DNA of 64,000 nt, from the IMG/VR virus record IMGVR_UViG_2799112330_000002, positions 160,001 through 224,000 of that record. One strand, given 5' to 3'. This document shows positions 1 through 64,000 of the stretch, piece after piece (the first letter of the stretch is position 1; every line of letters starts with the position of its first letter). The translations under genes were made by a program, and so were the position numbers. The notes under the pieces were generated by a model. The model saw only the letters and a program-made list of their open reading frames with translations, made no database searches and was not told the origin of the DNA. This DNA is from a virus. Lineage: Duplodnaviria; Heunggongvirae; Uroviricota; Caudoviricetes.

Positions 1-156
1 AGGAATTATTTTTGTTACTTCATCATCAAAAAAGAATTTAACAGTAGCTTTTTCAACCCCATTACCTAATGTATATTTACCATTATTAGCGTATAATTGA
101 GTTAAATCAATCTCATTATCATTTACAATTATTTTCTTAAATAGATTAGTATTCAT
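1..156 (-). CDS. N-terminal part of a probable LRR/BspA-like virion or surface protein (runs off the window)
   Basis: ATG at 156, open to base 1: MNTNLFKKIIVNDNEIDLTQLYANNGKYTLGNGVEKATVKFFFDDEVTKIIP. The start resembles that of the neighbouring 182..1798 protein (KIIxxD). Confidence 0.55.
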   Translation of the reverse strand, partial: MNTNLFKKIIVNDNEIDLTQLYANNGKYTLGNGVEKATVKFFFDDEVTKIIP

Positions 157-181
157 TTTTATATATTATGTATTATTTTTT

Positions 182-1798
182 TTAATTGCCATTTATAATT
201 TGAATATCTCCATTAGTATCTGGTTCATATTCATTAATGATATCTGGATCTGCCTCTGGTTCTGCATTATTATTTATGATTTGAATATCTCCATCATCAG
301 TTTCAAATTCTATTTCAATGTCAGGAATTTCTTCAGGTAGAGGTTCTTGAATATTGATTACATAATTCAATATTGTTGCATTATAGTTTTCAGATCCTTC
401 AAATGTTACTGTTATTGTAGCATTTCCTGTTGCATCCTTGAATGTAAGATTTCCTTCATTGTCTACAGTTACAAGATCTTCATTAGAAGAAATGAAAGTA
501 ACAGGTAATGAATGAGGATTGTTGATTTCTATCTTAGCAAGATCAATCTCATCTTTATATAATGTTACTGGAGAAACTGGCATTGCATTATTGAATGATA
601 TTCCAGAATCTTGCTTACTACCCTTTACAATTGTTATCATGACATCCATAAATGTTGCAGCATAAAGATCAGTACCCTTATATTGAATGCTTAATGCAAC
701 ATTTCCTACACGTGATAAAGCTGGCGTAATCTTATGTTCTGCTTCGTTTATTGAAATCCATGAAGCATTTGAAGTAGCAACAATAGACAAATTACCATCT
801 AATGGTAAGTTATTTGGATTTGAAATCCATTCAGTAATATCATAGATAGATCCTATTTCAATTGTTATATTTTTCTCTATCATTGAAAGACCTGATGCAT
901 TCTTACGGAATGGTAATGAAAGAGAAGCAGAAAAATATGTTCCATCATAGTAAGGCTCTGTACAAGCATATATGATAACATTACCAGATTTGTTTGCTTT
1001 GAATGTCATCTCACCAGTCTGATCAATACTTACAATATCACTATTTGATGAAAGATATGTAATCTTCTGATTTGTAGTATTTTGTGGTAGTATATTGAAT
1101 CCATAGATCTGTTTTACTTGATCCTGTGTAGATGCATATGTTGTCTCAAATGAACGCATATTAGCTCCATTATAAGTGAAATTGATTTCTTCAGGTTTTA
1201 CTCTGAATCTCTCTTCAATGACATGTGAATAATCATGTACTTCATTCCACTGATCATAGTAATATTCTCCACCATCAGATAGAAGTTCATAGTCAATCTC
1301 ATCATAACCACCGATTTCATTCTTAGTAAAATATTGAACACTTCCATCAGTAACAATATGATCAAAATCTTCTACCTTTACAAATTTTGATCCATCTGGA
1401 ATATAGCAAAATGTTGTAGGAGCAAGATCAGAAAAGAAGATTGTTGGTGGTACACGTGTTTCAGGATCTTCTTTTTTTGTAAACTGGATTTCTGTTAATG
1501 AGGTACATCCATTGAAAACATTTGGTCCAACATAATCAATAGTTTCTGGAAGTTCAATCTTCTTCAACTTTACACAGTTTTCAAATGCATTTCTTTTGAT
1601 TGTTGTAATCATTGATGGGAATTCAACCTTTGTCAAATCATCACAATTCTTGAATGCATAAGCACAAATCTCATTAGTATTTTCCAATCCAATCTTTACA
1701 TTATGAACACCTGAACGAGTGAAATTATAAGTAAATGGAAATACAGTAGATTCATCTAAACTAATATTTACATCATCTATTATTATTTTATTTACCAT
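182..1798 (-). CDS. BspA-type leucine-rich repeat (LRR_5) protein with C-terminal Ig-like (Big_2-like) domains
   Basis: LRR_5 repeats (AFKNCDDLTKVEFP, AFENCVKLKKIELP, VFNGCTSLTEI); Big_2-like motifs (TNQKITYLSSNSDIVSIDQTG, VTFISSNEDLVTVDNEG); acidic tail with DGDIQIIN/NGDIQIIN duplicated. Confidence 0.8.
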   Translation of the reverse strand: MVNKIIIDDVNISLDESTVFPFTYNFTRSGVHNVKIGLENTNEICAYAFKNCDDLTKVEFPSMITTIKRNAFENCVKLKKIELPETIDYVGPNVFNGCTSLTEIQFTKKEDPETRVPPTIFFSDLAPTTFCYIPDGSKFVKVEDFDHIVTDGSVQYFTKNEIGGYDEIDYELLSDGGEYYYDQWNEVHDYSHVIEERFRVKPEEINFTYNGANMRSFETTYASTQDQVKQIYGFNILPQNTTNQKITYLSSNSDIVSIDQTGEMTFKANKSGNVIIYACTEPYYDGTYFSASLSLPFRKNASGLSMIEKNITIEIGSIYDITEWISNPNNLPLDGNLSIVATSNASWISINEAEHKITPALSRVGNVALSIQYKGTDLYAATFMDVMITIVKGSKQDSGISFNNAMPVSPVTLYKDEIDLAKIEINNPHSLPVTFISSNEDLVTVDNEGNLTFKDATGNATITVTFEGSENYNATILNYVINIQEPLPEEIPDIEIEFETDDGDIQIINNNAEPEADPDIINEYEPDTNGDIQIINGN

Positions 1799-1824
1799 GG
1801 TTCTTATATGTTATATATTATATA

Positions 1825-2238
1825 TTATTCTTCAAATAGTTTGATTTTCTTATTAAAGCATTTTGTTCTTTTGTCTATTCCGTAATATTTGTCATTTTCA
1901 CTATCATAATATATATCACCAAAATATTCTTTATTCTCATTATCAACAAAACGCTCTCTTTGGTAATTGACACTTGAACAACCTTTGACAAAAGTTACTG
2001 GAAGTTTAGTCACATAGTTTTTCTTAGCAACATATTCATCACTTGATACTTTCAATATATTGTAACTAGAATTGTCAAATCTTTTCTCTTGTCCTTCTTC
2101 ATTCATATATGTATAATACACTGGTTGTTCTGGCTCTTTATGATGAAAATTGAGATAGATTCTTTCCTTTTTCTTAATGATATTTTGCTTGATATTTGTC
2201 TTCTTATTACTTTTAACATCAAAAACTATGCTTGCCAT
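1825..2238 (-). CDS. hypothetical protein
   Basis: 137-aa ORF co-oriented with the LRR gene and preceded by the TTATTTTTAA motif. Confidence 0.6.
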   Translation of the reverse strand: MASIVFDVKSNKKTNIKQNIIKKKERIYLNFHHKEPEQPVYYTYMNEEGQEKRFDNSSYNILKVSSDEYVAKKNYVTKLPVTFVKGCSSVNYQRERFVDNENKEYFGDIYYDSENDKYYGIDKRTKCFNKKIKLFEE

Positions 2239-2335
2239 AAATAAAATAGTGAAATTAATTTGTATATGTTCTTATTTTATATTTAAAAATAAATTATATT
2301 TTTAATTAAAATTATAGGTAATAACAAACAAGCAT

Positions 2336-2785
2336 ATGACATCATTCATCAAGAATATGAAGCCCAAGAAAGGGTTCTATAAGCAAGGAATAGTCAATCC
2401 AAAATTGTTGAAGAAATATGCGGATTCTTTAAAGAATGAACCTATTATCTATAGAAGTGGATTAGAACTACAATTCATCCAATATTGTGAAAATAATCCA
2501 TCTATTATAAAATGGGCGTCTGAACCAATAGAGATTCCATATTTCTGTAGATTAGACCAAAAAGAACATAAATACTATCCTGACTATATTCTAGAAAACA
2601 AGCAAGGGAACAAGGTCATCGTAGAAGTAAAGCCTTATAATCAGACAATAAAGCCAGATATGACAGATACTATTTGGCTGAAAGAAGCATGGGTAAAGAA
2701 TATAGACAAATGGACTGCAGCAAAAGAATTTGCAGAAAAGCATAACATGAAATTCATTATAGTAACAGAAAAGTTCTTCACATAA
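2336..2785 (+). CDS. T4 gp4-like head completion nuclease (TnsA-N/PD-(D/E)xK fold)
   Basis: YRSGLE...YCENNPSIIKWASEPIEIPY...YYPDY...VEVKP...KWTAAKEFA...FIIVTE matches the gp4 family pattern. Confidence 0.85.
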   Translation: MTSFIKNMKPKKGFYKQGIVNPKLLKKYADSLKNEPIIYRSGLELQFIQYCENNPSIIKWASEPIEIPYFCRLDQKEHKYYPDYILENKQGNKVIVEVKPYNQTIKPDMTDTIWLKEAWVKNIDKWTAAKEFAEKHNMKFIIVTEKFFT

Positions 2786-2806
2786 ATATATATATTCAAT
2801 CATTAA

Positions 2807-3499
2807 ATGCCTTTTAAGATAATTGCCAAAGATACTACTCAACCTAATGATAATTCTAAATTAGATGGGATGCAGACATTGCATGATATTGATAGATTCA
2901 TATATGATGCAAAAAGTATTGAAGAATTCAGAATGGATGAAGCAATTGCTAGTCATCCGTTGATTCATCGTCCAACAAACATTAGATCAAAATTGGCTTA
3001 TGCAGATCTTCTCAAGGTATGTAAGCCTACAACTAAATATCTTCTTCCTGGGCAATGTGTCATATTTGGCTATGCTGAACCTAAGTATAAGGAAGAACTT
3101 GAATACTATGACAAGACACCGTTCACAATGTTCTTGGGAATTACTCGTACAAATAATGGTGATATACGTGAAGTAGGACTTAATCTTCATTACTATCCAC
3201 CAAGAGTTCGTGCAAGAATTCTCCATACCACATATGAAGTATTTAAACATCATTTTCAGAAACATTTTAATGATCCACCAGAAAAACCATCCGGATTCAT
3301 TAACTATAATGCTTTGAAAAATATTTTAAAAAGAAATACAAAAATTGCTTTTGGTATAAAGATGTATATTCCAGTTCTAAGAGGCAAATCATATGTTCTT
3401 CCAACAAGACTATTACCTACTGCTTGTTGTACTGAAGGACACTTTTCAAAAGCAACATTAGCACAGATACATAAATATTGGAGACAGTTCAAACAATAA
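2807..3499 (+). CDS. T4 gp2-like DNA end protector protein
   Basis: PG..FGY.PKYKEELEYYDKTP and GLNLHYYPP motifs typical of gp2; adjacent to the gp4-like gene. Confidence 0.75.
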   Translation: MPFKIIAKDTTQPNDNSKLDGMQTLHDIDRFIYDAKSIEEFRMDEAIASHPLIHRPTNIRSKLAYADLLKVCKPTTKYLLPGQCVIFGYAEPKYKEELEYYDKTPFTMFLGITRTNNGDIREVGLNLHYYPPRVRARILHTTYEVFKHHFQKHFNDPPEKPSGFINYNALKNILKRNTKIAFGIKMYIPVLRGKSYVLPTRLLPTACCTEGHFSKATLAQIHKYWRQFKQ

Positions 3500-3616
3500 A
3501 TTTAAGTCTCCAGGTTCTAACAACATTTGTTATATATTGGAGACAGTTCAAACAATAAATTTAAGTCTCCAGGACAGTTCAAACAATAAATTTAAGTCTC
3601 CAGGTTCTAACAACAT
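3475..3616. repeat. Triplicated ~40-52 bp direct repeat (core GACAGTTCAAACAATAAATTTAAGTCTCCAGG) containing the gp2-like stop codon
   Basis: Copies at about 3475-3526, 3534-3573 and 3573-3616; the first two contain the inverted pair GGAGAC...GTCTCC. Confidence 0.9.
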
Positions 3617-3644
3617 AAATAAAATATATATAGAGGCAAAATTT

Positions 3645-4499
3645 ATGAAGGTAGCAATTTGTACTGTTGGTAGACTAGAAAATAGATATATCAATGAATT
3701 CGTTGATCATTATAGAAATATTGGAATTGATAAAATATTCATTCATGACAATAACTATGATGGAGAAGATCATTTTGAAGATGTATTACAACAAGATATA
3801 AATAGTGGATTAGTTGAAATTATTAATTACAGAAATAGACAAGTATGTCAACTAGAAGCTTATATGAAATGTTATGAACTTCATAAAAATGAATATGATT
3901 GGATTCTTTTTATAGATTGTGATGAATTTCTTTATATGGAGCATTTTAATAATATTCATGAATTCTTAGCTCAACCGAAATTCAATAGTTTTCAAATGAT
4001 TCATATCAATTGGATGATTTATGGTGATAATGATTTAGTATATTATGAAAATAAAAAATTAAAAGATCGATTTATTAATCCAATATTACCTTTTAATTTT
4101 AAGACTACAGAAAATGATATGACATTTAATTGTCATATTAAATCAATTATTAGAGGAGGATTAGAAAGATTAATTTTTGTTTATAGTCCACATACACCTG
4201 AAAATAATTTTAAATGTTGTGATGCCACCGGTAATGTATGTCAGTCAAATAGTCCATTTCTTGTTCCGTATAACTTTACTGAAGCACATTTCAAGCATTA
4301 TGTTACAAAGACAATTGATGAATATTATCATATTAAAGTTAAAAGAGGATTTCCGGATGTAAATAAAGATTTCTTTAAAACTAATAATTGGATTGAACAA
4401 TTTTTTAAGATAAATAAAATGACAATAGAAAAACAACTATATATAAGAGGACTATATAATAAAAATATTGTAAAAAATGAAAAATTAAATGGAATTTAA
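3645..4499 (+). CDS. GT-A fold glycosyltransferase (GT2-like / GT92-like)
   Basis: MKVAICTVGRLENRYINEFVDHY..IHDNN..YDWILFIDCDEF (DxD). The real start is probably ATG 3645; the TTG at 3537 only translates the DNA repeat. Confidence 0.85.
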   Translation: MKVAICTVGRLENRYINEFVDHYRNIGIDKIFIHDNNYDGEDHFEDVLQQDINSGLVEIINYRNRQVCQLEAYMKCYELHKNEYDWILFIDCDEFLYMEHFNNIHEFLAQPKFNSFQMIHINWMIYGDNDLVYYENKKLKDRFINPILPFNFKTTENDMTFNCHIKSIIRGGLERLIFVYSPHTPENNFKCCDATGNVCQSNSPFLVPYNFTEAHFKHYVTKTIDEYYHIKVKRGFPDVNKDFFKTNNWIEQFFKINKMTIEKQLYIRGLYNKNIVKNEKLNGI

Positions 4500-4548
4500 C
4501 CCATAGTATTTCTATTTTAATAATATTAAAAATATTTTTTTACAATAT

Positions 4549-5394
4549 ATGAATAATAGATTTTGTATTGTAATTCCTGTCTATAAAACAGATTTAAGTA
4601 TAACAGAGGAATTATCATTTAGAAACTTTATCAATACTTTCAAAAACAAAGACAACAATATTTTCTTCATATGCCCAGATGACCTTGATACAACTGCATA
4701 TGATACTGTCATAAAAAATGAATTGTCTAAGAAAGATAAGTTATTGATAGAAAGAAAGAATTTTGATGCCAAATATTTCAAAAGTGAATTCACTTATAGT
4801 CAGTTATGTGTTAACTATGATTTCTATAGTTCATTTGATGATTATGACTATATGCTTATCTGGCAGTTTGATTGCTATCTATTCAATGATAATATTGAAA
4901 AATGGTGTGATAAGGGATATGACTATATAGGAGCACCAATCATTTCTGAATATAGTGGATGGAAAAGCAATAATGATATTGTATGGAAGCCAAAAGTCGG
5001 CAATGGCGGATTAAGCTTAAGAAAGATTAGTACATTCAAAGATGTCACAAATCCAGAAGGAGAATTCTTGACATACTATAAGTCAACTTATAATAATAAT
5101 TTGTTTGAAAAACTTAAGTTTGAAGATGTATATTTCTATAATGTGTTCCGTTATTATTGGGATGCTAATATTCCTTCATGGGAAGAAGCTGGTCGATTTG
5201 CATTAGATATGAATCCAGAAGTATATGCTAATTTTGTTAATGATAAAGAATTCTTACCTATGGCTTGTCACGCATGGCCAAAGAATATTAGATTCTGGAA
5301 AGACAAAATAAAAGAAATAGACAATAACATAATAGATTATTGTGAAGAAAAATATAAAGAATTTTTTAAATTATATTATGGAGAAAAAAAATGA
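4549..5394 (+). CDS. DUF5672-like glycosyltransferase-related protein
   Basis: IVIPVYK, YDYMLIWQFDCY, GYDYIGAP, VGNGGLSLRK, EDVYF motifs. Confidence 0.8.
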   Translation: MNNRFCIVIPVYKTDLSITEELSFRNFINTFKNKDNNIFFICPDDLDTTAYDTVIKNELSKKDKLLIERKNFDAKYFKSEFTYSQLCVNYDFYSSFDDYDYMLIWQFDCYLFNDNIEKWCDKGYDYIGAPIISEYSGWKSNNDIVWKPKVGNGGLSLRKISTFKDVTNPEGEFLTYYKSTYNNNLFEKLKFEDVYFYNVFRYYWDANIPSWEEAGRFALDMNPEVYANFVNDKEFLPMACHAWPKNIRFWKDKIKEIDNNIIDYCEEKYKEFFKLYYGEKK

Positions 5395-6232
5395 TGTAAA
5401 GATTTGTATTTTATGTTTATGCTCTCATCATCAAATATTTCAATACCAAGTAATGGTAGATAAAAATACATGGATTAAACATGCTCAAGAAGAAGGAATT
5501 GATGTATATAGATATGAAGGATCAAATAGAAATGAAATTATAGATGATATAATTTATTGTGATTGCGAAGATGATTTTTGGCATACATATGAAAAAACAA
5601 TTTGTGCATTTCAGCAATTAGATATTGATAAATATGATTTTGTTGTCCGTACTAATCTTACAACATATATAAATCCAAAAATATTAATACAATATTGTCA
5701 ATTCTTAAAAGATAATAATTATAATATTGCTAATGGCTGCTTATGTATAAAAGATAATATTATTAATTATCGTGGTAATAGTTTAATATTAGATAATATG
5801 GTTTGTCATTATTTATTAGATCATATTCATCCAAATACTGAACATATTCAAGATGATGGAGTATTTCAAGAAGTATTTAAAAATATAGATAATTTAAAAA
5901 TTCATTCTGTTCCATTTAGATATTATTGTAAAGAAGAATATTTTAAATATCATCCACAAACTATAAAAGAAATAACTAAAGAAAATCTTGAAGGAATTGT
6001 ATTTATTAGTTATAGAATAACAGAAATTAATAAAATAAATACAGATAAATTACATGAAAAATATAGATATATTGAATTAGGAAGATGTTATGAAATAGAT
6101 TCAGTATATAATCAATTAGAAAATAATAGTATTAAAGATAATTTTGGTTTAATATATGATGATGCTATTAATAAATTTAGATCAAATATAAATACTATTA
6201 TTCAACATAATAATACATTAGTTTATGAATAA
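5342..6232 (+). CDS. putative GT-A glycosyltransferase (GT31/galactosyltransferase-like); start may be 5378
   Basis: TYEKT..YDFVVRTNLTTYIN..RGNSLIL..QDD pattern; paralogous to 53217..54206. Confidence 0.6.
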   Translation: MKKNIKNFLNYIMEKKNDVKICILCLCSHHQIFQYQVMVDKNTWIKHAQEEGIDVYRYEGSNRNEIIDDIIYCDCEDDFWHTYEKTICAFQQLDIDKYDFVVRTNLTTYINPKILIQYCQFLKDNNYNIANGCLCIKDNIINYRGNSLILDNMVCHYLLDHIHPNTEHIQDDGVFQEVFKNIDNLKIHSVPFRYYCKEEYFKYHPQTIKEITKENLEGIVFISYRITEINKINTDKLHEKYRYIELGRCYEIDSVYNQLENNSIKDNFGLIYDDAINKFRSNINTIIQHNNTLVYE

Positions 6233-6335
6233 TAAATATAATATTTAATATTAGATAAGTACTAGCAAACTTATAGAACAAATATTTTATTTTTAATATA
6301 TAAATTCATAAACAAATATTTAAGATAATAGCAGT

Positions 6336-7334
6336 ATGAAGAAATTCAGTAAATCAATAAATGAAGGATGTGTAACTGCCGATGTTAATCCAGGCAATGC
6401 ATATTCAAATACTGGTGTAATGAATCATCTTACTCCTGTTGGTAATATTGTGGCTCAAATAAGAAATTTGTTTGGCCCATTGACAGGAATTGTTGCATCT
6501 GTTGCAGAAGATGGTTTTTCAGTTAAGCTTAATTCTTCTAAGTTTGTGTCAAAAGAAGAAGTGAACAAGATCTTGTATGATATGACATCAATGAGAAATG
6601 TAAGTATTGATTCATTGATTAGACAAAGTGGTTTAAGTGTTCAAAAGCTTATTCCAATTGGTCAATATTTTGTTGTATATTATTCTCCCAATGACATAAA
6701 GGGAGCAAAGCCAGGAGTAGAACCTGAACCAGCTAATCTTCCATGTAGTGAAATGCGTACAATAGATGCTGAAGAAGTTGAAATGTTTGCATTCATTACA
6801 GAATCGGATGATGATGAAGAACTTAAAGACATCACAAAGGAAAAGATTAGTGAATTGATAAAAGCTAAAGACAAAGTAAAAGCAGCACAACAACTAGAAC
6901 TTTTGGTAACTCAAGAAATGGAACTTCCAAGAGAATACTATTTTGCTGGTGTAAAATCTAAAGATGGCGATGAGTCTATTGCTTTAAGATGGAAATATAC
7001 AAGAAAACGTCCTCATAACAAATCATCCGAATCTGTAAGATCATTGTTGAATATCTTTGATGATTCAGAAGAAGGCATATGGGTACAGGACTTTGTAAAA
7101 GACTCAATGTTCCAATTACCTGATGAAGTAAAGAAGCTTATTGAATCTGTTCTTGAATTCCTTGGCGCAGAGAAAACAAATGATCCTGCAATCTGGTCAT
7201 TGAAAAAATCTGAAAAGAAGGATGAAAAGAAAGATGATGACAAGAAAGAAGAGGACAAGAAATCAAACAAAGAAGAATCAGATGATGAAGATGACAGTTC
7301 AAGAGGAGATTCTTCAGATGATTTATTAGGATAA
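6336..7334 (+). CDS. putative internal head/prohead protein with capsid-targeting-like N-terminus
   Basis: Starts MKKFSKSINE; internal FITE; highly charged Lys/Asp/Glu C-terminus; TTATTTTTAAT motif at 6287-6297. Confidence 0.5.
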   Translation: MKKFSKSINEGCVTADVNPGNAYSNTGVMNHLTPVGNIVAQIRNLFGPLTGIVASVAEDGFSVKLNSSKFVSKEEVNKILYDMTSMRNVSIDSLIRQSGLSVQKLIPIGQYFVVYYSPNDIKGAKPGVEPEPANLPCSEMRTIDAEEVEMFAFITESDDDEELKDITKEKISELIKAKDKVKAAQQLELLVTQEMELPREYYFAGVKSKDGDESIALRWKYTRKRPHNKSSESVRSLLNIFDDSEEGIWVQDFVKDSMFQLPDEVKKLIESVLEFLGAEKTNDPAIWSLKKSEKKDEKKDDDKKEEDKKSNKEESDDEDDSSRGDSSDDLLG

Positions 7335-7372
7335 AATAACAAATAATCAAAATAAATAATAAAATAAAAGCA

Positions 7373-7592
7373 ACGATATGAAAGGGGTATTATACTTCTA
7401 GTGAGAAGTGATTGATATTCTATAAAATTATTTATATTATATCAGATACCCTTTATCGTATTTTAATTTTTCACTGGAAGGAAATTTTAATACGTATAAG
7501 AAAGTCGAATAAAAATCAATTTTTGAGGCAGAAAAATTGGGTATGATTTTTTGAAGACTAAATGCATATGTTGACCGAGAAGATGTCCAATA
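7373..7592 (+). ncRNA. candidate structured RNA / cis-regulatory leader upstream of the GH73 hydrolase
   Basis: Nested complementary arms: ACGATA-AAAGGGGTAT / ATACCCTTTATCGT enclosing ACTTCT/AGAAGT and TGATAT..TATAAA/TTTATA..ATATCA; second domain AGTC..AAAAATCA..AATTTTT/AAAAATT..TGATTTTT..GACT. Confidence 0.4.
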
Positions 7593-7601
7593 ATTATATG
7601 C

Positions 7602-8327
7602 ATGAAAAATAAAAATATCAAATACAATAATATGAGTAGAAAAATGAAATTTAAGAGAGTTTTATTATGCGCATTATTGATTTCATTACCTGTGTTATCA
7701 ATGACAAATGTGAATAAAGCTAAAATATATACAAATGGAATTGACAACAAACAGGTAACAATGTGTTATGATAAATATGATACTGCCAAGTTTGGAAAGA
7801 TAGATTCAATTCTTTTTGCTAAAGATAGTTTGAAGAAAGATTCTATATATAAGTCAATATTGAAGACCAGACAAGACAGTATCAAAGAAATCTTGATTGA
7901 TGAAGTTGACAAATATATGAGGAAAATAACTCCAAGATTCCATCAAAGTCTTCCTCGTGAATTTGTCAATCATTCTTTAGAATATGGTATTGATCTATCT
8001 TTTATGTTAGCTCAAACTCAACTAGAGACAATCTTTGGTACAGCAGGAGCAGGAAGAGAATCATCACGTAGATCTCTTTTTGGTGTAGCTGTCAGAAGAT
8101 ATTCATCATATCAAGAAGCAATCAATGACTATTGCAAACTGCTTAAGAAAAGCTATCTTGTAAAGGGAAGAACGGAACATCATCTTATGAAAAGATATAC
8201 TACTGGTTCTGGTGCAAGATATGCAAGTAATCCACATTATGAAGTTGAACTGTCAAGAACATACAACAACATCATACGGAATACTAATATAGATGAAATA
8301 CAAATGCAGATTCAGTCATTAGGATAA
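7602..8327 (+). CDS. GH73 glucosaminidase-family peptidoglycan hydrolase (candidate endolysin) with signal peptide; start may be 7632 or 7644
   Basis: LAQTQLET-FG (catalytic Glu), SLFGV, YSSYQEAINDY, RYASNPHYE (YATDP-like); N-terminal MKFKRVLLCALLISLPVLS. Confidence 0.8.
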   Translation: MKNKNIKYNNMSRKMKFKRVLLCALLISLPVLSMTNVNKAKIYTNGIDNKQVTMCYDKYDTAKFGKIDSILFAKDSLKKDSIYKSILKTRQDSIKEILIDEVDKYMRKITPRFHQSLPREFVNHSLEYGIDLSFMLAQTQLETIFGTAGAGRESSRRSLFGVAVRRYSSYQEAINDYCKLLKKSYLVKGRTEHHLMKRYTTGSGARYASNPHYEVELSRTYNNIIRNTNIDEIQMQIQSLG

Positions 8328-8350
8328 AAAATATATAGATGATTTAGATT

Positions 8351-9064
8351 ATGAATAGCTGGAAGTCTTACAAGTATATGTTCATACTTGGATTAGTTAG
8401 TTTCTTATTATTGATTTCTAATTTGTTTGCAATCAGACAATGCTCAAACAATGTTAGAAAGAATAATAACAATATCGTTGCTCTTACTGATTCTATCAAA
8501 TATCACAAGACTAAGGCTAATGAGCTATATGTTTCTAAGACATTATTAGAAGGTGATCTCAACACATTGAAGATTGCTAATGACAGTTTGTATAATGTTA
8601 TAAAAGACATGAAGGAGATAAAGCATCCATCATCTGTTGTATATATCAATCAAACTGTAGATAATGGAAAGAAAGATACTGCTTGGATCATTGAAAAAGA
8701 CACTTTAGTAAGATACCCAATTCTTACCAAAGAGTTCTCGTTTGACAATCAGTTTAGAGCATTGAATGGGAATGTCTTTCTTCAAGATTCTATTTTGGGT
8801 CTGAATATCAATAATGATAAGGTCTTCATGGATTATACAATTGCTATTGAGAAAAATCAAGTATTTGTAAAATCAAATAATCCTTATATCCAATTCAACA
8901 AGATACAAGGCATTACTATTCCAGAGCCACGAAGACGTCTGACTTCATTAGTGATAGGACCTTCTGTAGGTTATGGATATGATTTGCAAGAGAAGAGATT
9001 TGCTCCTTCTATCAATCTATCTGTAACTTACGGAATTGATTTAATTAACTTATTAAAAAAATAA
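8351..9064 (+). CDS. membrane-anchored coiled-coil protein with C-terminal beta-strands (candidate spanin-like lysis accessory)
   Basis: N-terminal TM helix followed by RQCS, coiled-coil region, C-terminal IGPSVGYGYD...SINLSVTYGI; directly after the hydrolase. Confidence 0.55.
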   Translation: MNSWKSYKYMFILGLVSFLLLISNLFAIRQCSNNVRKNNNNIVALTDSIKYHKTKANELYVSKTLLEGDLNTLKIANDSLYNVIKDMKEIKHPSSVVYINQTVDNGKKDTAWIIEKDTLVRYPILTKEFSFDNQFRALNGNVFLQDSILGLNINNDKVFMDYTIAIEKNQVFVKSNNPYIQFNKIQGITIPEPRRRLTSLVIGPSVGYGYDLQEKRFAPSINLSVTYGIDLINLLKK

Positions 9065-9108
9065 GAATAAACATAAAAATATTAAAAAATAAATAATATA
9101 TATAAATT

Positions 9109-9507
9109 ATGCAGATAACATCTAAATATAGTGAAAATGATAAGGTATGGTTCTATAATAATCATAAATATTATGAAGGTATAATAGTTGCAATAAGTAG
9201 TTGGAATGAAAATGATACTTTTATATATCGAATTCAACATAACAGTGCTAATGAATCATTTATGCTATATGTAAATGAACATGACATCTATGAATCAGAA
9301 TCAGATATTCCTCAACCTGAATTAATACATTATGAATTAATAGAACCAACAGATCCAATGGATGATATTACACCAGATCCAATTGATGATCCTACGCCAG
9401 ATTCAATTGATGATTCTAATACTCAAGATCCTAATGATCCAGTAGAGCCAATTGATGATCCTACACCAGATCCAGTAGATCCTGAAAATTCAATAGATCC
9501 TGAATAA
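9109..9507 (+). CDS. hypothetical protein with SH3/KOW-like N-terminus and Pro/Asp-rich repeats
   Basis: KYSENDKVWF...EGII; C-terminal PIDDPTPD repeats. Confidence 0.6.
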   Translation: MQITSKYSENDKVWFYNNHKYYEGIIVAISSWNENDTFIYRIQHNSANESFMLYVNEHDIYESESDIPQPELIHYELIEPTDPMDDITPDPIDDPTPDSIDDSNTQDPNDPVEPIDDPTPDPVDPENSIDPE

Positions 9508-9520
9508 TTTTATATATATT

Positions 9521-9620
9521 AAAACACACAGAATGTCCTCTGTATGTATTCATTTCAAGGATATATAATTATATTAAAACTTGATTTGATGCACACAGAG
9601 GACATTTAAGTGTGGTTCTG
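9521..9620. other. long imperfect inverted repeat (~100 nt hairpin or cruciform)
   Basis: AATGTCCTCTGTATGTATTCATTTCAAG ... CTTGATTTGATGCACACAGAGGACATT, extended by CACAC/GTGTG. Confidence 0.7.
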
Positions 9621-9744
9621 ATGAATATTTCTCTTATGTTCATGAATGTATAATTCTTAATTTTTATTTTAAAATTTTTTCATTTATTTTATAAAATTAT
9701 TTAAAAACATTGTCTATATTAAATATATATTAAGAGAAATTAAG

Positions 9745-9799
9745 ACATATAGTTAATATTACATATAGTTAATATTACATATAGTTAATATTACATATA
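9745..9799. repeat. perfect 16-bp tandem repeat ACATATAGTTAATATT, about 3.4 copies
   Basis: Units start at 9745, 9761 and 9777, with a partial unit at 9793. Confidence 0.9.
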
Positions 9800-9836
9800 A
9801 TAAATATATATAGCAGCGAATTACTGAAATATCATT

Positions 9837-10346
9837 ATGTTAGACTGGTTAAGTAAAGAACTATTAGAAACATATTGTTTTTCTAATATTGATGAAGACA
9901 GAACAAGGTCTAAAGAAGTGATTATTAACGGGCGTCCTTATATAAAGTATGGAGTTGAATGTGCTACAACTGTTGTTGCTTTGAAGTATAAGGTATTTGA
10001 CCCAAGTATTAACCGTCATAAATTTGTCATATTATATGGCATAGCACGTCAAAATCCTGGGGATTTGATTATTACTGCAGAAGAAGGTAAAGAAATAGCT
10101 ATGGAAAACGCATTAATCAACCCAGTAATGAAAGTTGAATATATGAATGATCCAGACGCTTTTACTGTTAATTTGTTTATGAGAGCTTATGTTGCGGGCT
10201 TACCAGTAAAGTTTGTGAATACTAAGCAAGAACTTAAGTCATTAAACAAAGATCTCAAACTTTATAACAGAAAAACAGGAATGAAATCAAATGAGTATTA
10301 TCATCAATACTATGTTGATTTTCGTAATAAATTTATGGAAGACTAA
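9837..10346 (+). CDS. hypothetical phage protein
   Basis: 169-aa ORF containing GIARQNPGD...GKEIA. Confidence 0.65.
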   Translation: MLDWLSKELLETYCFSNIDEDRTRSKEVIINGRPYIKYGVECATTVVALKYKVFDPSINRHKFVILYGIARQNPGDLIITAEEGKEIAMENALINPVMKVEYMNDPDAFTVNLFMRAYVAGLPVKFVNTKQELKSLNKDLKLYNRKTGMKSNEYYHQYYVDFRNKFMED

Positions 10347-10351
10347 CAATT

Positions 10352-10951
10352 ATGAGAGATGATAATATACAAGGATTTGGGTATGCTGAAATGTATGAAT
10401 GGTATGAAGTTCCAGAACAACAAAACAAATTGGGAAGATTTGTTACATTTGACAAAAGAGATCCCAATAAGATAAAGTTAGCTACTGGAGATGACTTTAT
10501 TATTGGAGTGACTACTGTTTGTGCTCAGGATACATCAGACAATCCAGATGAATGGAAATACTCTTATCTTTGTAATGAATACGGAGACTTATATCTTCAA
10601 AAAGAACGATTAGCAGTTGGCGCAAAACAATATGATCAACTATTAGAATTGAACTATATCAAGACTTATCCATGGGAACATTTCATTCGTATTGAGAACA
10701 AGTTCCTTGATAAGAATCGTAAATATGTTCAAAGAGCTAATCGTCAAGAATGGATACGAGTCAACCTTATTGGAAAGACAATTGTAAGAGACAATGGGGA
10801 ATGCAAGCCAGGAGAGTTCTGTGAAGCTTATACTGGAAAACTTAAAGAACTACAAGGAATAGCAGTCCCATCAACAAATACATCAAAGAACAAGAAATTC
10901 TATGTATTAGAGCGATTAAGTAATAATACTGTTCTTATTCTGAACAAATAA
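10352..10951 (+). CDS. stand-alone Peptidase_G2-like (intramolecular chaperone / autocleavage) domain protein
   Basis: GYAEMYEW, GRFVT, IIGV, RQEWIRVNLIGKTIVRDNGECKPG match the Peptidase_G2 pattern. Confidence 0.75.
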   Translation: MRDDNIQGFGYAEMYEWYEVPEQQNKLGRFVTFDKRDPNKIKLATGDDFIIGVTTVCAQDTSDNPDEWKYSYLCNEYGDLYLQKERLAVGAKQYDQLLELNYIKTYPWEHFIRIENKFLDKNRKYVQRANRQEWIRVNLIGKTIVRDNGECKPGEFCEAYTGKLKELQGIAVPSTNTSKNKKFYVLERLSNNTVLILNK

Positions 10952-10961
10952 AGAGGAGATA

Positions 10962-11951
10962 ATGACTATGGATAGAATAAGTGTAATTACAACATACTAC
11001 AATGCAGAGAAATTTGTTATTGATGCTATAAATAGTGTAAACCAGCAAATAGTTGGTGATGATTTTGAAGTTGAATATGTATTAGTAAATGACAAGACTC
11101 CAGACAATACTCATAAACTAGTACAGGATTTTGTCAATAAGGTTGGAAATCCTAAGATAGACTTCAAACTTGTGGAACCTGATGAGAATCTTGGATGCGG
11201 TGGAGCAAGAAAGTTTGGTATTGATAATGCAACAGGTAACTATTTTATGTTCCTTGATGCTGATGACTACTATCTTCATACTGACTTCATCCTTAGAGCT
11301 TATCATACTATAAAAGAAGAGAATGCAGACATCGTTGAATTTGGTATACTGTTCAATCAACCTAATGGACAGCAAATCAATAATACAGCACCACAGAAAA
11401 TAGTAATAGAAAACAATCCTTCATTAGCAGAGATAGCATTGTTCAAAGACAATCTCATAAAGTTCAATGTATGGTCAAAGATATATACCAGAGAAATGGT
11501 TGAGTCTTATCCATATTCTACAGTAAGAACATTTGAAGATGTACGAACAATACCTATATGGATAAGCAATGCTAAGAAAATAGTAATAATGCCAAATACA
11601 GAAATCAATTACAGGGCTGCTGGAGGATCTATCATTCGTACTAATATGGTTGATACACGGCTTGGTACTATTACAGCAATTGCAGAATTGTTTGAACGTT
11701 TCAAGGGAGATTTGAATGTAATGAAGGCAATGTATGGAAGAGCAATGGTAGACTTAGAAGCAATTCTTCATAATCATTCATCTAATGATGAAGGGTTCAA
11801 TGAAATGTCAAGACTAAATACAAAGATGCTTGCTTACATATATCCTGACAAATACAAGACAATGACATTCCATATTGAGGATGAACAAAATATGCAAAAT
11901 CAGGGAGGTAAGACTCCTCAAGAAAAAAAGGATGATTTGGAAATCATATAA
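10962..11951 (+). CDS. GT2 family glycosyltransferase
   Basis: ISVITTYYNAE, LVNDKTPD, NLGCGGARKFGI, YFMFLDADDY, VWSKIY, FED. Confidence 0.9.
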   Translation: MTMDRISVITTYYNAEKFVIDAINSVNQQIVGDDFEVEYVLVNDKTPDNTHKLVQDFVNKVGNPKIDFKLVEPDENLGCGGARKFGIDNATGNYFMFLDADDYYLHTDFILRAYHTIKEENADIVEFGILFNQPNGQQINNTAPQKIVIENNPSLAEIALFKDNLIKFNVWSKIYTREMVESYPYSTVRTFEDVRTIPIWISNAKKIVIMPNTEINYRAAGGSIIRTNMVDTRLGTITAIAELFERFKGDLNVMKAMYGRAMVDLEAILHNHSSNDEGFNEMSRLNTKMLAYIYPDKYKTMTFHIEDEQNMQNQGGKTPQEKKDDLEII

Positions 11952-11975
11952 AAATATATTTTAAGCTTAAAAAAT

Positions 11976-12440
11976 ATGAAAATGACAACAAATGATATTG
12001 TATTAAGACATAATTTTGTAAGTCAAATACAATTCAAAGATGGTAATTCACAACTTAGTAAAGATCTAAAGATCAAACTTATGAGCATGCGTATTGAATA
12101 CGGAAAGGTACATAAGGAATTTGATAATGATGTTCAAGAATTTACAAAGGGAATTATTTCAGAACGATTTAATGAACTTCAAAGAAAACAAGATCGTACT
12201 GAAGAAGAAAACACAGAATTAAACAACTTGACAGCAGAATATAATGCTATGACAGTTGACTATATCAATAAGCTTGCCGCTGAAACTCATGAAGTAAAAG
12301 AATATGCATTTAATATTGATGAATATTCTGAGATTCTTGAGACTAATTCTTCAAATGATGTAGAAATTAATGGGCAGAAAATCAAAGCACCAGATTTCTT
12401 AGAGGCAATTTATGAGATATTTGTAACAAAAGAGGAGTAG
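11976..12440 (+). CDS. hypothetical helical protein
   Basis: 154-aa ORF ending inside a terminator palindrome. Confidence 0.65.
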   Translation: MKMTTNDIVLRHNFVSQIQFKDGNSQLSKDLKIKLMSMRIEYGKVHKEFDNDVQEFTKGIISERFNELQRKQDRTEEENTELNNLTAEYNAMTVDYINKLAAETHEVKEYAFNIDEYSEILETNSSNDVEINGQKIKAPDFLEAIYEIFVTKEE

Positions 12441-12459
12441 TTAACTACTCCTCTTTTTT
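12428..12459. terminator. bidirectional intrinsic terminator (perfect 30-bp palindrome)
   Basis: AAAAGAGGAGTAGTTAACTACTCCTCTTTT between convergent genes. Confidence 0.85.
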
Positions 12460-12498
12460 ATTATATTTTATTATAATTATAAACTATAAGCTATAATT

Positions 12499-13341
12499 TT
12501 AACCACCGATTGTTACAGTAAAATATCCTTCTCCAATAATTAGATCTCCATCAGCATTAGAAAGTTTTGTATCTGCTAAAGTTATATTAGCAGGAGATAC
12601 GTCAACTAATAAAGTATCAGCAGAGCCTAATGTAGGTGTACCAGCAGGTGTTAATGTTCCAGTAAAAGTATATCTAGTTGTACCCGATATACTTCCACTA
12701 GTTCCAGATGTATATTCCACTAATATAGGACCACCTTGACCAGATGCTCTATATGTTATATATGTAGCAGGTGTATTATAATTAATAGCAGTAACATCCC
12801 CAAGAGGAGAATACTTGTTACTAAAAGTATTGTAATTTATTTTATGCATAGTTAAAATAATCCATTGATGATTTTCGGCATTAAAAAACGGTAAATATGG
12901 AAATACAACATAAATATATGTCATGTATCCTTCATTAAATGCAAATGTTGATCCATCAGGTTTAATATGATCAAAATTAACAAATGTATAAGGAATAAAT
13001 TCATATCCGTGTGTTGTCAATAAGTCTTGATATTGAGATACTGCTTCTGATCTAGATGTTGCAGTTATGATCCAACCCCATTGAACTCCTATAGCCCATT
13101 TAAAATTATTAATTAAATAACCTTGATATCTATTTGTTGCATTAGTTGATCTTAGAAATTGAATTCCAATCTTACATACATATAAATTATTTATATTACA
13201 CCATTGAACTTGGTATGATCTGCTAAATCCTCTTCCACTTAATGTTATTGTTTCAATTGAATTATTTGCAGGTCTAGTAGACTTAGGTAATAATATTCCA
13301 CTTTCTCCATAATAAAAACTTAGTAAAGTTGCTGAAGACAT
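12499..13341 (-). CDS. C-terminal part of a tail-fibre-associated (adhesin-like) protein; in frame with 13467..14123 after a -1 shift at G7
   Basis: The frame stays open 46 codons upstream of the ATG, up to the G7 tract at 13478-13484; beta-rich Thr/Gly/Tyr composition. Confidence 0.7.
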   Translation of the reverse strand: MSSATLLSFYYGESGILLPKSTRPANNSIETITLSGRGFSRSYQVQWCNINNLYVCKIGIQFLRSTNATNRYQGYLINNFKWAIGVQWGWIITATSRSEAVSQYQDLLTTHGYEFIPYTFVNFDHIKPDGSTFAFNEGYMTYIYVVFPYLPFFNAENHQWIILTMHKINYNTFSNKYSPLGDVTAINYNTPATYITYRASGQGGPILVEYTSGTSGSISGTTRYTFTGTLTPAGTPTLGSADTLLVDVSPANITLADTKLSNADGDLIIGEGYFTVTIGG

Positions 13342-13466
13342 ATTTGATGATGCTGTTAACCAAGAAATATTTGATTGTGATCCACCAACACGTGTAGATG
13401 TTAAATCAACAGTATGTTGAAATATACAACTACCATTATGATAAACGGGGATTACTATATTATAAT

Positions 13467-14123
13467 TTAAATAACCGCCCCCCCGTAATTATAATACATT
13501 GTTGAATTACTATTATTAGATGTATAAGTCATCTTTATTATAGGTATATCTGTAGCAGAAGAGTTTGACATATTACCATGATACCGTAGAGTTATAGCTC
13601 CTCTATAATATGGACCTAATGAAAATTGTCCTTGTGAATAGAAGAGCCCATTCTTTGGATTCATTTCATAATAATCTGTACTATTTGTATTTAATGGCTC
13701 TCGATTAAATGGATATAAATACAAACCACCAGCCTCAAAAATATTACCAAACCTATCAGCTCCTGAACTAGAGTCATCAATTGATAATCCTCCTGTATTA
13801 TCTATATAGATATCAGCATCAATAAAACCTTGTGTCTGGAATGCGGTATCTCGCCAAGAATATAATTCTCCATCTTTTATTAATATATTCTTGCTACTAT
13901 CATAAAAATCACTAGTACTTAGTGGATCACCAGTATGATGGCAAACAAAAAAATGAACTTCATTTATTCCAGTAAAATCAGCTTCATTAGCTTCAAAATA
14001 TTTTCTTGGTATATATCTGTTAGAATCTGCAGAAACTTTAAATACTTTATTTGAAACTCCAGTATAATTTGTCATTATTCTACCAATATCACTACCGGTT
14101 AAATATTTATCTGTTATTGCCAT
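13467..14123 (-). CDS. N-terminal part of a tail-fibre-associated protein, ending just after a G7 tract
   Basis: Overlaps the tail fibre stop; ends TAC GGG GGG GCG GTT ATT TAA. Confidence 0.75.
   Translation of the reverse strand: MAITDKYLTGSDIGRIMTNYTGVSNKVFKVSADSNRYIPRKYFEANEADFTGINEVHFFVCHHTGDPLSTSDFYDSSKNILIKDGELYSWRDTAFQTQGFIDADIYIDNTGGLSIDDSSSGADRFGNIFEAGGLYLYPFNREPLNTNSTDYYEMNPKNGLFYSQGQFSLGPYYRGAITLRYHGNMSNSSATDIPIIKMTYTSNNSNSTMYYNYGGAVI
13478..13484 (-). repeat. G7 homopolymer at a frame junction (candidate contingency locus or frameshift site)
   Basis: CCCCCCC on the + strand; adding one G fuses the two ORFs into a 541-aa protein. Confidence 0.8.
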
Positions 14124-17100
14124 ATATTAATGTTTCTAAATAACTAATTTTCTTATCTTGTTCTTTTACCTTTTCAATTAATGCACCTACTAATTTAGAT
14201 AATGCTGAATTATAGTTAACTGAATATGTATAACTTTCATAACTATAGTCTACTGCTTCAGGTATAACATATGATAGTTCTTGAGCAATAAAACCTGTAG
14301 CATGCTTATTAGAAGAAATCCAGTCAAATTCTTTTACAATGTTAGAATAAGAACTAAATATATTATTTATGAATTCATCAGATATTGGTTTTATGTTTTT
14401 CTTCAATTTCTTATCTGATGCTGAATATACATCATTACCCTTAAAATATGGTGCACCAGCATAAATAGATAGAATTGTACCTGAACTTGAACCTTGACTT
14501 GTGCTACCTAATAAATAATATTGGGTACTTGATGAAGCCGTTATAATATATATTTGATCTGCTTCAGATGCCAGTCCATTAAAATAATTTGCAGTAATTG
14601 TACCTGTTGATGGATTTGCTTTAATACTAGAACAAAAACGAGTTTCATCAGTAATTGTTGCAGTTGCAGTTGTATACTTGAACAACATTGGATAATTATA
14701 GTTTCCTGTTGTTTGCCATTGTTTTACTTTAGGCGGGATCCAAGCAAATGTTCCAGCTGTATATGATAGCATATATGAACTATTTGCATCATTTTTGGCT
14801 GGTGCTGTTATAAAGCCTGTTGCACCTGCGCCTGTTTGATATAATAATTGATTCTTAGCACCTCCTGATATATTTGTAGCATTTGTAGCATTTGTTGCAT
14901 TTGTTGCATTAACTGCATTAGTAGCACTTGTAGCAGATGAAGCTAAAGCATCTAAAGTACAATTTAATGTTCCCGTTAAGTTAACTGTATTAGAACCAAT
15001 TGTAGTTGTTGTTGGTAATGCAGTAGCACCTGCAGAAGTAGATGAATATAGATTAAAATAATTATATCCATTACCACCCCATGAGCCTCCATCAATAAAC
15101 TTAAATGCTAATGAATTATATCGGCCGGTTAATTTTGCCCATACTTCAAATGTCACAGAATCAGATCCATTAAAGTATAATAGTTTAAAATTATCTAATG
15201 GTAATCCACTTGAAAGCGCATGGAATTTTATAGCAGACGCAGCATATTGATTAGAACTACTATTACATTGTACATATAATATTCCTGATATAGTTGATTG
15301 TCTTCCACATGATACATGTAATTTTATCCATCTATAATTAGTTCCTGTTAAGTTAATATCTGCAATCTTATAATAATCATCTGCAGCTGCAGTAGAATTA
15401 TATACTACTGAATATAATTTAGTCACTGTTGGCACTCCACTGGATAAATATATAGGCTGTACACTATTACCAACAGAAGCTGTTCCAAGTTTAGTTGCAG
15501 TTGTAGCAGTACCTAAGAATGATGGGGCTGTAATGCTTCCCTTAACCCATAGATTACCAGTATTAGAGCTTAACTCCATCATATTTGAGATAGCTGAACC
15601 AGCAGCATTAGCAGAGCTTTCCCATATCCATCCATAACCAGCAGCATTTTCTATAATACTTCTCATAGCCCATGATGTTACAACTGTTCCAGCTGGATGT
15701 GCCGCACCACCAGGAGACTTATCTTTATTAGACATATATTCAATCCATGTGTTATATGCTCTATTATAGAAATGTATACCATACGATGTTTTATGATATT
15801 GAGTATCTAAATATAATGCTCCTCTTATATAGCTATTGCCATTTACATCTAATGTTTCTGCTGGTACACGTATTCCTACACCAAGTTTTGGATTAATTGA
15901 AACTCCTTGTCCTGCATTTACTAAATCAATATATACTTCATCACCACCTCCAGAGGTATTATTACTAATACGCATATCTAATGATTCATTACCAGAAGTT
16001 GCCGCTGAACCTATTCTAAAATTAACAGAATCATTATATGCACGTGTTATTTGAATTGGCCATTGAGTAGCATTACCTCCAAATATTCCAGTATAAGCAT
16101 AGACATTCTTCCATTTTAATGTAGATGATCCAATATTATAAGTATTATTTATTGCTGGTGTAATAGAATTATAGTTATCAAATACAGTTTTCCATACTCC
16201 CCATGTTCCACTGCTTTGACCTCTTATTTGCATCATTCTACCAGATGCATTTGCAGATGTTGGTAAGAAAAGCTGAGCATCCCATCCAGCATTATTATCC
16301 CAGTTAAAATGTAATATATGACCATCAGACAATGGCTTATTAGAAGTTGTAGAACTAGTTACTTTAAATGATATTATACTTCCATCTCCTAATGTTGTCT
16401 TATTAATATCTGTTGTTGAGTATCGATCTTCATATAAACTTAGTTTTGTAGCATTGGTTGCATTAGCAGCATTATAATTAACAGCAGGATTTTCTTTTGT
16501 TATTTCTACGGTTCCACTTAATGTTGTTTCAAGACCAATTTCCCATCCATTATTCCATTTATCATAATCATCTCCACCATGTCCAACATGAATATCTTTT
16601 AGCCAAACTCTTACATAAGACCATGCAGTATTAGTTTCTCCAATCCAGACAATATTTCTTGTACCTCCACTATCATGACCAAATCTAACTGTTAAATTTC
16701 CATAATCATTCAAGTCATCTCTTAGTGAATATACACTAGTATTTTTCCATAGACCATCAGTATATACATATCCATTAATATGATATGTTGAAGATCTTGA
16801 GGTGACATAATTATATATTTCAACAGTAAACTTCATCATTGTTGCTTGTTTATATCCAGTAATTGGAAGTTTAATAGCAATTGCACCACTACCACTATTT
16901 GGTCCTTTAAAATAATGGGCATTTGGATAAACAACCGTATGATTATCTCCGACACTTAATGCATATGAAGTTCCTTCAACATGAGATGTACCAGTTACAT
17001 ATAGATTATATGATGGTGTTGTTCCTGTATCTATAGCAGTATTAACATAAAGTGATTGTTTTTTCATTTGTACTGTTGGTACTTCAATTGCAGAACTATA

Positions 17101-20100
17101 CCAGTTACTACTATCTGTTAAATCATTACCGCATTTAAATATGAAACTTGTAATAGCATTCTTATTAGCAAAAACCAATGCTTCATTACCATTAGTCATA
17201 TATTCAATTTTTGAATTATAGTTTGCATTACCGGGTCTGAAATTAATTGCTACTTTATTAGGTGTAAATGTCAATAGACCTTCATTTGTAGTTCCAAGAT
17301 TTGTGTAAGAAACACCAAGATAATTTGTATTAGTAATACCAACTACAGCAAGTGTTTTAGAACCCGGATTCCATGTAAAATAATCAAATGATTTATATAA
17401 TTGATTTGCTGTTGAAGTTGTTTGGGTTCTTGTATTTGCCCATACTATAGGATAATTAGTATTTGAAGTAATATTATGGTTTACTATAACATTAGTAGCA
17501 TTTGTAGCATTTAATGATGTTGTAACATCCTCACTAACAAATTGTGTTTCATCAGCAGGAATAGTAGTAAATATATAAGTATTATCTACAGTATTACTAC
17601 TACTTGTAAATAAATTCCAATTATCACTATGAGCTGCCCAAGAACCACTGTCTAATAATCGAATTCTTGCGTGATACCATTTTGCAGGAACTTTATAATA
17701 TAATTTACATATCAAACTATTTGCAGTAACTTTCGTTGTTAATATAAAATCGTCAGGAGTTAAATGTAAATCTTTTACAATCCATTTAGCATGTGTGGTA
17801 GAAGTGTTAATAGTACTAGCACCAGATTCAACTCTAGCTTGTACATATAATATTCCTCTAGCCCTTTCATAATAACCCGATACTAAAAATGTTGCAGTAA
17901 TATTTCTAGTACTTGTATTATTTTCTATTTTTGCTTCAGCCATTAAATGATATGGATTAGTAACACCAGCACCACCATCATATCCATTTCCGTAAATAAG
18001 ATATTTTGCAAATGTAGAAGTACCAGTTAAATCACCCTTGAATGTTCCATTTAATATTGTCTCATCCATCCAAAGTGATGGTATTTTCTCTATAGAATTA
18101 AGAGTCTTATAATATGTTAAATATGTTGCAGTACCTGTAGCTACTCCTGATTTTAATTCATACGTCATTTCTGTAGGTACACCGGCTGCTAGATATATTC
18201 CTTTAGTAGCAGATCCTTTATTAGCTGTTCCAAGTTTAGTTGCTGTATCGGCATTACCTTTTAATGCACCTTGGAAACAAGTAGCATATGCTGTAGCAGT
18301 TGCTGGATTAATTTTAACATTAGTATTATAATATGTAGTATCAGCCGTACCAGATGTTCCATTTGCGGTTTTTCTGACTAATATAGGCATTGCATAGTTA
18401 TATGTTGTTGATGTTTGTATTACTTTAGTGTCGGTATTAGAATCAGATGGCATTGTCATTGTTCTTGTACTCCAACTGGTTATATGACCATTTGCATCAT
18501 ATGTTATAGTTGGTATAGTAAATGTTCCGCCAAATGATAACGTCGCAGTAGCACTACCCGCAGCAGTACCGGCTGTTATATTATTAGTATGTCCAAATTT
18601 ATTTGATGCTAATGTTATTCCCTTTTCTGCCCCATAAGGAGATAATCCTGTTATATCGCTAGCAGTAACATTAGTACTTCCCATAATATGTCCTTGAGTA
18701 TCATATGATATTTTATAAAAACCAGATGCTTTTGTACCACTAAACAACGTGTTATGTGATATAGTAAGATCATTATTAGATGAAGATACAGTTATACTGG
18801 TGCCATTTTTTACATTCATTGCTCCGGTATCAGTTGCAGTTCCTTTCCATGCTGTGCCATTAACTGTAATATTACGCCATGTGTTATTATCTGTTGGTGT
18901 TATCCAAGTTGGGGCTTTATTTGGTCCTTCACTTTTTAGAATTTGGCCTACTGTACCGGATACTATAGGAGCATATGCAATTATTGTTGTACCACTTTTA
19001 GCTGCTCCATTTAATGTTACATTAGTACCTCCTGCATATGCTGTACATTGCGCAACTCTTCCATAAGGACTTAAATATATTGGAGTAAAAGCATTACCAA
19101 GAGCATTATTATTTCCTGCATGAACAGCATACATGTCTGCATTAAAACTTGGTAAATAGAATGTCTTATTATATCCAACATTATACTGAATTACATTTGT
19201 ATAGTTAGCTGTTGTACCATATAATCTTAATACACCTCGAGCATTATTAAAACCATTTTGTACAGGTGTATTATCATTAGATACATTTGCTGTTTCAACA
19301 TTTACAATATTATTTCCTAATTCTAATAATCCTTCTCCTACTGTTCCCTTCTTAGATGCTGTTGATGCAGTACCTAATACACTAATGGTCATTTTACCAT
19401 ATTGATTATTCTTTCCATAAACAACAAATCCACTTGTATTAACAGTTCCCATATTACTTAAAAACCATGAAGAAGTTTCAAAAGTATTAGGAGAAAATGT
19501 TGTTCCATCTATATAAAGTCTTGGTTTGATAGTTCTTGAAGCATATTCATAATCGTCATGATTAGTATTTGTTGCTCCTGTAATTGTAAGTCTACCTTTA
19601 TAGTTATTAATAATTCTTGCAGAAAAATCTAGACCAGTATATGCATAGTGAAAATCTATATATGGAGTATCATGAGATAATTCTATTGATCCAATATTGA
19701 TGAATGTTCCTTTTGCTGCACTATTTGTTGCTGTATAATTTGTGGCACCAACTAATAATGATGTTGTAAAAAATCCAGATTTAAATCTAAAATTAGTAAG
19801 TCCAATTGTATAAGCATCATTAGTTTGGGCAGTTATATTTTGAAATACACTTAATCCTTGTACTTGAAATTTTCCACTTTGAGCTGGAACCGCAGTACCA
19901 TTTATATTGATTGTTGATCCATTTGTAAATATACCTGTCCCAGGACTGATTGCATTAACCGCACTATAGAAAGCTATTCTATTTGCACTAGCACTATTAT
20001 TTATTGTAGAATTAATTATATAAGATATTTGAGTAGCTCGTCCATTTTCAGCTACATATATTGGTCTGTTTGTTGCTCCTATAATATTATTATTTGGACC

Positions 20101-22704
20101 ATGTATAGCATACATATCTCCATTAGCACTAAAATTAGGTAAATAAAAGTTTTTATCAGCAGTTGTTGCTTGAGAATATATATTTGTATAATGATTATTT
20201 GTACTATATAATCTTATATTACCTCTTGCATTATGTGCACCACCATCAGTTGTGTTTGTTCTATCAACAAATGATATATTATTTCCTAATTCAAGTGTTG
20301 CAATACCTATAGCTCCATTTGTGCCTGGAGTAACAATATTATTATCATCATCTAATACATTTACAGTTGTTTTTGTACCAAGTTGCTGAATATAAAACTT
20401 GGCATATTTTGAATTGTAGGAATACAAATGAAATCCGTATTGTCCTCCTAAGGCATTGGTGTTAAGACCTTGAGGAATATTTATTAATACTGAAGTAGCT
20501 CCTTCAATATGACTACTTGAATATAAGACATTATCAGAGACAAGTCTTGGGCGTATAGTTCTATTATTATATATAAGTGTTCCAATGGAATTTCCTGTAA
20601 CACCAGTAAATGTAATTCTTCCAGCAGAATCATTTATTAATCTTGCAGAATAATTACCTTTATTTACATTATTATATAGAAAATCAATATATGGAGTTAC
20701 ATATGATAGTTCAATTCTACCAGTTCCAATATATGTTCCCTGTACAGCACCATTTGTAGTAATTTCTCCAGTAGTAGCATTTCCAGTAACATTAAATCCG
20801 GTACTGCCAACTAATATTCCAGTACTATAATAAGAAAATGACCATCTATTAGCTGACGTTCCTAATGTATAAGCATCATTTACTGCAGGATATACATTTC
20901 CTTTTATACTCCAATGATTAGATATATTACTAATAAAAGCATCTCCATTATTAGAACCATTTTTTGTTATAAATAAATTACCATTATTATTTCCAATAAA
21001 CCAACTTGTTGTCGAAGTTCCAATATTGCCTATATTATCATTACCACATAAAAGTATTGTTGCCCAATTATTAATCATATGTAAACGGATTCCTTGATTA
21101 TAATTATTTGCTTGAGCTGTTGGAAATATATTTAATGAACCGTTATTTGTAAAATATGCTATTTTTTTAGCTCCAGTAGCAGTATAGAAATAAAATTGAT
21201 CTAAATCATCCGTACCTACAGACCAATTCTTATTATTATTTGATGAATAATTAATACATGCATAAGGTTTATTTGTATCTACAGACTTAATACCTAATAT
21301 ATCTCCATTACCATTTATTTGTAATTTTTTAATATTAGGATTCCATGTCAAATAACTATGCGTTTTATATAATTGATTACTTTGTGCATTATTAGTGTTT
21401 GCTTCATTAGACCACACTATTGGATAATTGGTATTTAATGAATAACTATTAGTTACAATAACATTGGTTACATTATCTGCTGTTCCTTTTAGCCAGCCTT
21501 GAAAATAAGTAGCATATGCTGTAGCAGTTGCTGGATTAACTGTAATACCTGAATTTCTACCAACATAATTAGCAGTATTATTTGGAGATTCTGAATATGT
21601 AAATAATAATTGATATGTTGATTTATTTCCTGTTCTTTCATATTGAATGACCTTTTCATCAGTATTGGCATCTGTAACTGTATCCCAAACAAATTTACTT
21701 CCATCATATTTAAGATATGTATTAGAAGATGGCGCATCAATAAATTTAGTTATATTAGGGGCTGATTGGTAAGCTATCTTATTTGCATCACCACCAGCTA
21801 TATTTGTAGCTTTACTTGCAGTAGTAGCAGTGTTTGCACTATTTGCACTATTTGCATGATTAGCACTATTAGCATTATTTGCATTAATAGCATAAGGTAC
21901 AGTTACATTAGAACTTTTTATTGTATAATTACCAATTTGAATATATGAATAAACACTATTGCCTGATATCCCAATATAAGATGTTTGTAATAAATTACTG
22001 GCATGAAATCCATCTAACTTATCAGCATTATCAGCATTAGTAGCATGATTAGCATTATTTGCATCAGTAGCATAAGGTACAGTTACATTAGAACTTTTTA
22101 TTCCTGCTCCATTACCAATTTTAACATATGAATAAATACTATTACCTGATACACCAATATAAGATGTTTGTAATAAATTACTGGCATGAAATCCATCTAA
22201 CTTATCAGCATTATCAGCATTAGTAGCATAATTAGCGCTATTTGCATTACCAGCATAAGGTACAGTTATATTAGAACTTTTTATTGTCTTATTACCAATT
22301 TGAATATATGAATAAACATTATTGCCTGACACACCAATATAAGATGTTTGTAATAAAGTATTGGCATGAAATCCATCTACTGTATCAGCATCAGTAGCAT
22401 AAGGTACAGTTATATTACTACTCCTTCCTGCCCCATTGCCAATTTGAACATATGAATAAATATTATTACCTGACACGCCAATATAAGATGTTTGTAATAA
22501 AGTATTGGCGTGAAATCCATCTAACTTATCCGCATTATCAGCATTAATAGCAAACAATGCTTGATTAGCAGTATTAGCACTATTGGCACTATTTACATTT
22601 AGTAAACTTTCTTTTTTATAACCTCCTCCTCCTAACAAAACATAGGAATTATTTGCACCTCCCGGTATACCACCATGATAAGAACCATCTTTGAATTTTC
22701 CCAT
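14107..22704 (-). CDS. long tail fibre protein with C-terminal Peptidase_S74 intramolecular chaperone
   Basis: 2865 aa rich in Asn/Thr/Gly/Ala; ADKLDGFHA and NATNA fibre repeats; ELSxxTPYIDF modules; C-terminal SDKKLKKNI...GFIAQEL...VNY plus coiled coil. Confidence 0.9.
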   Translation of the reverse strand: MGKFKDGSYHGGIPGGANNSYVLLGGGGYKKESLLNVNSANSANTANQALFAINADNADKLDGFHANTLLQTSYIGVSGNNIYSYVQIGNGAGRSSNITVPYATDADTVDGFHANTLLQTSYIGVSGNNVYSYIQIGNKTIKSSNITVPYAGNANSANYATNADNADKLDGFHASNLLQTSYIGVSGNSIYSYVKIGNGAGIKSSNVTVPYATDANNANHATNADNADKLDGFHASNLLQTSYIGISGNSVYSYIQIGNYTIKSSNVTVPYAINANNANSANHANSANSANTATTASKATNIAGGDANKIAYQSAPNITKFIDAPSSNTYLKYDGSKFVWDTVTDANTDEKVIQYERTGNKSTYQLLFTYSESPNNTANYVGRNSGITVNPATATAYATYFQGWLKGTADNVTNVIVTNSYSLNTNYPIVWSNEANTNNAQSNQLYKTHSYLTWNPNIKKLQINGNGDILGIKSVDTNKPYACINYSSNNNKNWSVGTDDLDQFYFYTATGAKKIAYFTNNGSLNIFPTAQANNYNQGIRLHMINNWATILLCGNDNIGNIGTSTTSWFIGNNNGNLFITKNGSNNGDAFISNISNHWSIKGNVYPAVNDAYTLGTSANRWSFSYYSTGILVGSTGFNVTGNATTGEITTNGAVQGTYIGTGRIELSYVTPYIDFLYNNVNKGNYSARLINDSAGRITFTGVTGNSIGTLIYNNRTIRPRLVSDNVLYSSSHIEGATSVLINIPQGLNTNALGGQYGFHLYSYNSKYAKFYIQQLGTKTTVNVLDDDNNIVTPGTNGAIGIATLELGNNISFVDRTNTTDGGAHNARGNIRLYSTNNHYTNIYSQATTADKNFYLPNFSANGDMYAIHGPNNNIIGATNRPIYVAENGRATQISYIINSTINNSASANRIAFYSAVNAISPGTGIFTNGSTININGTAVPAQSGKFQVQGLSVFQNITAQTNDAYTIGLTNFRFKSGFFTTSLLVGATNYTATNSAAKGTFINIGSIELSHDTPYIDFHYAYTGLDFSARIINNYKGRLTITGATNTNHDDYEYASRTIKPRLYIDGTTFSPNTFETSSWFLSNMGTVNTSGFVVYGKNNQYGKMTISVLGTASTASKKGTVGEGLLELGNNIVNVETANVSNDNTPVQNGFNNARGVLRLYGTTANYTNVIQYNVGYNKTFYLPSFNADMYAVHAGNNNALGNAFTPIYLSPYGRVAQCTAYAGGTNVTLNGAAKSGTTIIAYAPIVSGTVGQILKSEGPNKAPTWITPTDNNTWRNITVNGTAWKGTATDTGAMNVKNGTSITVSSSNNDLTISHNTLFSGTKASGFYKISYDTQGHIMGSTNVTASDITGLSPYGAEKGITLASNKFGHTNNITAGTAAGSATATLSFGGTFTIPTITYDANGHITSWSTRTMTMPSDSNTDTKVIQTSTTYNYAMPILVRKTANGTSGTADTTYYNTNVKINPATATAYATCFQGALKGNADTATKLGTANKGSATKGIYLAAGVPTEMTYELKSGVATGTATYLTYYKTLNSIEKIPSLWMDETILNGTFKGDLTGTSTFAKYLIYGNGYDGGAGVTNPYHLMAEAKIENNTSTRNITATFLVSGYYERARGILYVQARVESGASTINTSTTHAKWIVKDLHLTPDDFILTTKVTANSLICKLYYKVPAKWYHARIRLLDSGSWAAHSDNWNLFTSSSNTVDNTYIFTTIPADETQFVSEDVTTSLNATNATNVIVNHNITSNTNYPIVWANTRTQTTSTANQLYKSFDYFTWNPGSKTLAVVGITNTNYLGVSYTNLGTTNEGLLTFTPNKVAINFRPGNANYNSKIEYMTNGNEALVFANKNAITSFIFKCGNDLTDSSNWYSSAIEVPTVQMKKQSLYVNTAIDTGTTPSYNLYVTGTSHVEGTSYALSVGDNHTVVYPNAHYFKGPNSGSGAIAIKLPITGYKQATMMKFTVEIYNYVTSRSSTYHINGYVYTDGLWKNTSVYSLRDDLNDYGNLTVRFGHDSGGTRNIVWIGETNTAWSYVRVWLKDIHVGHGGDDYDKWNNGWEIGLETTLSGTVEITKENPAVNYNAANATNATKLSLYEDRYSTTDINKTTLGDGSIISFKVTSSTTSNKPLSDGHILHFNWDNNAGWDAQLFLPTSANASGRMMQIRGQSSGTWGVWKTVFDNYNSITPAINNTYNIGSSTLKWKNVYAYTGIFGGNATQWPIQITRAYNDSVNFRIGSAATSGNESLDMRISNNTSGGGDEVYIDLVNAGQGVSINPKLGVGIRVPAETLDVNGNSYIRGALYLDTQYHKTSYGIHFYNRAYNTWIEYMSNKDKSPGGAAHPAGTVVTSWAMRSIIENAAGYGWIWESSANAAGSAISNMMELSSNTGNLWVKGSITAPSFLGTATTATKLGTASVGNSVQPIYLSSGVPTVTKLYSVVYNSTAAADDYYKIADINLTGTNYRWIKLHVSCGRQSTISGILYVQCNSSSNQYAASAIKFHALSSGLPLDNFKLLYFNGSDSVTFEVWAKLTGRYNSLAFKFIDGGSWGGNGYNYFNLYSSTSAGATALPTTTTIGSNTVNLTGTLNCTLDALASSATSATNAVNATNATNATNATNISGGAKNQLLYQTGAGATGFITAPAKNDANSSYMLSYTAGTFAWIPPKVKQWQTTGNYNYPMLFKYTTATATITDETRFCSSIKANPSTGTITANYFNGLASEADQIYIITASSSTQYYLLGSTSQGSSSGTILSIYAGAPYFKGNDVYSASDKKLKKNIKPISDEFINNIFSSYSNIVKEFDWISSNKHATGFIAQELSYVIPEAVDYSYESYTYSVNYNSALSKLVGALIEKVKEQDKKISYLETLIYGNNR
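21890..22545 (-). repeat. four ~50-60 aa coding repeats in the tail fibre N-terminus
   Basis: AD(K/T)(L/V)DGFHAxxLLQTSYIGxSGNxxYSYxxIGN..SSNxTVPYA x4, nearly identical at the DNA level. Confidence 0.9.
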
Positions 22705-22737
22705 ATATTAAATGTAAAAATAATAAAATTATATATA

Positions 22738-22748
22738 ATTAAAAATAA
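22738..22748 (-). promoter_or_regulatory. putative late promoter motif TTATTTTTAAT (one of about 10 copies)
   Basis: Same motif about 25-60 nt upstream of structural genes at 6287(+), 33081(-), 39892(-), 43104(-), 55609(-), 62760(-); near-copies at 2283(-), 2297(+), 49707(+), 58697(-). Confidence 0.7.
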
Positions 22749-22823
22749 AATTCAGTTTTCTATTTAACTATATTTATATATAAAGATAAATAAAGATAAA
22801 TATATTTTAATAGATATTAACGT

Positions 22824-23594
22824 ATGAAAATCTACAATTCATTTGGTATTAAACCAACAAATACTTATGTGTCAGCAGGTTCTGACTATTATATCCCAAA
22901 TATCAAGACAGAAGAGCAAAAAGAAAGAGCATTGAAAGCGTTTGAAAAGTCTTATAAGAAAACAACAGATGAAATTAATGAAATATATGATGTTATTTAT
23001 AAGGCAATTGAAGATACACATATAGATCAATCTCAAGTAACTAATCTTGTTCATCTTTATTTAGCATTCTATAATCCAGTAATTGAAGCACTTGATAAAC
23101 TAGAAGACAATATTGATTATTTTATTAAACAGCATGTTCTTTATGATGAAAAGAAAAAAGTAGTAGGATTGAAAATGGATCTTAATGATACTTTGTTTAT
23201 CAATTCAGGAATTAAGATTGCTTTAGATACTGTTCTTAGTGATCATGTAGCTCCTAATAGTTCAGCAACAGTAAATGATTTGAGATTGCTTGGTATTGGT
23301 ATTGCTGGTCTTTATGTAAACAAATCAGGAAAGGGAAATGCTGGATTTGATGTACGTAGCTGCTTGGTGGATGAAGATTATTCTGGATTTGTTCATTTAT
23401 CAATGGCTTATACAAAAGATTTAATCACACAAGGAGAAAACTATATATATTGTGGAGATAAATTAGTTCAAATGATGCTTATTCCAGTTTTCCATACTCA
23501 ATATGAAGAAATTGATGAGAATGAATATAATAAAATAATGAGTGAATCGGAAAGAGGAGATGGTGGATTTGGTAGTTCAGATATCAAGCATTAA
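22824..23594 (+). CDS. dut: trimeric dUTPase with a large insertion
   Basis: Motifs I (SAGSDY), II (NKSG), III (LVDEDYSG), IV (GDKLVQ) and V (RGDGGFGSS). Confidence 0.9.
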   Translation: MKIYNSFGIKPTNTYVSAGSDYYIPNIKTEEQKERALKAFEKSYKKTTDEINEIYDVIYKAIEDTHIDQSQVTNLVHLYLAFYNPVIEALDKLEDNIDYFIKQHVLYDEKKKVVGLKMDLNDTLFINSGIKIALDTVLSDHVAPNSSATVNDLRLLGIGIAGLYVNKSGKGNAGFDVRSCLVDEDYSGFVHLSMAYTKDLITQGENYIYCGDKLVQMMLIPVFHTQYEEIDENEYNKIMSESERGDGGFGSSDIKH

Positions 23595-23623
23595 ATTATT
23601 TTAAGTTTTTTCTTAATATTTAA

Positions 23624-23652
23624 TTGAAATAATCTTAATATGTTACTATATT
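23624..23652 (+). promoter_or_regulatory. putative early/middle promoter TTGAAA-N17-TATATT
   Basis: Related copies: 33111-33138 (N16), 43159-43188 (N18), 48948-48975 (N16), 52455-52484 (N18). Confidence 0.65.
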
Positions 23653-23678
23653 GATATTGTAATTAAAATATTAAGATT

Positions 23679-24050
23679 ATGAAAGTTCTTTTTATTAATG
23701 TATTTCGGCCAGCTGATTTCCCAGATTGTACAAACAATGGTCTTTCGGCAAGAGTAAGTAATGCAGAATTGTTTATGGATTGCTCGCATTCTGAAGCAAT
23801 TGAATGGTGTAAAGAACATCATAAGGATCCAGCCAAACAGTTTATTTTAATTAATAGAAGTCTTTGGGGAGAAGATCATTCTTATGCTGAACCGTTGATC
23901 AAGCCTTCAAATAGGATGCAAGTCTTTGGTGGTAATTTCCTTTATACATCAGATTCAAGAATGTACAAGACAGGAGGAGTAGCTAAATTGCCAATTCCCA
24001 TTCATGACAGATTTGAGACTTATGAAGAATTCGATGCATTAAGTAGATAG
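23679..24050 (+). CDS. hypothetical phage protein
   Basis: DCTNNGLS...FGGNFLYTSDSR...PIPIHDRFE; has its own promoter and terminator. Confidence 0.7.
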   Translation: MKVLFINVFRPADFPDCTNNGLSARVSNAELFMDCSHSEAIEWCKEHHKDPAKQFILINRSLWGEDHSYAEPLIKPSNRMQVFGGNFLYTSDSRMYKTGGVAKLPIPIHDRFETYEEFDALSR

Positions 24051-24061
24051 ACATATATACA

Positions 24062-24097
24062 ACAGAAAAGAAGAAGCTAGTCTTCTTCTTTTTCTGT
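24062..24097. terminator. bidirectional terminator
   Basis: ACAGAAAAGAAGAAG-CTAGT-CTTCTTCTTTTTCTGT between convergent genes. Confidence 0.7.
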
Positions 24098-24703
24098 GTC
24101 TATAAATACAAAATCTAGATTTGAATATTTTATTTCTACTTTGAATGTTTGTGATTGTGCTAATGGAACATTATAGTTAAGATCTAGCATATCTATACCA
24201 TTTATTACAGGATCATATACAATTATTTTTGAGTATATTTCTCCAATATTGTTGAATATATTTATAGATATCTGATCAGGCATTTCTTTATATTCTGTAT
24301 CTCTTGAATATTGATAGAAGAAGTTTTCAAACATCAAGAAATAGTTCACATACCCAAGTGTATGCCTGAATATGATGTTCAATGTCTTGTCAATTAAAGC
24401 TATAGGGTTCTTTTCTGCTCTATATGTGTATTCTGAAGATGTATGCATGAATTGATTTGGCTTCTTTCTCCATTCTTTTCTAATAGGCTCTCCAGTACCA
24501 GTCTGTTGCTGTTGTACTGTTCCTTCATTAAACCCTAATATTTGCACTGATTGAATGGTCTCATTAAGAAAATCAATAGGTCTATATAGATAACTTTTGT
24601 TCTTACTAATGATCTTACTATACTTTTCATTCAATTCTGGTGCTATGAAATTATCTGGTAACTTCAATTCAAAAAGATCTTGTCTTCCGGGTAATGTAAA
24701 CAT
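24077..24703 (-). CDS. tail tube / tube-initiator-like protein (gp19/gp54-like)
   Basis: Directly downstream of the tape measure; TIQSVQILG...LNIIFRH...LDLNY...FKVEIKY tube-like beta pattern. Confidence 0.5.
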   Translation of the reverse strand: MFTLPGRQDLFELKLPDNFIAPELNEKYSKIISKNKSYLYRPIDFLNETIQSVQILGFNEGTVQQQQTGTGEPIRKEWRKKPNQFMHTSSEYTYRAEKNPIALIDKTLNIIFRHTLGYVNYFLMFENFFYQYSRDTEYKEMPDQISINIFNNIGEIYSKIIVYDPVINGIDMLDLNYNVPLAQSQTFKVEIKYSNLDFVFIDTEKEED

Positions 24704-24735
24704 ATTTTATTATATTATCTTCTTATATTTATATT

Positions 24736-27700
24736 TTAGTGTTTGCCCTGGCCATTTGCTTTATTTTTAATATTGTACTTATTTGCATCTTGTGCTTGTT
24801 TCGCGCTATCAGGGGTTGTTCCACCTTGTCCGTTTGGGTTATTTGGAGGAACTACCTTAATTGGATTACCTGGTGTGCTTCCTCCTGTATCTCCTCCTTC
24901 ATCTCCATTATCAGGGTTTGGTGTATCATCAGGTGCTTGTGATTTGACCACAATATTCAATGGTTGCTGTATAAGTGTTTGAACATTCTTGATAGCTTCT
25001 GTAATCTTGCTATGACGACGGATTTGGATTTCATCTGCCTTATTAATTGTTTCTTTAGATTCTTCAAGTCTATTTGCAAGTTCATTCAATACATAACTTA
25101 ATCTATTAGCTAATGCATCTGTCAAATTATCTAAGTTACCCATCTTCTTAGCAAGTTCATTCAATTCTCTTACTAATTGAGTTAAAGCATTTGTTCTTCG
25201 AAGATCTATACTATTTATAGTCTTTACATATTTTGCTAATAGATCAGTATTTGCTTTGAATGTATTAGTGCTCTTTTGACTAGACATTGAACTGTATATT
25301 TGTTCAATTGATATTCTCAATGTAGATGCATTCATCAATGCCATTGGATTGAATCTAATTACAGTATCAATATATTTTCCTAATGATTCACTAACAATAT
25401 CTAGATTTGTCTTGCCCCATGATGTCTCTATATCTATGTCAAATACCTTTGCTAAATTTGTTAAGTTTTGTTGTAATGCAGATATAATGGTTGGTTCTAT
25501 TTTCTTAGAATTTTCCATTGTTACCACTATTTGGTCAATTGCTGCTTTAAAATTATTTATAGAGTCAATTGTATTTTTATTGACCGATAACTTAATACCA
25601 GTCAACAATGTATTTAATGTAGCATTAACAGTATTAATATCTATCAATACATTCTTTAATAATGAATTATCTGCCTCCCATGTTCTAAATAATGTCAATA
25701 TTGGATCATAGAATTTTTCTAATATGTCAGTTATGATATTGGTTCCCTTTTTATTATCTTTAATGTAATTAATCTTTGCCAAATCAATCTTCCCAGTATA
25801 AGAATCAATTATTTCTGCAGATATATCAATTATTTCTTGTACAGTATCAGCAACATCTTGTAAAGAATTGACTATTATTTGATTGCTTTCTTCATTTTGC
25901 TTACGAACATTTTCATTATATAGTTGTTTAATTGTTTGATCTGCTGATTGTCCAGATATAAGATCTTGTAGTTTTACAAATGAAATGAAAATATCATGTA
26001 TATCAGCAAATAGTCCTATTGTAGATTCAATATTTGCTTTTGATTGTTGTTTATATTTGAATAACTGAGATATAACATCTGTATTTTCAAGTATTGGTTT
26101 GAAACTATTGATGACTGACTTTATTGTTGTTGTTATTTCAGTAATTGCTGACTGTATTTGAGCAGATGTATTTATAAGATTCTTTAATGTGACATCATCA
26201 ATTGCTATTGCCTTTTCATTCTTTGCGGTATCTTCATCAAATATTGTCAATAGACTTGATATTATGTGTCTTGCTTTTGATTTTGCTTGTGTTATTTGAT
26301 CTTCTTTAAATGAAATATATCCTTTAGCATTTCCATCTTTGTCATAGCCATTAGCAATCTTCATTTCTGCTATTTCTTTTAATGTGTTTGCAGATTTTTT
26401 GATGATTTTGTTGATTGAATCATTTACATGAAGTATGCCTGGTAATTTTTGATCAATTTGTTGCTTTTGTAAAGTATCGTATGATGATATTAAGCTTTTT
26501 CCTATAGAAGTTATCATATCAGGAATTGTTTTCTTAATATTGTCAATAACAGTTTTGATATTTATCTTTTCATATTCTATGACTTGGCCCTGATCATTTA
26601 TTTTCTTAGGTATTTGGGCTGTTCCAATCTTTACAACAGAATCAACAATATTTGCAACTATTTTAGTAATACCAGATATTGAAGAAACAGCTTGACCAAA
26701 TAATGAGTCTTTACCTTCTTTGAACAAATGCGGGTTCTTTTCTACAACACCTATTAATGTAGTTGATACTGAAGTAACTATTTGTTTTATTGTTGTTGAT
26801 AAAGCTGTTTGTATTTCAGTCATATTAAGTTTTTCCCATTTATCTGGTTGACCAGTCTTAGGATCATAATGAGATGGAACTAATGCATTAGCAATCTTTA
26901 CAATTGCATCGGTAGTATTACTTACAATCTTAGATATACCACTAACAGAATCAACAACTTCCTTAAGATTACCTGTTGGTTGATTATCAGCAGTAAATAA
27001 GAATTGCTTATATGGATTTTTACTAAATGTATCTACTAATGCTTTTCCGATACCAATTGCAATTGCAGCAACATTAATAGCAGCATTTTTGTAATCATCC
27101 TCTTTCATTTCTCTGAATTCAATTGGCTTACCTGTCTTAGGATCCCATTTATAAGGTATTTGATTATTTGCTAACTTTATTATTCCATCAGCCATTCCTG
27201 AAACAAGTTCATTAACTGGCATAATAGATTCTAATACAGTCTTCATTGTACCATCAGTAAATCTTTCATCACCAGCATATTTTACTAATGAATCTAATAT
27301 GCTTGTAATGATAGAACCAATAGCTTCTCCTGATGCTCTAAAATCTTCCGGTGTTACATCAACATAACTAATTGGATGTCCTTTATCATCCCAATCATTA
27401 GGAACTTGTAGTTTTGCTATATCTTTTATTCCCTTACCGACATTTGCTATTAGTTCAGATACTTTGAATGATGTTTCTACAACTGTTCCTATTTTTGAAT
27501 TTTTCTTTCCTATTCCAAATACACCATCATTACCATCAAATAATGAGCCTACTGTTATGCCATCTTCTCCATCAATTGGTTTATAATATAGGTTAGCTAA
27601 TGAAGAAATAACTGCAGTCAATATATTTCCTACGCTTTTGCCCATATCATTAAAATCATTACTATTTAATGTTTTATATTCAGTTGGGTGTCCCTTATCA

Positions 27701-30700
27701 TCCCAATCTATAGGAATTTGTAGTTTTGCAATATCTTTGATGCCTTGTCCAACATTTCCAATTAATTCAGAAATTCTAAATGACAAATCAATAACTTGAG
27801 ATATCTTTGATTTTGTAGCACCTAATCCAAATAATCCATTAGAATCTCCAGCAAGTAAATTATCCCATTCTGCTTTTGATATACCTGAATTATTATCATT
27901 CAAAAATTCACCACTGGCAATCTTTCCTAATGTAGTAAACATTGTTGTGAGTACTGTTGTAATGTTTGTTCCTGCATCAGTAAAATCTTTTTTCCTTAAT
28001 TGTCTAAATGATATTGGTTTTCCTTGATCATTCCATTCAATAGGTATTTGTAGTTGAGCAATATTTCCAACAGCTTCACCAACAGAACTTATTACTTTAC
28101 TAACCTTCATTGACAAATTCATTATTCTAGATAATGGATCTTCACCAATCAATCCTAATACAAATGAATTTGCAAAACTAAATCCAGAACCTTCTAATTC
28201 AGTATAAACCTTATTAAGTTCTTTAACCATTGTTGTCAATATTGTTCCAACATGCTGACCAGCTAAATCAAAATCAGTTTCTCGTAATTGTCTATATCTA
28301 ACAATATTTCCTTTTTCATCCCATTCAGCTGGGATTTGAAGTTTTGCTATTTCATAAATTGATTTTCCAACTGTTCCTGTGATATATGCTATCTTTCTTG
28401 ATATTGACATTAAGTAAAGAAGTTTCATTTCCATCTTACCTGCACCAACAACTTTACCAATTGCTTTTCCAATCCAATTATTACCAACAGCATTAGCAAT
28501 TTCGCTATCTGATGGCATTGAGACTTTATTTGGAATATTCATGAAGTTTTCAATATTTGAAGATATTGTATCTATTCCAGATTTTAGATCAATGTTTTGT
28601 ATTGACTTAACTGCTTCTGCCATCATTGAGACAGTATCTGTTATTCCTCTTATAGTTCTTCTAATAGGTATTACACTAAATGCGGTTGCTACAGCAATAG
28701 GAGCAATTTTAGATATTCCTTCAAACAATTTGAGCATTGAACCAGCCTTAGGATCTTTATTTGTAACAGTCAAAGACAATTTATTGATACTATCTGTTAT
28801 AGTATTTCCATGTTTCTTCATGATGTCATTAACATAAGCAATAGAACTACCATAGATGAACAGTATTTCACCCATAGCTATTAATGTAGCTCCACCTGCC
28901 GCAACTGGAATACCGATTAATGGATTTGCTACAAGTGAACCAATTGCCCAGAAGAATGCCCCATAAGCTCCAACAGAAGCAACAAATAAAGCCATGTTAG
29001 CAAAAAATTCTCCAAAACTTATTTCATTGAAAAGACTATTTAGATAGAATAATGAACTGCCATATATTGCAAGAGTGAGACTCATAAGAATAAGTATACC
29101 ATTAGCAAGTAGCATATCTGTTTTGTCTATGCCTTTAGCTGCTAATGACATTAATTTAAGTGTACCAACCATTATAAGTTCCATAAGGCCAACCTTAGCA
29201 ACCGTATCAAATCCTATTTTCATTTGATCAATCAACCAAACTACTCCGCTAAATACTCCTAATGATAGACTTATTTCGCCAATTATTATTGATGCTTCTC
29301 TAACTTCCTTTTCTTTTAATGATATCTTAGATTTTCCTGTTAACAACTCATAGAATTTACCTAAAGCAAACATTAATGCTGTCATGACTGCAACTTTTAC
29401 AAGAACCAATGCTTCTGTAGGATCCTCAAATGGGAACATCTCATCAATAGCTTTTACAACACCAGCAAATATAAGTAATGATCCAGATATGAGAGCTAAT
29501 GTTTTTGCTCCTTCTTGTACATCCTTCTGGTGTTCATCAAGTGTCTTCATTATAGCTATTATTGACCATGTAAATCCTGCTAATAAAGCAGCATAGCCAC
29601 CAACAACTAATGGTCCATATTGACTCATAAATGTCGCACCACTTAAGATGATGAAATGCATAGCACCAACAAATAGCATGAATCCCATAAGTCCTGATCC
29701 CTTGGTTGCTGAAGTAAGAGATCCCGCTATGCCACCTTTACTTATTCCCATTACAGATAAAGTCTTGATTGCCTGAATAGCAGCAATTGGAATTAGCATC
29801 ATATCAACAAAGGCAGTAATAAGACCAGCATAAAGAATTGCAGATCCCCAGGCATTAGCAGTCTTCATATATGCTGTACCTGTCAATAGAATACCATGCA
29901 TTACTGCAACAAACAAGGAGAATGGTTTAAGACTATCTAAAGCCCTTTTATCAAAACCATCTGTTATTCTTTTAGAAGCTAATCCCATACCAGCAATAAA
30001 TCCATCAAATACTGCCGCGTATTCAGCACCAGCTAGTACTCCGTATTTCTTTGTAAACAATATACCTGTTGTCAATATACCATGCATTGTTGCTAAGAAT
30101 ATTGAGAACGGTTTGAGACTATCTAATGTTTTCTTGTTAAATAATTCAATAATTGTTTCGGATACTTTACCCATGTATTTAATGAATCCTAACAATACAG
30201 TAGCATATTCAATAGCAGCCAATGCTCCAAATTTCTTTATGAATGTTGCCCCCATTACTAAGCATCCTGTACAAACAGCAAGGAATAGACTAAATTGCTC
30301 CATTTGAGCTGCAGTAGAAGATTTAAGTAATGAATTGATTGGCTTTGTTGCAGCAATAACACCAACAATAAATAATGCTAATAGTTTTGTATAGTCTAAA
30401 GCATATTTTGCCATCATGCCGTTCTTCATTGACATAAACAATGACCCTACTAATAGGCATGTTGTAGTGGTGAACATAAATAATGCAAATGTCTTTAATG
30501 ATGCTAATGCCGTTCCCTTTACAAGATTAAACAATAAGAATGGAGCAATTACACCAGCTTCAAATAGCATCAATAATCCTGTAAATTCTAATGCCGCTTT
30601 AACATATTTGCCTCCCTTCAATTCCATGAACAAAGCACCAACTAGTAAAATGATTGTACAAGATACAATTACAGAATTAAATGCTTTAAGACCACTGAAT

Positions 30701-33033
30701 ATTTGTCCATTGATCATGCTAAATAATAAGAACGGAGCAACTACTAATGCTTCAAATGTCATTAACAATAGACCAAATGCTAATGCATTGACAACAAATT
30801 TACCACCACCCATTTCTATGAATAATGCACCAATTGAAAGTACTATAGTACAAACTATTATTAATGAGGTAAATTCAGTTATTGATCTATCTACACCATC
30901 TGAATACTGAGAATATAGAATGAATGGAGCAATGACTAATGCCTCAAATGCCATTAATACTAAGCCAAATTTCAAAGCATTTTCAACCATCTTACCATTA
31001 CTCATACTCATAAACAAAGCACCAACCAATAAGATAGTTGTACATGTTATAAGGAATGAGTTGAAATCTCTTAATGTTGGGAACAACTTATTTGCTTCAT
31101 TTTTGAATATCATGAATGGTAATACTACTAATGCTTCAAATATCATTAGAACAACACCAAACTTCAATGCATTCTTGACAAGTGCTCCATTACTTAATCC
31201 CATGAACAAAGCACCAATGAGCATTACCATTGTACAAGTAACAACAAATGAATTTAGATCTTTTAGTCCCTTTATTGCATCTGAACTGTATTTCTTAAAC
31301 AATAATATTGGGGCAATTATTAATGATTCAAATACGGCTAATGTTACGCCAAACAATAATGCATTTTCAACAAACTTACCACCACCCATCATCATAAATA
31401 ATGCACCAATTGACATTACAATAGTAGAAGTTATCATGAATGAGTTAAGTCCTTCTATTGTTACCAATGATTCTTTGATTTCCTTTTGATGATTATTTAC
31501 ATCTACAGCAGTTTCAACAATTGTATGATTAACATTTTTGATTTTTTGTGCAGCTGCTTCCGCTTGATCTGCTGACTGCCCAAGAACACTTATCTTTTGA
31601 ATCATTTCATTGAACAAATCAATATTTTCTTTCAATGATTTGACATTTTCTTTGTCAAAATCAAAGAATGTTTGAATAATGTTCATGAAATTCGTCAACG
31701 CTTTAACAGTTTTCTTGTCATCACTTAACTTAACTAATTTCAAAAGACTATCAAGTGCATCATCATTTAATCCTGATATAATAAGTTCAACTTGCATCTT
31801 TTGATCAGGTAATTTGTTCTTAAGAAGTGACTTATTTGCCTTTATTAGATCTCCAATACTTGTCTTTAGATCATTAACAATTGTCTTAAATTCAGGATCA
31901 ACATTAGTTGTAACTGTATTAGGAATTAGTTCATCAAACTTTAAAGTCTTTAGATTCTCTAAATTGTCATTTAATGTTGATAAATTAGCTGAAATATTAG
32001 ATAAAAAGTTTAAACCAACAAGTGAGTCATTATACATTTTTAATTTATCAATAAATGTTGTTATTGTTTGAATATAACTATCATATGCCGGTTGAACTAA
32101 CTTATCTAATAATGTCTGATTATTAATATTAATTTTCTCAATTAAGCTTTCTGATATTGTTTTATTTATATCATTTAATGATTTTATAATATTATTAATA
32201 ATATTTTGATCAATAACAGCTGATTTATTAGTTTCATCATTATTTATCGGTTTTATATTATTGAATTGATTAAAAAACTTTGACAAATTAAATGAACTTA
32301 AAGCTGTACATAATGTATCTATCTTATTATTAATATCATTTAATTTTTGTTCACTATTTTTAAATAAATCTTTAATATCTAATACTTTTAGTAATTGATT
32401 AATTCCTTGAATATGTTTATCACTGATTGTAGTTAAACCGTCAATACTATTCTTTAATGTATCAATATGTGTTATAATTTCTGGGTCTATTATACCTGTT
32501 GATACATTAGAAGATACATCTGGCTGTTCTAACTTTTTATTTAATATTTGTTCAAATTGAGTATAATTACTTGCTATAGCATTAAGACTATTAACTAAAT
32601 TACTATTTAATGCTTGTATTGATTCGGTATTTGTACTCATTAGTTTACCAAATTCTACAAATGATGTATTAATAAACTTATCTAATGATGAATCAATACT
32701 ATTTACAGCTGATTTAATAGTCTTTCCATCATCCTTTGAACCAATAGCATCTTTAATCTCATCTAATAAAGAATATATAGAATTATTATTTCCTAATATT
32801 GAAGTTCCACCCGCCTTCTGCTTTGATTTGTTTCCTAAATCTGTTGGGTTCTTAACCTGATCATCACCAACATAGAAACTAGCCATTGTTTTACTAATTC
32901 CTTCTGATAAGTTTTGAAGAAGATCTTTTATTGTTGCTTCTACACCAGGTATAGCTCCAGCTTTTATAATTTCTTCTGGATTTCCCGCTCTTTTATTTCC
33001 AAATCTTGAAGTATTATTTTCTTTCTTGGCCAT
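24736..33033 (-). CDS. tape measure protein
   Basis: 2765 aa; helical N-terminus, central multi-TM hydrophobic repeats, long helical repeats with W-D-x-K-G motifs. Confidence 0.8.
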   Translation of the reverse strand: MAKKENNTSRFGNKRAGNPEEIIKAGAIPGVEATIKDLLQNLSEGISKTMASFYVGDDQVKNPTDLGNKSKQKAGGTSILGNNNSIYSLLDEIKDAIGSKDDGKTIKSAVNSIDSSLDKFINTSFVEFGKLMSTNTESIQALNSNLVNSLNAIASNYTQFEQILNKKLEQPDVSSNVSTGIIDPEIITHIDTLKNSIDGLTTISDKHIQGINQLLKVLDIKDLFKNSEQKLNDINNKIDTLCTALSSFNLSKFFNQFNNIKPINNDETNKSAVIDQNIINNIIKSLNDINKTISESLIEKININNQTLLDKLVQPAYDSYIQTITTFIDKLKMYNDSLVGLNFLSNISANLSTLNDNLENLKTLKFDELIPNTVTTNVDPEFKTIVNDLKTSIGDLIKANKSLLKNKLPDQKMQVELIISGLNDDALDSLLKLVKLSDDKKTVKALTNFMNIIQTFFDFDKENVKSLKENIDLFNEMIQKISVLGQSADQAEAAAQKIKNVNHTIVETAVDVNNHQKEIKESLVTIEGLNSFMITSTIVMSIGALFMMMGGGKFVENALLFGVTLAVFESLIIAPILLFKKYSSDAIKGLKDLNSFVVTCTMVMLIGALFMGLSNGALVKNALKFGVVLMIFEALVVLPFMIFKNEANKLFPTLRDFNSFLITCTTILLVGALFMSMSNGKMVENALKFGLVLMAFEALVIAPFILYSQYSDGVDRSITEFTSLIIVCTIVLSIGALFIEMGGGKFVVNALAFGLLLMTFEALVVAPFLLFSMINGQIFSGLKAFNSVIVSCTIILLVGALFMELKGGKYVKAALEFTGLLMLFEAGVIAPFLLFNLVKGTALASLKTFALFMFTTTTCLLVGSLFMSMKNGMMAKYALDYTKLLALFIVGVIAATKPINSLLKSSTAAQMEQFSLFLAVCTGCLVMGATFIKKFGALAAIEYATVLLGFIKYMGKVSETIIELFNKKTLDSLKPFSIFLATMHGILTTGILFTKKYGVLAGAEYAAVFDGFIAGMGLASKRITDGFDKRALDSLKPFSLFVAVMHGILLTGTAYMKTANAWGSAILYAGLITAFVDMMLIPIAAIQAIKTLSVMGISKGGIAGSLTSATKGSGLMGFMLFVGAMHFIILSGATFMSQYGPLVVGGYAALLAGFTWSIIAIMKTLDEHQKDVQEGAKTLALISGSLLIFAGVVKAIDEMFPFEDPTEALVLVKVAVMTALMFALGKFYELLTGKSKISLKEKEVREASIIIGEISLSLGVFSGVVWLIDQMKIGFDTVAKVGLMELIMVGTLKLMSLAAKGIDKTDMLLANGILILMSLTLAIYGSSLFYLNSLFNEISFGEFFANMALFVASVGAYGAFFWAIGSLVANPLIGIPVAAGGATLIAMGEILFIYGSSIAYVNDIMKKHGNTITDSINKLSLTVTNKDPKAGSMLKLFEGISKIAPIAVATAFSVIPIRRTIRGITDTVSMMAEAVKSIQNIDLKSGIDTISSNIENFMNIPNKVSMPSDSEIANAVGNNWIGKAIGKVVGAGKMEMKLLYLMSISRKIAYITGTVGKSIYEIAKLQIPAEWDEKGNIVRYRQLRETDFDLAGQHVGTILTTMVKELNKVYTELEGSGFSFANSFVLGLIGEDPLSRIMNLSMKVSKVISSVGEAVGNIAQLQIPIEWNDQGKPISFRQLRKKDFTDAGTNITTVLTTMFTTLGKIASGEFLNDNNSGISKAEWDNLLAGDSNGLFGLGATKSKISQVIDLSFRISELIGNVGQGIKDIAKLQIPIDWDDKGHPTEYKTLNSNDFNDMGKSVGNILTAVISSLANLYYKPIDGEDGITVGSLFDGNDGVFGIGKKNSKIGTVVETSFKVSELIANVGKGIKDIAKLQVPNDWDDKGHPISYVDVTPEDFRASGEAIGSIITSILDSLVKYAGDERFTDGTMKTVLESIMPVNELVSGMADGIIKLANNQIPYKWDPKTGKPIEFREMKEDDYKNAAINVAAIAIGIGKALVDTFSKNPYKQFLFTADNQPTGNLKEVVDSVSGISKIVSNTTDAIVKIANALVPSHYDPKTGQPDKWEKLNMTEIQTALSTTIKQIVTSVSTTLIGVVEKNPHLFKEGKDSLFGQAVSSISGITKIVANIVDSVVKIGTAQIPKKINDQGQVIEYEKINIKTVIDNIKKTIPDMITSIGKSLISSYDTLQKQQIDQKLPGILHVNDSINKIIKKSANTLKEIAEMKIANGYDKDGNAKGYISFKEDQITQAKSKARHIISSLLTIFDEDTAKNEKAIAIDDVTLKNLINTSAQIQSAITEITTTIKSVINSFKPILENTDVISQLFKYKQQSKANIESTIGLFADIHDIFISFVKLQDLISGQSADQTIKQLYNENVRKQNEESNQIIVNSLQDVADTVQEIIDISAEIIDSYTGKIDLAKINYIKDNKKGTNIITDILEKFYDPILTLFRTWEADNSLLKNVLIDINTVNATLNTLLTGIKLSVNKNTIDSINNFKAAIDQIVVTMENSKKIEPTIISALQQNLTNLAKVFDIDIETSWGKTNLDIVSESLGKYIDTVIRFNPMALMNASTLRISIEQIYSSMSSQKSTNTFKANTDLLAKYVKTINSIDLRRTNALTQLVRELNELAKKMGNLDNLTDALANRLSYVLNELANRLEESKETINKADEIQIRRHSKITEAIKNVQTLIQQPLNIVVKSQAPDDTPNPDNGDEGGDTGGSTPGNPIKVVPPNNPNGQGGTTPDSAKQAQDANKYNIKNKANGQGKH

Positions 33034-33110
33034 AGTTAAAATTTTCTAAATCAATATTGAAATATATTATTCTATATATAATTAAAAATAACTTTATTAT
33101 ATAAATTTTA

Positions 33111-33138
33111 TTGAAATTTTCTTATAATGAACTATATT
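33111..33138 (+). promoter_or_regulatory. putative early/middle promoter TTGAAA-N16-TATATT
   Basis: Back-to-back with the late motif at 33081-33091. Confidence 0.6.
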
Positions 33139-33163
33139 TATAATATAAAAAATTAAAGTATAT

Positions 33164-33535
33164 ATGAAGAAAAATTTTTCAGATTTTGAGTTGCATTTGG
33201 TTTCAAAAGTGCTTGGTCCACAGTTTAAGGTAAGATTTAATAAATGTGGTAATATTACAGTTGAGCATGCTACACCATCACGAGAATTTTGGACATTATA
33301 TTATGTTAATCATAATTATCTTTGGAGAAAACATGATGGATATGGTTATTGTTATCCTTTGCACATGATAAATAGACACCGAATAGGTCCCATTCAGAAG
33401 TATGTATCATGTGGAAAGACTTATTATTGTTGTCAAAGAGAATTCAATATCAAATGGTGTGAGTTCTATAGTTTCAATAATGCCCTTGAATATTTTGTAA
33501 ATTATCTTAATAAGTATAGACATATCAAAGTATGA
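33164..33535 (+). CDS. hypothetical protein
   Basis: 123-aa ORF with ATGA overlap into the next gene. Confidence 0.65.
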   Translation: MKKNFSDFELHLVSKVLGPQFKVRFNKCGNITVEHATPSREFWTLYYVNHNYLWRKHDGYGYCYPLHMINRHRIGPIQKYVSCGKTYYCCQREFNIKWCEFYSFNNALEYFVNYLNKYRHIKV

Positions 33536-34020
33536 ACAAGAATCATTTTAAGTATTACATTTATACCCGTTATGAGTATTATTCACCATCAGGAAAGACC
33601 TTTACAGATTGGTTTATAGATAGTGAGGGATATACTGATAAGAATAAAGCCGATGAATATTTGAAGAAGCAGAAAGAGCTGGGAAAGGCTACATTCAAAA
33701 GTACTAAGCTTAAGCATGAATATGAACTTAGATATCAGGATGAGACACTTGTTGTCCAAAGAAGATTGCATCGCCCAAAAGGTCGTCCAAAGAAGACAGA
33801 CAAAGAATATTTAGACAAAATCATAAAAGAATTGAATAAAAGTGGTAGTATTGTTATAAATAATGATGTAAAGAACTATATTTATAATAACAAGGAAGAA
33901 AACCAATATATTGAAGAACATATCAAAGACAAAACAAAGTATTTGAGATATTGGTATGATGAAGAAGGAATATTGACATTATTTTTGAAAGATAGAGAGA
34001 CAGAAAAGGTATATGATTAA
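33532..34020 (+). CDS. hypothetical protein with AT-hook motif
   Basis: RPKGRPKK. Confidence 0.65.
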   Translation: MNKNHFKYYIYTRYEYYSPSGKTFTDWFIDSEGYTDKNKADEYLKKQKELGKATFKSTKLKHEYELRYQDETLVVQRRLHRPKGRPKKTDKEYLDKIIKELNKSGSIVINNDVKNYIYNNKEENQYIEEHIKDKTKYLRYWYDEEGILTLFLKDRETEKVYD

Positions 34021-34042
34021 TTATTATATATAAAAGAAAACT

Positions 34043-34309
34043 ATGGGAAAATATAATGAGATTAAAGATAATTTTGTGAACAACTTCTTTGATAAGATCT
34101 TTACACATTCTACAGTTTCAGTAAAGAAGCATATATTTGAGAAAATGAGAGAATATTGTCCATTTGATATTATGCCATCATCAGATTTCAATACATTACG
34201 AATTGACTTAGGAGATGATATTGTATTAAGTTTTAATATTGAATGGAATGAACGAGAGACAAATCACGGACATATATATACATTAAACAGAGTATACTAT
34301 GACAATTAA
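34043..34309 (+). CDS. hypothetical protein
   Basis: 88-aa ORF in the same operon. Confidence 0.6.
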   Translation: MGKYNEIKDNFVNNFFDKIFTHSTVSVKKHIFEKMREYCPFDIMPSSDFNTLRIDLGDDIVLSFNIEWNERETNHGHIYTLNRVYYDN

Positions 34310-34685
34310 ATTTAAAAGTAAATCAATAAAAGAAAAGGATGCTGTTACATATGATCCTGAACAGTTTCAAGATGTTGGTGTATTGACTGTTGGAAATGAA
34401 TATATCTTTCCTATGAAGAAAGTGGAAGAGAATTCAAATGTTGCTTTCATTGGATATATTGGACAAACAGAAACATTAGTCATTCAATATAAAGCAATGA
34501 AGAAGACACCAGATGGATATGATATTGGATTTAGGACAGAAAATGTTGGATTCTTTTATCATAATGTTCCTGAAAATGTTTGGAAAAATTTAGTGAAAGC
34601 AAAATCAAAATCAAACTATATCAATAAGAACATTAAGAAAAACTACCTATTTCACACGGAACAAATAGAAAATGGAGATCATTAA
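34299..34685 (+). CDS. KTSC domain protein
   Basis: SNVAFIGY..TLVIQY..YHNVPENVWKNLVKAKSKSNYINKNIK. Confidence 0.8.
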   Translation: MTIKFKSKSIKEKDAVTYDPEQFQDVGVLTVGNEYIFPMKKVEENSNVAFIGYIGQTETLVIQYKAMKKTPDGYDIGFRTENVGFFYHNVPENVWKNLVKAKSKSNYINKNIKKNYLFHTEQIENGDH

Positions 34686-34698
34686 GATCTCCATTTTT
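34669..34698. terminator. bidirectional terminator
   Basis: AAAATGGAGATC-ATTAA-GATCTCCATTTT. Confidence 0.85.
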
Positions 34699-34711
34699 GT
34701 ATGTATATAAT

Positions 34712-37700
34712 TTAGAATTCACTTTCAGCTTCTTGTATTTTAGTTGTAAAATTAGACCATGATGGATGATTCTTATAAACTTCTTCACACCCAGGTTCCA
34801 CATATATTTTTTGAATATGTTCTGATATTTCTATTGAACCATTATATATTGTATTACCATCTGATTCAACTGCTTGTGGTGGTACTTTTGCTCTAATACG
34901 TATAGTTTTTAATTTATCATTATAAGTTAAACCGGAATAATAATAAATTTTTTCTATGTTTGATCCTAATGTTAGTCTTTCTAGATCTGGCATATTCCAT
35001 ATTGCATTATGTCCAATATATTTTACATGATTGCCAGTATCAAGAAATGGTAATTTAGCAACAGAACAGAAAATATGATCAGCAAAATCTTCAACTGTAT
35101 TTGGAATAGCTGTATTTGCGCATCCACGAACCATAGTATTCTTTAAATATACATGATTACCATATACAAGATGTTCTTTATTTAAATCATCATTAGTCAA
35201 TATAATAGCATTACAATTACCCCTTGAATCAAACCATTCATTGTCAGGATGAACTTTAAATGTCGTTATCATCGATGCGCTTTCGGCAAATGCAATATTT
35301 ATTTTTGAAACTGTTGAAGAAATATATATTTCACACCCATTTGGATTACTAATTCCATTAAATGTGCTATTATTAATTTCTTGTATATTTGTTCCGATAA
35401 TTATTTTTCTAATATTTTGTTGTGTAACTTTATAAGTAATAGCATCTTGATCATTTGATCTTGAATCTTTAATATTATTTCCAAATAAATTACTAGAACT
35501 AATTTTGTTTAATTGTTGAGATTGCCCAGATTGTGGATTAATATATATTTCTTTTATTTCTCCATCAATTTCTGCATATATTCGTGTTTCTGGAATCTCT
35601 TCCCAATATTCATCTTCAATAGGAATAAAATAATCTTTTTCAATTTCTTTATCATCTAATACTGGATATAGATTGTCTTCATATTCTTTGTTTATTCTAA
35701 AGTTTCCTATTGTTCTATATTCATAGTTATTCAATCCATCAATAGTATAGTTCAATAATACATTATAGTATCCTTTAGTATACATATTATTGTAGTTATT
35801 ATTTTGAATAATCATAATATTTGGATTAGCATTTACCTTAGTAATGTTCTGTAGATCATTTATATGCTTTATCTCCCATTTTTCATGAAGATCAATATTG
35901 AACAATTGGTTGTCATTAGTCAAAGTAACAATAACTAGATCATCATCATTGAAGTGATTCATACCATTTGCTTTGATAATGTCCATTCTATTTACTAAAG
36001 GTTTCTCAAGACTAAATCCGCTATATTTGATTGAATAGTTTGTATATGTATATTCTGATTGATGTATCTTCAGTTCTTCTTCAGTATTATAATATACAGG
36101 ATATCTAGAAATAAGTACTATATACCAATATGTAGGGTGTTTTAAGTCACCAGGTTTTAATGCACCTTCTAAATTTCTATTATGCTCATCAATATCATTT
36201 TTAGTATAATATATTGGTTCTATTTTCCAATCATCTATAGTCTTTTCATATGCATCATCTCCTTCTTGGGCATTATCAATTTCTTCTTGAGTATAATGTT
36301 CACCATCTACTTTAATTGTTCCATATTGTAATGCACCAGAAAGTTTAAGATTATTTTCATTTATTTCTATAATATTATATTCTTCATATTCATCATGCAT
36401 TAGATAAGCATCATAGTCAGGAATCTCATTTATCTGTATAGCAAACTCATATGAATGCAATTCTGGGAATAGTAATGTATAAAGTTCAATGTTCTTTGGA
36501 TTATTATCATATTCAAGTTTCACATCATCTTTATACAGCTCAAATATATGGATCTTGTTATAGTATTTCTTATTATAAGGTATTGTTATCTTTCCTCTAT
36601 AATATTGACTATAGAACTCTCTCATTAACTGTTTGTCATATAATTCTTGAAGTTCTTGTCTTTTCTGTTCTATTTCTTCTGTTTCAATAGATAAGTTATC
36701 AATTTCCTTTTGTGTCTCTTCAATTGATGCATCATATATTGTCTTAAGTTTTTCTAAGAATGACAATACCTTTTTGTTCTGACCATCTACTTCAATCATA
36801 AGATTATTTGTTTCATCATTTTTGTCTATTAAGAACAGACTATTGATAGATACTAGATCAGGTTGATACATAAATGAATTGAAATGTATGTCATTACCAT
36901 TTATTGATAATATTTGCTTAAACATTGTCTTATTGTCTTTCAAGAAATACCTGTAATAAAGTTTACCGAATTCCAGATAGATATTAGGCTTCTTTACAGT
37001 AAATACATATTCAAACCATTTGTTGTTTACAAGCATATTGATCTTAAACTCACATTTTAACCAGTCAATATTTTTCTTGAACAGTCTTGGTACTAATATG
37101 AGATTTCTATAATATTCATTAATGTTTTGATAGAAATTGAATTTGTCATCATCAATAAGAATACCATAGTCAATAGCATAGAGATTTGAATCACTTATAA
37201 ACTTAAGTTGTCCATCATATATAATATAGTTATTTGAACTGTCTTCTAATCCAAACTTATTATATAACTTATCAACATATATGTAGTTATCATCAATCAA
37301 TGCATATTTTCTATAGTTGTTTGTGGCAAGTAATGAATCAATATCAGCATAGACTCCATATTTGTCAACATATTCTTGCAATACTTCTTTATATGGTCTT
37401 CTATATGTATATGATAGTATAAGATAACAACGGAAATAATATGAGCTAATGTCTACATATCTATTAGATGCATTTAGACGTGTTGGCTCATCGTATTTTG
37501 ATAATTTGTAATGAGTAGCATATTCTGGTAATGTCTCTCTATATTCATCATTTTCATCTTTACCCAGATATTGAAGAGGCTTGAGATGAACACTATCAAT
37601 TAGTATATATTCTCCCTTGTCATATTGTGTATATCTTGAGTCTACTTTGATGATCTTTATTGGAATAGTTATACAATTTTCATTCACATAGTATAAGTCT

Positions 37701-39862
37701 TCAAAGTCATAATTGTTATTATAATTGCTAAATTCATTGAACTTTGAATCTATAAGATGAGTTGTCTTATAATAGAGTAATTCATTTGATTCTGGAAATT
37801 CAACAATAACATCATCATTAGATATATATACATTTGAAGGTGTTTCTTTAGTAAATGCAAATGAAGACATCTTTATGTCATTAGCATATACTTTTCTTTC
37901 TATAGATGCTCTATTTATCTTTACATGTACAGGAAGGAAATATGTCTGATAGTAATAAGCTAAACAGTCAAGTTTTAATGCTAATTCACGGAATATGAAG
38001 TCATAATAAGGCTTATAGAAAGTAAGATGTTCATGTTGTACTTCTTCAACTTTATCAAATAAGTTTTCAAGATATGGATTTCCTTCACCAACAAAGTCAG
38101 CATTCCAGTTTTGAAAATTATATATTCCTGTCTCCATATTCTCTTTCAAAGACAAGGACACCATATTTGATTCATTGAAGAATCTATAAGTATATTTTAA
38201 GTCATTGTCTATTGTGAAATAGTCTAATATGTATTGGTCTTGAAAGTCGTTATCAGTCTTCAATAGTTTACTTATTTCTATTTTGTCACCCCATCCGAAC
38301 CAATATAGAGACTTAAGCATTGAATTGAAATTACCGCATTCTCCTCTTATGCCCATATAGTTCAAAAGAAGTTCTTTCATCTTGTCTTTCAATAGTTTCT
38401 CATCAACTGTCTTGTTGTATATTGATGATTGATAGAATGCTTTCACAATGTCTTTAGGGAAACGGAATCCCATGTTTTGTCCATTGATAATCAATTCTTC
38501 ACATTCATCTACAAATGTTCCTCCAATAGTTATAGGTGTATATTCTGTTGCAAGTTTGAATACTGGTCTGTCTTCATCTACCCCATCCTCTGTAACAGTT
38601 ACCTTACTACTTAAATCAAACCAAATATCTCTTACATCAGTTTTTTCTTCTGCATTTGGACGTATATTTAAAGATATTGCTTCATCAATAGTTAATGTTC
38701 TATCTGGTTTTAAACGTTTATCAACATATCTGTATTGTTGTTCTTGGTCATCATAGCCATAGCATTCAACCCATTGCGCTTCATGCTCTTCATCAGTTTC
38801 TTTTTCAAATTTAGTAATAATATCATCTGTATTACCATGTGTTCTTTTATAATCCAGATAATCACTTATATATTTACCATCATGGTTAAATCCTATTTCA
38901 CTTTCACAATAACAACAATGTTGATATAAATGACACTTAAAACGATATATTTTATCTTTACTTAGATATTCACCTTCCTTAAATTTAAATATAACATGGA
39001 AAGATTCTTCCGGATATCCAGGTTTTCTGGGTAGGTTAAAACCAAATTTTTTCTTAAAGTTTCTTTGTCTTGTTATTTCAGTTCCTTCAAAAAATTGGTT
39101 ATTACTATGAGGAGTAATGATTTCTACTTCAACTACATCACCATCATATTCAACATTTTCTCCTATTTTATATTCTGGATAGATTGTCTTCACCAAAGTT
39201 TCTGTTGGCCCATTAACTTCAAATATCTCTATTTTGTCAAATGTCTGTTTCAAAAGATCATCATAATATTCTTCCTTAGATGCCGTTATTGTCTTTGTCT
39301 TTGGGGTATTGTCAGGGTTTACATCTTGAACATTTGTAGAATAATTGCACTTTATCATTATATTAGACAAGAATGTGCCTTCAAACTTACTATACCCAAC
39401 AACATAGAATGGGAACATTATATATTTCTTGTCCTCATTATATACTATAAGACTATTGTCAATATTTTGTATATCAAAATAGAAATCTGAAAGATCAAGT
39501 TTGTTTGTGAAATCTTTATCAGCTTTAAAGAAGATACTGTCATTAAGTGTTTGGACATTATCTGCTTCAATCTTTTCCTGAATTGTCTTTGGTGAAATAA
39601 GTCTATAGAAATTTGAATCAGATTCAATTGTCAAAGAAAAACCTTCATTCACACCTTCTTCATATATATCTGATAGCTCTTTAAGGAAATCATAAGACAT
39701 CAGAAACTTAATTGGAAGAATATAATAGTTATTGATTGATATCTGATCTTCCTTAATCCAGAACACATATTCTTGCTCATCATATTTTATAGCAACTGGA
39801 TCATCATCATAAGTCTTCAAACTAAATACATGTCCTAAATTATCAATAAATTCCATAGACAA
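34712..39862 (-). CDS. large virion structural protein (baseplate-wedge-like) with C-terminal BspA/LRR_5 domain; start probably ATG 39856
   Basis: LLLNYMGIRGECGNFNSMLKSLYWFGW wedge-like motif; C-terminal FDSRGNCNAII, TAIPNTVEDFADHIF and IYVEPGCEEVYK..W LRR_5 features; late motif upstream. Confidence 0.6.
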   Translation of the reverse strand: MSMEFIDNLGHVFSLKTYDDDPVAIKYDEQEYVFWIKEDQISINNYYILPIKFLMSYDFLKELSDIYEEGVNEGFSLTIESDSNFYRLISPKTIQEKIEADNVQTLNDSIFFKADKDFTNKLDLSDFYFDIQNIDNSLIVYNEDKKYIMFPFYVVGYSKFEGTFLSNIMIKCNYSTNVQDVNPDNTPKTKTITASKEEYYDDLLKQTFDKIEIFEVNGPTETLVKTIYPEYKIGENVEYDGDVVEVEIITPHSNNQFFEGTEITRQRNFKKKFGFNLPRKPGYPEESFHVIFKFKEGEYLSKDKIYRFKCHLYQHCCYCESEIGFNHDGKYISDYLDYKRTHGNTDDIITKFEKETDEEHEAQWVECYGYDDQEQQYRYVDKRLKPDRTLTIDEAISLNIRPNAEEKTDVRDIWFDLSSKVTVTEDGVDEDRPVFKLATEYTPITIGGTFVDECEELIINGQNMGFRFPKDIVKAFYQSSIYNKTVDEKLLKDKMKELLLNYMGIRGECGNFNSMLKSLYWFGWGDKIEISKLLKTDNDFQDQYILDYFTIDNDLKYTYRFFNESNMVSLSLKENMETGIYNFQNWNADFVGEGNPYLENLFDKVEEVQHEHLTFYKPYYDFIFRELALKLDCLAYYYQTYFLPVHVKINRASIERKVYANDIKMSSFAFTKETPSNVYISNDDVIVEFPESNELLYYKTTHLIDSKFNEFSNYNNNYDFEDLYYVNENCITIPIKIIKVDSRYTQYDKGEYILIDSVHLKPLQYLGKDENDEYRETLPEYATHYKLSKYDEPTRLNASNRYVDISSYYFRCYLILSYTYRRPYKEVLQEYVDKYGVYADIDSLLATNNYRKYALIDDNYIYVDKLYNKFGLEDSSNNYIIYDGQLKFISDSNLYAIDYGILIDDDKFNFYQNINEYYRNLILVPRLFKKNIDWLKCEFKINMLVNNKWFEYVFTVKKPNIYLEFGKLYYRYFLKDNKTMFKQILSINGNDIHFNSFMYQPDLVSINSLFLIDKNDETNNLMIEVDGQNKKVLSFLEKLKTIYDASIEETQKEIDNLSIETEEIEQKRQELQELYDKQLMREFYSQYYRGKITIPYNKKYYNKIHIFELYKDDVKLEYDNNPKNIELYTLLFPELHSYEFAIQINEIPDYDAYLMHDEYEEYNIIEINENNLKLSGALQYGTIKVDGEHYTQEEIDNAQEGDDAYEKTIDDWKIEPIYYTKNDIDEHNRNLEGALKPGDLKHPTYWYIVLISRYPVYYNTEEELKIHQSEYTYTNYSIKYSGFSLEKPLVNRMDIIKANGMNHFNDDDLVIVTLTNDNQLFNIDLHEKWEIKHINDLQNITKVNANPNIMIIQNNNYNNMYTKGYYNVLLNYTIDGLNNYEYRTIGNFRINKEYEDNLYPVLDDKEIEKDYFIPIEDEYWEEIPETRIYAEIDGEIKEIYINPQSGQSQQLNKISSSNLFGNNIKDSRSNDQDAITYKVTQQNIRKIIIGTNIQEINNSTFNGISNPNGCEIYISSTVSKINIAFAESASMITTFKVHPDNEWFDSRGNCNAIILTNDDLNKEHLVYGNHVYLKNTMVRGCANTAIPNTVEDFADHIFCSVAKLPFLDTGNHVKYIGHNAIWNMPDLERLTLGSNIEKIYYYSGLTYNDKLKTIRIRAKVPPQAVESDGNTIYNGSIEISEHIQKIYVEPGCEEVYKNHPSWSNFTTKIQEAESEF

Positions 39863-39927
39863 AAATTATTTCTAATACATAAATTTATATAATTAAAAAT
39901 AATTTTAAACAATTAAATTTAGGGCAT

Positions 39928-40335
39928 TTATGTTAAACAAAGTTTAGATTCTCTATTAACATTTTCAAGACTATCTGAGGAATGCATTCCATTTTTCATT
40001 TCATCTTTACCCCAGACTTTTCTTACTTTGTCTTTTATCTTCTTCATATCATCAATTGGATCATCACAACTCTTATGACAAGAGCAACATAGGCATTCAT
40101 CACTTGACATATATTGGCATAGATCATCATAGAAATCTTTATCCTTATGCATTATATAAAGTTCTTTAGCTGTTTCAATAGGTAATTTCTTTTGTTCTTT
40201 TTGAACAACATCCCATCCATTGTTTTTCAGTAAGGTCAAAAAATCTTCAGTATGATCTAAGAATTCTGGCTTTAAGATAACAAAACCATTCAATTCATTT
40301 TGGGATTCTTTAATATGCTCAGTAAATTTCTTCAT
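39928..40335 (-). CDS. ndk: nucleoside diphosphate kinase with a capsid-targeting-like N-terminal tag
   Basis: FVILKPE, LYIMHKDKDFY, NGMHSSDS (catalytic His); starts MKKFTEHIKE. Confidence 0.85.
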   Translation of the reverse strand: MKKFTEHIKESQNELNGFVILKPEFLDHTEDFLTLLKNNGWDVVQKEQKKLPIETAKELYIMHKDKDFYDDLCQYMSSDECLCCSCHKSCDDPIDDMKKIKDKVRKVWGKDEMKNGMHSSDSLENVNRESKLCLT

Positions 40336-40357
40336 ATATATTATTTAATATTATTTA

Positions 40358-40978
40358 TTACTTTGTTTGTGAGTGCCAGCGTTTAGGCCATTTTGTCTTA
40401 TCTTTTTCAACTGGGCAATTCTTTACCATGAGACATTGATCTGCGGATGGATCAATATTCCATTTATAAAGACTATGGTTGAATGGAGTATCTTTAAACA
40501 TCATAGAAAAGTATTTAACATTCTTTACATTCCAGTTAGAAACATCTCCATTGAATTCTGATTGTGTAAACATAAATGACATTTCTTCAACATTACTTAC
40601 ATCCCATAAAGATATATCTTGATTAAACTTTGTACCATTAAACATACCAAACATATTTTTTACATTTGAAACATCCCACATAGAGAGATCTCCGTTGAAT
40701 TCGGAATTAAAAAACATGCAACGCATAGATTTAACTTTACTTACATCCCATAAAGATATATCTCCATTAAATTTAGAATAATAAAATACTTCATCCATAT
40801 CTGTTATTTTTGAAGTATCTATATCATTAAGATCAGCATTATTGCCTCTTTCTTTAATTAATTCTTTTACTAATTTTATTAATTCATCTTTTGTTTCTGG
40901 ATGATAGTTATATTTAGACTTAAGATTGTCTTTTGATAGCCTGAATTTCTCTATTATGAACTGACTTAGTTTCTTCAT
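40358..40978 (-). CDS. DUF285 / BspA-family 22-aa repeat protein, copy 3
   Basis: DLNDIDTSKITDM followed by FNGDISxWDVSNVxxMxxMF repeats; starts MKKLSQFIIE (ATG 40978). Confidence 0.9.
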   Translation of the reverse strand: MKKLSQFIIEKFRLSKDNLKSKYNYHPETKDELIKLVKELIKERGNNADLNDIDTSKITDMDEVFYYSKFNGDISLWDVSKVKSMRCMFFNSEFNGDLSMWDVSNVKNMFGMFNGTKFNQDISLWDVSNVEEMSFMFTQSEFNGDVSNWNVKNVKYFSMMFKDTPFNHSLYKWNIDPSADQCLMVKNCPVEKDKTKWPKRWHSQTK

Positions 40979-40995
40979 ATACATTATTATTTTAT

Positions 40996-41598
40996 TTATT
41001 CTTTATACCATGCTGGAGGATTCTTTTCTAATGGAGAATAACAAAACATCCATTTCATATCTTTAACATTACTTACATCCCATCCCGTTATATCTCCATT
41101 AAACTTAGATTTTTCAAACATTTTAAACATATACTTAACATTACTTACATCCCATTCTGATATATCTCCAGTAAATTGTGACTCCTGAAACATGCATGAC
41201 ATATTTTCAACATTACTTACATTCCATTTAGAGATATCTCCATTAAATTTTGACCTATAAAACATACATGCCATTTTTTTAACATTGCTTACATCCCATC
41301 CTGATATATCTCCATTAAACACTGATTCTTGAAACATATATTGCATATCTTTTACATTACTTACATCCCATAAAGAGATGTCTCCATTGAATTCTGATTC
41401 TGAAAATATATCAAACATATTGGTAATTTTAGAAGTATCTATATCATTAAGATCTGCATCATTACCTCTTTCTTCAATGAGTTTCTTTACTAATTCTTTT
41501 AGTTCATCTTTTGTCTTAGGATGATAGTTATAATGATGTTCAAGATTGTCTTTTGATAAGCGAAATTTCTCTATAATGAACTGGTTTAGTTTCTTCAT
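40996..41598 (-). CDS. DUF285 / BspA-family repeat protein, copy 2
   Basis: Same repeats; starts MKKLNQFIIE. Confidence 0.9.
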   Translation of the reverse strand: MKKLNQFIIEKFRLSKDNLEHHYNYHPKTKDELKELVKKLIEERGNDADLNDIDTSKITNMFDIFSESEFNGDISLWDVSNVKDMQYMFQESVFNGDISGWDVSNVKKMACMFYRSKFNGDISKWNVSNVENMSCMFQESQFTGDISEWDVSNVKYMFKMFEKSKFNGDITGWDVSNVKDMKWMFCYSPLEKNPPAWYKE

Positions 41599-41630
41599 AT
41601 ATATTATTATATTATTACTTTATTTATTCT

Positions 41631-42155
41631 TTAATACCATGCTGGTGGATCATCTTCTAATGGAGATTCATAAAACATATTATACATATGTTCAACATTA
41701 CTTACATCCCATTTAGATATATCTTGGCTAAACTCAGAAGCTTCAAACATTTCTTCCATATTAATAACATTTGTAACATCCCATTCAGATATGTCTCCAT
41801 CAAATTTAGAACTAGCAAACATATGATCCATATTCTTAACATTGTTTACATCCCATTGAGATATATCTCCATTAAATTTAGATTCTGCAAACATATAACG
41901 CATATCTTCAACATTACTTACATTCCATTCAGAGATGTTTCCATTAAAATTAGAATTCCAAAATAAAAAAGCCATATCAGTAATTTCTGCTGTATCTATA
42001 TCATTAAGATCAGCATTATTGCCTCTTTCTTTAATTAATTTATCTACTAATTTACTTAGTTGATCTTTTGTCTTAGGAGATTTATATGTTAGTTCTCTAA
42101 TATTATCTCTTGATAGTCTGAATTTTTCTGTTATGAACTGATTTAGTTTTTTCAT
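41631..42155 (-). CDS. DUF285 / BspA-family repeat protein, copy 1
   Basis: Same repeats; starts MKKLNQFITE. Confidence 0.9.
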   Translation of the reverse strand: MKKLNQFITEKFRLSRDNIRELTYKSPKTKDQLSKLVDKLIKERGNNADLNDIDTAEITDMAFLFWNSNFNGNISEWNVSNVEDMRYMFAESKFNGDISQWDVNNVKNMDHMFASSKFDGDISEWDVTNVINMEEMFEASEFSQDISKWDVSNVEHMYNMFYESPLEDDPPAWY

Positions 42156-42164
42156 ATATTATGT

Positions 42165-43079
42165 TTATATTGTATTTGTATTGAAGAAGTAATCAGCGCT
42201 ATGATTTTTCTGAACCCATTCTTCTATTTTTTGTATTTCTTCAGAAGCCATATCTGAAAATCTTGAATAGTTGATTGTTACTCCGCCGGGCATACGGAAT
42301 TCAAATGCACCCATAATAGTAGACATACTTCTAAGTCCAAATGCAACACATAGTCTAAAGAAATAATAGTTCTTATATAAATCTTGTATCTTACATCTTA
42401 TAAATGTTTGTAATACCACATCTGATGGTCCAAGATCTCCCATTATTACTAAATCATTAGAGAATTCATTATAGTTGAAAGTTACAGGAACATCAAATAC
42501 AGATTTGAATGTACTGATTTCATAAAGTCCAGCAACCATGTCTGTCAATCTGTATCCTGAACCGTCTCCATAAGTGTCTGTCAAAGTACCGCCAGCACCA
42601 GATGCTAATATAGTATTGTTTATTACCATACGTTCTAGTGAAAAGTCTGACATTGCTCCATAATAATAGTTTGGATTTACTTTATATACACCAAAAACAC
42701 TAAGTACTTGTGGAGGTAGTTTGACAGTTGTATTATTGCATTTCCTACAAAAGTCTCTGTTTCGTACAACAAAATATCTTTCTTCAATACAGAAATCACA
42801 ATTCTGCCAAAACCATTGGGCCGCTTGAATAATAAGTGGGGGAATAGATGCTGCTGGAATAGGAAGAGGCAAAGCGCATGATTGAGTCAATTCCTGAATA
42901 ATTCTCTGAATGAACTGATAATCAATCTGATCTTCCTGCTTTTGTCTAAGCTTCAAATAATCCTGCATTGATGTTGTTTGTGTAACTGGCTGATTTCCAT
43001 TTGGATTTGTTCCAGAATTGTTTTGTGTAGGATCAATTGTTATATTGTTTATTCTATCTTGAACTGTATTACAAGCCAT
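42165..43079 (-). CDS. neck / head-tail adaptor protein (T4 gp13-like)
   Basis: IIQAAQWFWQN, KLPPQVLSVFGV, C-terminal FRMPGGVTINY..A.EEI characteristic of gp13. Confidence 0.75.
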   Translation of the reverse strand: MACNTVQDRINNITIDPTQNNSGTNPNGNQPVTQTTSMQDYLKLRQKQEDQIDYQFIQRIIQELTQSCALPLPIPAASIPPLIIQAAQWFWQNCDFCIEERYFVVRNRDFCRKCNNTTVKLPPQVLSVFGVYKVNPNYYYGAMSDFSLERMVINNTILASGAGGTLTDTYGDGSGYRLTDMVAGLYEISTFKSVFDVPVTFNYNEFSNDLVIMGDLGPSDVVLQTFIRCKIQDLYKNYYFFRLCVAFGLRSMSTIMGAFEFRMPGGVTINYSRFSDMASEEIQKIEEWVQKNHSADYFFNTNTI

Positions 43080-43284
43080 TTCTTAACTATTATTGATATA
43101 TATATTAAAAATAAAAAAGTTAGTATTAAAAATAGGTAAAAAAATTATACGTTCCCAATTGAAAACAGCACGAATCTTAAACTATTTTTATATTAATTAA
43201 ATATTTATTAACGATTATTTGGCAGATTATTGAGCAATTTTCTCACTTCTATTATTTAAAAATATGTGTATGTGTAAGAAATAA

Positions 43285-46200
43285 ATGGGTAATCCAGATT
43301 TTAATAATATAAGAAAACTAAATGAGATATATACTAATAAAGCTCAACAGTCTTTAACTGAAATTCTTAAATCATTTAGTTGTATATCTAATAATATAAA
43401 TCAAGAAATAATTCCCTTTAAGTATTCAAATATAAGGTTTGATGGATGTACTTCTGATGAACAACAACATTTTATCAATGACCAGTTACAACTTATTGAA
43501 TGCTTAGTAACTGATTCTATTTATGCTAAACAAGGATCTGTATATAACTGGAAATATATATATGATCTTTTGTATGATGAGAACTATGCAAAGACAGATA
43601 AGAAATATCGTAAAGTTGTATATTCTACATCATCAACAATTCGTCCCGTTGGACAAACATCTTTTCAAACATGGAATGGACTTCAGATAATTGACTTAGA
43701 TATCAAGAACAGTACAATAGCAAATTCATTAAAAGACATATTATTTGATGAGTTGTCTAAGTTTCATTGGTTTTTAGGACTATGTAGATCAGCTTCAAGA
43801 AATTCATTACATATATGGACAAAAATCACTCCATTGACAATAGACAATAGTAAACGTAGAGTAGAATATATATGTAATTTCAGACACAAGTATTCATATA
43901 TCTATATTATATTACTTAAATATGCTTCACAGTTTGGTTATACAAAAGAAGACATCTTTAAGTATATGGATATGGCAATGTGCAAGCCTCAACAGGGTAT
44001 CTTCATATCTTCGGATAATGCTTATCTTTCAACAAATTTCTATGATACAAGATTGGATGTAAATTTTGAAGCCGCATTCAACACAGGAATAGAATCAATC
44101 AATTGGATTTCTCATAATGATCTTAAAGACATATTTGCAAAATTGGAATGGTTTACAGTTGATGAATTCTATGAGAACAAGCATATTTCTGTGGAACAAT
44201 TAGAAAACCTTACTGATTATGACAAGACAAAGGCAAAGGGAAAGAAACACTATAAGCACTCTCAACGTTGGCAGTTAGCAAATACACTTACTTCATTATT
44301 CGGAGAGGCAAAAGCATTTGAGATATTTTGTAATATATGTTCTGGTACATCAATAAGGGAGTTAAAAGGTGATATCAAGACAGCAGCAATTCATAACAAA
44401 CCAATATCAAAATGGGCTGTAAAAGAATTGAACAAACAACATGGATTCAATATAAAGATAAAAGATGATAATACAGATGTTATAGACAAAATTGCAAAAG
44501 AAATTGAAAATAGTGATAATGACAAATTAGATCCCATAAAGATATTGAATGACAAGACAGAACATGTAACATTATATATGACAAAGGATCAATATCTAAG
44601 TGACATACAAGATCAAATTATTAGTAATTTGTCTCATATAACATTATTGGAAGCTGGTGCTGGTTATGGAAAGACGGAGATGATAAAGGGATTGAAAGCA
44701 AAGACATTATTAATATTGCCTTTCACATCAACAATAAAAGCAAAAGTTGAAGCAGATGAAAAGACGTCAGATTGGCTTTACTTCTATGGAAACAAAAGAC
44801 CAGATCTTATTGACATATTGGGAACACAAAACATTTCTATGACAATTGACAAATTTTCAAGGTTGAATGTATATGAATTGGATACAGCAAACTTTGAATA
44901 TATTGTAATTGATGAGTCACATCTTCTTTTCACAAGTTCATATAGAGATGTTATGGGACCATGTATTCAAAGGTTGGCAAATTGTAAAGCAAAAATCATT
45001 ATGATGACAGGAACACCAACAGGAGAAATATTGTTCTTCCCAAATATCAAACATATAAAAGTAAAGAAGGAAGATGTAAGAGACAAGACATGTGATTTTG
45101 TATTAGTTCCAACAGTAACAGAGCAGTTGTATGAAATGTGCAGATCAATTGCTGAGGATATAAGGGATGGCAAGAAGATATTATTTCCGACAAATAAGGG
45201 CAATATATATTATGAACAGATATTAGGTATCATCCATCATATATTAGATAAAGAGTTTCATTCCGATAGGCAAATAAAGTCATTTTATTATAAGAAGGCA
45301 AAATACGGTGAAGATGCAATGGAAGACATTAATAACAATAAGACAATTGGGGACTACGATATCATATTTTGTACAACTTATCTTTCGGTAGGAGTAGACA
45401 TTTGTGACAAATATAATTTTAGTATATATTTTAGTGATCCATTGATTCCTCAGGACATTGAACAGTATGCTAATAGACTAAGAAACAATAATCTTCATAT
45501 AAAAATGTTCTTACCTTATGAAGACAATAATGGATTTACAATTATTGGAGAGACAGTTAAGAAATTAGATCTATCATTTGATCAGAGGGATCTTATTTTT
45601 GCAAGAGACTTAGTGAAGACATGTAATGATATGCTTGAAAGAAATGAAGAAGAAGCAAAATATAATCCTCTTATATCTAGTCTATTGTCTACAAAAACAT
45701 ATTTGAAATATGATGAGAATGATTGCAGATATTATATAGATGAAACAACATATAAGTTGCATGTATTTGAAGAAAGATATTCAGAATTTGGAAAACAGTT
45801 GTCTATAATGGCAGATGGATTAAGATACTATGGATATAACACTCATATTATAAAGAAGACAGATAGAGCAACAGACAATAAAGATAAAATTGATGAGATA
45901 TTGAGAAACTGTAGAAACTTCAAATTCAATGAGGACACAATAAAGATAAAGAAATTCTTAAATCAACTTAATGATGGGAATATTGATTTCTATAAAGAAC
46001 TTCAAAAGGGTAATTATGCAGTTTTCAGAGATAAAGATGAAAAGAATGTAAAGACCAGAGAAGAAAACAATCTATATGTTGAAGACATTGAAATATTGGA
46101 AAAGCATATGCCTATTATATCTAGTCTCTATAAATATTATGATTGTGACACTATAAGAACAATTTATGAATATTGTATAGATCTAAAGTCTAATAGATTG

Positions 46201-46893
46201 AATGTCAGTAAACTAAGAAGAATCAGATCATTTGTAAGTATTGAAATGTCTAGACGAAAGAAACGATTAGACTTCCCAATATTAAGATTTATTACTGATT
46301 GTAGAAAATGGGCTCTTGATAATCCTGTTACAACAAAGTTAGATATTGATATGTTCTTAGCAACTTGGACTTGTAAATATTGTAATAGTATAAAAGATAT
46401 CATTATTGAAGACAAAGACTATTTGAATTATATGTATGAAATAGTACAAGAATATTGGAAAATAGTCATCATTCAATCTAATCCAAAATCTAAGAACATT
46501 CATATACATCCATTTGAACTATTATGGGAAACAAAGAATGAATTGTCAGATATCTATGGAAATCAGAATACAAAACTTTTCTTTATAAATGAATTGATGA
46601 ATGAGCAAAAACCATTAGATCCAAATGATGAAGATGAAGAATCACTTCCAGATTTCACTAAAGAAAGTAAGTTAAAAGTTGCAGATATTATACAAGACAT
46701 TCCAAATATCATACATAAGGAATTTGACTATTATACTTATTCTGAACTTGATGAATCTAACAAGAGATTTATGAGAAAGCAGGAAAATACTAATCCAATC
46801 AAGGACAACATATTCTATAATGCTTATGTTCATAACAACAATGATTCAGAAAAGATAGATAAGACAGACTTATTTACAGATGTACCATTCTAA
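43285..46893 (+). CDS. AEP-type primase/polymerase (VirE-N-like) fused to an SF2 DExH helicase (origin-binding-protein-like)
   Basis: WNGLQIIDLD and SASRNSLHIW (AEP motifs); AGAGYGKT, DESH, TGT, YLSVGVDI and EQYANRLR (SF2 motifs I, II, III, V, VI). Confidence 0.8.
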   Translation: MGNPDFNNIRKLNEIYTNKAQQSLTEILKSFSCISNNINQEIIPFKYSNIRFDGCTSDEQQHFINDQLQLIECLVTDSIYAKQGSVYNWKYIYDLLYDENYAKTDKKYRKVVYSTSSTIRPVGQTSFQTWNGLQIIDLDIKNSTIANSLKDILFDELSKFHWFLGLCRSASRNSLHIWTKITPLTIDNSKRRVEYICNFRHKYSYIYIILLKYASQFGYTKEDIFKYMDMAMCKPQQGIFISSDNAYLSTNFYDTRLDVNFEAAFNTGIESINWISHNDLKDIFAKLEWFTVDEFYENKHISVEQLENLTDYDKTKAKGKKHYKHSQRWQLANTLTSLFGEAKAFEIFCNICSGTSIRELKGDIKTAAIHNKPISKWAVKELNKQHGFNIKIKDDNTDVIDKIAKEIENSDNDKLDPIKILNDKTEHVTLYMTKDQYLSDIQDQIISNLSHITLLEAGAGYGKTEMIKGLKAKTLLILPFTSTIKAKVEADEKTSDWLYFYGNKRPDLIDILGTQNISMTIDKFSRLNVYELDTANFEYIVIDESHLLFTSSYRDVMGPCIQRLANCKAKIIMMTGTPTGEILFFPNIKHIKVKKEDVRDKTCDFVLVPTVTEQLYEMCRSIAEDIRDGKKILFPTNKGNIYYEQILGIIHHILDKEFHSDRQIKSFYYKKAKYGEDAMEDINNNKTIGDYDIIFCTTYLSVGVDICDKYNFSIYFSDPLIPQDIEQYANRLRNNNLHIKMFLPYEDNNGFTIIGETVKKLDLSFDQRDLIFARDLVKTCNDMLERNEEEAKYNPLISSLLSTKTYLKYDENDCRYYIDETTYKLHVFEERYSEFGKQLSIMADGLRYYGYNTHIIKKTDRATDNKDKIDEILRNCRNFKFNEDTIKIKKFLNQLNDGNIDFYKELQKGNYAVFRDKDEKNVKTREENNLYVEDIEILEKHMPIISSLYKYYDCDTIRTIYEYCIDLKSNRLNVSKLRRIRSFVSIEMSRRKKRLDFPILRFITDCRKWALDNPVTTKLDIDMFLATWTCKYCNSIKDIIIEDKDYLNYMYEIVQEYWKIVIIQSNPKSKNIHIHPFELLWETKNELSDIYGNQNTKLFFINELMNEQKPLDPNDEDEESLPDFTKESKLKVADIIQDIPNIIHKEFDYYTYSELDESNKRFMRKQENTNPIKDNIFYNAYVHNNNDSEKIDKTDLFTDVPF

Positions 46894-46934
46894 TACTATA
46901 TAAAGACACACATACATACACATACATAATAGAT

Positions 46935-46976
46935 AAAGAACCATGAAGTCAATCTAAAATACTTTGTGGTTCTTTT
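46935..46976 (+). terminator. intrinsic terminator
   Basis: AAAGAACCATGAAGT...ACTTTGTGGTTCTTTT. Confidence 0.7.
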
Positions 46977-47039
46977 AAATTTTGATCTCTGATGATCTAT
47001 ATTAATATTATATAAAACTGTTAAATTGATAATAAAAAT

Positions 47040-48185
47040 ATGATTGAAGAAAAGAAAGGTTATTCTTATAATGATTTGACTATTATTCCTGAAGTCATTT
47101 CAAGTGTATCATCTCGTTCAGAATGTGATTGTAGAGAAGATAATGAATTCTTGCCGATATTTACAGCACCTATGGCAAGTGTAGTTAATGAAGACAACAT
47201 AGATATTTTTTATGAAAATGGAATAAATGCAATAATTCCAAGAAACATTGATTTAAAAGTTCGTAAAAAATATATGAATGAAGAACATTGGGTTGCTTTA
47301 TCATTAAAGGAATTTAGAGATCTGTTTGTCAATAACTATTTAGATAGAGTTGGAACTTCAGATACATCCTATTATATTTGTGTGGATATTGCTAATGGGC
47401 ATATGAAGTCATTATATGAAACTTGTCATACAGCTAAGAAAAATGCAATTGCTGCTGGGTATAAATTGACTATCATGACTGGTAATATAGCTAATCCTAA
47501 AACATATGAATGGATTTGCAGATTTAATAATAAAAATGACATTAAAGTAATTGATTATATTAGAGTTGGGATCGGCGGCGGTTCAGGCTGTATCACTACA
47601 TCTAATGTGAGTATTCACTACCCACAAGCAAGTTTAATTGATGAATGTTATAAAGTAAAGCTAAAATATTTCTTAAAAGATTGCCCGTTTATTATTGCTG
47701 ATGGAGGTATTCGTAATTATGATCATGTAATCAAGGCTTTAGCATTAGGAGCAGATTATGTTATGATTGGTAGTCTATTTGCACAGTGTATTGAATCATC
47801 TGGAGATAAATATTTTCAATCTAATGATGTATTTATTTATGATGAATGGGATCCAAATTATTTTAAAATTAATAATGATGGTGAATGGACTGGTAAATTA
47901 AAAGTTTGGAATGATATTGATTATATTGGGCCACTTGAAGTAAAGTTCTTTGGTATGGCTTCTGCAGATGGACAGAAATCTATATCTGGGCATAAGACAA
48001 AGACTGCAGAAGGAATCACAAAATATTTACCGGTTAAATATACATTAAAGGGATGGGTAAACAACATGGAAAGTTATCTTCGTTCAGCAATGTCTTATTG
48101 TGATTGTAAAGAGCTTAATGACTTCATTGGAAAACCAAGACTTATTCCAAATAGTATATCAGAAATACAAGCAGTAAATAAATAG
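47040..48185 (+). CDS. guaC: GMP reductase (IMPDH/GMPR family, no CBS domains)
   Basis: PIFTAPM, VDIANGH, TGNIA, RVGIGGGSGCIT, IIADGGIR, LGADYVMIG, FFGMAS, TAEG. Confidence 0.75.
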   Translation: MIEEKKGYSYNDLTIIPEVISSVSSRSECDCREDNEFLPIFTAPMASVVNEDNIDIFYENGINAIIPRNIDLKVRKKYMNEEHWVALSLKEFRDLFVNNYLDRVGTSDTSYYICVDIANGHMKSLYETCHTAKKNAIAAGYKLTIMTGNIANPKTYEWICRFNNKNDIKVIDYIRVGIGGGSGCITTSNVSIHYPQASLIDECYKVKLKYFLKDCPFIIADGGIRNYDHVIKALALGADYVMIGSLFAQCIESSGDKYFQSNDVFIYDEWDPNYFKINNDGEWTGKLKVWNDIDYIGPLEVKFFGMASADGQKSISGHKTKTAEGITKYLPVKYTLKGWVNNMESYLRSAMSYCDCKELNDFIGKPRLIPNSISEIQAVNK

Positions 48186-48196
48186 AAATAATATAT

Positions 48197-48844
48197 ATGA
48201 AAGATAGAGAGTTTTATGCATGTGATCTATGTAAGACAATGACTGATGAAAAGCATTTGTTAGAGAATGCAAGTTTTCCATGTGCTCATTGCAAAGGTGA
48301 CCATAATAAGTTCAGAGCATCTAAGCAGTTTACACAGTTTTTATTGAGAAACAATTATAAGCTTAAGCCATTTAATTCAGTAAAAATCATAATTGGATTT
48401 CCTGGTGTTGGTAAGACATATTGTAAAGAATACTTCAAAGGTGGTAGTATCAAAGTGTTAGATAGTGATAGTTCAAATTTTAGTAAAGATAATTTCCCTC
48501 ATAACTATATTGATTTCATAAAAGAAGTCATATATAAGAATGATGCTGACTTATTATTTGTTTCTTCTCATGAAGATGTTCGTAAAGCTATCTATAATGA
48601 TGACTTTATAATGAATAATGCCGCAATATATATTTGCTATCCAGACAAATCATTAAAAGAAGACTTCATAAACAGGTATAAGAATAGAGGCAATAATGAT
48701 AATTTCATAAACCTGATTTCTAATAATTGGGATAAGTGGATAGATGATATAGAAAAAGAAGCATATTTCTTTCCAATGAAACTTCAAGTAGAGAATGACA
48801 CATTATTTAATCAAATAAAATTATTAGCATTAAACAATATATGA
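48197..48844 (+). CDS. P-loop nucleotide-kinase-like protein with N-terminal Cys cluster
   Basis: IIGFPGVGKT, DSDSS, RYKNRGN; CDLC...CAHC at the N-terminus. Confidence 0.7.
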   Translation: MKDREFYACDLCKTMTDEKHLLENASFPCAHCKGDHNKFRASKQFTQFLLRNNYKLKPFNSVKIIIGFPGVGKTYCKEYFKGGSIKVLDSDSSNFSKDNFPHNYIDFIKEVIYKNDADLLFVSSHEDVRKAIYNDDFIMNNAAIYICYPDKSLKEDFINRYKNRGNNDNFINLISNNWDKWIDDIEKEAYFFPMKLQVENDTLFNQIKLLALNNI

Positions 48845-48951
48845 GAGACTTTTTAGAAGCAATATATGAATATCCATGGGTAACATTTTTTGTATTCATA
48901 TTATTAATGGCTATCTTAGAAAAAATTAAAGAAATATTTCACGGAGATTGA
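48841..48951 (+). CDS. 36-aa single-TM membrane peptide (not in the ORF track)
   Basis: ATGA overlap with the kinase stop; MRDFLEAIYEYPWVTFFVFILLMAILEKIKEIFHGD. Confidence 0.6.
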   Translation: MRDFLEAIYEYPWVTFFVFILLMAILEKIKEIFHGD

Positions 48952-49014
48952 ATATTCTCGGAGATTTACTATATTAATAATGTAATTAATATTATTCATT
49001 AAAAATTTAAAGTT

Positions 49015-49236
49015 ATGGCTAATTTAAATTTCAATCTCCAGGCAGCTCTCAACGGGGCAAACGTTCAAACTAAAAACGGTCAGAAGGCCAGAGTAATTTG
49101 CCAGACAAGGGACAAGATCTTGGTTCAGGTATACTCCAATATCTGTAGCTACAAGAACTATCAGGCTAAGTACAATCTTGACGGTTCACGTTGGTCTCCC
49201 AATTCGCCTTCCAATGATGACTTGGTCATGGCTTAA
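49015..49236 (+). CDS. small early phage protein
   Basis: FNLQAALNGANVQTKNGQKARVIC; strong promoter motif at 48948-48975; C-ending codon bias. Confidence 0.75.
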   Translation: MANLNFNLQAALNGANVQTKNGQKARVICQTRDKILVQVYSNICSYKNYQAKYNLDGSRWSPNSPSNDDLVMA

Positions 49237-49265
49237 TCTTCAACAAAATATTTAATTTACTGATT

Positions 49266-49496
49266 ATGTGCAAGTATAAAAGAGAAGATTTGTCTAAACG
49301 ACTTCTGGAAAGATGCCAAGTATGCATGCATGGCGGAAGAAACATCTTTCCAGATTGTGTTGACTTTGATCCAATTAAGAATTGCTATTATTTTGATGAC
49401 ATAAACGATGATGATCCTCGTGAAGAAGACTATGATTGTGGAGCTTATATGCATCAGAGTGACTATGAAGAATTGAAACAGTTGTTTGGAAAATAA
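49266..49496 (+). CDS. small Cys-rich acidic hypothetical protein
   Basis: CQVC...C...C...C; 76 aa. Confidence 0.6.
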   Translation: MCKYKREDLSKRLLERCQVCMHGGRNIFPDCVDFDPIKNCYYFDDINDDDPREEDYDCGAYMHQSDYEELKQLFGK

Positions 49497-49505
49497 TATA
49501 TATTT

Positions 49506-49703
49506 ATGGAATATTTTTTAGTATATTTAGTATTTGGGGCTTTAGTAGCTATTGTTTGCTGGTTTTTCTTTGGAAACAAATTGTCCATATTCCGTAATAT
49601 TTTCTTAATATTATTTATACTGATAAGTATTTTATGGCCATGTGTACTTATTGCAATGATCTATGCAATCATATATAATATATATCATGGTTATCTTTTT
49701 TAA
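49506..49703 (+). CDS. small two-TM membrane protein
   Basis: Two hydrophobic helices, LWP motif. Confidence 0.65.
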   Translation: MEYFLVYLVFGALVAIVCWFFFGNKLSIFRNIFLILFILISILWPCVLIAMIYAIIYNIYHGYLF

Positions 49704-49738
49704 TTATATTTTTAAATAAAATATATAAGCATTATCAT

Positions 49739-49897
49739 ATGATCTGTCAAAACAAAGAAACAAAAATCAAATATAATTTCAAAGAGCAAGCTGACAAGAA
49801 AATAAAGCTATGGAATAACCTTACAAAAAGAAAATTTGTTTCATTGGATGAATTTAATGAAAATTATAACATTATTGATAAATTTCTGTCACTTTAA
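49739..49897 (+). CDS. 52-aa hypothetical protein (not in the ORF track)
   Basis: MICQNKETKIKYNFKEQADKKIKLWNNLTKRKFVSLDEFNENYNIIDKFLSL fills the gap; TATTTTTAA at 49707. Confidence 0.45.
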   Translation: MICQNKETKIKYNFKEQADKKIKLWNNLTKRKFVSLDEFNENYNIIDKFLSL

Positions 49898-49954
49898 TAC
49901 TATATTATAATTAACTTAGAATATTAATGTTTAATCAATAAAGTTTAATTATTT

Positions 49955-50425
49955 ATGAGAAAAATTATTTTTACAGTTTTAATTAGTTTGATTTGTGTAT
50001 GTGGATTTTCTCAAAATCATTATCCACAATTACCTTCTAGACCTCCTGTAACTCAAGTTCCTCAGATGCCAGATGTTGCAGAGAATTATGATATGAGTGA
50101 GATCAATATTGATCGTTTGGCTGAAAGACTTAAGCTCAATGACTACCAGACAGAATATCTTAAGATCGCTCATGAGACTATGGTAGATGACATTGCTAAA
50201 AGTGCAGAACAGAATGGATTCATTAAGACTCGTCATCTTGACAAAGCAATTGCTAACAATATCAAAACTATGAAGAAAGTATTGAATGATGAGCAATTTA
50301 AGCTTTATAGTGAATTACTTACTACAACAATCAGAAATAATTTTAATATGATGTTGTACAATACTTTCAAGGACATGCCAAGACGACGTCCAATTCCATT
50401 CCGCAGAATTATGCCTGCAAATTAA
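49955..50425 (+). CDS. secreted/periplasmic helical protein (Bacteroidales type, LTxxQ/Spy-like)
   Basis: Signal peptide ending ..GFS|Q; LAERLKLNDYQ and KVLNDEQFKLY motifs. Confidence 0.65.
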   Translation: MRKIIFTVLISLICVCGFSQNHYPQLPSRPPVTQVPQMPDVAENYDMSEINIDRLAERLKLNDYQTEYLKIAHETMVDDIAKSAEQNGFIKTRHLDKAIANNIKTMKKVLNDEQFKLYSELLTTTIRNNFNMMLYNTFKDMPRRRPIPFRRIMPAN

Positions 50426-50444
50426 ATATTTTATAATAAATATT

Positions 50445-50657
50445 ATGGGTAAATTATTTCATGACATTATTACAGAAGAGCCAGTTGATGGTGAGTACTA
50501 TTATCTTTTTACAAAGTTTGGAGCATTAATTGGTGAAGGAGAATGGGAAGCAGATAATCAAGACTTTTATAACAATCAGGATGACATTACTTTCTTGCCT
50601 GAGAATATTGATTATTTTATGAGTGTACCGAGTAAAGAACAACTTAAATCATTATAA
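50445..50657 (+). CDS. hypothetical protein
   Basis: 70-aa ORF in the operon. Confidence 0.6.
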   Translation: MGKLFHDIITEEPVDGEYYYLFTKFGALIGEGEWEADNQDFYNNQDDITFLPENIDYFMSVPSKEQLKSL

Positions 50658-50660
50658 AAT

Positions 50661-51290
50661 ATGAATAAAGAAACAACTTATTATGTTAATCATGCAGTAG
50701 ATGTCTCTGAGGACGCTACTTATTCACTTATTGACAAAGGACTTAACAATGCCGCTACATTGGTAATTAAAGAAGGCATTTCTACTATCTATTTTGAATC
50801 TGGTAAGCCTGAGCAAGTATTTTCCGAATTCAATGATGTAATTAATTTTGTTGAAGATGAAGGTTGGACATTTGTAAAACTTCTATCAGGAAACAAGAGA
50901 TGGAAAGAATATAATCCTAATCCCAAGGAACGAAATATTGGAGATTGTACTCTTCGTTCTTATTGCGCAGCATTTGACATTACTTGGGATCAGGCATTTG
51001 ATATTGCTTCACAGGTAGCCAAAGAGAATTCTACGCTTATCCAATATGTGGCAGACAAGGTTCTATTGGAATCATTCAATTGTGTAGTTGATGCGACATA
51101 TAACAAGAAGAGTGTAAAAGGCAAGGATAGGATTACAGTAAATGAATTTGCTATGACTCATCCTTATGGTACATATATTCTTCATATGCGTTCTCATCAG
51201 GTTACAGTAATTGATGGTTTGTATTGGGATAGCTGGGATTGTGGAGACAAGAAAATTGATACAGTTTATTTGCCTCCAAAGAAGAAGTAA
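50661..51290 (+). CDS. phage protein with papain-like Cys-His-Asp signature
   Basis: NPNPKERNIGDCTLR...GTYILHMRSHQVTVIDG.YWDSWD. Confidence 0.6.
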   Translation: MNKETTYYVNHAVDVSEDATYSLIDKGLNNAATLVIKEGISTIYFESGKPEQVFSEFNDVINFVEDEGWTFVKLLSGNKRWKEYNPNPKERNIGDCTLRSYCAAFDITWDQAFDIASQVAKENSTLIQYVADKVLLESFNCVVDATYNKKSVKGKDRITVNEFAMTHPYGTYILHMRSHQVTVIDGLYWDSWDCGDKKIDTVYLPPKKK

Positions 51291-51293
51291 TAC

Positions 51294-51545
51294 ATGAATA
51301 ATAGATATGAATCTATGGGAGAGCATATACGAAACAAGCTCTCCCATTATGAAATGCTATTGACATTAATAAAAGATCTTAAGAAATCTGAACATAATAT
51401 AGAACAGTTCAATAAGACAAAGAACTTGTTGTATAATGCTGTATCAATTGAACCTCTTGAAGAACTTGTTAGAATATCTAAAATGAATGAAATAGAATCA
51501 ATTAAATGGATTAGAAAACAATATGATAGGAAAACCAAAGTTTAA
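51294..51545 (+). CDS. hypothetical protein
   Basis: 83-aa ORF in the operon. Confidence 0.55.
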   Translation: MNNRYESMGEHIRNKLSHYEMLLTLIKDLKKSEHNIEQFNKTKNLLYNAVSIEPLEELVRISKMNEIESIKWIRKQYDRKTKV

Positions 51546-52083
51546 TTACGGAGATATTGTTGCATTTCAACTTAAAGATGGGAAATATAAGGGAGAAATC
51601 CATATCATAGATAAATACGGTACATTTGATAATTCTAATGAGCCATCTTATGATATTTTAGTTAAAGATGCTTATAAAGAAGGCGATAGTTATTATAAAC
51701 CAAATGGGAATAATGACTGTTTGTTTAAACATATTTCGGAACATATGATTATAACTAAAAAGATTTATATTAGTCTTCCAATTAAGATTGATGAGAAGAC
51801 AGTTGCAAAACGATTTAAAGAAGCAAAAGAATATATTTCTAAGCTACCTTCATTAAAAGATTATGTTGTTGTTGGACCAATTAATATCAATGACTTTGAT
51901 GATACTGGACTTACAGCTAAAAGAGATCATGACTATGCTTGGTATATGGGAGAAGACATCAAGGAACTGTTGAGAGCTGATGCTATCTTTATGGGAGCTG
52001 GTTGGGAGAAATCTGAAGGATGCCGTTGTGAGTTGGCTACTGCGAAGATCTATAATAAACAAATAATCTATCAACACCGTTAA
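51523..52083 (+). CDS. SH3/KOW-like domain fused to DUF4406 (nucleoside deoxyribosyltransferase-like)
   Basis: PKFNYGDIVAF N-domain; KIYISLPI...DIKELLRADAIFMGAGWEKSEGCRCELATA. Confidence 0.75.
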   Translation: MIGKPKFNYGDIVAFQLKDGKYKGEIHIIDKYGTFDNSNEPSYDILVKDAYKEGDSYYKPNGNNDCLFKHISEHMIITKKIYISLPIKIDEKTVAKRFKEAKEYISKLPSLKDYVVVGPININDFDDTGLTAKRDHDYAWYMGEDIKELLRADAIFMGAGWEKSEGCRCELATAKIYNKQIIYQHR

Positions 52084-52087
52084 TATT

Positions 52088-52453
52088 ATGATTTATTCTA
52101 TTGATGACTTATGTTCTGTATCTTATGATAATGAACAAATTGAAGATGTATCAAAAAATTTATTGAATTCATTGGTTGTTGGTATGTTTCGTTATGCTAA
52201 GATAGACAATCTTGCTGATAATGAAATAATTGAACTTATTAGGAAAGATAATGAATGGTTCAACAAATATTATTGGACAACTGCTCAAAGAGTTAGATTC
52301 ATCAAAAAACTAAACCAAGTGTTTTCAAACTTATATAATTTCGGCCCAAATAAATGTCAGAACTCATCAATTGAATGGATAATGAAATACGGGTTGAAAA
52401 ACAAAGAATTTAAAAAGCCAATCAATAGAAAACAAAAAACTTCTAAGAAATAG
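52088..52453 (+). CDS. hypothetical protein
   Basis: 121-aa ORF. Confidence 0.6.
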   Translation: MIYSIDDLCSVSYDNEQIEDVSKNLLNSLVVGMFRYAKIDNLADNEIIELIRKDNEWFNKYYWTTAQRVRFIKKLNQVFSNLYNFGPNKCQNSSIEWIMKYGLKNKEFKKPINRKQKTSKK

Positions 52454-52516
52454 ATTGAATTGATTTGGTGTTGTTGTCTATTTTATATATAACCACAAAA
52501 ATATCTTAGTTTAATT

Positions 52517-53143
52517 GTGGAAATATTTATCGGAATAGACCAATCAATAAATTCAACAGGAATCACTATACAAAAATTTGAGAATAATCAACTTGTTAAA
52601 GAAAATTTCTATATAATTACAGGGAAAGTTTCAAAGAAAGCATTAAGTATTTCTCAATCATTAAATAATTTTGATTATATTTTATACAATAAGCTTGAAA
52701 AATCAGATTCAAAAAACAATAATGAATTTGAATTTTTCAAGCTTATGAACATTGTATCTATAACTGATATAATCTTAGACCTTATTGATCATTCTTGTGA
52801 AAGCAGTTTAGACAAAATCTATATAGCAATGGAGGGAATTTCTTATTCTTCTTCCCAAACAAAATCATTAATTGATTTGTCTGGGCTTTCATATGTATTA
52901 AGATATAGAATAAACAATTTCTTCAAATCACATCAAGATCAATGTGGAGGATTGTATATATTTACTCCTGGTGAAATAAAGAAATTTGCTACTGGAAATG
53001 GAAATGCAAATAAAGATATGATGGTAAACTTGTTTAAGAACCTTAAGAATGATTTAAAAGTGTTACCAAAAATTGATGATATAGCGGATTCTTTTTGGAT
53101 TTGTGCTTATATACAGAATATTCACACAGATATACTTCTGTGA
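52517..53143 (+). CDS. ruvC: RuvC-like Holliday junction resolvase
   Basis: IGIDQSINSTG, IAMEG, PGEIKKFATGNGNANKDMM, DDIADS. Confidence 0.85.
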   Translation: MEIFIGIDQSINSTGITIQKFENNQLVKENFYIITGKVSKKALSISQSLNNFDYILYNKLEKSDSKNNNEFEFFKLMNIVSITDIILDLIDHSCESSLDKIYIAMEGISYSSSQTKSLIDLSGLSYVLRYRINNFFKSHQDQCGGLYIFTPGEIKKFATGNGNANKDMMVNLFKNLKNDLKVLPKIDDIADSFWICAYIQNIHTDILL

Positions 53144-53216
53144 CACCCTACTCATCTCAAATTAAAAATCAATTAAATTATATATACACAAGAAAATATA
53201 TTAGTAGAGATCATTT

Positions 53217-54206
53217 ATGATGAAAAAAATTATAATAATGGTAATGTCATGCAACAAAGATGTCTTTATAGATGAAGAACAGGCAGTTAGAGAAACATGG
53301 CTAAAAGATGTTATAGATGGCAAATATGAAAACATTGACTATATGATCTACAGAGGTGATGAAGACTTGTTGAATCATAAATATGAAAAAGACAAGCATT
53401 TATTGTCATTACGTTGTGAAGATGACTATGATCATACATTCAAGAAATCTTATTATGCTTTCTATTTATTGAAGAAGATCTTTGGTGAATATGACTATGT
53501 ATTCAAGACAAATACTTCAACATATGTAAATGTACCATTACTTAATCAGTTCATTCAAGAATTAGACAATGATGATGACTATTATTCTTCAGATGTCTAT
53601 TCATTAAGTAATATTGCCGCACCAGCTCCATTAGATCTATATGGGAGAGGAAATGGACTTATCTTAAGTAAGAAGCATATTGATACTATAATAACAGAAG
53701 GGATTAGTTTCTTATATATAACAAATGGACCGGATGATGCTTACATTTCAAACATATTGAATAGCTATTGGATAAAGAAAAAAGAAAATTATATAGATCA
53801 TATCAAGTCATTTGCTCATGGATGGTATAGATGCATTCCAACAAATCATGACTTCAAACATCAGTTATGTACATTTGGAAATACTAATATTGATTGGGAA
53901 TTCTTAAGGAAATTCATAACAGTTCAAATAAAGATATATCATCAAGACAGATCAAATGAGAAAGAAAAGCATTATGAACTTCATAAGATATTCCAAGAGA
54001 ATAGATATGACAAAGAAGAACTTAATAGACAAACAGAATTCAATAAAGAATATTCTAAAAACTATTCAGTATTCATTGGTTCCATTCTTGGATATATTGA
54101 CTTTGATAATTGGAAAACTATTGATAAACTGAATCTTTATATATTAGAACAAAATAATAAAGCTACCGATGATGTAGCGTATGGAATAAAGAACAAATGG
54201 CTATAA
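53217..54206 (+). CDS. putative GT-A glycosyltransferase (GT31-like), paralogue of 5342..6232
   Basis: IMVMSC..VRETW, TFKK, YDYVFKTNTSTYVN, RGNGLIL, PDD. Confidence 0.65.
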   Translation: MMKKIIIMVMSCNKDVFIDEEQAVRETWLKDVIDGKYENIDYMIYRGDEDLLNHKYEKDKHLLSLRCEDDYDHTFKKSYYAFYLLKKIFGEYDYVFKTNTSTYVNVPLLNQFIQELDNDDDYYSSDVYSLSNIAAPAPLDLYGRGNGLILSKKHIDTIITEGISFLYITNGPDDAYISNILNSYWIKKKENYIDHIKSFAHGWYRCIPTNHDFKHQLCTFGNTNIDWEFLRKFITVQIKIYHQDRSNEKEKHYELHKIFQENRYDKEELNRQTEFNKEYSKNYSVFIGSILGYIDFDNWKTIDKLNLYILEQNNKATDDVAYGIKNKWL

Positions 54207-54211
54207 CAAAC

Positions 54212-54244
54212 AAAGAGCAGAATATTCGAATATTCTGCTCTTTT
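54212..54244. terminator. bidirectional terminator (perfect 32-bp palindrome)
   Basis: AAAGAGCAGAATATTCGAATATTCTGCTCTTT. Confidence 0.85.
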
Positions 54245-54262
54245 ATATATGTATTAATGGAA

Positions 54263-55549
54263 TTAATTTTCTAATAATGCAAGATCTCTAGCTGCTTTAT
54301 TAAGTACTGCAATAATAGCTGGATTGTTCTTATTAGCTTCTGCCAACATTGCAATCTTCTTCTTTCTTGCTATCATTTGTTCTTCTTTAGCCTTTGCAAG
54401 TTCTTCTTGGATTACTTCATATTCATCTGGATTTTGTTTCTTTACATCTTCATTGATTCTGTCTTCATAAAGATATTTGAGATCAATACCAGAAACTTTT
54501 GTAACTTCCTTAAGAGCTTCAATCATATAGTCAAAGTCCTTAGAATAGATTCCTGAATGAACTGAATTGTTTACAGCCATTGTGACATTATCTTTAGCTT
54601 CAATGATTGTACAAACAATACCAGTAGAAGTCTTCAATACATTTGCACAATCCATTACAAATACATGATCCATAGCTTCAAATACTTGTGAAATAGCATT
54701 TGTAACATTCATAAATGTAAGCTTCTCATTCATCATCATTGTTCTAGAAATAGTATTGCAATACTCATTAAATTTTTCAGGGCTATCAAATGTTTCATTG
54801 ATCTTAGAACCCTTAGTAAATTCCAATGTAGTATTTTCATCAGACTCTTTGATTATAACCTTACATGTATCAAATCCACTCTTCCATTCATAAGAAAGAA
54901 CACCATCATTATTTGTGAATGATTCAAGAAGAGTATTGATCTGATTGAATTTAACATTATCACAAACAGCTTCAGTTACTGTTGATTGATCTTTCTTTAC
55001 CTTATATGTCTTATTGAAAATCTTGAAATATTTGTCACCATCTTCATTCTCATATACAAATGAAATAGGATTGGAAACCATGTAGTTAGGAGCAATCGTT
55101 TCATTTATAGAAGAATTGAAGACTTGCTTGCAAATCATTCTAAATTCTGGTATATATTGGATTCCCTTAAGAGCACCTGACTTAATGTAAGATACAACTT
55201 GTGATTCATCCATTTCTAATAGCTTACCAACTTGTTCTACACCTGTCTTAGCGATATAGTTATAAGTTGATTTGTTGTTTTCAATAGATTCACAAGCGCT
55301 AGCCAATTGCCAAGAGATCTTATTCTCATTGATAAAACTTAATACAGACTCTAAAATACTAGCTAAACCTGTATCAAAACTATATTTTTGGGCTTCCTTA
55401 ACGAAACCATTAATAAGACTACAAGATGTTGGATTAGTAAATAAATATGCCTTGTAGTTAGTAATCAATTCTTTACCTGCTTCTGTAACAGCATCACATC
55501 CAGTAATCTTGCCAGCAAAATCCAGGTCTTTAAGTAATTTTATGTTCAT
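54263..55549 (-). CDS. putative prohead core/scaffold-like protein
   Basis: Late motif upstream; many (I/L/V)xE sites (ILE, INE x4, VTE, IKE, LLE); coiled-coil C-terminus. Confidence 0.45.
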   Translation of the reverse strand: MNIKLLKDLDFAGKITGCDAVTEAGKELITNYKAYLFTNPTSCSLINGFVKEAQKYSFDTGLASILESVLSFINENKISWQLASACESIENNKSTYNYIAKTGVEQVGKLLEMDESQVVSYIKSGALKGIQYIPEFRMICKQVFNSSINETIAPNYMVSNPISFVYENEDGDKYFKIFNKTYKVKKDQSTVTEAVCDNVKFNQINTLLESFTNNDGVLSYEWKSGFDTCKVIIKESDENTTLEFTKGSKINETFDSPEKFNEYCNTISRTMMMNEKLTFMNVTNAISQVFEAMDHVFVMDCANVLKTSTGIVCTIIEAKDNVTMAVNNSVHSGIYSKDFDYMIEALKEVTKVSGIDLKYLYEDRINEDVKKQNPDEYEVIQEELAKAKEEQMIARKKKIAMLAEANKNNPAIIAVLNKAARDLALLEN

Positions 55550-55625
55550 ATTCTGTTTTTATTTGGTATATTTTGAGTTTTAATTAATAGCTGTTATACT
55601 ATTATATAATTAAAAATAAATAATT

Positions 55626-56273
55626 TTATAAAATATTGTTTAATTCTTCTTTATTAAATAAAACATTAATTGTCTTATAGAATAATTCTGTTAAATGTTC
55701 TTTGTTATCATAATCATATTTGTCATTAAACCATTGATCATAATCAGAATCTTCTAATAATTTATCAATAACATTTAATCTATTACTGTTATCAACATGC
55801 TTTATCATACCTAACCCATATTCATTAAAGAATAATAAATAAATATTTTCTTTATTAATATATTCAGGTAGTTTGACTAAAGATTTCCAAACATCTCCAC
55901 ACCATTCTCCAGTATTTGTCTTTGTAGCAATTCTTTTGTTTTTAGGAAAACAATCATGAAATACTATTACACCACCTTTATTTAAATGTTTTAATGAATT
56001 GACAATATCCTTATCAACCTGATCTTCATGATGTAAGCCATCTATAAATATAATATCATACATTTTGTCTGCAGGCATTTGAGCAAACATCTCATCAGAT
56101 GTCATATGATATGTCAAATTGTTTATGCGCTTATTAGGATCACAACATTCTTTATTTTGTATATTAATAGCATTAAATGTAGCCCCAGTATCTGTTCCTA
56201 TTTCAAGATATGATTGATAGTTCTTTAGTTTAATGATATAGTTTATTGTGTCCCTTTGATGAATTTTTCCCAT
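55626..56273 (-). CDS. class I SAM-dependent methyltransferase (Methyltransf_24-like)
   Basis: YLEIGTDTG, YDIIFIDGLHH, LNKGGVIVFHDC, WCGDVWK. Confidence 0.85.
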   Translation of the reverse strand: MGKIHQRDTINYIIKLKNYQSYLEIGTDTGATFNAINIQNKECCDPNKRINNLTYHMTSDEMFAQMPADKMYDIIFIDGLHHEDQVDKDIVNSLKHLNKGGVIVFHDCFPKNKRIATKTNTGEWCGDVWKSLVKLPEYINKENIYLLFFNEYGLGMIKHVDNSNRLNVIDKLLEDSDYDQWFNDKYDYDNKEHLTELFYKTINVLFNKEELNNIL

Positions 56274-56305
56274 GTTATAATATTATTTTGTATTTATTTT
56301 TGTAT

Positions 56306-57529
56306 TTAATCCCATCCTCCTGAATAAAAAGTAGATGCTACTGTTATATCAGTGAAAGTTTCATGGAATATTTCTTCATCATCCTTTTTACATATAACTT
56401 CAAAATCATGATTATAATAAGTAGAGAATGATGATGCATGAACAGAACTTGTCTTACTTCCATCTTTTGATGAACCTTTATCGGTTATGATGAATTTCAA
56501 ATGATCTGCATCATCAAGGAAACCTTCTAATGTTTCATCTGATACGTCACCTTTAATGTTAGCCTTTTGTTCAACATCTGCATAGTATGAATCATCATTA
56601 TCATTCATATACATTGAATGCCAAACTTCAAACCCATAAAGCTGATTAATTACTTTAAGTATTAAACCAACAATTGCAGTTCCTTCACAGCTGCTATCAT
56701 TTGATCCTTGATAATATCTTCTGTTATGATTTGCTTTATATTCATCTTTCAATATATCAAGTAATGATCCCTTCTTTCCATTATATTCACAATATTCAAT
56801 AATTGACTTAATATGGTTTTCAACACCTATAGCAAATGTTGGGCGAGCTTTCATAATAGAATTCTTTACTCCCTTTATAGCTTTCTTTGCATCTTCTATA
56901 TTTACTGGATCTGCCAAGAATGCTCTTAGTTCCTCACGTTCACTATATGTAAGATTATTCCCAGGTTTTAGATAAGAAACTAATCTTGCTGGTTCATTCA
57001 ACATTGCTGTAATTACAGAATCATCTTTTGGATAATAAGGGTTCCAGCATCTAGTGGGATCAATCTGTTTAGCAAGAAACTTGATGTCATGCCATTTTGC
57101 CTGATTGATTTTATTTGAATATTCTTCCCACCATTTAATTAAGTCATCTTTAGTAAACTTACCATCTTCTAATTGCTGAAGAATAAATTCTCCATACGCT
57201 TCATTATCAATCACAGTTTCTTTTTCACCTTTTCTATAAGACCATTTAACTAGTTCTTTTGGAGTATAACCTGCGTTATCAATAAGAATTTGCATTGGAT
57301 ATTTAGCTAACTTTTCTGCAGGACCTTTACCGGGTCTTTCATTCAAAGGTTTGTTTTTTGCTAATTTATTCTTTCTTGATTTATCAGCTTTATCATAATC
57401 AGCAAATATTTTCTCTAATTCACGTTTAAAATATCTTGTTGATTCTGTTCCCCAAGCTTCATTAACAACCGAAACTTGTCCTAAAGATATATTAATAGAT
57501 TCATTAATTTGATCTTTTAATTTTTTCAT
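56306..57529 (-). CDS. putative internal virion protein with capsid-targeting-like tag
   Basis: Starts MKKLKDQINE; second site VVNE|AWG. Confidence 0.55.
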   Translation of the reverse strand: MKKLKDQINESINISLGQVSVVNEAWGTESTRYFKRELEKIFADYDKADKSRKNKLAKNKPLNERPGKGPAEKLAKYPMQILIDNAGYTPKELVKWSYRKGEKETVIDNEAYGEFILQQLEDGKFTKDDLIKWWEEYSNKINQAKWHDIKFLAKQIDPTRCWNPYYPKDDSVITAMLNEPARLVSYLKPGNNLTYSEREELRAFLADPVNIEDAKKAIKGVKNSIMKARPTFAIGVENHIKSIIEYCEYNGKKGSLLDILKDEYKANHNRRYYQGSNDSSCEGTAIVGLILKVINQLYGFEVWHSMYMNDNDDSYYADVEQKANIKGDVSDETLEGFLDDADHLKFIITDKGSSKDGSKTSSVHASSFSTYYNHDFEVICKKDDEEIFHETFTDITVASTFYSGGWD

Positions 57530-57551
57530 ATTTATATTTTATTATTATTTT

Positions 57552-58250
57552 TTACATTTTCCAACCCATTTTAGCTCCAATAGCAGCCATGACAAGACGG
57601 GATGTTATAAGATTGCCAAATGTTCCTTTAGGATCTACACCAAGAGCATTACATATAGCATTTCCAAGCTTAGGTCCAAAGGCTGTTCCAAGAATAGCAC
57701 CACCAATAGCTCCTAATATGCCTTCATCAATAGGAATATTGTTTTCTTTAGCTTCTTGTAGTTTTTGAATAAGTGAATCATAATTAAGATCTTCTGTTAT
57801 CTCTGGAGATTCCTTTTCCATATTCAATAACATATAGTTTTCATATAACTTCTTGTAGTTCATACCATATCTTCTTATTTTCTCCTTGTCATCATCATTG
57901 ATATTTTCAAAAGAATATAATGGAAGATCATTAGCTAAAAACATCATATTATTATATAATGAAGGATTATCAAAAATGTCATTTATGTCATTCAGTTCTT
58001 CACAATATTTTGCAAATTGTATCAGACTTTCATTATGTTCTTCAGTCAATATGATCTTCTTTCCATTGACGTCAAATTCATATACAATAACAGAAGGATC
58101 ATGCTTACTATTTTCTTCTTTCACATAATCTTTTAATAGTCCTTCATATAATATCTTATCATTGACAGATATTCTACAATTGCATTCTAACAATTTTTCA
58201 TATATATTAGAATTCTTTTCTTTCAATTCTTTTATATTATTCATTTTCAA
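57552..58250 (-). CDS. putative virion protein with C-terminal glycine-zipper hydrophobic segment
   Basis: ...PIDE|GILGAIGGAILGTAFGPKLG...RLVMAAIGAKMGWKM. Confidence 0.6.
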   Translation of the reverse strand: MKMNNIKELKEKNSNIYEKLLECNCRISVNDKILYEGLLKDYVKEENSKHDPSVIVYEFDVNGKKIILTEEHNESLIQFAKYCEELNDINDIFDNPSLYNNMMFLANDLPLYSFENINDDDKEKIRRYGMNYKKLYENYMLLNMEKESPEITEDLNYDSLIQKLQEAKENNIPIDEGILGAIGGAILGTAFGPKLGNAICNALGVDPKGTFGNLITSRLVMAAIGAKMGWKM

Positions 58251-58662
58251 TCTGTGCTTTGATATTTTTATATGTATCTATTGAAGTAATAGGATAGAAT
58301 TGTCTGTCAAAGAAAATACCGATAACTGACAATGGTAATATTCCTTCATCATTTGCAAAATTATAGTTAGCAATTGTACCTTGTACACCTGTTTCACTAT
58401 CTAATAATACATTAAAGAATTTTTGTCTTACCCATGTCAGGTTTCTTACTTTTTCTTTGTTTTGAATGTCTAATTCTATTCCTGAAGATGCAACTAAGAA
58501 CATTGGTTCTCTTGACCAACTAAACTTGTTAGAATCCCAATTTTCTGTTCTCTTCAATATAGCATCAACAATATCACCATCATTCTTAAGTTCTTTCAAT
58601 ATCTTCTTTCCTAATGATGATAGATCCTGTGATTCAGTAATAAAAGTGTCTAATGATTTCAT
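58237..58662 (-). CDS. putative internal virion protein with capsid-targeting-like tag
   Basis: Starts MKSLDTFITE. Confidence 0.6.
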   Translation of the reverse strand: MKSLDTFITESQDLSSLGKKILKELKNDGDIVDAILKRTENWDSNKFSWSREPMFLVASSGIELDIQNKEKVRNLTWVRQKFFNVLLDSETGVQGTIANYNFANDEGILPLSVIGIFFDRQFYPITSIDTYKNIKAQIENE

Positions 58663-58713
58663 ATATCTATATCTATAAATTGTAAATCAATATTTAATAA
58701 AAATAACAATTTA

Positions 58714-58884
58714 TTAAAAACTATGTTTTTTTGTCTTTTTCTTTTTTTGTTTTGTTTTTATTGTACCAACAGGTATGTCTCCTGAGCCAACAGCTTCTCC
58801 ATTTGGCGCTGCAACATCTCCCATTCCTGGAGTATTAGCAGGTGTAGCAAATTGGCATTCTATATAATAACGTAATGATTTCAT
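58714..58884 (-). CDS. 56-aa putative internal head peptide with a basic tail (not in the ORF track)
   Basis: MKSLRYYIECQFATPANTPGMGDVAAPNGEAVGSGDIPVGTIKTKQKKKKTKKHSF; ATG 3 nt after the gp6-like stop. Confidence 0.7.
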   Translation of the reverse strand: MKSLRYYIECQFATPANTPGMGDVAAPNGEAVGSGDIPVGTIKTKQKKKKTKKHSF

Positions 58885-58887
58885 ATA

Positions 58888-60567
58888 TTAAATAAAGATA
58901 GTATTTATAGCATCCAACATCATTGTATTATTACCATCAAGTTGTGATTTCTTGTCTGGATAATAGAGAATATTGTTAGCAAGTACAGGAATACAAAGAT
59001 TGTTCTCTAATAATATATTGCCCATATTGTCTAGACCAAGATTAAGATTAGTCTCATAATTGTATCTTACTTTGTTATATAATACTTTGCCGTTATAGTA
59101 TTTAGCAATATATTTATAATAGAACTTGTTCTTACAAGCTTTTTCATTTTCATCTGAAATAATTTCAAGTGTTATAGACTTTATGTTGTCTACTTTATTG
59201 AGAATTGTCTTCAATATATCAGATTTTGCTATAAACTTCACATTGTATTCTAGTTTTGTGAAATATTCTATAATTGCAAGTTTGACATCATGTTCAATTG
59301 TCTCTTTTATATATTGTTCATCAACTTTTATATAGCATATGATAGCATATTTATATATAATAGGATCTACAAACTTAATTGATGTACCAGCAAATGAATT
59401 GTTAGATTCTTTCAATACTGTTATGATGTTTTGTTTTTGTGGTTCAGTCAATAAGAAATCATTATAGTTTATTGTTGTTGACTTCAATAAGTCATTATTC
59501 TTTGCTCTATCTGACAATGCACATACATATAAGACATTTGAGTTGTTTTCTACCCATAGATTGAAATATCCTAAGAATGAGAATTTCTTGAAGAACAACA
59601 GATAATTGTCAATAGATGCTAAGACATTACTTCTAGAGTTATATCCTATCATTCCCTTTACCTTTTCAATTGAATCGCTATTTGTACCACCAGATATGTA
59701 GTTGTTTATTGATAGTTTAATATAGTCATTCAGGTTGATAGAATTACCATTGTAGTCTGTTCCAAATGTAGTAAACTTAAAAGAATTTCCTGCAATCTTA
59801 TTTACATTTCCGTTATAGCCACCATGTACAATATATTCAAGTCTTATATTGTCTCCCTTTGTTAGAATAGTACCGTAGATCTCATTTCCAAATGTTATGT
59901 CTAACTCATTGTCAAATCCAACAGATATTATATATTCTTTTCCATTTTCTGTCATGTCATATAAGTTAAGAACAGGTGTCCAAAGTTCTCCATTTACATA
60001 TACTCTGATATAGTTCTTGTCAAACATACCATTTATCAATACATGAATTGATTCTAAAGCAGTTCCTTTTGCTGTATAGTTTGATGTAAACATATATCCT
60101 TGGACAACTTTGAAGTCATAATTGAACAAAGGCTTAGATACATCAAATACAAATTTGTCAGCATTGAGATATATGACATAGTTCATTCCAGTATTTTCAT
60201 TTATGATATTTGAATAGTTGTCAACATATATCTTTCTTATTTCTCTTGACATATTTGTATTACTTACTAATGTTCCCACAATTGTTCCAGTAGCTGCACT
60301 ACCATAGAATGGCTCATATCCAGAAATCTTTGCTAATGAATATACCGATTTCTTTCTTATAGCTGTCTCAACATTCTGTTCTGTAAAGGCATCTTCAATA
60401 TATATCATAATATTTTGAGCAATACCCTTCAAAGCATTGAATATTATCTTGAACAATTGATTGTCTGTATAAGAAATTCCCATCTTATTGAGACTTTTAC
60501 TAAGATAATTATTGATTGTGGCATCAAAATTATCAAAGGTTGTTTGCATTAAATTAAATAACTTCAT
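58888..60567 (-). CDS. baseplate wedge protein (T4 gp6 / Baseplate_J-like)
   Basis: TAIRKKSVYSLAKISGYEP..SAATG, IRVYVNGELW, ITFGNEIYG, GGTNSDSIEKVK. Confidence 0.85.
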   Translation of the reverse strand: MKLFNLMQTTFDNFDATINNYLSKSLNKMGISYTDNQLFKIIFNALKGIAQNIMIYIEDAFTEQNVETAIRKKSVYSLAKISGYEPFYGSAATGTIVGTLVSNTNMSREIRKIYVDNYSNIINENTGMNYVIYLNADKFVFDVSKPLFNYDFKVVQGYMFTSNYTAKGTALESIHVLINGMFDKNYIRVYVNGELWTPVLNLYDMTENGKEYIISVGFDNELDITFGNEIYGTILTKGDNIRLEYIVHGGYNGNVNKIAGNSFKFTTFGTDYNGNSINLNDYIKLSINNYISGGTNSDSIEKVKGMIGYNSRSNVLASIDNYLLFFKKFSFLGYFNLWVENNSNVLYVCALSDRAKNNDLLKSTTINYNDFLLTEPQKQNIITVLKESNNSFAGTSIKFVDPIIYKYAIICYIKVDEQYIKETIEHDVKLAIIEYFTKLEYNVKFIAKSDILKTILNKVDNIKSITLEIISDENEKACKNKFYYKYIAKYYNGKVLYNKVRYNYETNLNLGLDNMGNILLENNLCIPVLANNILYYPDKKSQLDGNNTMMLDAINTIFI

Positions 60568-60908
60568 TATCTAAACTCATATTCTTTTGTAATTTTTTCT
60601 TCATCGCTTATATATATGTCTATCATAATACGATATATACTTCTTATTTCACCAGGCGCAAACTCAACTTTTGCCTGATATTGATACATTCCCAAATAGT
60701 ATAATGTGGACAGTTTTTGATTGATATAGTCTTCAAATTCTGATGTAGTTGGAGTCAATATCCATAAGAACTGTTCAAAGTTGATCCCATATTCAGGATA
60801 GCCAATCAATTCAGTATTTTCTGTATTGAATAGAAGATCAATCTCCTGAATGGCTGCATCTAATGGGTTGTATATTTCTATTCTATTGTCTAAAGCTAAG
60901 TCTAACAT
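60567..60908 (-). CDS. gp25-like baseplate / sheath initiator
   Basis: IDLLFNTENTELIGYPEYGINFEQFLW; directly upstream of the gp6-like gene. Confidence 0.75.
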   Translation of the reverse strand: MLDLALDNRIEIYNPLDAAIQEIDLLFNTENTELIGYPEYGINFEQFLWILTPTTSEFEDYINQKLSTLYYLGMYQYQAKVEFAPGEIRSIYRIMIDIYISDEEKITKEYEFR

Positions 60909-60910
60909 AA

Positions 60911-62734
60911 TTAATAAACAAGATATTCTCCTGATGATATATATTCAAAATTGTCATTCAATATATTATATTTTCCTGATCCCGTACTTATTAATGTGGC
61001 ATCAACTGAGAAAATGACATAGAAATCATTTCTAGAGCTTTCTCTTATATTGATATTGTCGATGTTCAATATGAATGCATTCACCTTTGCCATATAATCA
61101 CCAAGATTTATTCCAATATTTTGTGTAAGGTTTTCTCTTATCTTTATTAGTTGTAGATCCTGAACCTTATAGAATATTGGCTTATATATGACCTTTGAGA
61201 TGTTTGCATCACTTGCATTATATACATTCACATTATTTTTTGAATCTTCTTCTATAACACATTTGAATTTGTCTATAAGATTAAAACCGTTCTTTACATT
61301 CATAAAATTTTCTTCAATTAGATTATTTTGTTGTTCATAATATACTGTCCCTGGTATTATGTCATTAATGAAATATTTGAACAGATTCTTTGTCAATACA
61401 ACACTATTTCCTCTTACAAGATTATTAAGTTTCTTGTCAATGAACAATGCTCTGCATACTAATATGTCCTGCAGTTGATCCCATGAATTGAATATATTGT
61501 TCAAATTAAAAGTGAAATCATAGATGAATGCAGTATTCTTAGCATCTGTATTTATAATAGATTCAAATATTACTTCTTTGAAATATTCATCTGTAGCAAT
61601 TTGAATGACAAATCCAGTAGATCTGATGCCTTCAAAGTCAAGTTCATCTGATATGTCTTCTCTTTCATATTCATCTATAAGATTATTGAGATAGTATGAA
61701 TTATAGTATTTGACAATGTCTGCATCACTATCTGGAATCTTGTTTGGATAGTCAAATGTATTGATTAATGAAATGATTCCTTCATCATTGAAGCCTATCC
61801 TTGAAGTCAATCTAAAATGCTTGTTAGTAGTCAAGAATATACTTGCACAGTTATATGCATTATCTATCAAATATGTGTTGTCAATAATAGCACTATAAGG
61901 AAACAACAATACATTTATAGAATCATTGATGAAGTTTATATTATAGTCAGAATCATTTATATATACTTTCTTGTTGTTCTCCTCATCTATTTTCTTTATG
62001 AAGAATGGTTGTATCATTGAATACAGATACAATTCATTCTCACCTTCATCATTGTCATTTCCTTGTATATAGTCAAGAACATTAGTATCAGAATCTTCAA
62101 TACTATCAATGAAGTTCATGTTCTCTTCAATATAGAACTTGTTTGACTTTTCAAAGAGATATCTTATGTTAGGTATATAAAGATCAATATATTCTATATA
62201 TGATGACATATTGTCTTTTATTTCCTTTGAATATTTCTTCTTAAAATTTGTATTGAGATTACAGAAATAGTGGAAATGAATGTCATTTATATAGTTGTCC
62301 ACGTATATTATGAATGGCAAGTTCTTCTTTATTGATGGATTATATATCCTGAGAATGTCACATAATACTCTTGGGGTGTCTTCAATATCATCACCATTTA
62401 TGTCTGTCTTTTTCTTCTTTATTTCATAAGACAAGTCTTTAATGTTCAACAGATGATATTGATTATAATAATATATGTTCTTAGAAAAAATTATGTTATT
62501 GTTCTTGTTACAAGGATAGCATAATAGATCGGTCTCTTCATCATCTTTTACTTGTTCATAAAGTGACTTCTCAATAAAATAGATGTCTTTGTCATATACT
62601 ATATTATTATATATATCATAGTTACGTAATATGACAAACTCACTGCTAATATTGATGTCATTGAAGTCTTTTCCATTTATAAGATGATCAACAAGATATT
62701 GGTATTCTCCTAATTTGACTGATCTAAATTTCAT
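60911..62734 (-). CDS. putative baseplate/structural protein
   Basis: First gene of the gp25-gp6 operon; late motif at 62760-62770. Confidence 0.55.
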   Translation of the reverse strand: MKFRSVKLGEYQYLVDHLINGKDFNDINISSEFVILRNYDIYNNIVYDKDIYFIEKSLYEQVKDDEETDLLCYPCNKNNNIIFSKNIYYYNQYHLLNIKDLSYEIKKKKTDINGDDIEDTPRVLCDILRIYNPSIKKNLPFIIYVDNYINDIHFHYFCNLNTNFKKKYSKEIKDNMSSYIEYIDLYIPNIRYLFEKSNKFYIEENMNFIDSIEDSDTNVLDYIQGNDNDEGENELYLYSMIQPFFIKKIDEENNKKVYINDSDYNINFINDSINVLLFPYSAIIDNTYLIDNAYNCASIFLTTNKHFRLTSRIGFNDEGIISLINTFDYPNKIPDSDADIVKYYNSYYLNNLIDEYEREDISDELDFEGIRSTGFVIQIATDEYFKEVIFESIINTDAKNTAFIYDFTFNLNNIFNSWDQLQDILVCRALFIDKKLNNLVRGNSVVLTKNLFKYFINDIIPGTVYYEQQNNLIEENFMNVKNGFNLIDKFKCVIEEDSKNNVNVYNASDANISKVIYKPIFYKVQDLQLIKIRENLTQNIGINLGDYMAKVNAFILNIDNINIRESSRNDFYVIFSVDATLISTGSGKYNILNDNFEYISSGEYLVY

Positions 62735-62853
62735 CTATAGTAGACATATATATTAATTTATTAAAAATAAAAAAGAGAATTAATTTTCTTGGTAATATTG
62801 ACTATATTTATATTATTAAATAGATTCAATTAGAAAAAAATTATATTAGATAA

Positions 62854-63417
62854 ATGAAGAATTTTCCGGTTACATTCATTGACCAAGATGACAATCAAAA
62901 GAAGACAGGTTGGGTATCACGTTCTGTATCTGTTTCAGGATTTATATTCTGTTATGATTTCTTTCTTTGTCAATGGCTTGTACTTGCAAACAAAAGAGGA
63001 AAGAAAACATCTGAGTTTAGTGGATATTGGAATTGTCCTTGCGGTTATCTGAAATATAATGAGACTGCTTCTGAAGCAATGTCTAGAAAAATACTTGAAG
63101 AGACAGGTCTAGAAATATATCCAGAGCAATTATCTTTATGTGCAATCAATTCATCACCAGAAGAAAATCATCAGAATGTTGTAATAAGATATTTCACTAT
63201 TCTAGATCAGGACTATACAAATTATCTTCTATTGACAGATGAATACGGAGAACTGAACAAGACTGAAGAGATTGAATGGATCCCAGTAAATAAAATAGAC
63301 CAATATCAATGGGCTTTCAATCATGATGTAATAATAAGTGAGATATTCAATAGTTATGTTGATATCCCTTGGTGGAAAAAAATAATAAGAAAACTATATA
63401 GTAAATATTGTGCATAA
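62854..63417 (+). CDS. NUDIX hydrolase (variant Nudix box)
   Basis: WNCPCGYLKYNETASEAMSRKILEETGL; WAFNH. Confidence 0.8.
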   Translation: MKNFPVTFIDQDDNQKKTGWVSRSVSVSGFIFCYDFFLCQWLVLANKRGKKTSEFSGYWNCPCGYLKYNETASEAMSRKILEETGLEIYPEQLSLCAINSSPEENHQNVVIRYFTILDQDYTNYLLLTDEYGELNKTEEIEWIPVNKIDQYQWAFNHDVIISEIFNSYVDIPWWKKIIRKLYSKYCA

Positions 63418-63953
63418 TGAAAGAAGATACATATTTGCAATCATATAATAGTGGAGACATATATAAAGTAATGGACAAATATCTGTTGAAGATGTCTCCT
63501 TGGAAAGATGGTGAAGATCGTCGTATATATGAATATGATGATCATGATATGACTATTGTTACATATCAGAATGCATGTATGATTGTGAACAAGCAGTTCT
63601 TAGAGACAGATGAAGAATGGGAACATAATGGGAAGAAGTTCTTAGCTCGTTCATTAAAAGACAAGTCAATTGAAGAACATGCTGCAATGCTTAATATGCT
63701 TCCTGCTCATTATGTGAAAGACACTGTAAAAGTAATGATGACAACACCAAATATGGACAATATATCTATTGAAGACAAACAAGGAAACACATTCAAACTA
63801 GTAAAGCATAAAGGGAAGATCTATTATATGCTTATTATTAACCAATTCCTTCCTAAGGTCAATCTGTATGATGTGTTTGGTCAGTTTTGTCAAATGGTAA
63901 ATATAAAGAATGTTAAACCAATATTTAATGTGACAGATAAAAAATATATATAA
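63408..63953 (+). CDS. hypothetical protein (start may be ATG 63417)
   Basis: 181-aa ORF coupled to the NUDIX gene. Confidence 0.6.
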   Translation: MCIMKEDTYLQSYNSGDIYKVMDKYLLKMSPWKDGEDRRIYEYDDHDMTIVTYQNACMIVNKQFLETDEEWEHNGKKFLARSLKDKSIEEHAAMLNMLPAHYVKDTVKVMMTTPNMDNISIEDKQGNTFKLVKHKGKIYYMLIINQFLPKVNLYDVFGQFCQMVNIKNVKPIFNVTDKKYI

Positions 63954-63962
63954 TTATATAAT

Positions 63963-64000
63963 ATGATTGGAATAATAGGTGCCATAGTTGGTGATTTGAT
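63963..64000 (+). CDS. start of a probable ADP-ribosylglycohydrolase (runs off the window)
   Basis: MIGIIGAIVGDL matches the N-terminal GAxxGD motif of the ARH/DraG family. Confidence 0.55.
   Translation, partial: MIGIIGAIVGDL

Follow-up and report, generated by a model that had tools for sequence, protein, structure and literature searches.

Tagged genes in the window

The stretch of DNA analysed here (the window, 64 kb) lies within a 410,106-bp contig of an uncultured phage with 518 ORFs; other contigs of the same assembly (1,487 ORFs, ~26% GC and AT-rich like the phage) served as controls. The original prediction was that eight proteins of the window, from six families, share an N-terminal tag, and all eight N-termini are found in place with the sequences given for them (Table 1). 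Their bodies are unrelated apart from a DUF285 trio, as had been claimed, with no BLAST relation after the first 20 residues are dropped. The six families likewise hold up, comprising the three DUF285 paralogues, one nucleoside diphosphate kinase (NDK) and four proteins that fall into no Pfam or PHROG family.

Table 1. Tagged genes, neighbouring untagged genes and promoter motifs, in window coordinates
Feature	Position	Strand	Remarks
Class-A (late-type) promoter motif	6287..6296	+	TTATTTTTAA; 49 nt upstream of the 6336 gene
Tagged 332-aa protein, fold without known match	6336..7334	+	Leader MKKFSKSINE (6336-6365)
Tagged nucleoside diphosphate kinase, 135 aa	39928..40335	-	Degenerate leader MKKFTEHIKE
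Tagged DUF285 paralogue, 206 aa from ATG 40978	40358..40978	-	MKKLSQFIIE; 17.2 bits (second ATG)
Tagged DUF285 paralogue, 200 aa	40996..41598	-	Leader MKKLNQFIIE; tag 18.0 bits
Tagged DUF285 paralogue, 174 aa	41631..42155	-	MKKLNQFITE, then KFRLSRDN; PF03382 140 bits; tag 20.7 bits
Untagged gene, 304 aa, first of operon	42165..43079	-	Weak PHROG match, head-tail adaptor Ad2 (phrog_211, E = 4.4e-8)
Class-A promoter motif	43105..43114	-	Heads operon 43079 to 39928
Tagged 407-aa protein, fold without known match	56306..57529	-	Leader MKKLKDQINE; 8.8 bits
Tagged 141-aa protein, no assigned function	58237..58662	-	Canonical leader MKSLDTFITE; 18.6 bits
Class-A promoter motif	58697..58706	-	TTATTTTTAT; 44 nt upstream of the 58662 gene
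56-aa ORF, 9-residue variant leader	58714..58884	-	MKSLRYYIE; borderline
Untagged baseplate wedge subunit	58888..60567	-	phrog_219, E = 1.9e-21
Class-A promoter motif	62761..62770	-	Heads baseplate operon 62734 to 58714

The three DUF285 copies score 140–167 bits against a Pfam cut-off of 25 (PF03382). For the copy starting at 40978, the longest ORF begins two codons upstream, at 40984 (MYMKK...). The NDK (PF00334, 56.2 bits, cut-off 27) contains the active-site His motif NGMHSSDS, which we take to be the catalytic His motif of the NDK family. The position of the untagged baseplate wedge gene places the tagged genes next to it in a late structural operon.

The 332-aa protein has a family of 518 homologues, most of its orthologues starting with MK[KR]FSxY[IVL]NE; in a 50-sequence alignment, E10 is invariant, and M1, K2 and F4 are at least 90% conserved. 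Its predicted mature start is GCVTADVNP. The family of the 407-aa protein (82 homologues) carries a second site, VNE(24), before AWG, and E24 is invariant in the alignment. In the AF2 models of these two proteins, the first 28–31 residues are disordered and stand apart from the folded bodies. Specifically, pLDDT is below 50 over residues 1–28 of the 332-aa protein and over residues 1–31 of the 407-aa protein, for which the mean pLDDT is 81. A PDB fold search with the 332-aa protein and a fold search with the 407-aa protein gave no match.

The tags at 6336, 40335 and 57529 are weak, having no aromatic residue at position 7 (6.3, 7.4 and 8.8 bits, respectively). At most one control protein reaches each of these scores, and orthologues of these proteins elsewhere are mostly canonical in the tag; for instance, the NDK orthologue in one relative (G004), 55% identical, starts with MKSLTNYICE. 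The variant tag at 58884 scores 5.4 bits, and 2 of the 1,487 control ORFs score as high. The nine-residue spacing of this leader is the norm in phage PAU.

Prevalence and conservation of the leader

The leader M-K-x-[LI]-x-x-[YF]-[IL]-x-E opens 94–96 of the 518 ORFs on the phage contig and one of the 1,487 control ORFs. On a position-specific score, 94 phage ORFs and one control ORF attain 6 bits or more, and the narrower pattern of the original prediction matches 50 phage ORFs and no control ORF. Overall, the proteome-wide scan gives ~140-fold enrichment over the control contigs. The [IL]-x-E element alone occupies residues 8–10 in 94/518 phage ORFs versus 18/1,487 controls, and the core motif begins at residue 2 in 79 proteins and at other places nine times (~124,600 positions).

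The tagged set amounts to ~96 proteins (18% of genes) in ~50 families, a scale that the eight proteins and six families first proposed had understated. It consists of 45 DUF285 paralogues and ~50 unrelated families, some of which are enzymes (NDK, NUDIX, HAD and P-loop); some 45 families have no assigned function. Clustering of the bodies by BLAST groups 103 candidates into 60 clusters, of which the DUF285 cluster has 43 members and nearly all the rest are singletons, the ~50 tag-bearing families being mutually unrelated. All 45 DUF285 leucine-rich-repeat (LRR) copies on the contig are tagged, and in the protein database DUF285 bodies exist both with and without the leader. The tagged proteins are small (61–430 aa), soluble and mostly acidic, and sum to 18,458 residues at one copy each.

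Among 42 proteins, one representative per family, information is high at positions 2–4, 7, 8 and 10; beyond residue 11 it is at the background level. The most conserved positions are 4 (L20/I18/F4), 7 (Y30/F12), 8 (I34/L8) and 10, and conservation ends at residue 10–11. Synonymous codons at the conserved positions track genome-wide usage: Glu10 is encoded by GAA in 33 and GAG in 9 cases, versus 82 and 18% genome-wide, and Ser3 by TCA, AGT, TCT and TCC. A search for conserved bases upstream of tagged genes found none. Codon use at genome-wide levels, mixed Ser3 codons and the lack of upstream conservation indicate that selection acts on the tag peptide, not on the DNA.

Promoter class of tagged genes

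The original prediction tied the tag to operons headed by class-A promoters, to the exclusion of class B. The association is borne out across the contig: 67 tagged genes belong to class-A (TTATTTTTAW) units and 5 to those of the second class (Fisher P = 3e-16), with transcription units assigned crudely and the promoter classes serving as motif-based proxies for timing. In the window, nine of ten copies of the class-A motif are followed after 30–70 nt by a start codon on the correct strand. The class-A motif is likewise found at the head of the protease, capsid, sheath, tube, fibre and baseplate genes.

Head-assembly genes on the contig

A gp21-like protease, to which the original prediction had pointed, is encoded on the contig. 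It matches Peptidase_S77 (PF03420, 46.8 bits, cut-off 27) and the head maturation protease family phrog_207 (E = 1.5e-41), and its GELEHP and SSRAAGS segments align with the catalytic His and Ser motifs of T4 gp21; a single-sequence search against PDB sequences gave no match. Its own N-terminus ends in V-F-E(10), the T4 counterpart being LIE(9). Beyond the protease domain, the polypeptide continues with an acidic linker and a scaffold-like tail that bears repeats. This C-terminal part contains eight tandem 12-residue repeats, each ending in W-[IV]-x-E, a motif present there at 1.59 per 100 aa versus 0.26 genome-wide. The tail is presumably the scaffold, and the homologue in pT24 is annotated 'prohead core scaffold'.

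The adjoining gene encodes a gp23-type capsid protein (PF07068, 96.7 bits), in whose N-terminal region L-T-E(17) and IHEIHE(41) are conserved. An uninterrupted run of ~25 tagged genes immediately precedes the protease gene. The tagged genes of the window, by contrast, sit within tail-fibre and baseplate operons, away from the head cluster, which counts against a head-targeting function.

The leader in related phages

With its 410 kb, the phage belongs to the PAU/pT24/Lak-related clade, which infects Bacteroidota, and its capsid protein is ~31–36% identical to those of the named phages. Relatives at 57–59% capsid identity contain 5–20 exact DNA-pattern matches, versus none in reversed controls. 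In relatives, the tag is retained on the orthologues of three families (the NDK, the HAD protein and one of 166 aa), and it is kept in orthologues at 55–72% identity. Each related lineage has its own version of the tag and a gp21-type protease. We found no description of a ~96-protein tag system in such a phage, and no proteomic, cleavage or packaging reports for phages of this clade, in the searchable papers.

A candidate capsid-targeting system

We consider it likely that the leader is a greatly expanded capsid targeting sequence (CTS) of the T4 type, acting as a removable propeptide. Since it is the same ten-residue tag that T4 uses for head loading, it probably marks cargo packed in the capsid and delivered with the DNA. 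The enrichment, the promoter association, the gp21-family protease and the match to the T4 positions support the reading of a portable head-loading tag already put forward in the original prediction.

Tagged genes would be transcribed from the single-element promoter common to head, tail and baseplate genes. The leader would then dock the new protein on the scaffolding core of the assembling prohead, a core that would include the protease-scaffold fusion with its eight W-[IV]-x-E repeats, and the gp23-type shell would close around it. The gp21-family serine protease would cut after Glu10, releasing the cargo from the core, and would chop the scaffold at its repeats. After DNA packaging, the freed proteins would be kept in the head and exit with the DNA at infection. 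We infer docking, cleavage, head retention and ejection by analogy with T4.

An assembly function has several points in its favour. The three tagged genes immediately upstream of it take the position of T4 genes 67 and 68, one of the three has stacked sites (YISE(10), YIHE(23) and ILE(30)), the scaffold tail of the protease shows the same aromatic-[IV]-x-E motif, and the annotated PAU scaffold has the PAU tag. The tag could accordingly mark core or scaffold proteins that build or size a very large prohead; like T4 gp22, gp67 and gp68, they would be broken down or expelled through the action of the protease and would not enter the host. As an account of the whole set this is unlikely: most tagged proteins are folded and globular, including the 45 LRR proteins, the tagged NDK, NUDIX and HAD enzymes have intact catalytic motifs, and in T4 itself the proteins with a CTS remain inside the head and are injected (PMC3012670). 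Moreover, the cleavage-like motif is, if anything, scarcer in tagged bodies than in untagged proteins: with paralogues removed, [FYW][ILV]xE occurs internally 12 times versus 15.4 in shuffled sequences (P = 0.03 in the comparison with untagged proteins). The avoidance is then no more than marginal, a point against the capsid-targeting reading. A few tagged proteins beside the protease gene may nevertheless be core proteins like T4 gp67 and gp68, and more generally part of the tagged set may encode core proteins, be silent or use the tag in another way.

The last residues of the tag form the cleavage motif of a protease that the phage itself encodes, the conserved positions coincide with those that have a function in the T4 CTS, the largest tag array adjoins the protease and capsid genes, and every related lineage pairs its own tag version with a gp21-type protease. 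These features make it quite improbable that the leader is a handle for other machinery, such as a modifying enzyme, a chaperone or sorting to another compartment, with a convergent likeness to T4. In favour of such a handle, the tagged NDK, NUDIX, HAD and P-loop proteins could equally assemble in a cytoplasmic complex. The contig has radical-SAM-like genes at three places (123, 357 and 359 kb), none of them linked to the tag arrays, which speaks against a modifying enzyme of this type. We regard as very remote a third explanation, in which the shared start has no peptide function and is a nucleic-acid or translational signal (a RegA-like repressor operator or a translation enhancer) or the relic of one ancestral start that duplication and recombination have spread. 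MKK starts are common in AT-rich genomes, and the many tandem paralogues attest to rampant duplication, but third codon positions vary as they do genome-wide, Ser3 is encoded by both TCN and AGY, and upstream sequence is not conserved. Furthermore, the tag is found on ~50 families unrelated by BLAST, is kept in orthologues of 55–72% identity and has an invariant E10 in a 50-sequence family. Untagged structural genes have the same promoter class, so the tag is not a general feature of late genes.

Two further points count against the capsid-targeting reading: to our knowledge, 96 cargo species would be far above any documented case, and we know of no reason for a capsid location of ordinary nucleotide-metabolism enzymes, which several of the cargo candidates are. 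In a bolder form of this reading, nearly one-fifth of the genes might encode injected cargo, with the 45 DUF285 proteins forming a diversified set of ready-made binders or decoys against host factors and the enzymes rewiring or destroying nucleotide pools or signals before any phage transcription, a combination that we regard as possible yet doubtful. If it is true, the 'ejectome' of uncultured jumbo phages could be deduced directly from sequence by means of a ten-residue motif. If the capsid-targeting reading holds, it provides an inexpensive way to predict from sequence which proteins are brought into the cell by jumbo phages; the carried proteins would be the first to act in host take-over and anti-defence, dozens of uncharacterised proteins would become candidates for anti-defence tests, and new short packaging tags would be available for engineering Bacteroidota phages.

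Comparison with known systems

Sphingomonas (Sphingobacterium) phage PAU (JQ362498) is a cultured jumbo relative with a 32% identical capsid protein. The exact pattern MK[TS][LI]xxL[YF]E occurs genome-wide on 18 of its genes, among them the scaffold gene and two genes annotated 'internal capsid protein' in GenBank. Specifically, PAU gp142-146, 149, 150 and 152-154, annotated as internal capsid proteins and scaffold, share a leader with a hydrophobic-aromatic-Glu end, and many of the tagged genes are small and lie around the portal, protease, scaffold and capsid genes. The PAU tag has nine residues (MKTLTQLYE), compared with ten here, and PAU has separate protease and scaffold genes, whereas the protease of our phage is fused to the scaffold-like tail. 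No paper describing the PAU tag was found in the searchable literature. Because PAU is cultured and has 18 tagged genes, the idea is directly testable.

In phiKZ, 201phi2-1 and SPN3US, inner-body or ejection proteins are processed by the gp175/gp245 proteases (PMC5694885, PMC7411985). These too are giant phages. Their heads contain many internal proteins, some in paralogue families; a gp21-related protease cleaves these proteins after Glu, and the propeptides are thought to direct them to the prohead. Unlike the ten-residue leader, however, the propeptides are mostly longer than 100 residues, the motif is S/A-x-E, and the group is without a short portable leader common to dozens of families.

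The closest counterpart is T4. The T4 CTS is reportedly known since Mullaney and Black (1996). The leader MKTYQEFIAE, cited for IPIII in the original prediction, does start that protein and also IPII, and gp24 starts with MAKINELLRE. T4 carries the CTS on IPI, IPII and IPIII (and on Alt and gp24), where it is processed by gp21 (PMC9026906, PMC3012670, PMC9958956). Residues 4 and 7 of the T4 CTS govern targeting, residues 8 and 10 govern processing, and gp21 cleaves after L/I-x-E (PMC9026906); CTS-based loading of varied proteins in T4-like phages has already been proposed in reviews. Both phages have a ten-residue M-K leader with a hydrophobic or aromatic residue at positions 4 and 7, I/L8 and Glu10 forming a gp21 site, one leader on unrelated bodies, a protease of the gp21 family and a capsid protein of the gp23 type. 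In our phage, the promoter-motif proxy suggests that tagged and structural genes are co-regulated. They differ in that position 4 is L/I in our phage and Tyr in T4, in the fusion of the protease to an acidic linker and a scaffold-like tail, and in cargo candidates that include a 45-member DUF285 LRR family and nucleotide-metabolism enzymes. The T4 system has three internal proteins and a few other processed head proteins, whereas in our phage ~96 proteins carry the tag and are candidate cargo. The novelty lies in this scale and in the setting; the T4 CTS itself was already known.

The phage and its relatives

Contig C82, of which the window corresponds to bases 160,001–224,000, is a jumbo or 'mega' phage of 410,106 bp and 29% GC that was binned together with a 1.9-Mb assembly of ~26% GC. 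By capsid protein, the closest phages are uncultured 160–295-kb IMG/VR phages (57–59% identity), followed at 30–38% identity by the uncultured phage LR756500, PAU, Lak megaphages, the Tenacibaculum phages pT24 and PTm1, and the Chryseobacterium phage MA9V. The known hosts among these relatives are Bacteroidota; the host of PAU has been reclassified as Sphingobacterium (PMC3738902). When 9 kb of the window were compared by megablast with a set of 50,697 phage records, none matched, and by these comparisons the relatives of C82 are detectable at the protein level only. The coordinates of the main features are collected in the Table. The 2,865-aa protein is assigned as a tail fibre because of the Peptidase_S74 chaperone domain at its end. 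Elsewhere in the window, a 1,202-aa protein (43285–46893, +) carries a DEAD/ResIII helicase core at residues 440–579 with long flanks free of annotation.

Table. Features of contig C82 and of the window
Feature	Location	Strand	Remarks
T4 gp23-type capsid protein, gp21-type prohead protease, gp6-like baseplate wedge protein	C82
Prohead protease, 565 aa	contig 82,910–84,607		Peptidase_S77 above cut-off; PHROG 'head maturation protease'
Giant late gene, 2,865 aa	window 14107–22704	-	C-terminal Peptidase_S74 intramolecular chaperone domain
Giant late gene, 2,765 aa	window 24736–33033	-	no Pfam family
Giant late gene, 1,714 aa	window 34712–39856	-	no Pfam family
Tagged NDK	window 39928–40335	-
Tagged NUDIX hydrolase	contig 34,174–34,623
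Tagged HAD hydrolase	contig 70,778–71,422
Tagged protein	contig 8,397–9,320		weak, below-threshold P-loop ATPase matches
Ferritin/rubrerythrin-like protein	contig 239,407–240,078		leader MKKFQEFNSE
Class B motif example	window 48968–48976	+
Class B motif example	window 49899–49907	+

The tag recurs across the phage proteome

Each of the eight N-termini claimed by the original prediction to share a tag, MK[KS][LF]xxxIxE in seven of them and one residue shorter in the eighth, is present exactly as given. Across C82 the ten-residue tag reads M-K-x-[LI]-x-x-[YF]-[IL]-x-E. ORFs were called on the whole of C82 as longest ATG-started ORFs, taken greedily, yielding 518 genes at 91% coding density. Scanned across this proteome, as had been proposed, the regular expression of the original prediction matches 50 of the 518 genes, while a broader pattern, M..[LIFMV]..[FYW][ILV].E, matches 84 of 518 versus 2 of 1,487 ORFs on other, equally AT-rich contigs of the same assembly. 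A position-specific score, built with one representative per family and applied at a threshold of at least 6 bits, retrieves 94 of 518 phage ORFs versus 1 of the 1,487 control ORFs, a control rate that corresponds to ~0.35 false positives among the phage ORFs. If a start codon slightly further along (within the first few codons) is also accepted, the tagged genes number 96, or ~18% of C82 genes. The core motif is found at residue 2 in 79 proteins, with nine other occurrences in ~124,600 positions. BLAST clustering of the bodies minus their first 20 residues gives one DUF285 family of 43 and otherwise nearly all singletons; after start-codon correction, 45 of 45 DUF285-like genes on C82 are tagged. 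To our knowledge, so many tagged species in one phage are unprecedented.

The tag is conserved as a peptide

Positions 2, 3, 4, 7, 8 and 10 of the tag have high information content, which drops to background level beyond position 11. At the conserved positions, synonymous codon choice matches genome-wide usage (Glu10, GAA 33/GAG 9 against 82/18% genome-wide; Ile8, ATT 19/ATA 15; Ser3, TCA, AGT, TCT and TCC), and no bases upstream of the ATG are conserved in tagged genes, indicating that selection acts on the peptide and not on DNA or RNA.

Three of the window tags (6336, 40335 and 57529) are weak, with no aromatic residue at position 7; each is nonetheless equalled in score by at most one control ORF, and most orthologues of the three proteins have the full form. 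Specifically, the NDK of a relative, 55% identical, starts with MKSLTNYICE, and the family of the 332-aa protein (gene 6336–7334, +) has the consensus MK[KR]FSxY[IVL]NE followed by GC, with E10 invariant and M1, K2 and F4 at least 90% conserved in an alignment of 50 sequences. The family of the 407-aa protein (gene 56306–57529, -) has MKxLxE[KY]xNE and a second, invariant Glu24 within I/V-N-E, followed by AWG. The nine-residue tag at 58884 is borderline, at 5.4 bits.

The tagged proteins are small, acidic and diverse

Tagged proteins are 61–430 aa long, and 11% of untagged ORFs exceed 460 aa. Their median pI is 5.2 versus 5.7 for untagged proteins, and a membrane-like segment is present in 1 of 96 tagged versus 27 of 422 untagged. 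AlphaFold models of two window proteins place the first 28–31 residues, which are unstructured, outside well-folded bodies. The 332-aa and 407-aa proteins were modelled with AF2, and Foldseek searches of the PDB with these models returned no convincing match (best E = 0.12 and 0.049); a wide VIA-align search with the 407-aa protein, whose gene is a member of a baseplate operon, reached a best Z of only 3.9. Pfam and PHROGs give no family for 4–5 of the eight window proteins, nor for most other tagged proteins. Internal [FYW][ILV]xE sites are depleted in tagged bodies (z = -2.2), but the significance is lost when the DUF285 paralogues are removed, and plain [IL]xE shows no depletion there.

Two DUF285 genes (contig 250947–251741 and 292831–293712) have tandem leaders, MKKLNQYISE and, after ~13 residues, YITEKFRL. 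In a relative, residue 315 of a 410-aa ORF (L039:8190–9422) is the position of a complete leader, MKSLNNYINE, and the C82 counterpart there is a separate tagged gene. Such tandem and internal leaders suggest possible cargo polyproteins jointed at protease sites. The DUF285 paralogues (e.g. window 40358–42155) have a second conserved stretch, KFRLSKDNL, between Glu10 and the body, which also occurs in four short non-DUF285 ORFs (contig 27106, 53741, 54197 and 256194) and reads ERLHINKD in relatives. Among the top 120 clusters of DUF285 bodies of the same subfamily in a large protein database, 35 have the leader, and some of the leaderless ones begin right at the body, YxYHPKTKxEL. The presence of these bodies with and without the leader would fit a portable module.

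The prohead protease resembles a protease–scaffold fusion

A gp21-like protease, the enzyme that the original prediction had proposed to look for, was located on C82. It was assigned from Pfam and PHROG profiles together with a manual T4 gp21 alignment, because a single-sequence query against PDB sequences found nothing. In a MAFFT alignment with T4 gp21, GELEHP and SSRAAGS of the protease lie opposite its His motif and its Ser motif. T4 gp21 cleaves itself at LIE(9), and the C82 protease has a similar N-terminal V-F-E at residue 10. An acidic Lys/Asp/Glu-rich linker is followed by a C-terminal half with eight tandem 12-residue repeats, EFAPEVQNW[IV]xE, whose closing motif, aromatic-[IV]-x-E, is also that of the tag; the density of aromatic-[ILV]-x-E is six times genomic. 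A repeat region of this kind would be expected of a scaffold chopped up at maturation, and by its layout the 565-aa protein looks like a protease–scaffold fusion.

The capsid gene directly follows, and its N-terminal region conserves L-T-E(17) and IHEIHE(41). Directly upstream of the protease, from 63.5 to 82.1 kb of the contig, stand ~25 consecutive small genes, nearly all of them tagged.

Tagged genes are enriched behind one promoter class

C82 has two classes of upstream motif, each 30–60 nt ahead of start codons. Class A, a single element, tttTTATTTTTAATTA, heads the genes for the protease, capsid and giant fibre as well as the sheath, tube and baseplate genes. In class B, which is sigma-70-like, TTGAAT and ACTATATTA form a pair separated by ~17 nt; this class heads blocks of small untagged genes (e.g. 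window 49015–54206) that are probably early genes. The class-A motif count in the AT-rich window is not enriched (10 versus 5.3 expected), the signal being one of position and orientation only.

When every gene is allotted to the closest same-strand motif upstream of it, tagged genes divide into 67 class A and 5 class B versus 135 and 178 for untagged genes (P = 3e-16), which bears out the anticipated enrichment; three of the five class-B tagged genes stand behind a gene bearing both motifs. All eight tagged genes of the window, located in tail operons, belong to class-A-headed operons, in agreement with the original prediction: 6336 has its own motif, four follow the Ad2-like gene (42165–43079; a weak PHROG match to head-tail adaptor Ad2), two follow the motif at 58697–58706, and one is last in the baseplate operon starting at 62734. 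The tag is not a general late-gene feature, because the structural genes of class-A units lack it. Within the baseplate and tagged-gene operon, a 215-aa protein (window 55626–56273, -) has PHROG matches to DNA methyltransferase.

Related leaders in other phages

The exact DNA tag pattern occurs in 5–7 genes in each of four 245–295-kb relatives and in 20 genes of a 158-kb fragment, and reversed-pattern controls gave zero matches. The tag is retained across diverged orthologue pairs (HAD, 72% identity; a 166-aa family, 59–68%; NDK, 55%). Exact tag patterns gave zero matches in Lak-A2 and two only in LR756500, both containing stop codons.

PAU (JQ362498) has a nine-residue leader, MK[TS][LI]xxL[YF]E, on 18 genes, e.g. 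at 106051–113735. These include gp142–146, 149, 150, 153 and 154 and the annotated scaffold gp152, which surround the portal, protease and capsid genes; gp142 and gp154 are annotated as 'internal capsid protein'. The C82 and PAU leader forms both occur near a gp21-type protease, and each lineage thus has its own version of the leader. No virion proteomics of PAU, pT24, PTm1 or MA9V was found in the literature searched; PAU is cultured and so is open to tests of the tag idea.

Interpretation and comparison with the T4 leader

By analogy with T4, the tag is probably a T4-type capsid targeting sequence (CTS), for which cleavage, packaging and ejection of the tagged proteins are predicted. An RNA-level signal or a relic is contradicted both by the codon data and by conservation of the tag in orthologues. 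A recognition handle for a modifying enzyme finds no support: C82 has three radical-SAM-like genes, none linked to tag arrays. A few genes beside the protease probably do encode core proteins and not cargo, but this reading does not fit the tagged enzymes and LRR proteins. Under the CTS reading, some of the tagged cargo could plausibly act against host defences, by analogy, as injected T4 IPI* blocks a restriction enzyme attacking sugar-modified hydroxymethylcytosine DNA (PMC3012670; PMC13326640).

In the T4 GenBank record, IPII and IPIII start with MKTYQEFIAE, gp24 with MAKINELLRE, and IPI with MKTFKEFTST, continuing to ITE(19); the leader of the C82 ferritin-like protein is closer to that of IPI than to the main tag. 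The first ten residues of IPIII are sufficient for packaging, with targeting depending most on residues 4 and 7 and processing on residues 8 and 10, and gp21 cleaves after L/I-x-E (PMC9026906). These functional positions, 4, 7, 8 and 10, are the most conserved positions of the C82 tag. The literature searched yielded no papers on such a tag on this scale or from the PAU/pT24/Lak-related clade; the CTS has been suggested earlier as an evolutionary device of T4-like phages (PMC9026906). The mechanism considered here is the known T4 one, and it is notable in C82 for its size, ~18% of genes.

Follow-up and report, generated by a model that had tools for sequence, protein, structure and literature searches.

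A frame break at a G7 homopolymer in the last gene of a jumbo-phage tail-fibre operon: a candidate low-rate frameshift switch

The tail-fibre operon and its interrupted last gene

The DNA under study, referred to below as the window, is a stretch of 64,000 nucleotides that corresponds to G000:C82:160001-224000. The contig from which it is taken, C82, has 410,106 bp and 29% GC and was placed in a 1.9-Mb bin (26% GC, 7% contamination). It belongs to a jumbo phage of the myovirus type, with a baseplate wedge protein (phrog_219, E 2e-21) and a head-tail adaptor. The closest relatives of the wedge protein (24-29% identity) are found in Sphingomonas phage PAU, in Tenacibaculum and Prevotella phages and in uncultured phages of 460-640 kb. 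A Shine-Dalgarno-like (SD-like) motif precedes only about 3% of the 381 genes, the leaders have 13% GC, and a T stands at position -1 in 71% of the gene starts. This initiation style is Bacteroidota-like, and the phages that carry the related wedge proteins infect mostly Bacteroidota. Because of these starts, the wedge relatives and the 7% contamination, the co-binned small genome of 26% GC may not be that of the host. Both ends of the contig (G000:C82:1-200 and 409907-410106) look tRNA-like by eye and no terminal overlap was found; C82 is probably not a closed genome, and a version of 410,268 bp is listed in the protein collection.

The operon of interest is read from the minus strand and starts with a gene for a 2865-aa protein (14107..22704), whose reading as a tail fibre is supported by a Peptidase_S74 intramolecular chaperone domain (PF13884, E 7.9e-7) at C-terminal residues 2763-2818. 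Its C-terminus shares 41% identity with the end of the fibre in a related phage locus, L018. The operon ends with the gene that is the subject of this report (12499..14123, minus strand), whose ATG at 14123 overlaps the stop codon of the fibre gene (14107) by 17 nt. An overlap with the end of the fibre gene, in the position of the T-even gene for gp38, had been noted in the preliminary description of the locus, and this placement holds. Downstream lies a two-way terminator hairpin (12428..12457) with a 13-bp stem flanked by A and T runs, which separates the last gene of the operon from a convergent gene of 154 aa (p154, 11976-12440).

Other genes of the neighbourhood deserve a brief mention. 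A free-standing Peptidase_G2 intramolecular-chaperone autoproteolytic domain of 199 aa (window 10352-10951, E 6.5e-18) is encoded beside a GT2 glycosyltransferase gene, without an attached fibre or spike body, and is kept in 15 of 15 relatives. Another giant gene, of 2765 aa and without a family match, precedes a gene of 208 aa (window 24077-33033). In the relative L005 a 208-aa ORF also follows a giant gene (L005:10341-15777), where the match is one of position only, and variants of the 208-aa protein with at least 90% identity occur in other contigs. The 208-aa gene proved unrelated to the last gene of the fibre operon.

The last gene is broken into two open reading frames (ORFs). The minus strand around the break reads ...AAT TAC GGG GGG GCG GTT ATT TAA, and the G7 homopolymer in it (13478..13484, C7 on the plus strand) is the site at which the frame is lost. 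The upstream ORF (P0001, 13467..14123, minus strand) encodes 218 aa and stops at 13469-13467; its final three residues, AVI, are an out-of-frame tail past the G run. In the -1 frame a TAA at 13491-13489 is followed by an uninterrupted stretch from 13488 to the stop at 12499-12501. This stretch consists of a bridge of 49 codons (13342..13488, minus strand; LRGGGYLNYN...TASSN) that leads into the ATG at 13341 and of the downstream ORF of 280 aa (P0002, 12499..13341, minus strand). The shift between the frames must fall within 22 nt (13467-13488), where the G run is the sole repetitive element. An allele with G8 would encode a single protein of 215 + 326 = 541 residues, i.e., the whole of 12499..14123 as one gene of 541 codons, whereas a G6 allele would reach a stop five codons later, and G7 and G6 both terminate within 3-6 codons of the tract. 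A change of one unit in the tract thus restores or destroys the long ORF, as is expected of a phase-variable gene.

This anatomy agrees with what had been described before. The 218-aa ORF that stops just past the G7 run, the -1 frame that opens at 13488 and runs into the ORF at 12499..13341, the junction of about 20 nt that holds the run, and the 541-aa protein from G8 were all found as claimed, with every coordinate right, the bridge being 49 codons long and the junction 22 nt. The run had been called the longest of G or C in the window; it is also the longest in the whole contig of 410,106 bp.

One gene or two, and the accuracy of the tract

Whether the two ORFs form a single gene was judged mainly from the bridge, which was scored by codon-usage log-odds trained on the 381 ORFs of the contig. 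In the -1 frame it scores 20.7 bits, where the two remaining frames get -77 and -62, and lies within the range of genic windows of 49 codons (mean 27.4, sd 8.9). Such a score or a higher one is reached by 0.02% of off-frame windows and by 3% of intergenic windows, and 7.5% of intergenic windows of this size are free of stops. No ATG, GTG or TTG start is present in the bridge upstream of 13341. The two candidate starts were then compared by a start-context matrix over positions -25 to +6, used in place of a Shine-Dalgarno signal. Annotated starts have a mean of +4.2 (sd 3.9) by this measure, and the ATG at 14123, with +5.0, resembles a true start (0.2% of internal ATGs get that high). The ATG at 13341, with -5.9, resembles internal ATGs (mean -5.1) and would fall among the lowest 2.4% of annotated starts, and the 25 nt upstream of it have 32% GC, compared with a mean of 13%. 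A genome-wide scan for open frames that overlap and are linked by a bridge of coding character returned the site at 13478-13484 as the sole match in 410 kb. Past the break, the downstream 329 codons hold no stop and no second frameshift in a genome of 29% GC and have full coding statistics, and the codon usage of the split gene (0.62 bits per codon) equals the average of the phage.

The alternative, that proteins of 218 aa and 280 aa are made from their own starts by two genuine genes and that the open bridge is a coincidence, agrees with the gene callers, which list two proteins, and with the gap of 125 nt between the ORFs, which is ordinary in this phage. The missing SD motif before 13341 was rejected as proof against a start there, as about 3% of the genes of this phage have any such motif; in a phage that does not use Shine-Dalgarno signals its absence is uninformative. 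Against two genes stand the coding character of the bridge in precisely the downstream frame, which few intergenic windows match in score or in freedom from stops, and the poor context and GC-rich leader of the ATG at 13341, and the arrangement is in our judgement improbable. Owing to the coding-like bridge, the lack of a start in it, the internal type of the ATG at 13341 and the uniqueness of the break, the two ORFs are best read as one gene of 541 codons interrupted at the G run. The earlier claim that a single gene is split by G7 is favoured by the same evidence, and the two ORFs should be recorded in annotation as one frameshifted gene.

A break at a homopolymer may also be made by the assembly, i.e., the true tract could be G8, the gene intact and the homopolymer miscounted. 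That the break coincides exactly with the longest G/C run is what such an error would produce, but a second gene broken at a homopolymer is not found anywhere in the 410 kb. A/T runs of 5 or more number over 2,100 in the contig, including 127 of 7 or more, and a single coding-like frame break among so many runs argues that homopolymers were assembled accurately; the break does not belong to a general background of assembly errors. The recorded copies point in the same direction. The exact 218-aa product, including its AVI tail, is found in 7 contigs and the exact 280-aa product in 5 (NCBI, Logan and ENA protein records). Neighbouring genes of the strain occur in 4-13 contigs, so that the G7 allele is shared by essentially all assemblies of the strain on record. 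Variants of neighbouring genes with at least 90% identity lie on contigs of 136 kb and 80 kb. A G8 tract would have been called as a 541-aa protein, and G6 or G9 would have given a protein of 219-220 aa in the same 90% cluster; among 15 billion proteins there was no fused 541-aa product and no product of the G6 or G9 type, and both product clusters have a single member. A truncated product in 7 contigs from three sources, presumably from more than one assembly pipeline, with no fused product on record, makes a miscounted consensus hard to credit.

The same identity of all recorded copies that argues against an assembly error lends no support to frequent switching. At the level of protein records there is no difference in tract length among near-identical genomes, where tract lengths are deduced from consensus contigs that hide minority alleles and may share samples. 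The slipped-strand ON/OFF switching proposed in the preliminary description therefore meets a record without a single tract-length variant, with exact copies in 7 and 5 contigs.

The G7 tract, its relatives and its possible uses

Production of short and long proteins by ribosomal or transcriptional slippage had been suggested as well. In the zero frame the site reads C GGG GGG G; this is not a canonical X XXY YYZ heptamer, because the first tRNA would have to re-pair on CGG. A single P-site slip, in which the second GGG moves back by one base before GCG, re-pairs perfectly, and its product is the protein of the G8 allele. GCG is rare (145 of the 4997 alanine codons), and GGG makes up 5.7% of glycine codons. 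The pairing between the run and CCCCGT that had been pointed out does exist, as ACGGGGG/CCCCCGU with the partner 30 nt downstream, in the minimum-energy fold, but this fold is no better than those of shuffled sequences (z = -1.0). As a frameshift stimulator the hairpin was rejected, as it contains the slip site itself. Downstream of the run, no structure was detected at the spacing of 5-9 nt expected of a stimulatory hairpin or pseudoknot (z -0.9 versus shuffles), and no SD-like stimulator was seen upstream of it. The Rfam search returned no frameshift element, its sub-threshold matches falling only on the hairpin at 12428..12457. The known sites of transcriptional slippage in bacteria are for the most part A/T runs of about 9 or more, or combine an A/G motif with a hairpin formed upstream in the nascent RNA; the run studied here is a G7 that can pair only with a partner downstream of it, in a fold without significance. 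Low-level slippage is possible, but nothing marks the G7 as a programmed site, and the claimed slippage is left with a non-canonical slippery site and no stimulatory RNA structure.

A low-level slip could nevertheless be put to use. The G7 DNA would then be the working form of the gene, and a slip of the P-site Gly-tRNA or of the RNA polymerase would give a fixed ratio of the 218-aa and 541-aa proteins. The perfect P-site re-pairing, the rare codon that follows the slip, itself made on an uncommon glycine codon, and the identical G7 in all recorded copies, which fits a fixed functional state, are all consistent with this idea. Weighed against them, the departure from the X XXY YYZ pattern, the lack of a downstream stimulator at the usual spacing, the lack of an upstream one in a phage that hardly uses SD signals, and the preference of transcriptional slippage for long A/T runs make programmed recoding of either kind a poor prospect. 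A structure-independent -1 slip on a fixed G7 that sets the ratio of short and long forms of a strain-specific accessory fibre protein is, in our view, just as improbable; if true, a host-recognition gene of a jumbo phage would contain a recoding device without known counterpart.

The length of the run appears striking by raw counts. C runs in the 410,106-bp contig number 105 of 4, 4 of 5, none of 6 and 1 of 7, and G runs number 176 of 4, 10 of 5 and 1 of 6 (C82:38088-38093). In synonymous shuffles (within genes, or with codons redrawn from genome-wide usage), 0.76-0.92 G/C runs of 7 or more are expected per proteome, and at least one occurs in 55-60% of the trials, compared with the one observed. 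The rarity of the G7 was thus rejected as proof of selection, being an outlier by raw counts and not by codon shuffles. There is no over-representation of such tracts by the shuffles and no recurrence in 15 related loci. The G7 need not be selected; it may be the most mutable site of the genome, where a frameshift is expected. The tract alone is within chance; what gives it weight is that it falls on the one coding-like frame break of the 410-kb contig. As a separate observation, short G/C runs are avoided in the coding sequence of C82, with 13 runs of 5 or more where synonymous shuffles predict 30-33. Elsewhere in the bin a single G/C run of this length occurs, a C7 on a non-phage contig (G000:C37:57112-57118).

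Related phages were found in IMG/VR through the neighbouring GT2 glycosyltransferase gene (65-74% identity), which gave 15 loci. In the relatives that keep the gene order, the interval from the p154 homologue to the position of the dUTPase-like gene is occupied by one gene on the minus strand, which varies in length and ends 11-46 nt from the p154 stop: 1908 aa with an S74 domain in L018 (11476-17326), 979 aa in L005 (6266-9303), 767 aa in L007 (11403-13867) and a Tail Collar domain protein in L004 (11476-12561). The same slot in the window (12441-22823) holds the 2865-aa fibre and the orphan split gene. None of the 15 relatives has a gene after the fibre, and their loci show no similarity to either half of the split gene even at E = 10. 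The comparison of tract lengths that had been proposed for related genomes met 15 loci with neither the gene nor, in their 297 kb, any G/C run of 6 or more; hence the gene can be dispensed with, and tracts of this kind are no trait of the lineage. Judged by domain content (S74 here and in L018, Tail Collar in L004), the slot is a hypervariable and swap-prone receptor-binding cassette, to which the split gene is, going by these gene orders, a strain-specific and dispensable addition. The region from p154 to the dUTPase-like gene is worth recording as such a cassette, with sizes from 767 to 2865 aa and, in this strain only, the additional orphan gene.

Homology offers no lead to the function of the gene. 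Only the query itself or nothing was returned by a word-indexed search of 5.8 billion proteins (the C half against proteins near its lengths, the N half against near and longer ones), by an exhaustive phmmer search of the C half against 1.84 billion representatives, by blastn against GenBank phages, and by searches of IMG/VR, JGI metagenomes and GTDB genomes with peptide patterns and a DNA pattern that allowed any tract length. Neither half had a match in Pfam or PHROGs at E 0.1 or below, the ESM Atlas gave no usable match (Atlas models score 0.27-0.30), and there was no homologue in 400 genomes of the bin's order and no paralogue in the bin's own genome. AlphaFold2, run without an alignment, modelled the C part of 329 residues with a mean pLDDT of 32. 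In composition the protein is dominated by N, S, T, G and Y, and its predicted secondary structure is mainly beta-strand. Each half is an orphan, for which neither a family nor a homologue nor a usable fold was obtained. The gp38-type adhesin that had been proposed has no family match in Pfam or PHROGs and comes down to a matter of position, and this analogy is weakened by the chaperone domain that the fibre itself carries and by the lack of any gene at that place in the relatives.

The reading that we prefer, with a probability of roughly 0.45, is that one accessory gene of about 541 codons in the fibre operon is seen in a frameshifted OFF state, from which it would be restored at a low rate by replication slippage. 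The strain-specific gene at 12499-14123, last in the tail-fibre operon of a 410-kb myovirus-type jumbo phage, would lack one base in its glycine-coding G run (G7 instead of G8), both in the consensus and in every recorded copy. Translation from the ATG at 14123 would then end after 218 residues, and the remaining 326 codons would be read only in genomes or transcripts with an added G. The most likely route to the full length would be slippage from G7 to G8 during replication in a minority of phage genomes. In that case the locus would be one of the contingency type, with a frameshift that reverses at a low rate and that is seen here while OFF. Candidate phase-variable tracts are by accepted convention those with at least 7 G or C (PMC6321876), and the G7 within the reading frame reaches this cut-off at its lower limit. 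At this length, mutability is at the low end, possibly below 1e-5 (PMC6321876). We infer that the tract length varies in nature, that the protein serves in the virion, perhaps in receptor binding, and that an ON/OFF alternation would be adaptive; the switch itself is a proposal that the results have weakened somewhat.

The foremost competitor is plain decay, in which a dispensable gene was recently inactivated when its most mutable site lost one base. The gene would be a young pseudogene that does not switch, with the 218-aa stub as its sole product or with nothing useful made. The relatives L018, L005 and L007 do without the gene, the end of their fibre adjoining the p154 homologue, chance alone yields about 0.8 G/C runs of 7 or more per proteome, the broken allele is present in every recorded copy, and recoding signals are lacking, all of which would suit a lost gene. 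The downstream 329 codons, however, have gathered no stop and no second frameshift at 0.62 bits per codon, and the allele seems to persist in several assemblies, though these possibly derive from one sample. Decay is thus a possible but doubtful account, less probable than the low-rate restoration proposed above and more probable than two separate genes, a miscounted tract or programmed recoding. Mechanistically, decay and the low-rate frameshift differ only in the rate of restoration and its adaptive value. Should the tract switch, the locus would also show how a newly acquired accessory fibre gene can stay silent in reserve.

Comparison with known systems

The position of the gene invites comparison with gp38 of the T-even phages, an adhesin or chaperone encoded after gp37, the distal part of the long tail fibre. 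Like gp38, the split gene lies directly downstream of the fibre gene and overlaps its end; unlike gp38, it has no family match, its fibre carries an S74 chaperone of its own, and the closest relatives have no gene at that place. The -1 frameshift between G and GT of phage lambda is similar in that two overlapping frames in a cluster of tail genes are connected by a -1 shift at a G-rich run. The lambda site is located between the tail tube and tape measure genes, whereas the one described here follows the fibre, is not a canonical heptamer, lies in a gene without homologues in the collections searched and is not accompanied by a stimulator.

The poly-G tracts of Campylobacter Fletchervirus phages are reportedly longer, occur several per genome and vary within phage populations, in contrast to the single G7 found here, with no variation on record, tract-free relatives and an orphan gene. 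Poly-G switches in receptor-binding and other genes have been reported for these phages (PMC10877375, citing Sorensen et al. 2021, Cell Rep 35:109214). Their arrangement is similar to the present one, with a coding G homopolymer in the host-recognition region of a myovirus, where a change of one base moves the C-terminal part into or out of frame. Phase variation by simple sequence repeats in bacteria, as catalogued for Campylobacter with PhasomeIt (PMC6321876), shares the cut-off length, the location within the frame and a predictable ON length; there is, however, no sign of a phasome in the phage or in the bin, whose remaining 1.5 Mb hold one other run of 7. Indel variation is measurable at homopolymers of at least 6 in T-even and other phages, and loci in T2/T4/T6, ICP1 and others undergo reversible +/-1 frameshifts at about 1e-4 to 1e-3 in phage populations, mostly at A/T runs (Gomez, Barrick & Waters, bioRxiv 10.1101/2025.10.21.683753). 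Those loci were described from an intact consensus by read counts and reversion assays, whereas the present one has a frameshifted consensus and is known from its sequence; in common they have a short homopolymer in a phage gene, at which polymerase slippage could bring about a reversible +/-1 shift. If the tract switches, this uncultured 410-kb phage would be another virus that hedges its host recognition through a slippery homopolymer, a mechanism known from experiments only for Campylobacter phages and, in a broader sense, for T-even phages.
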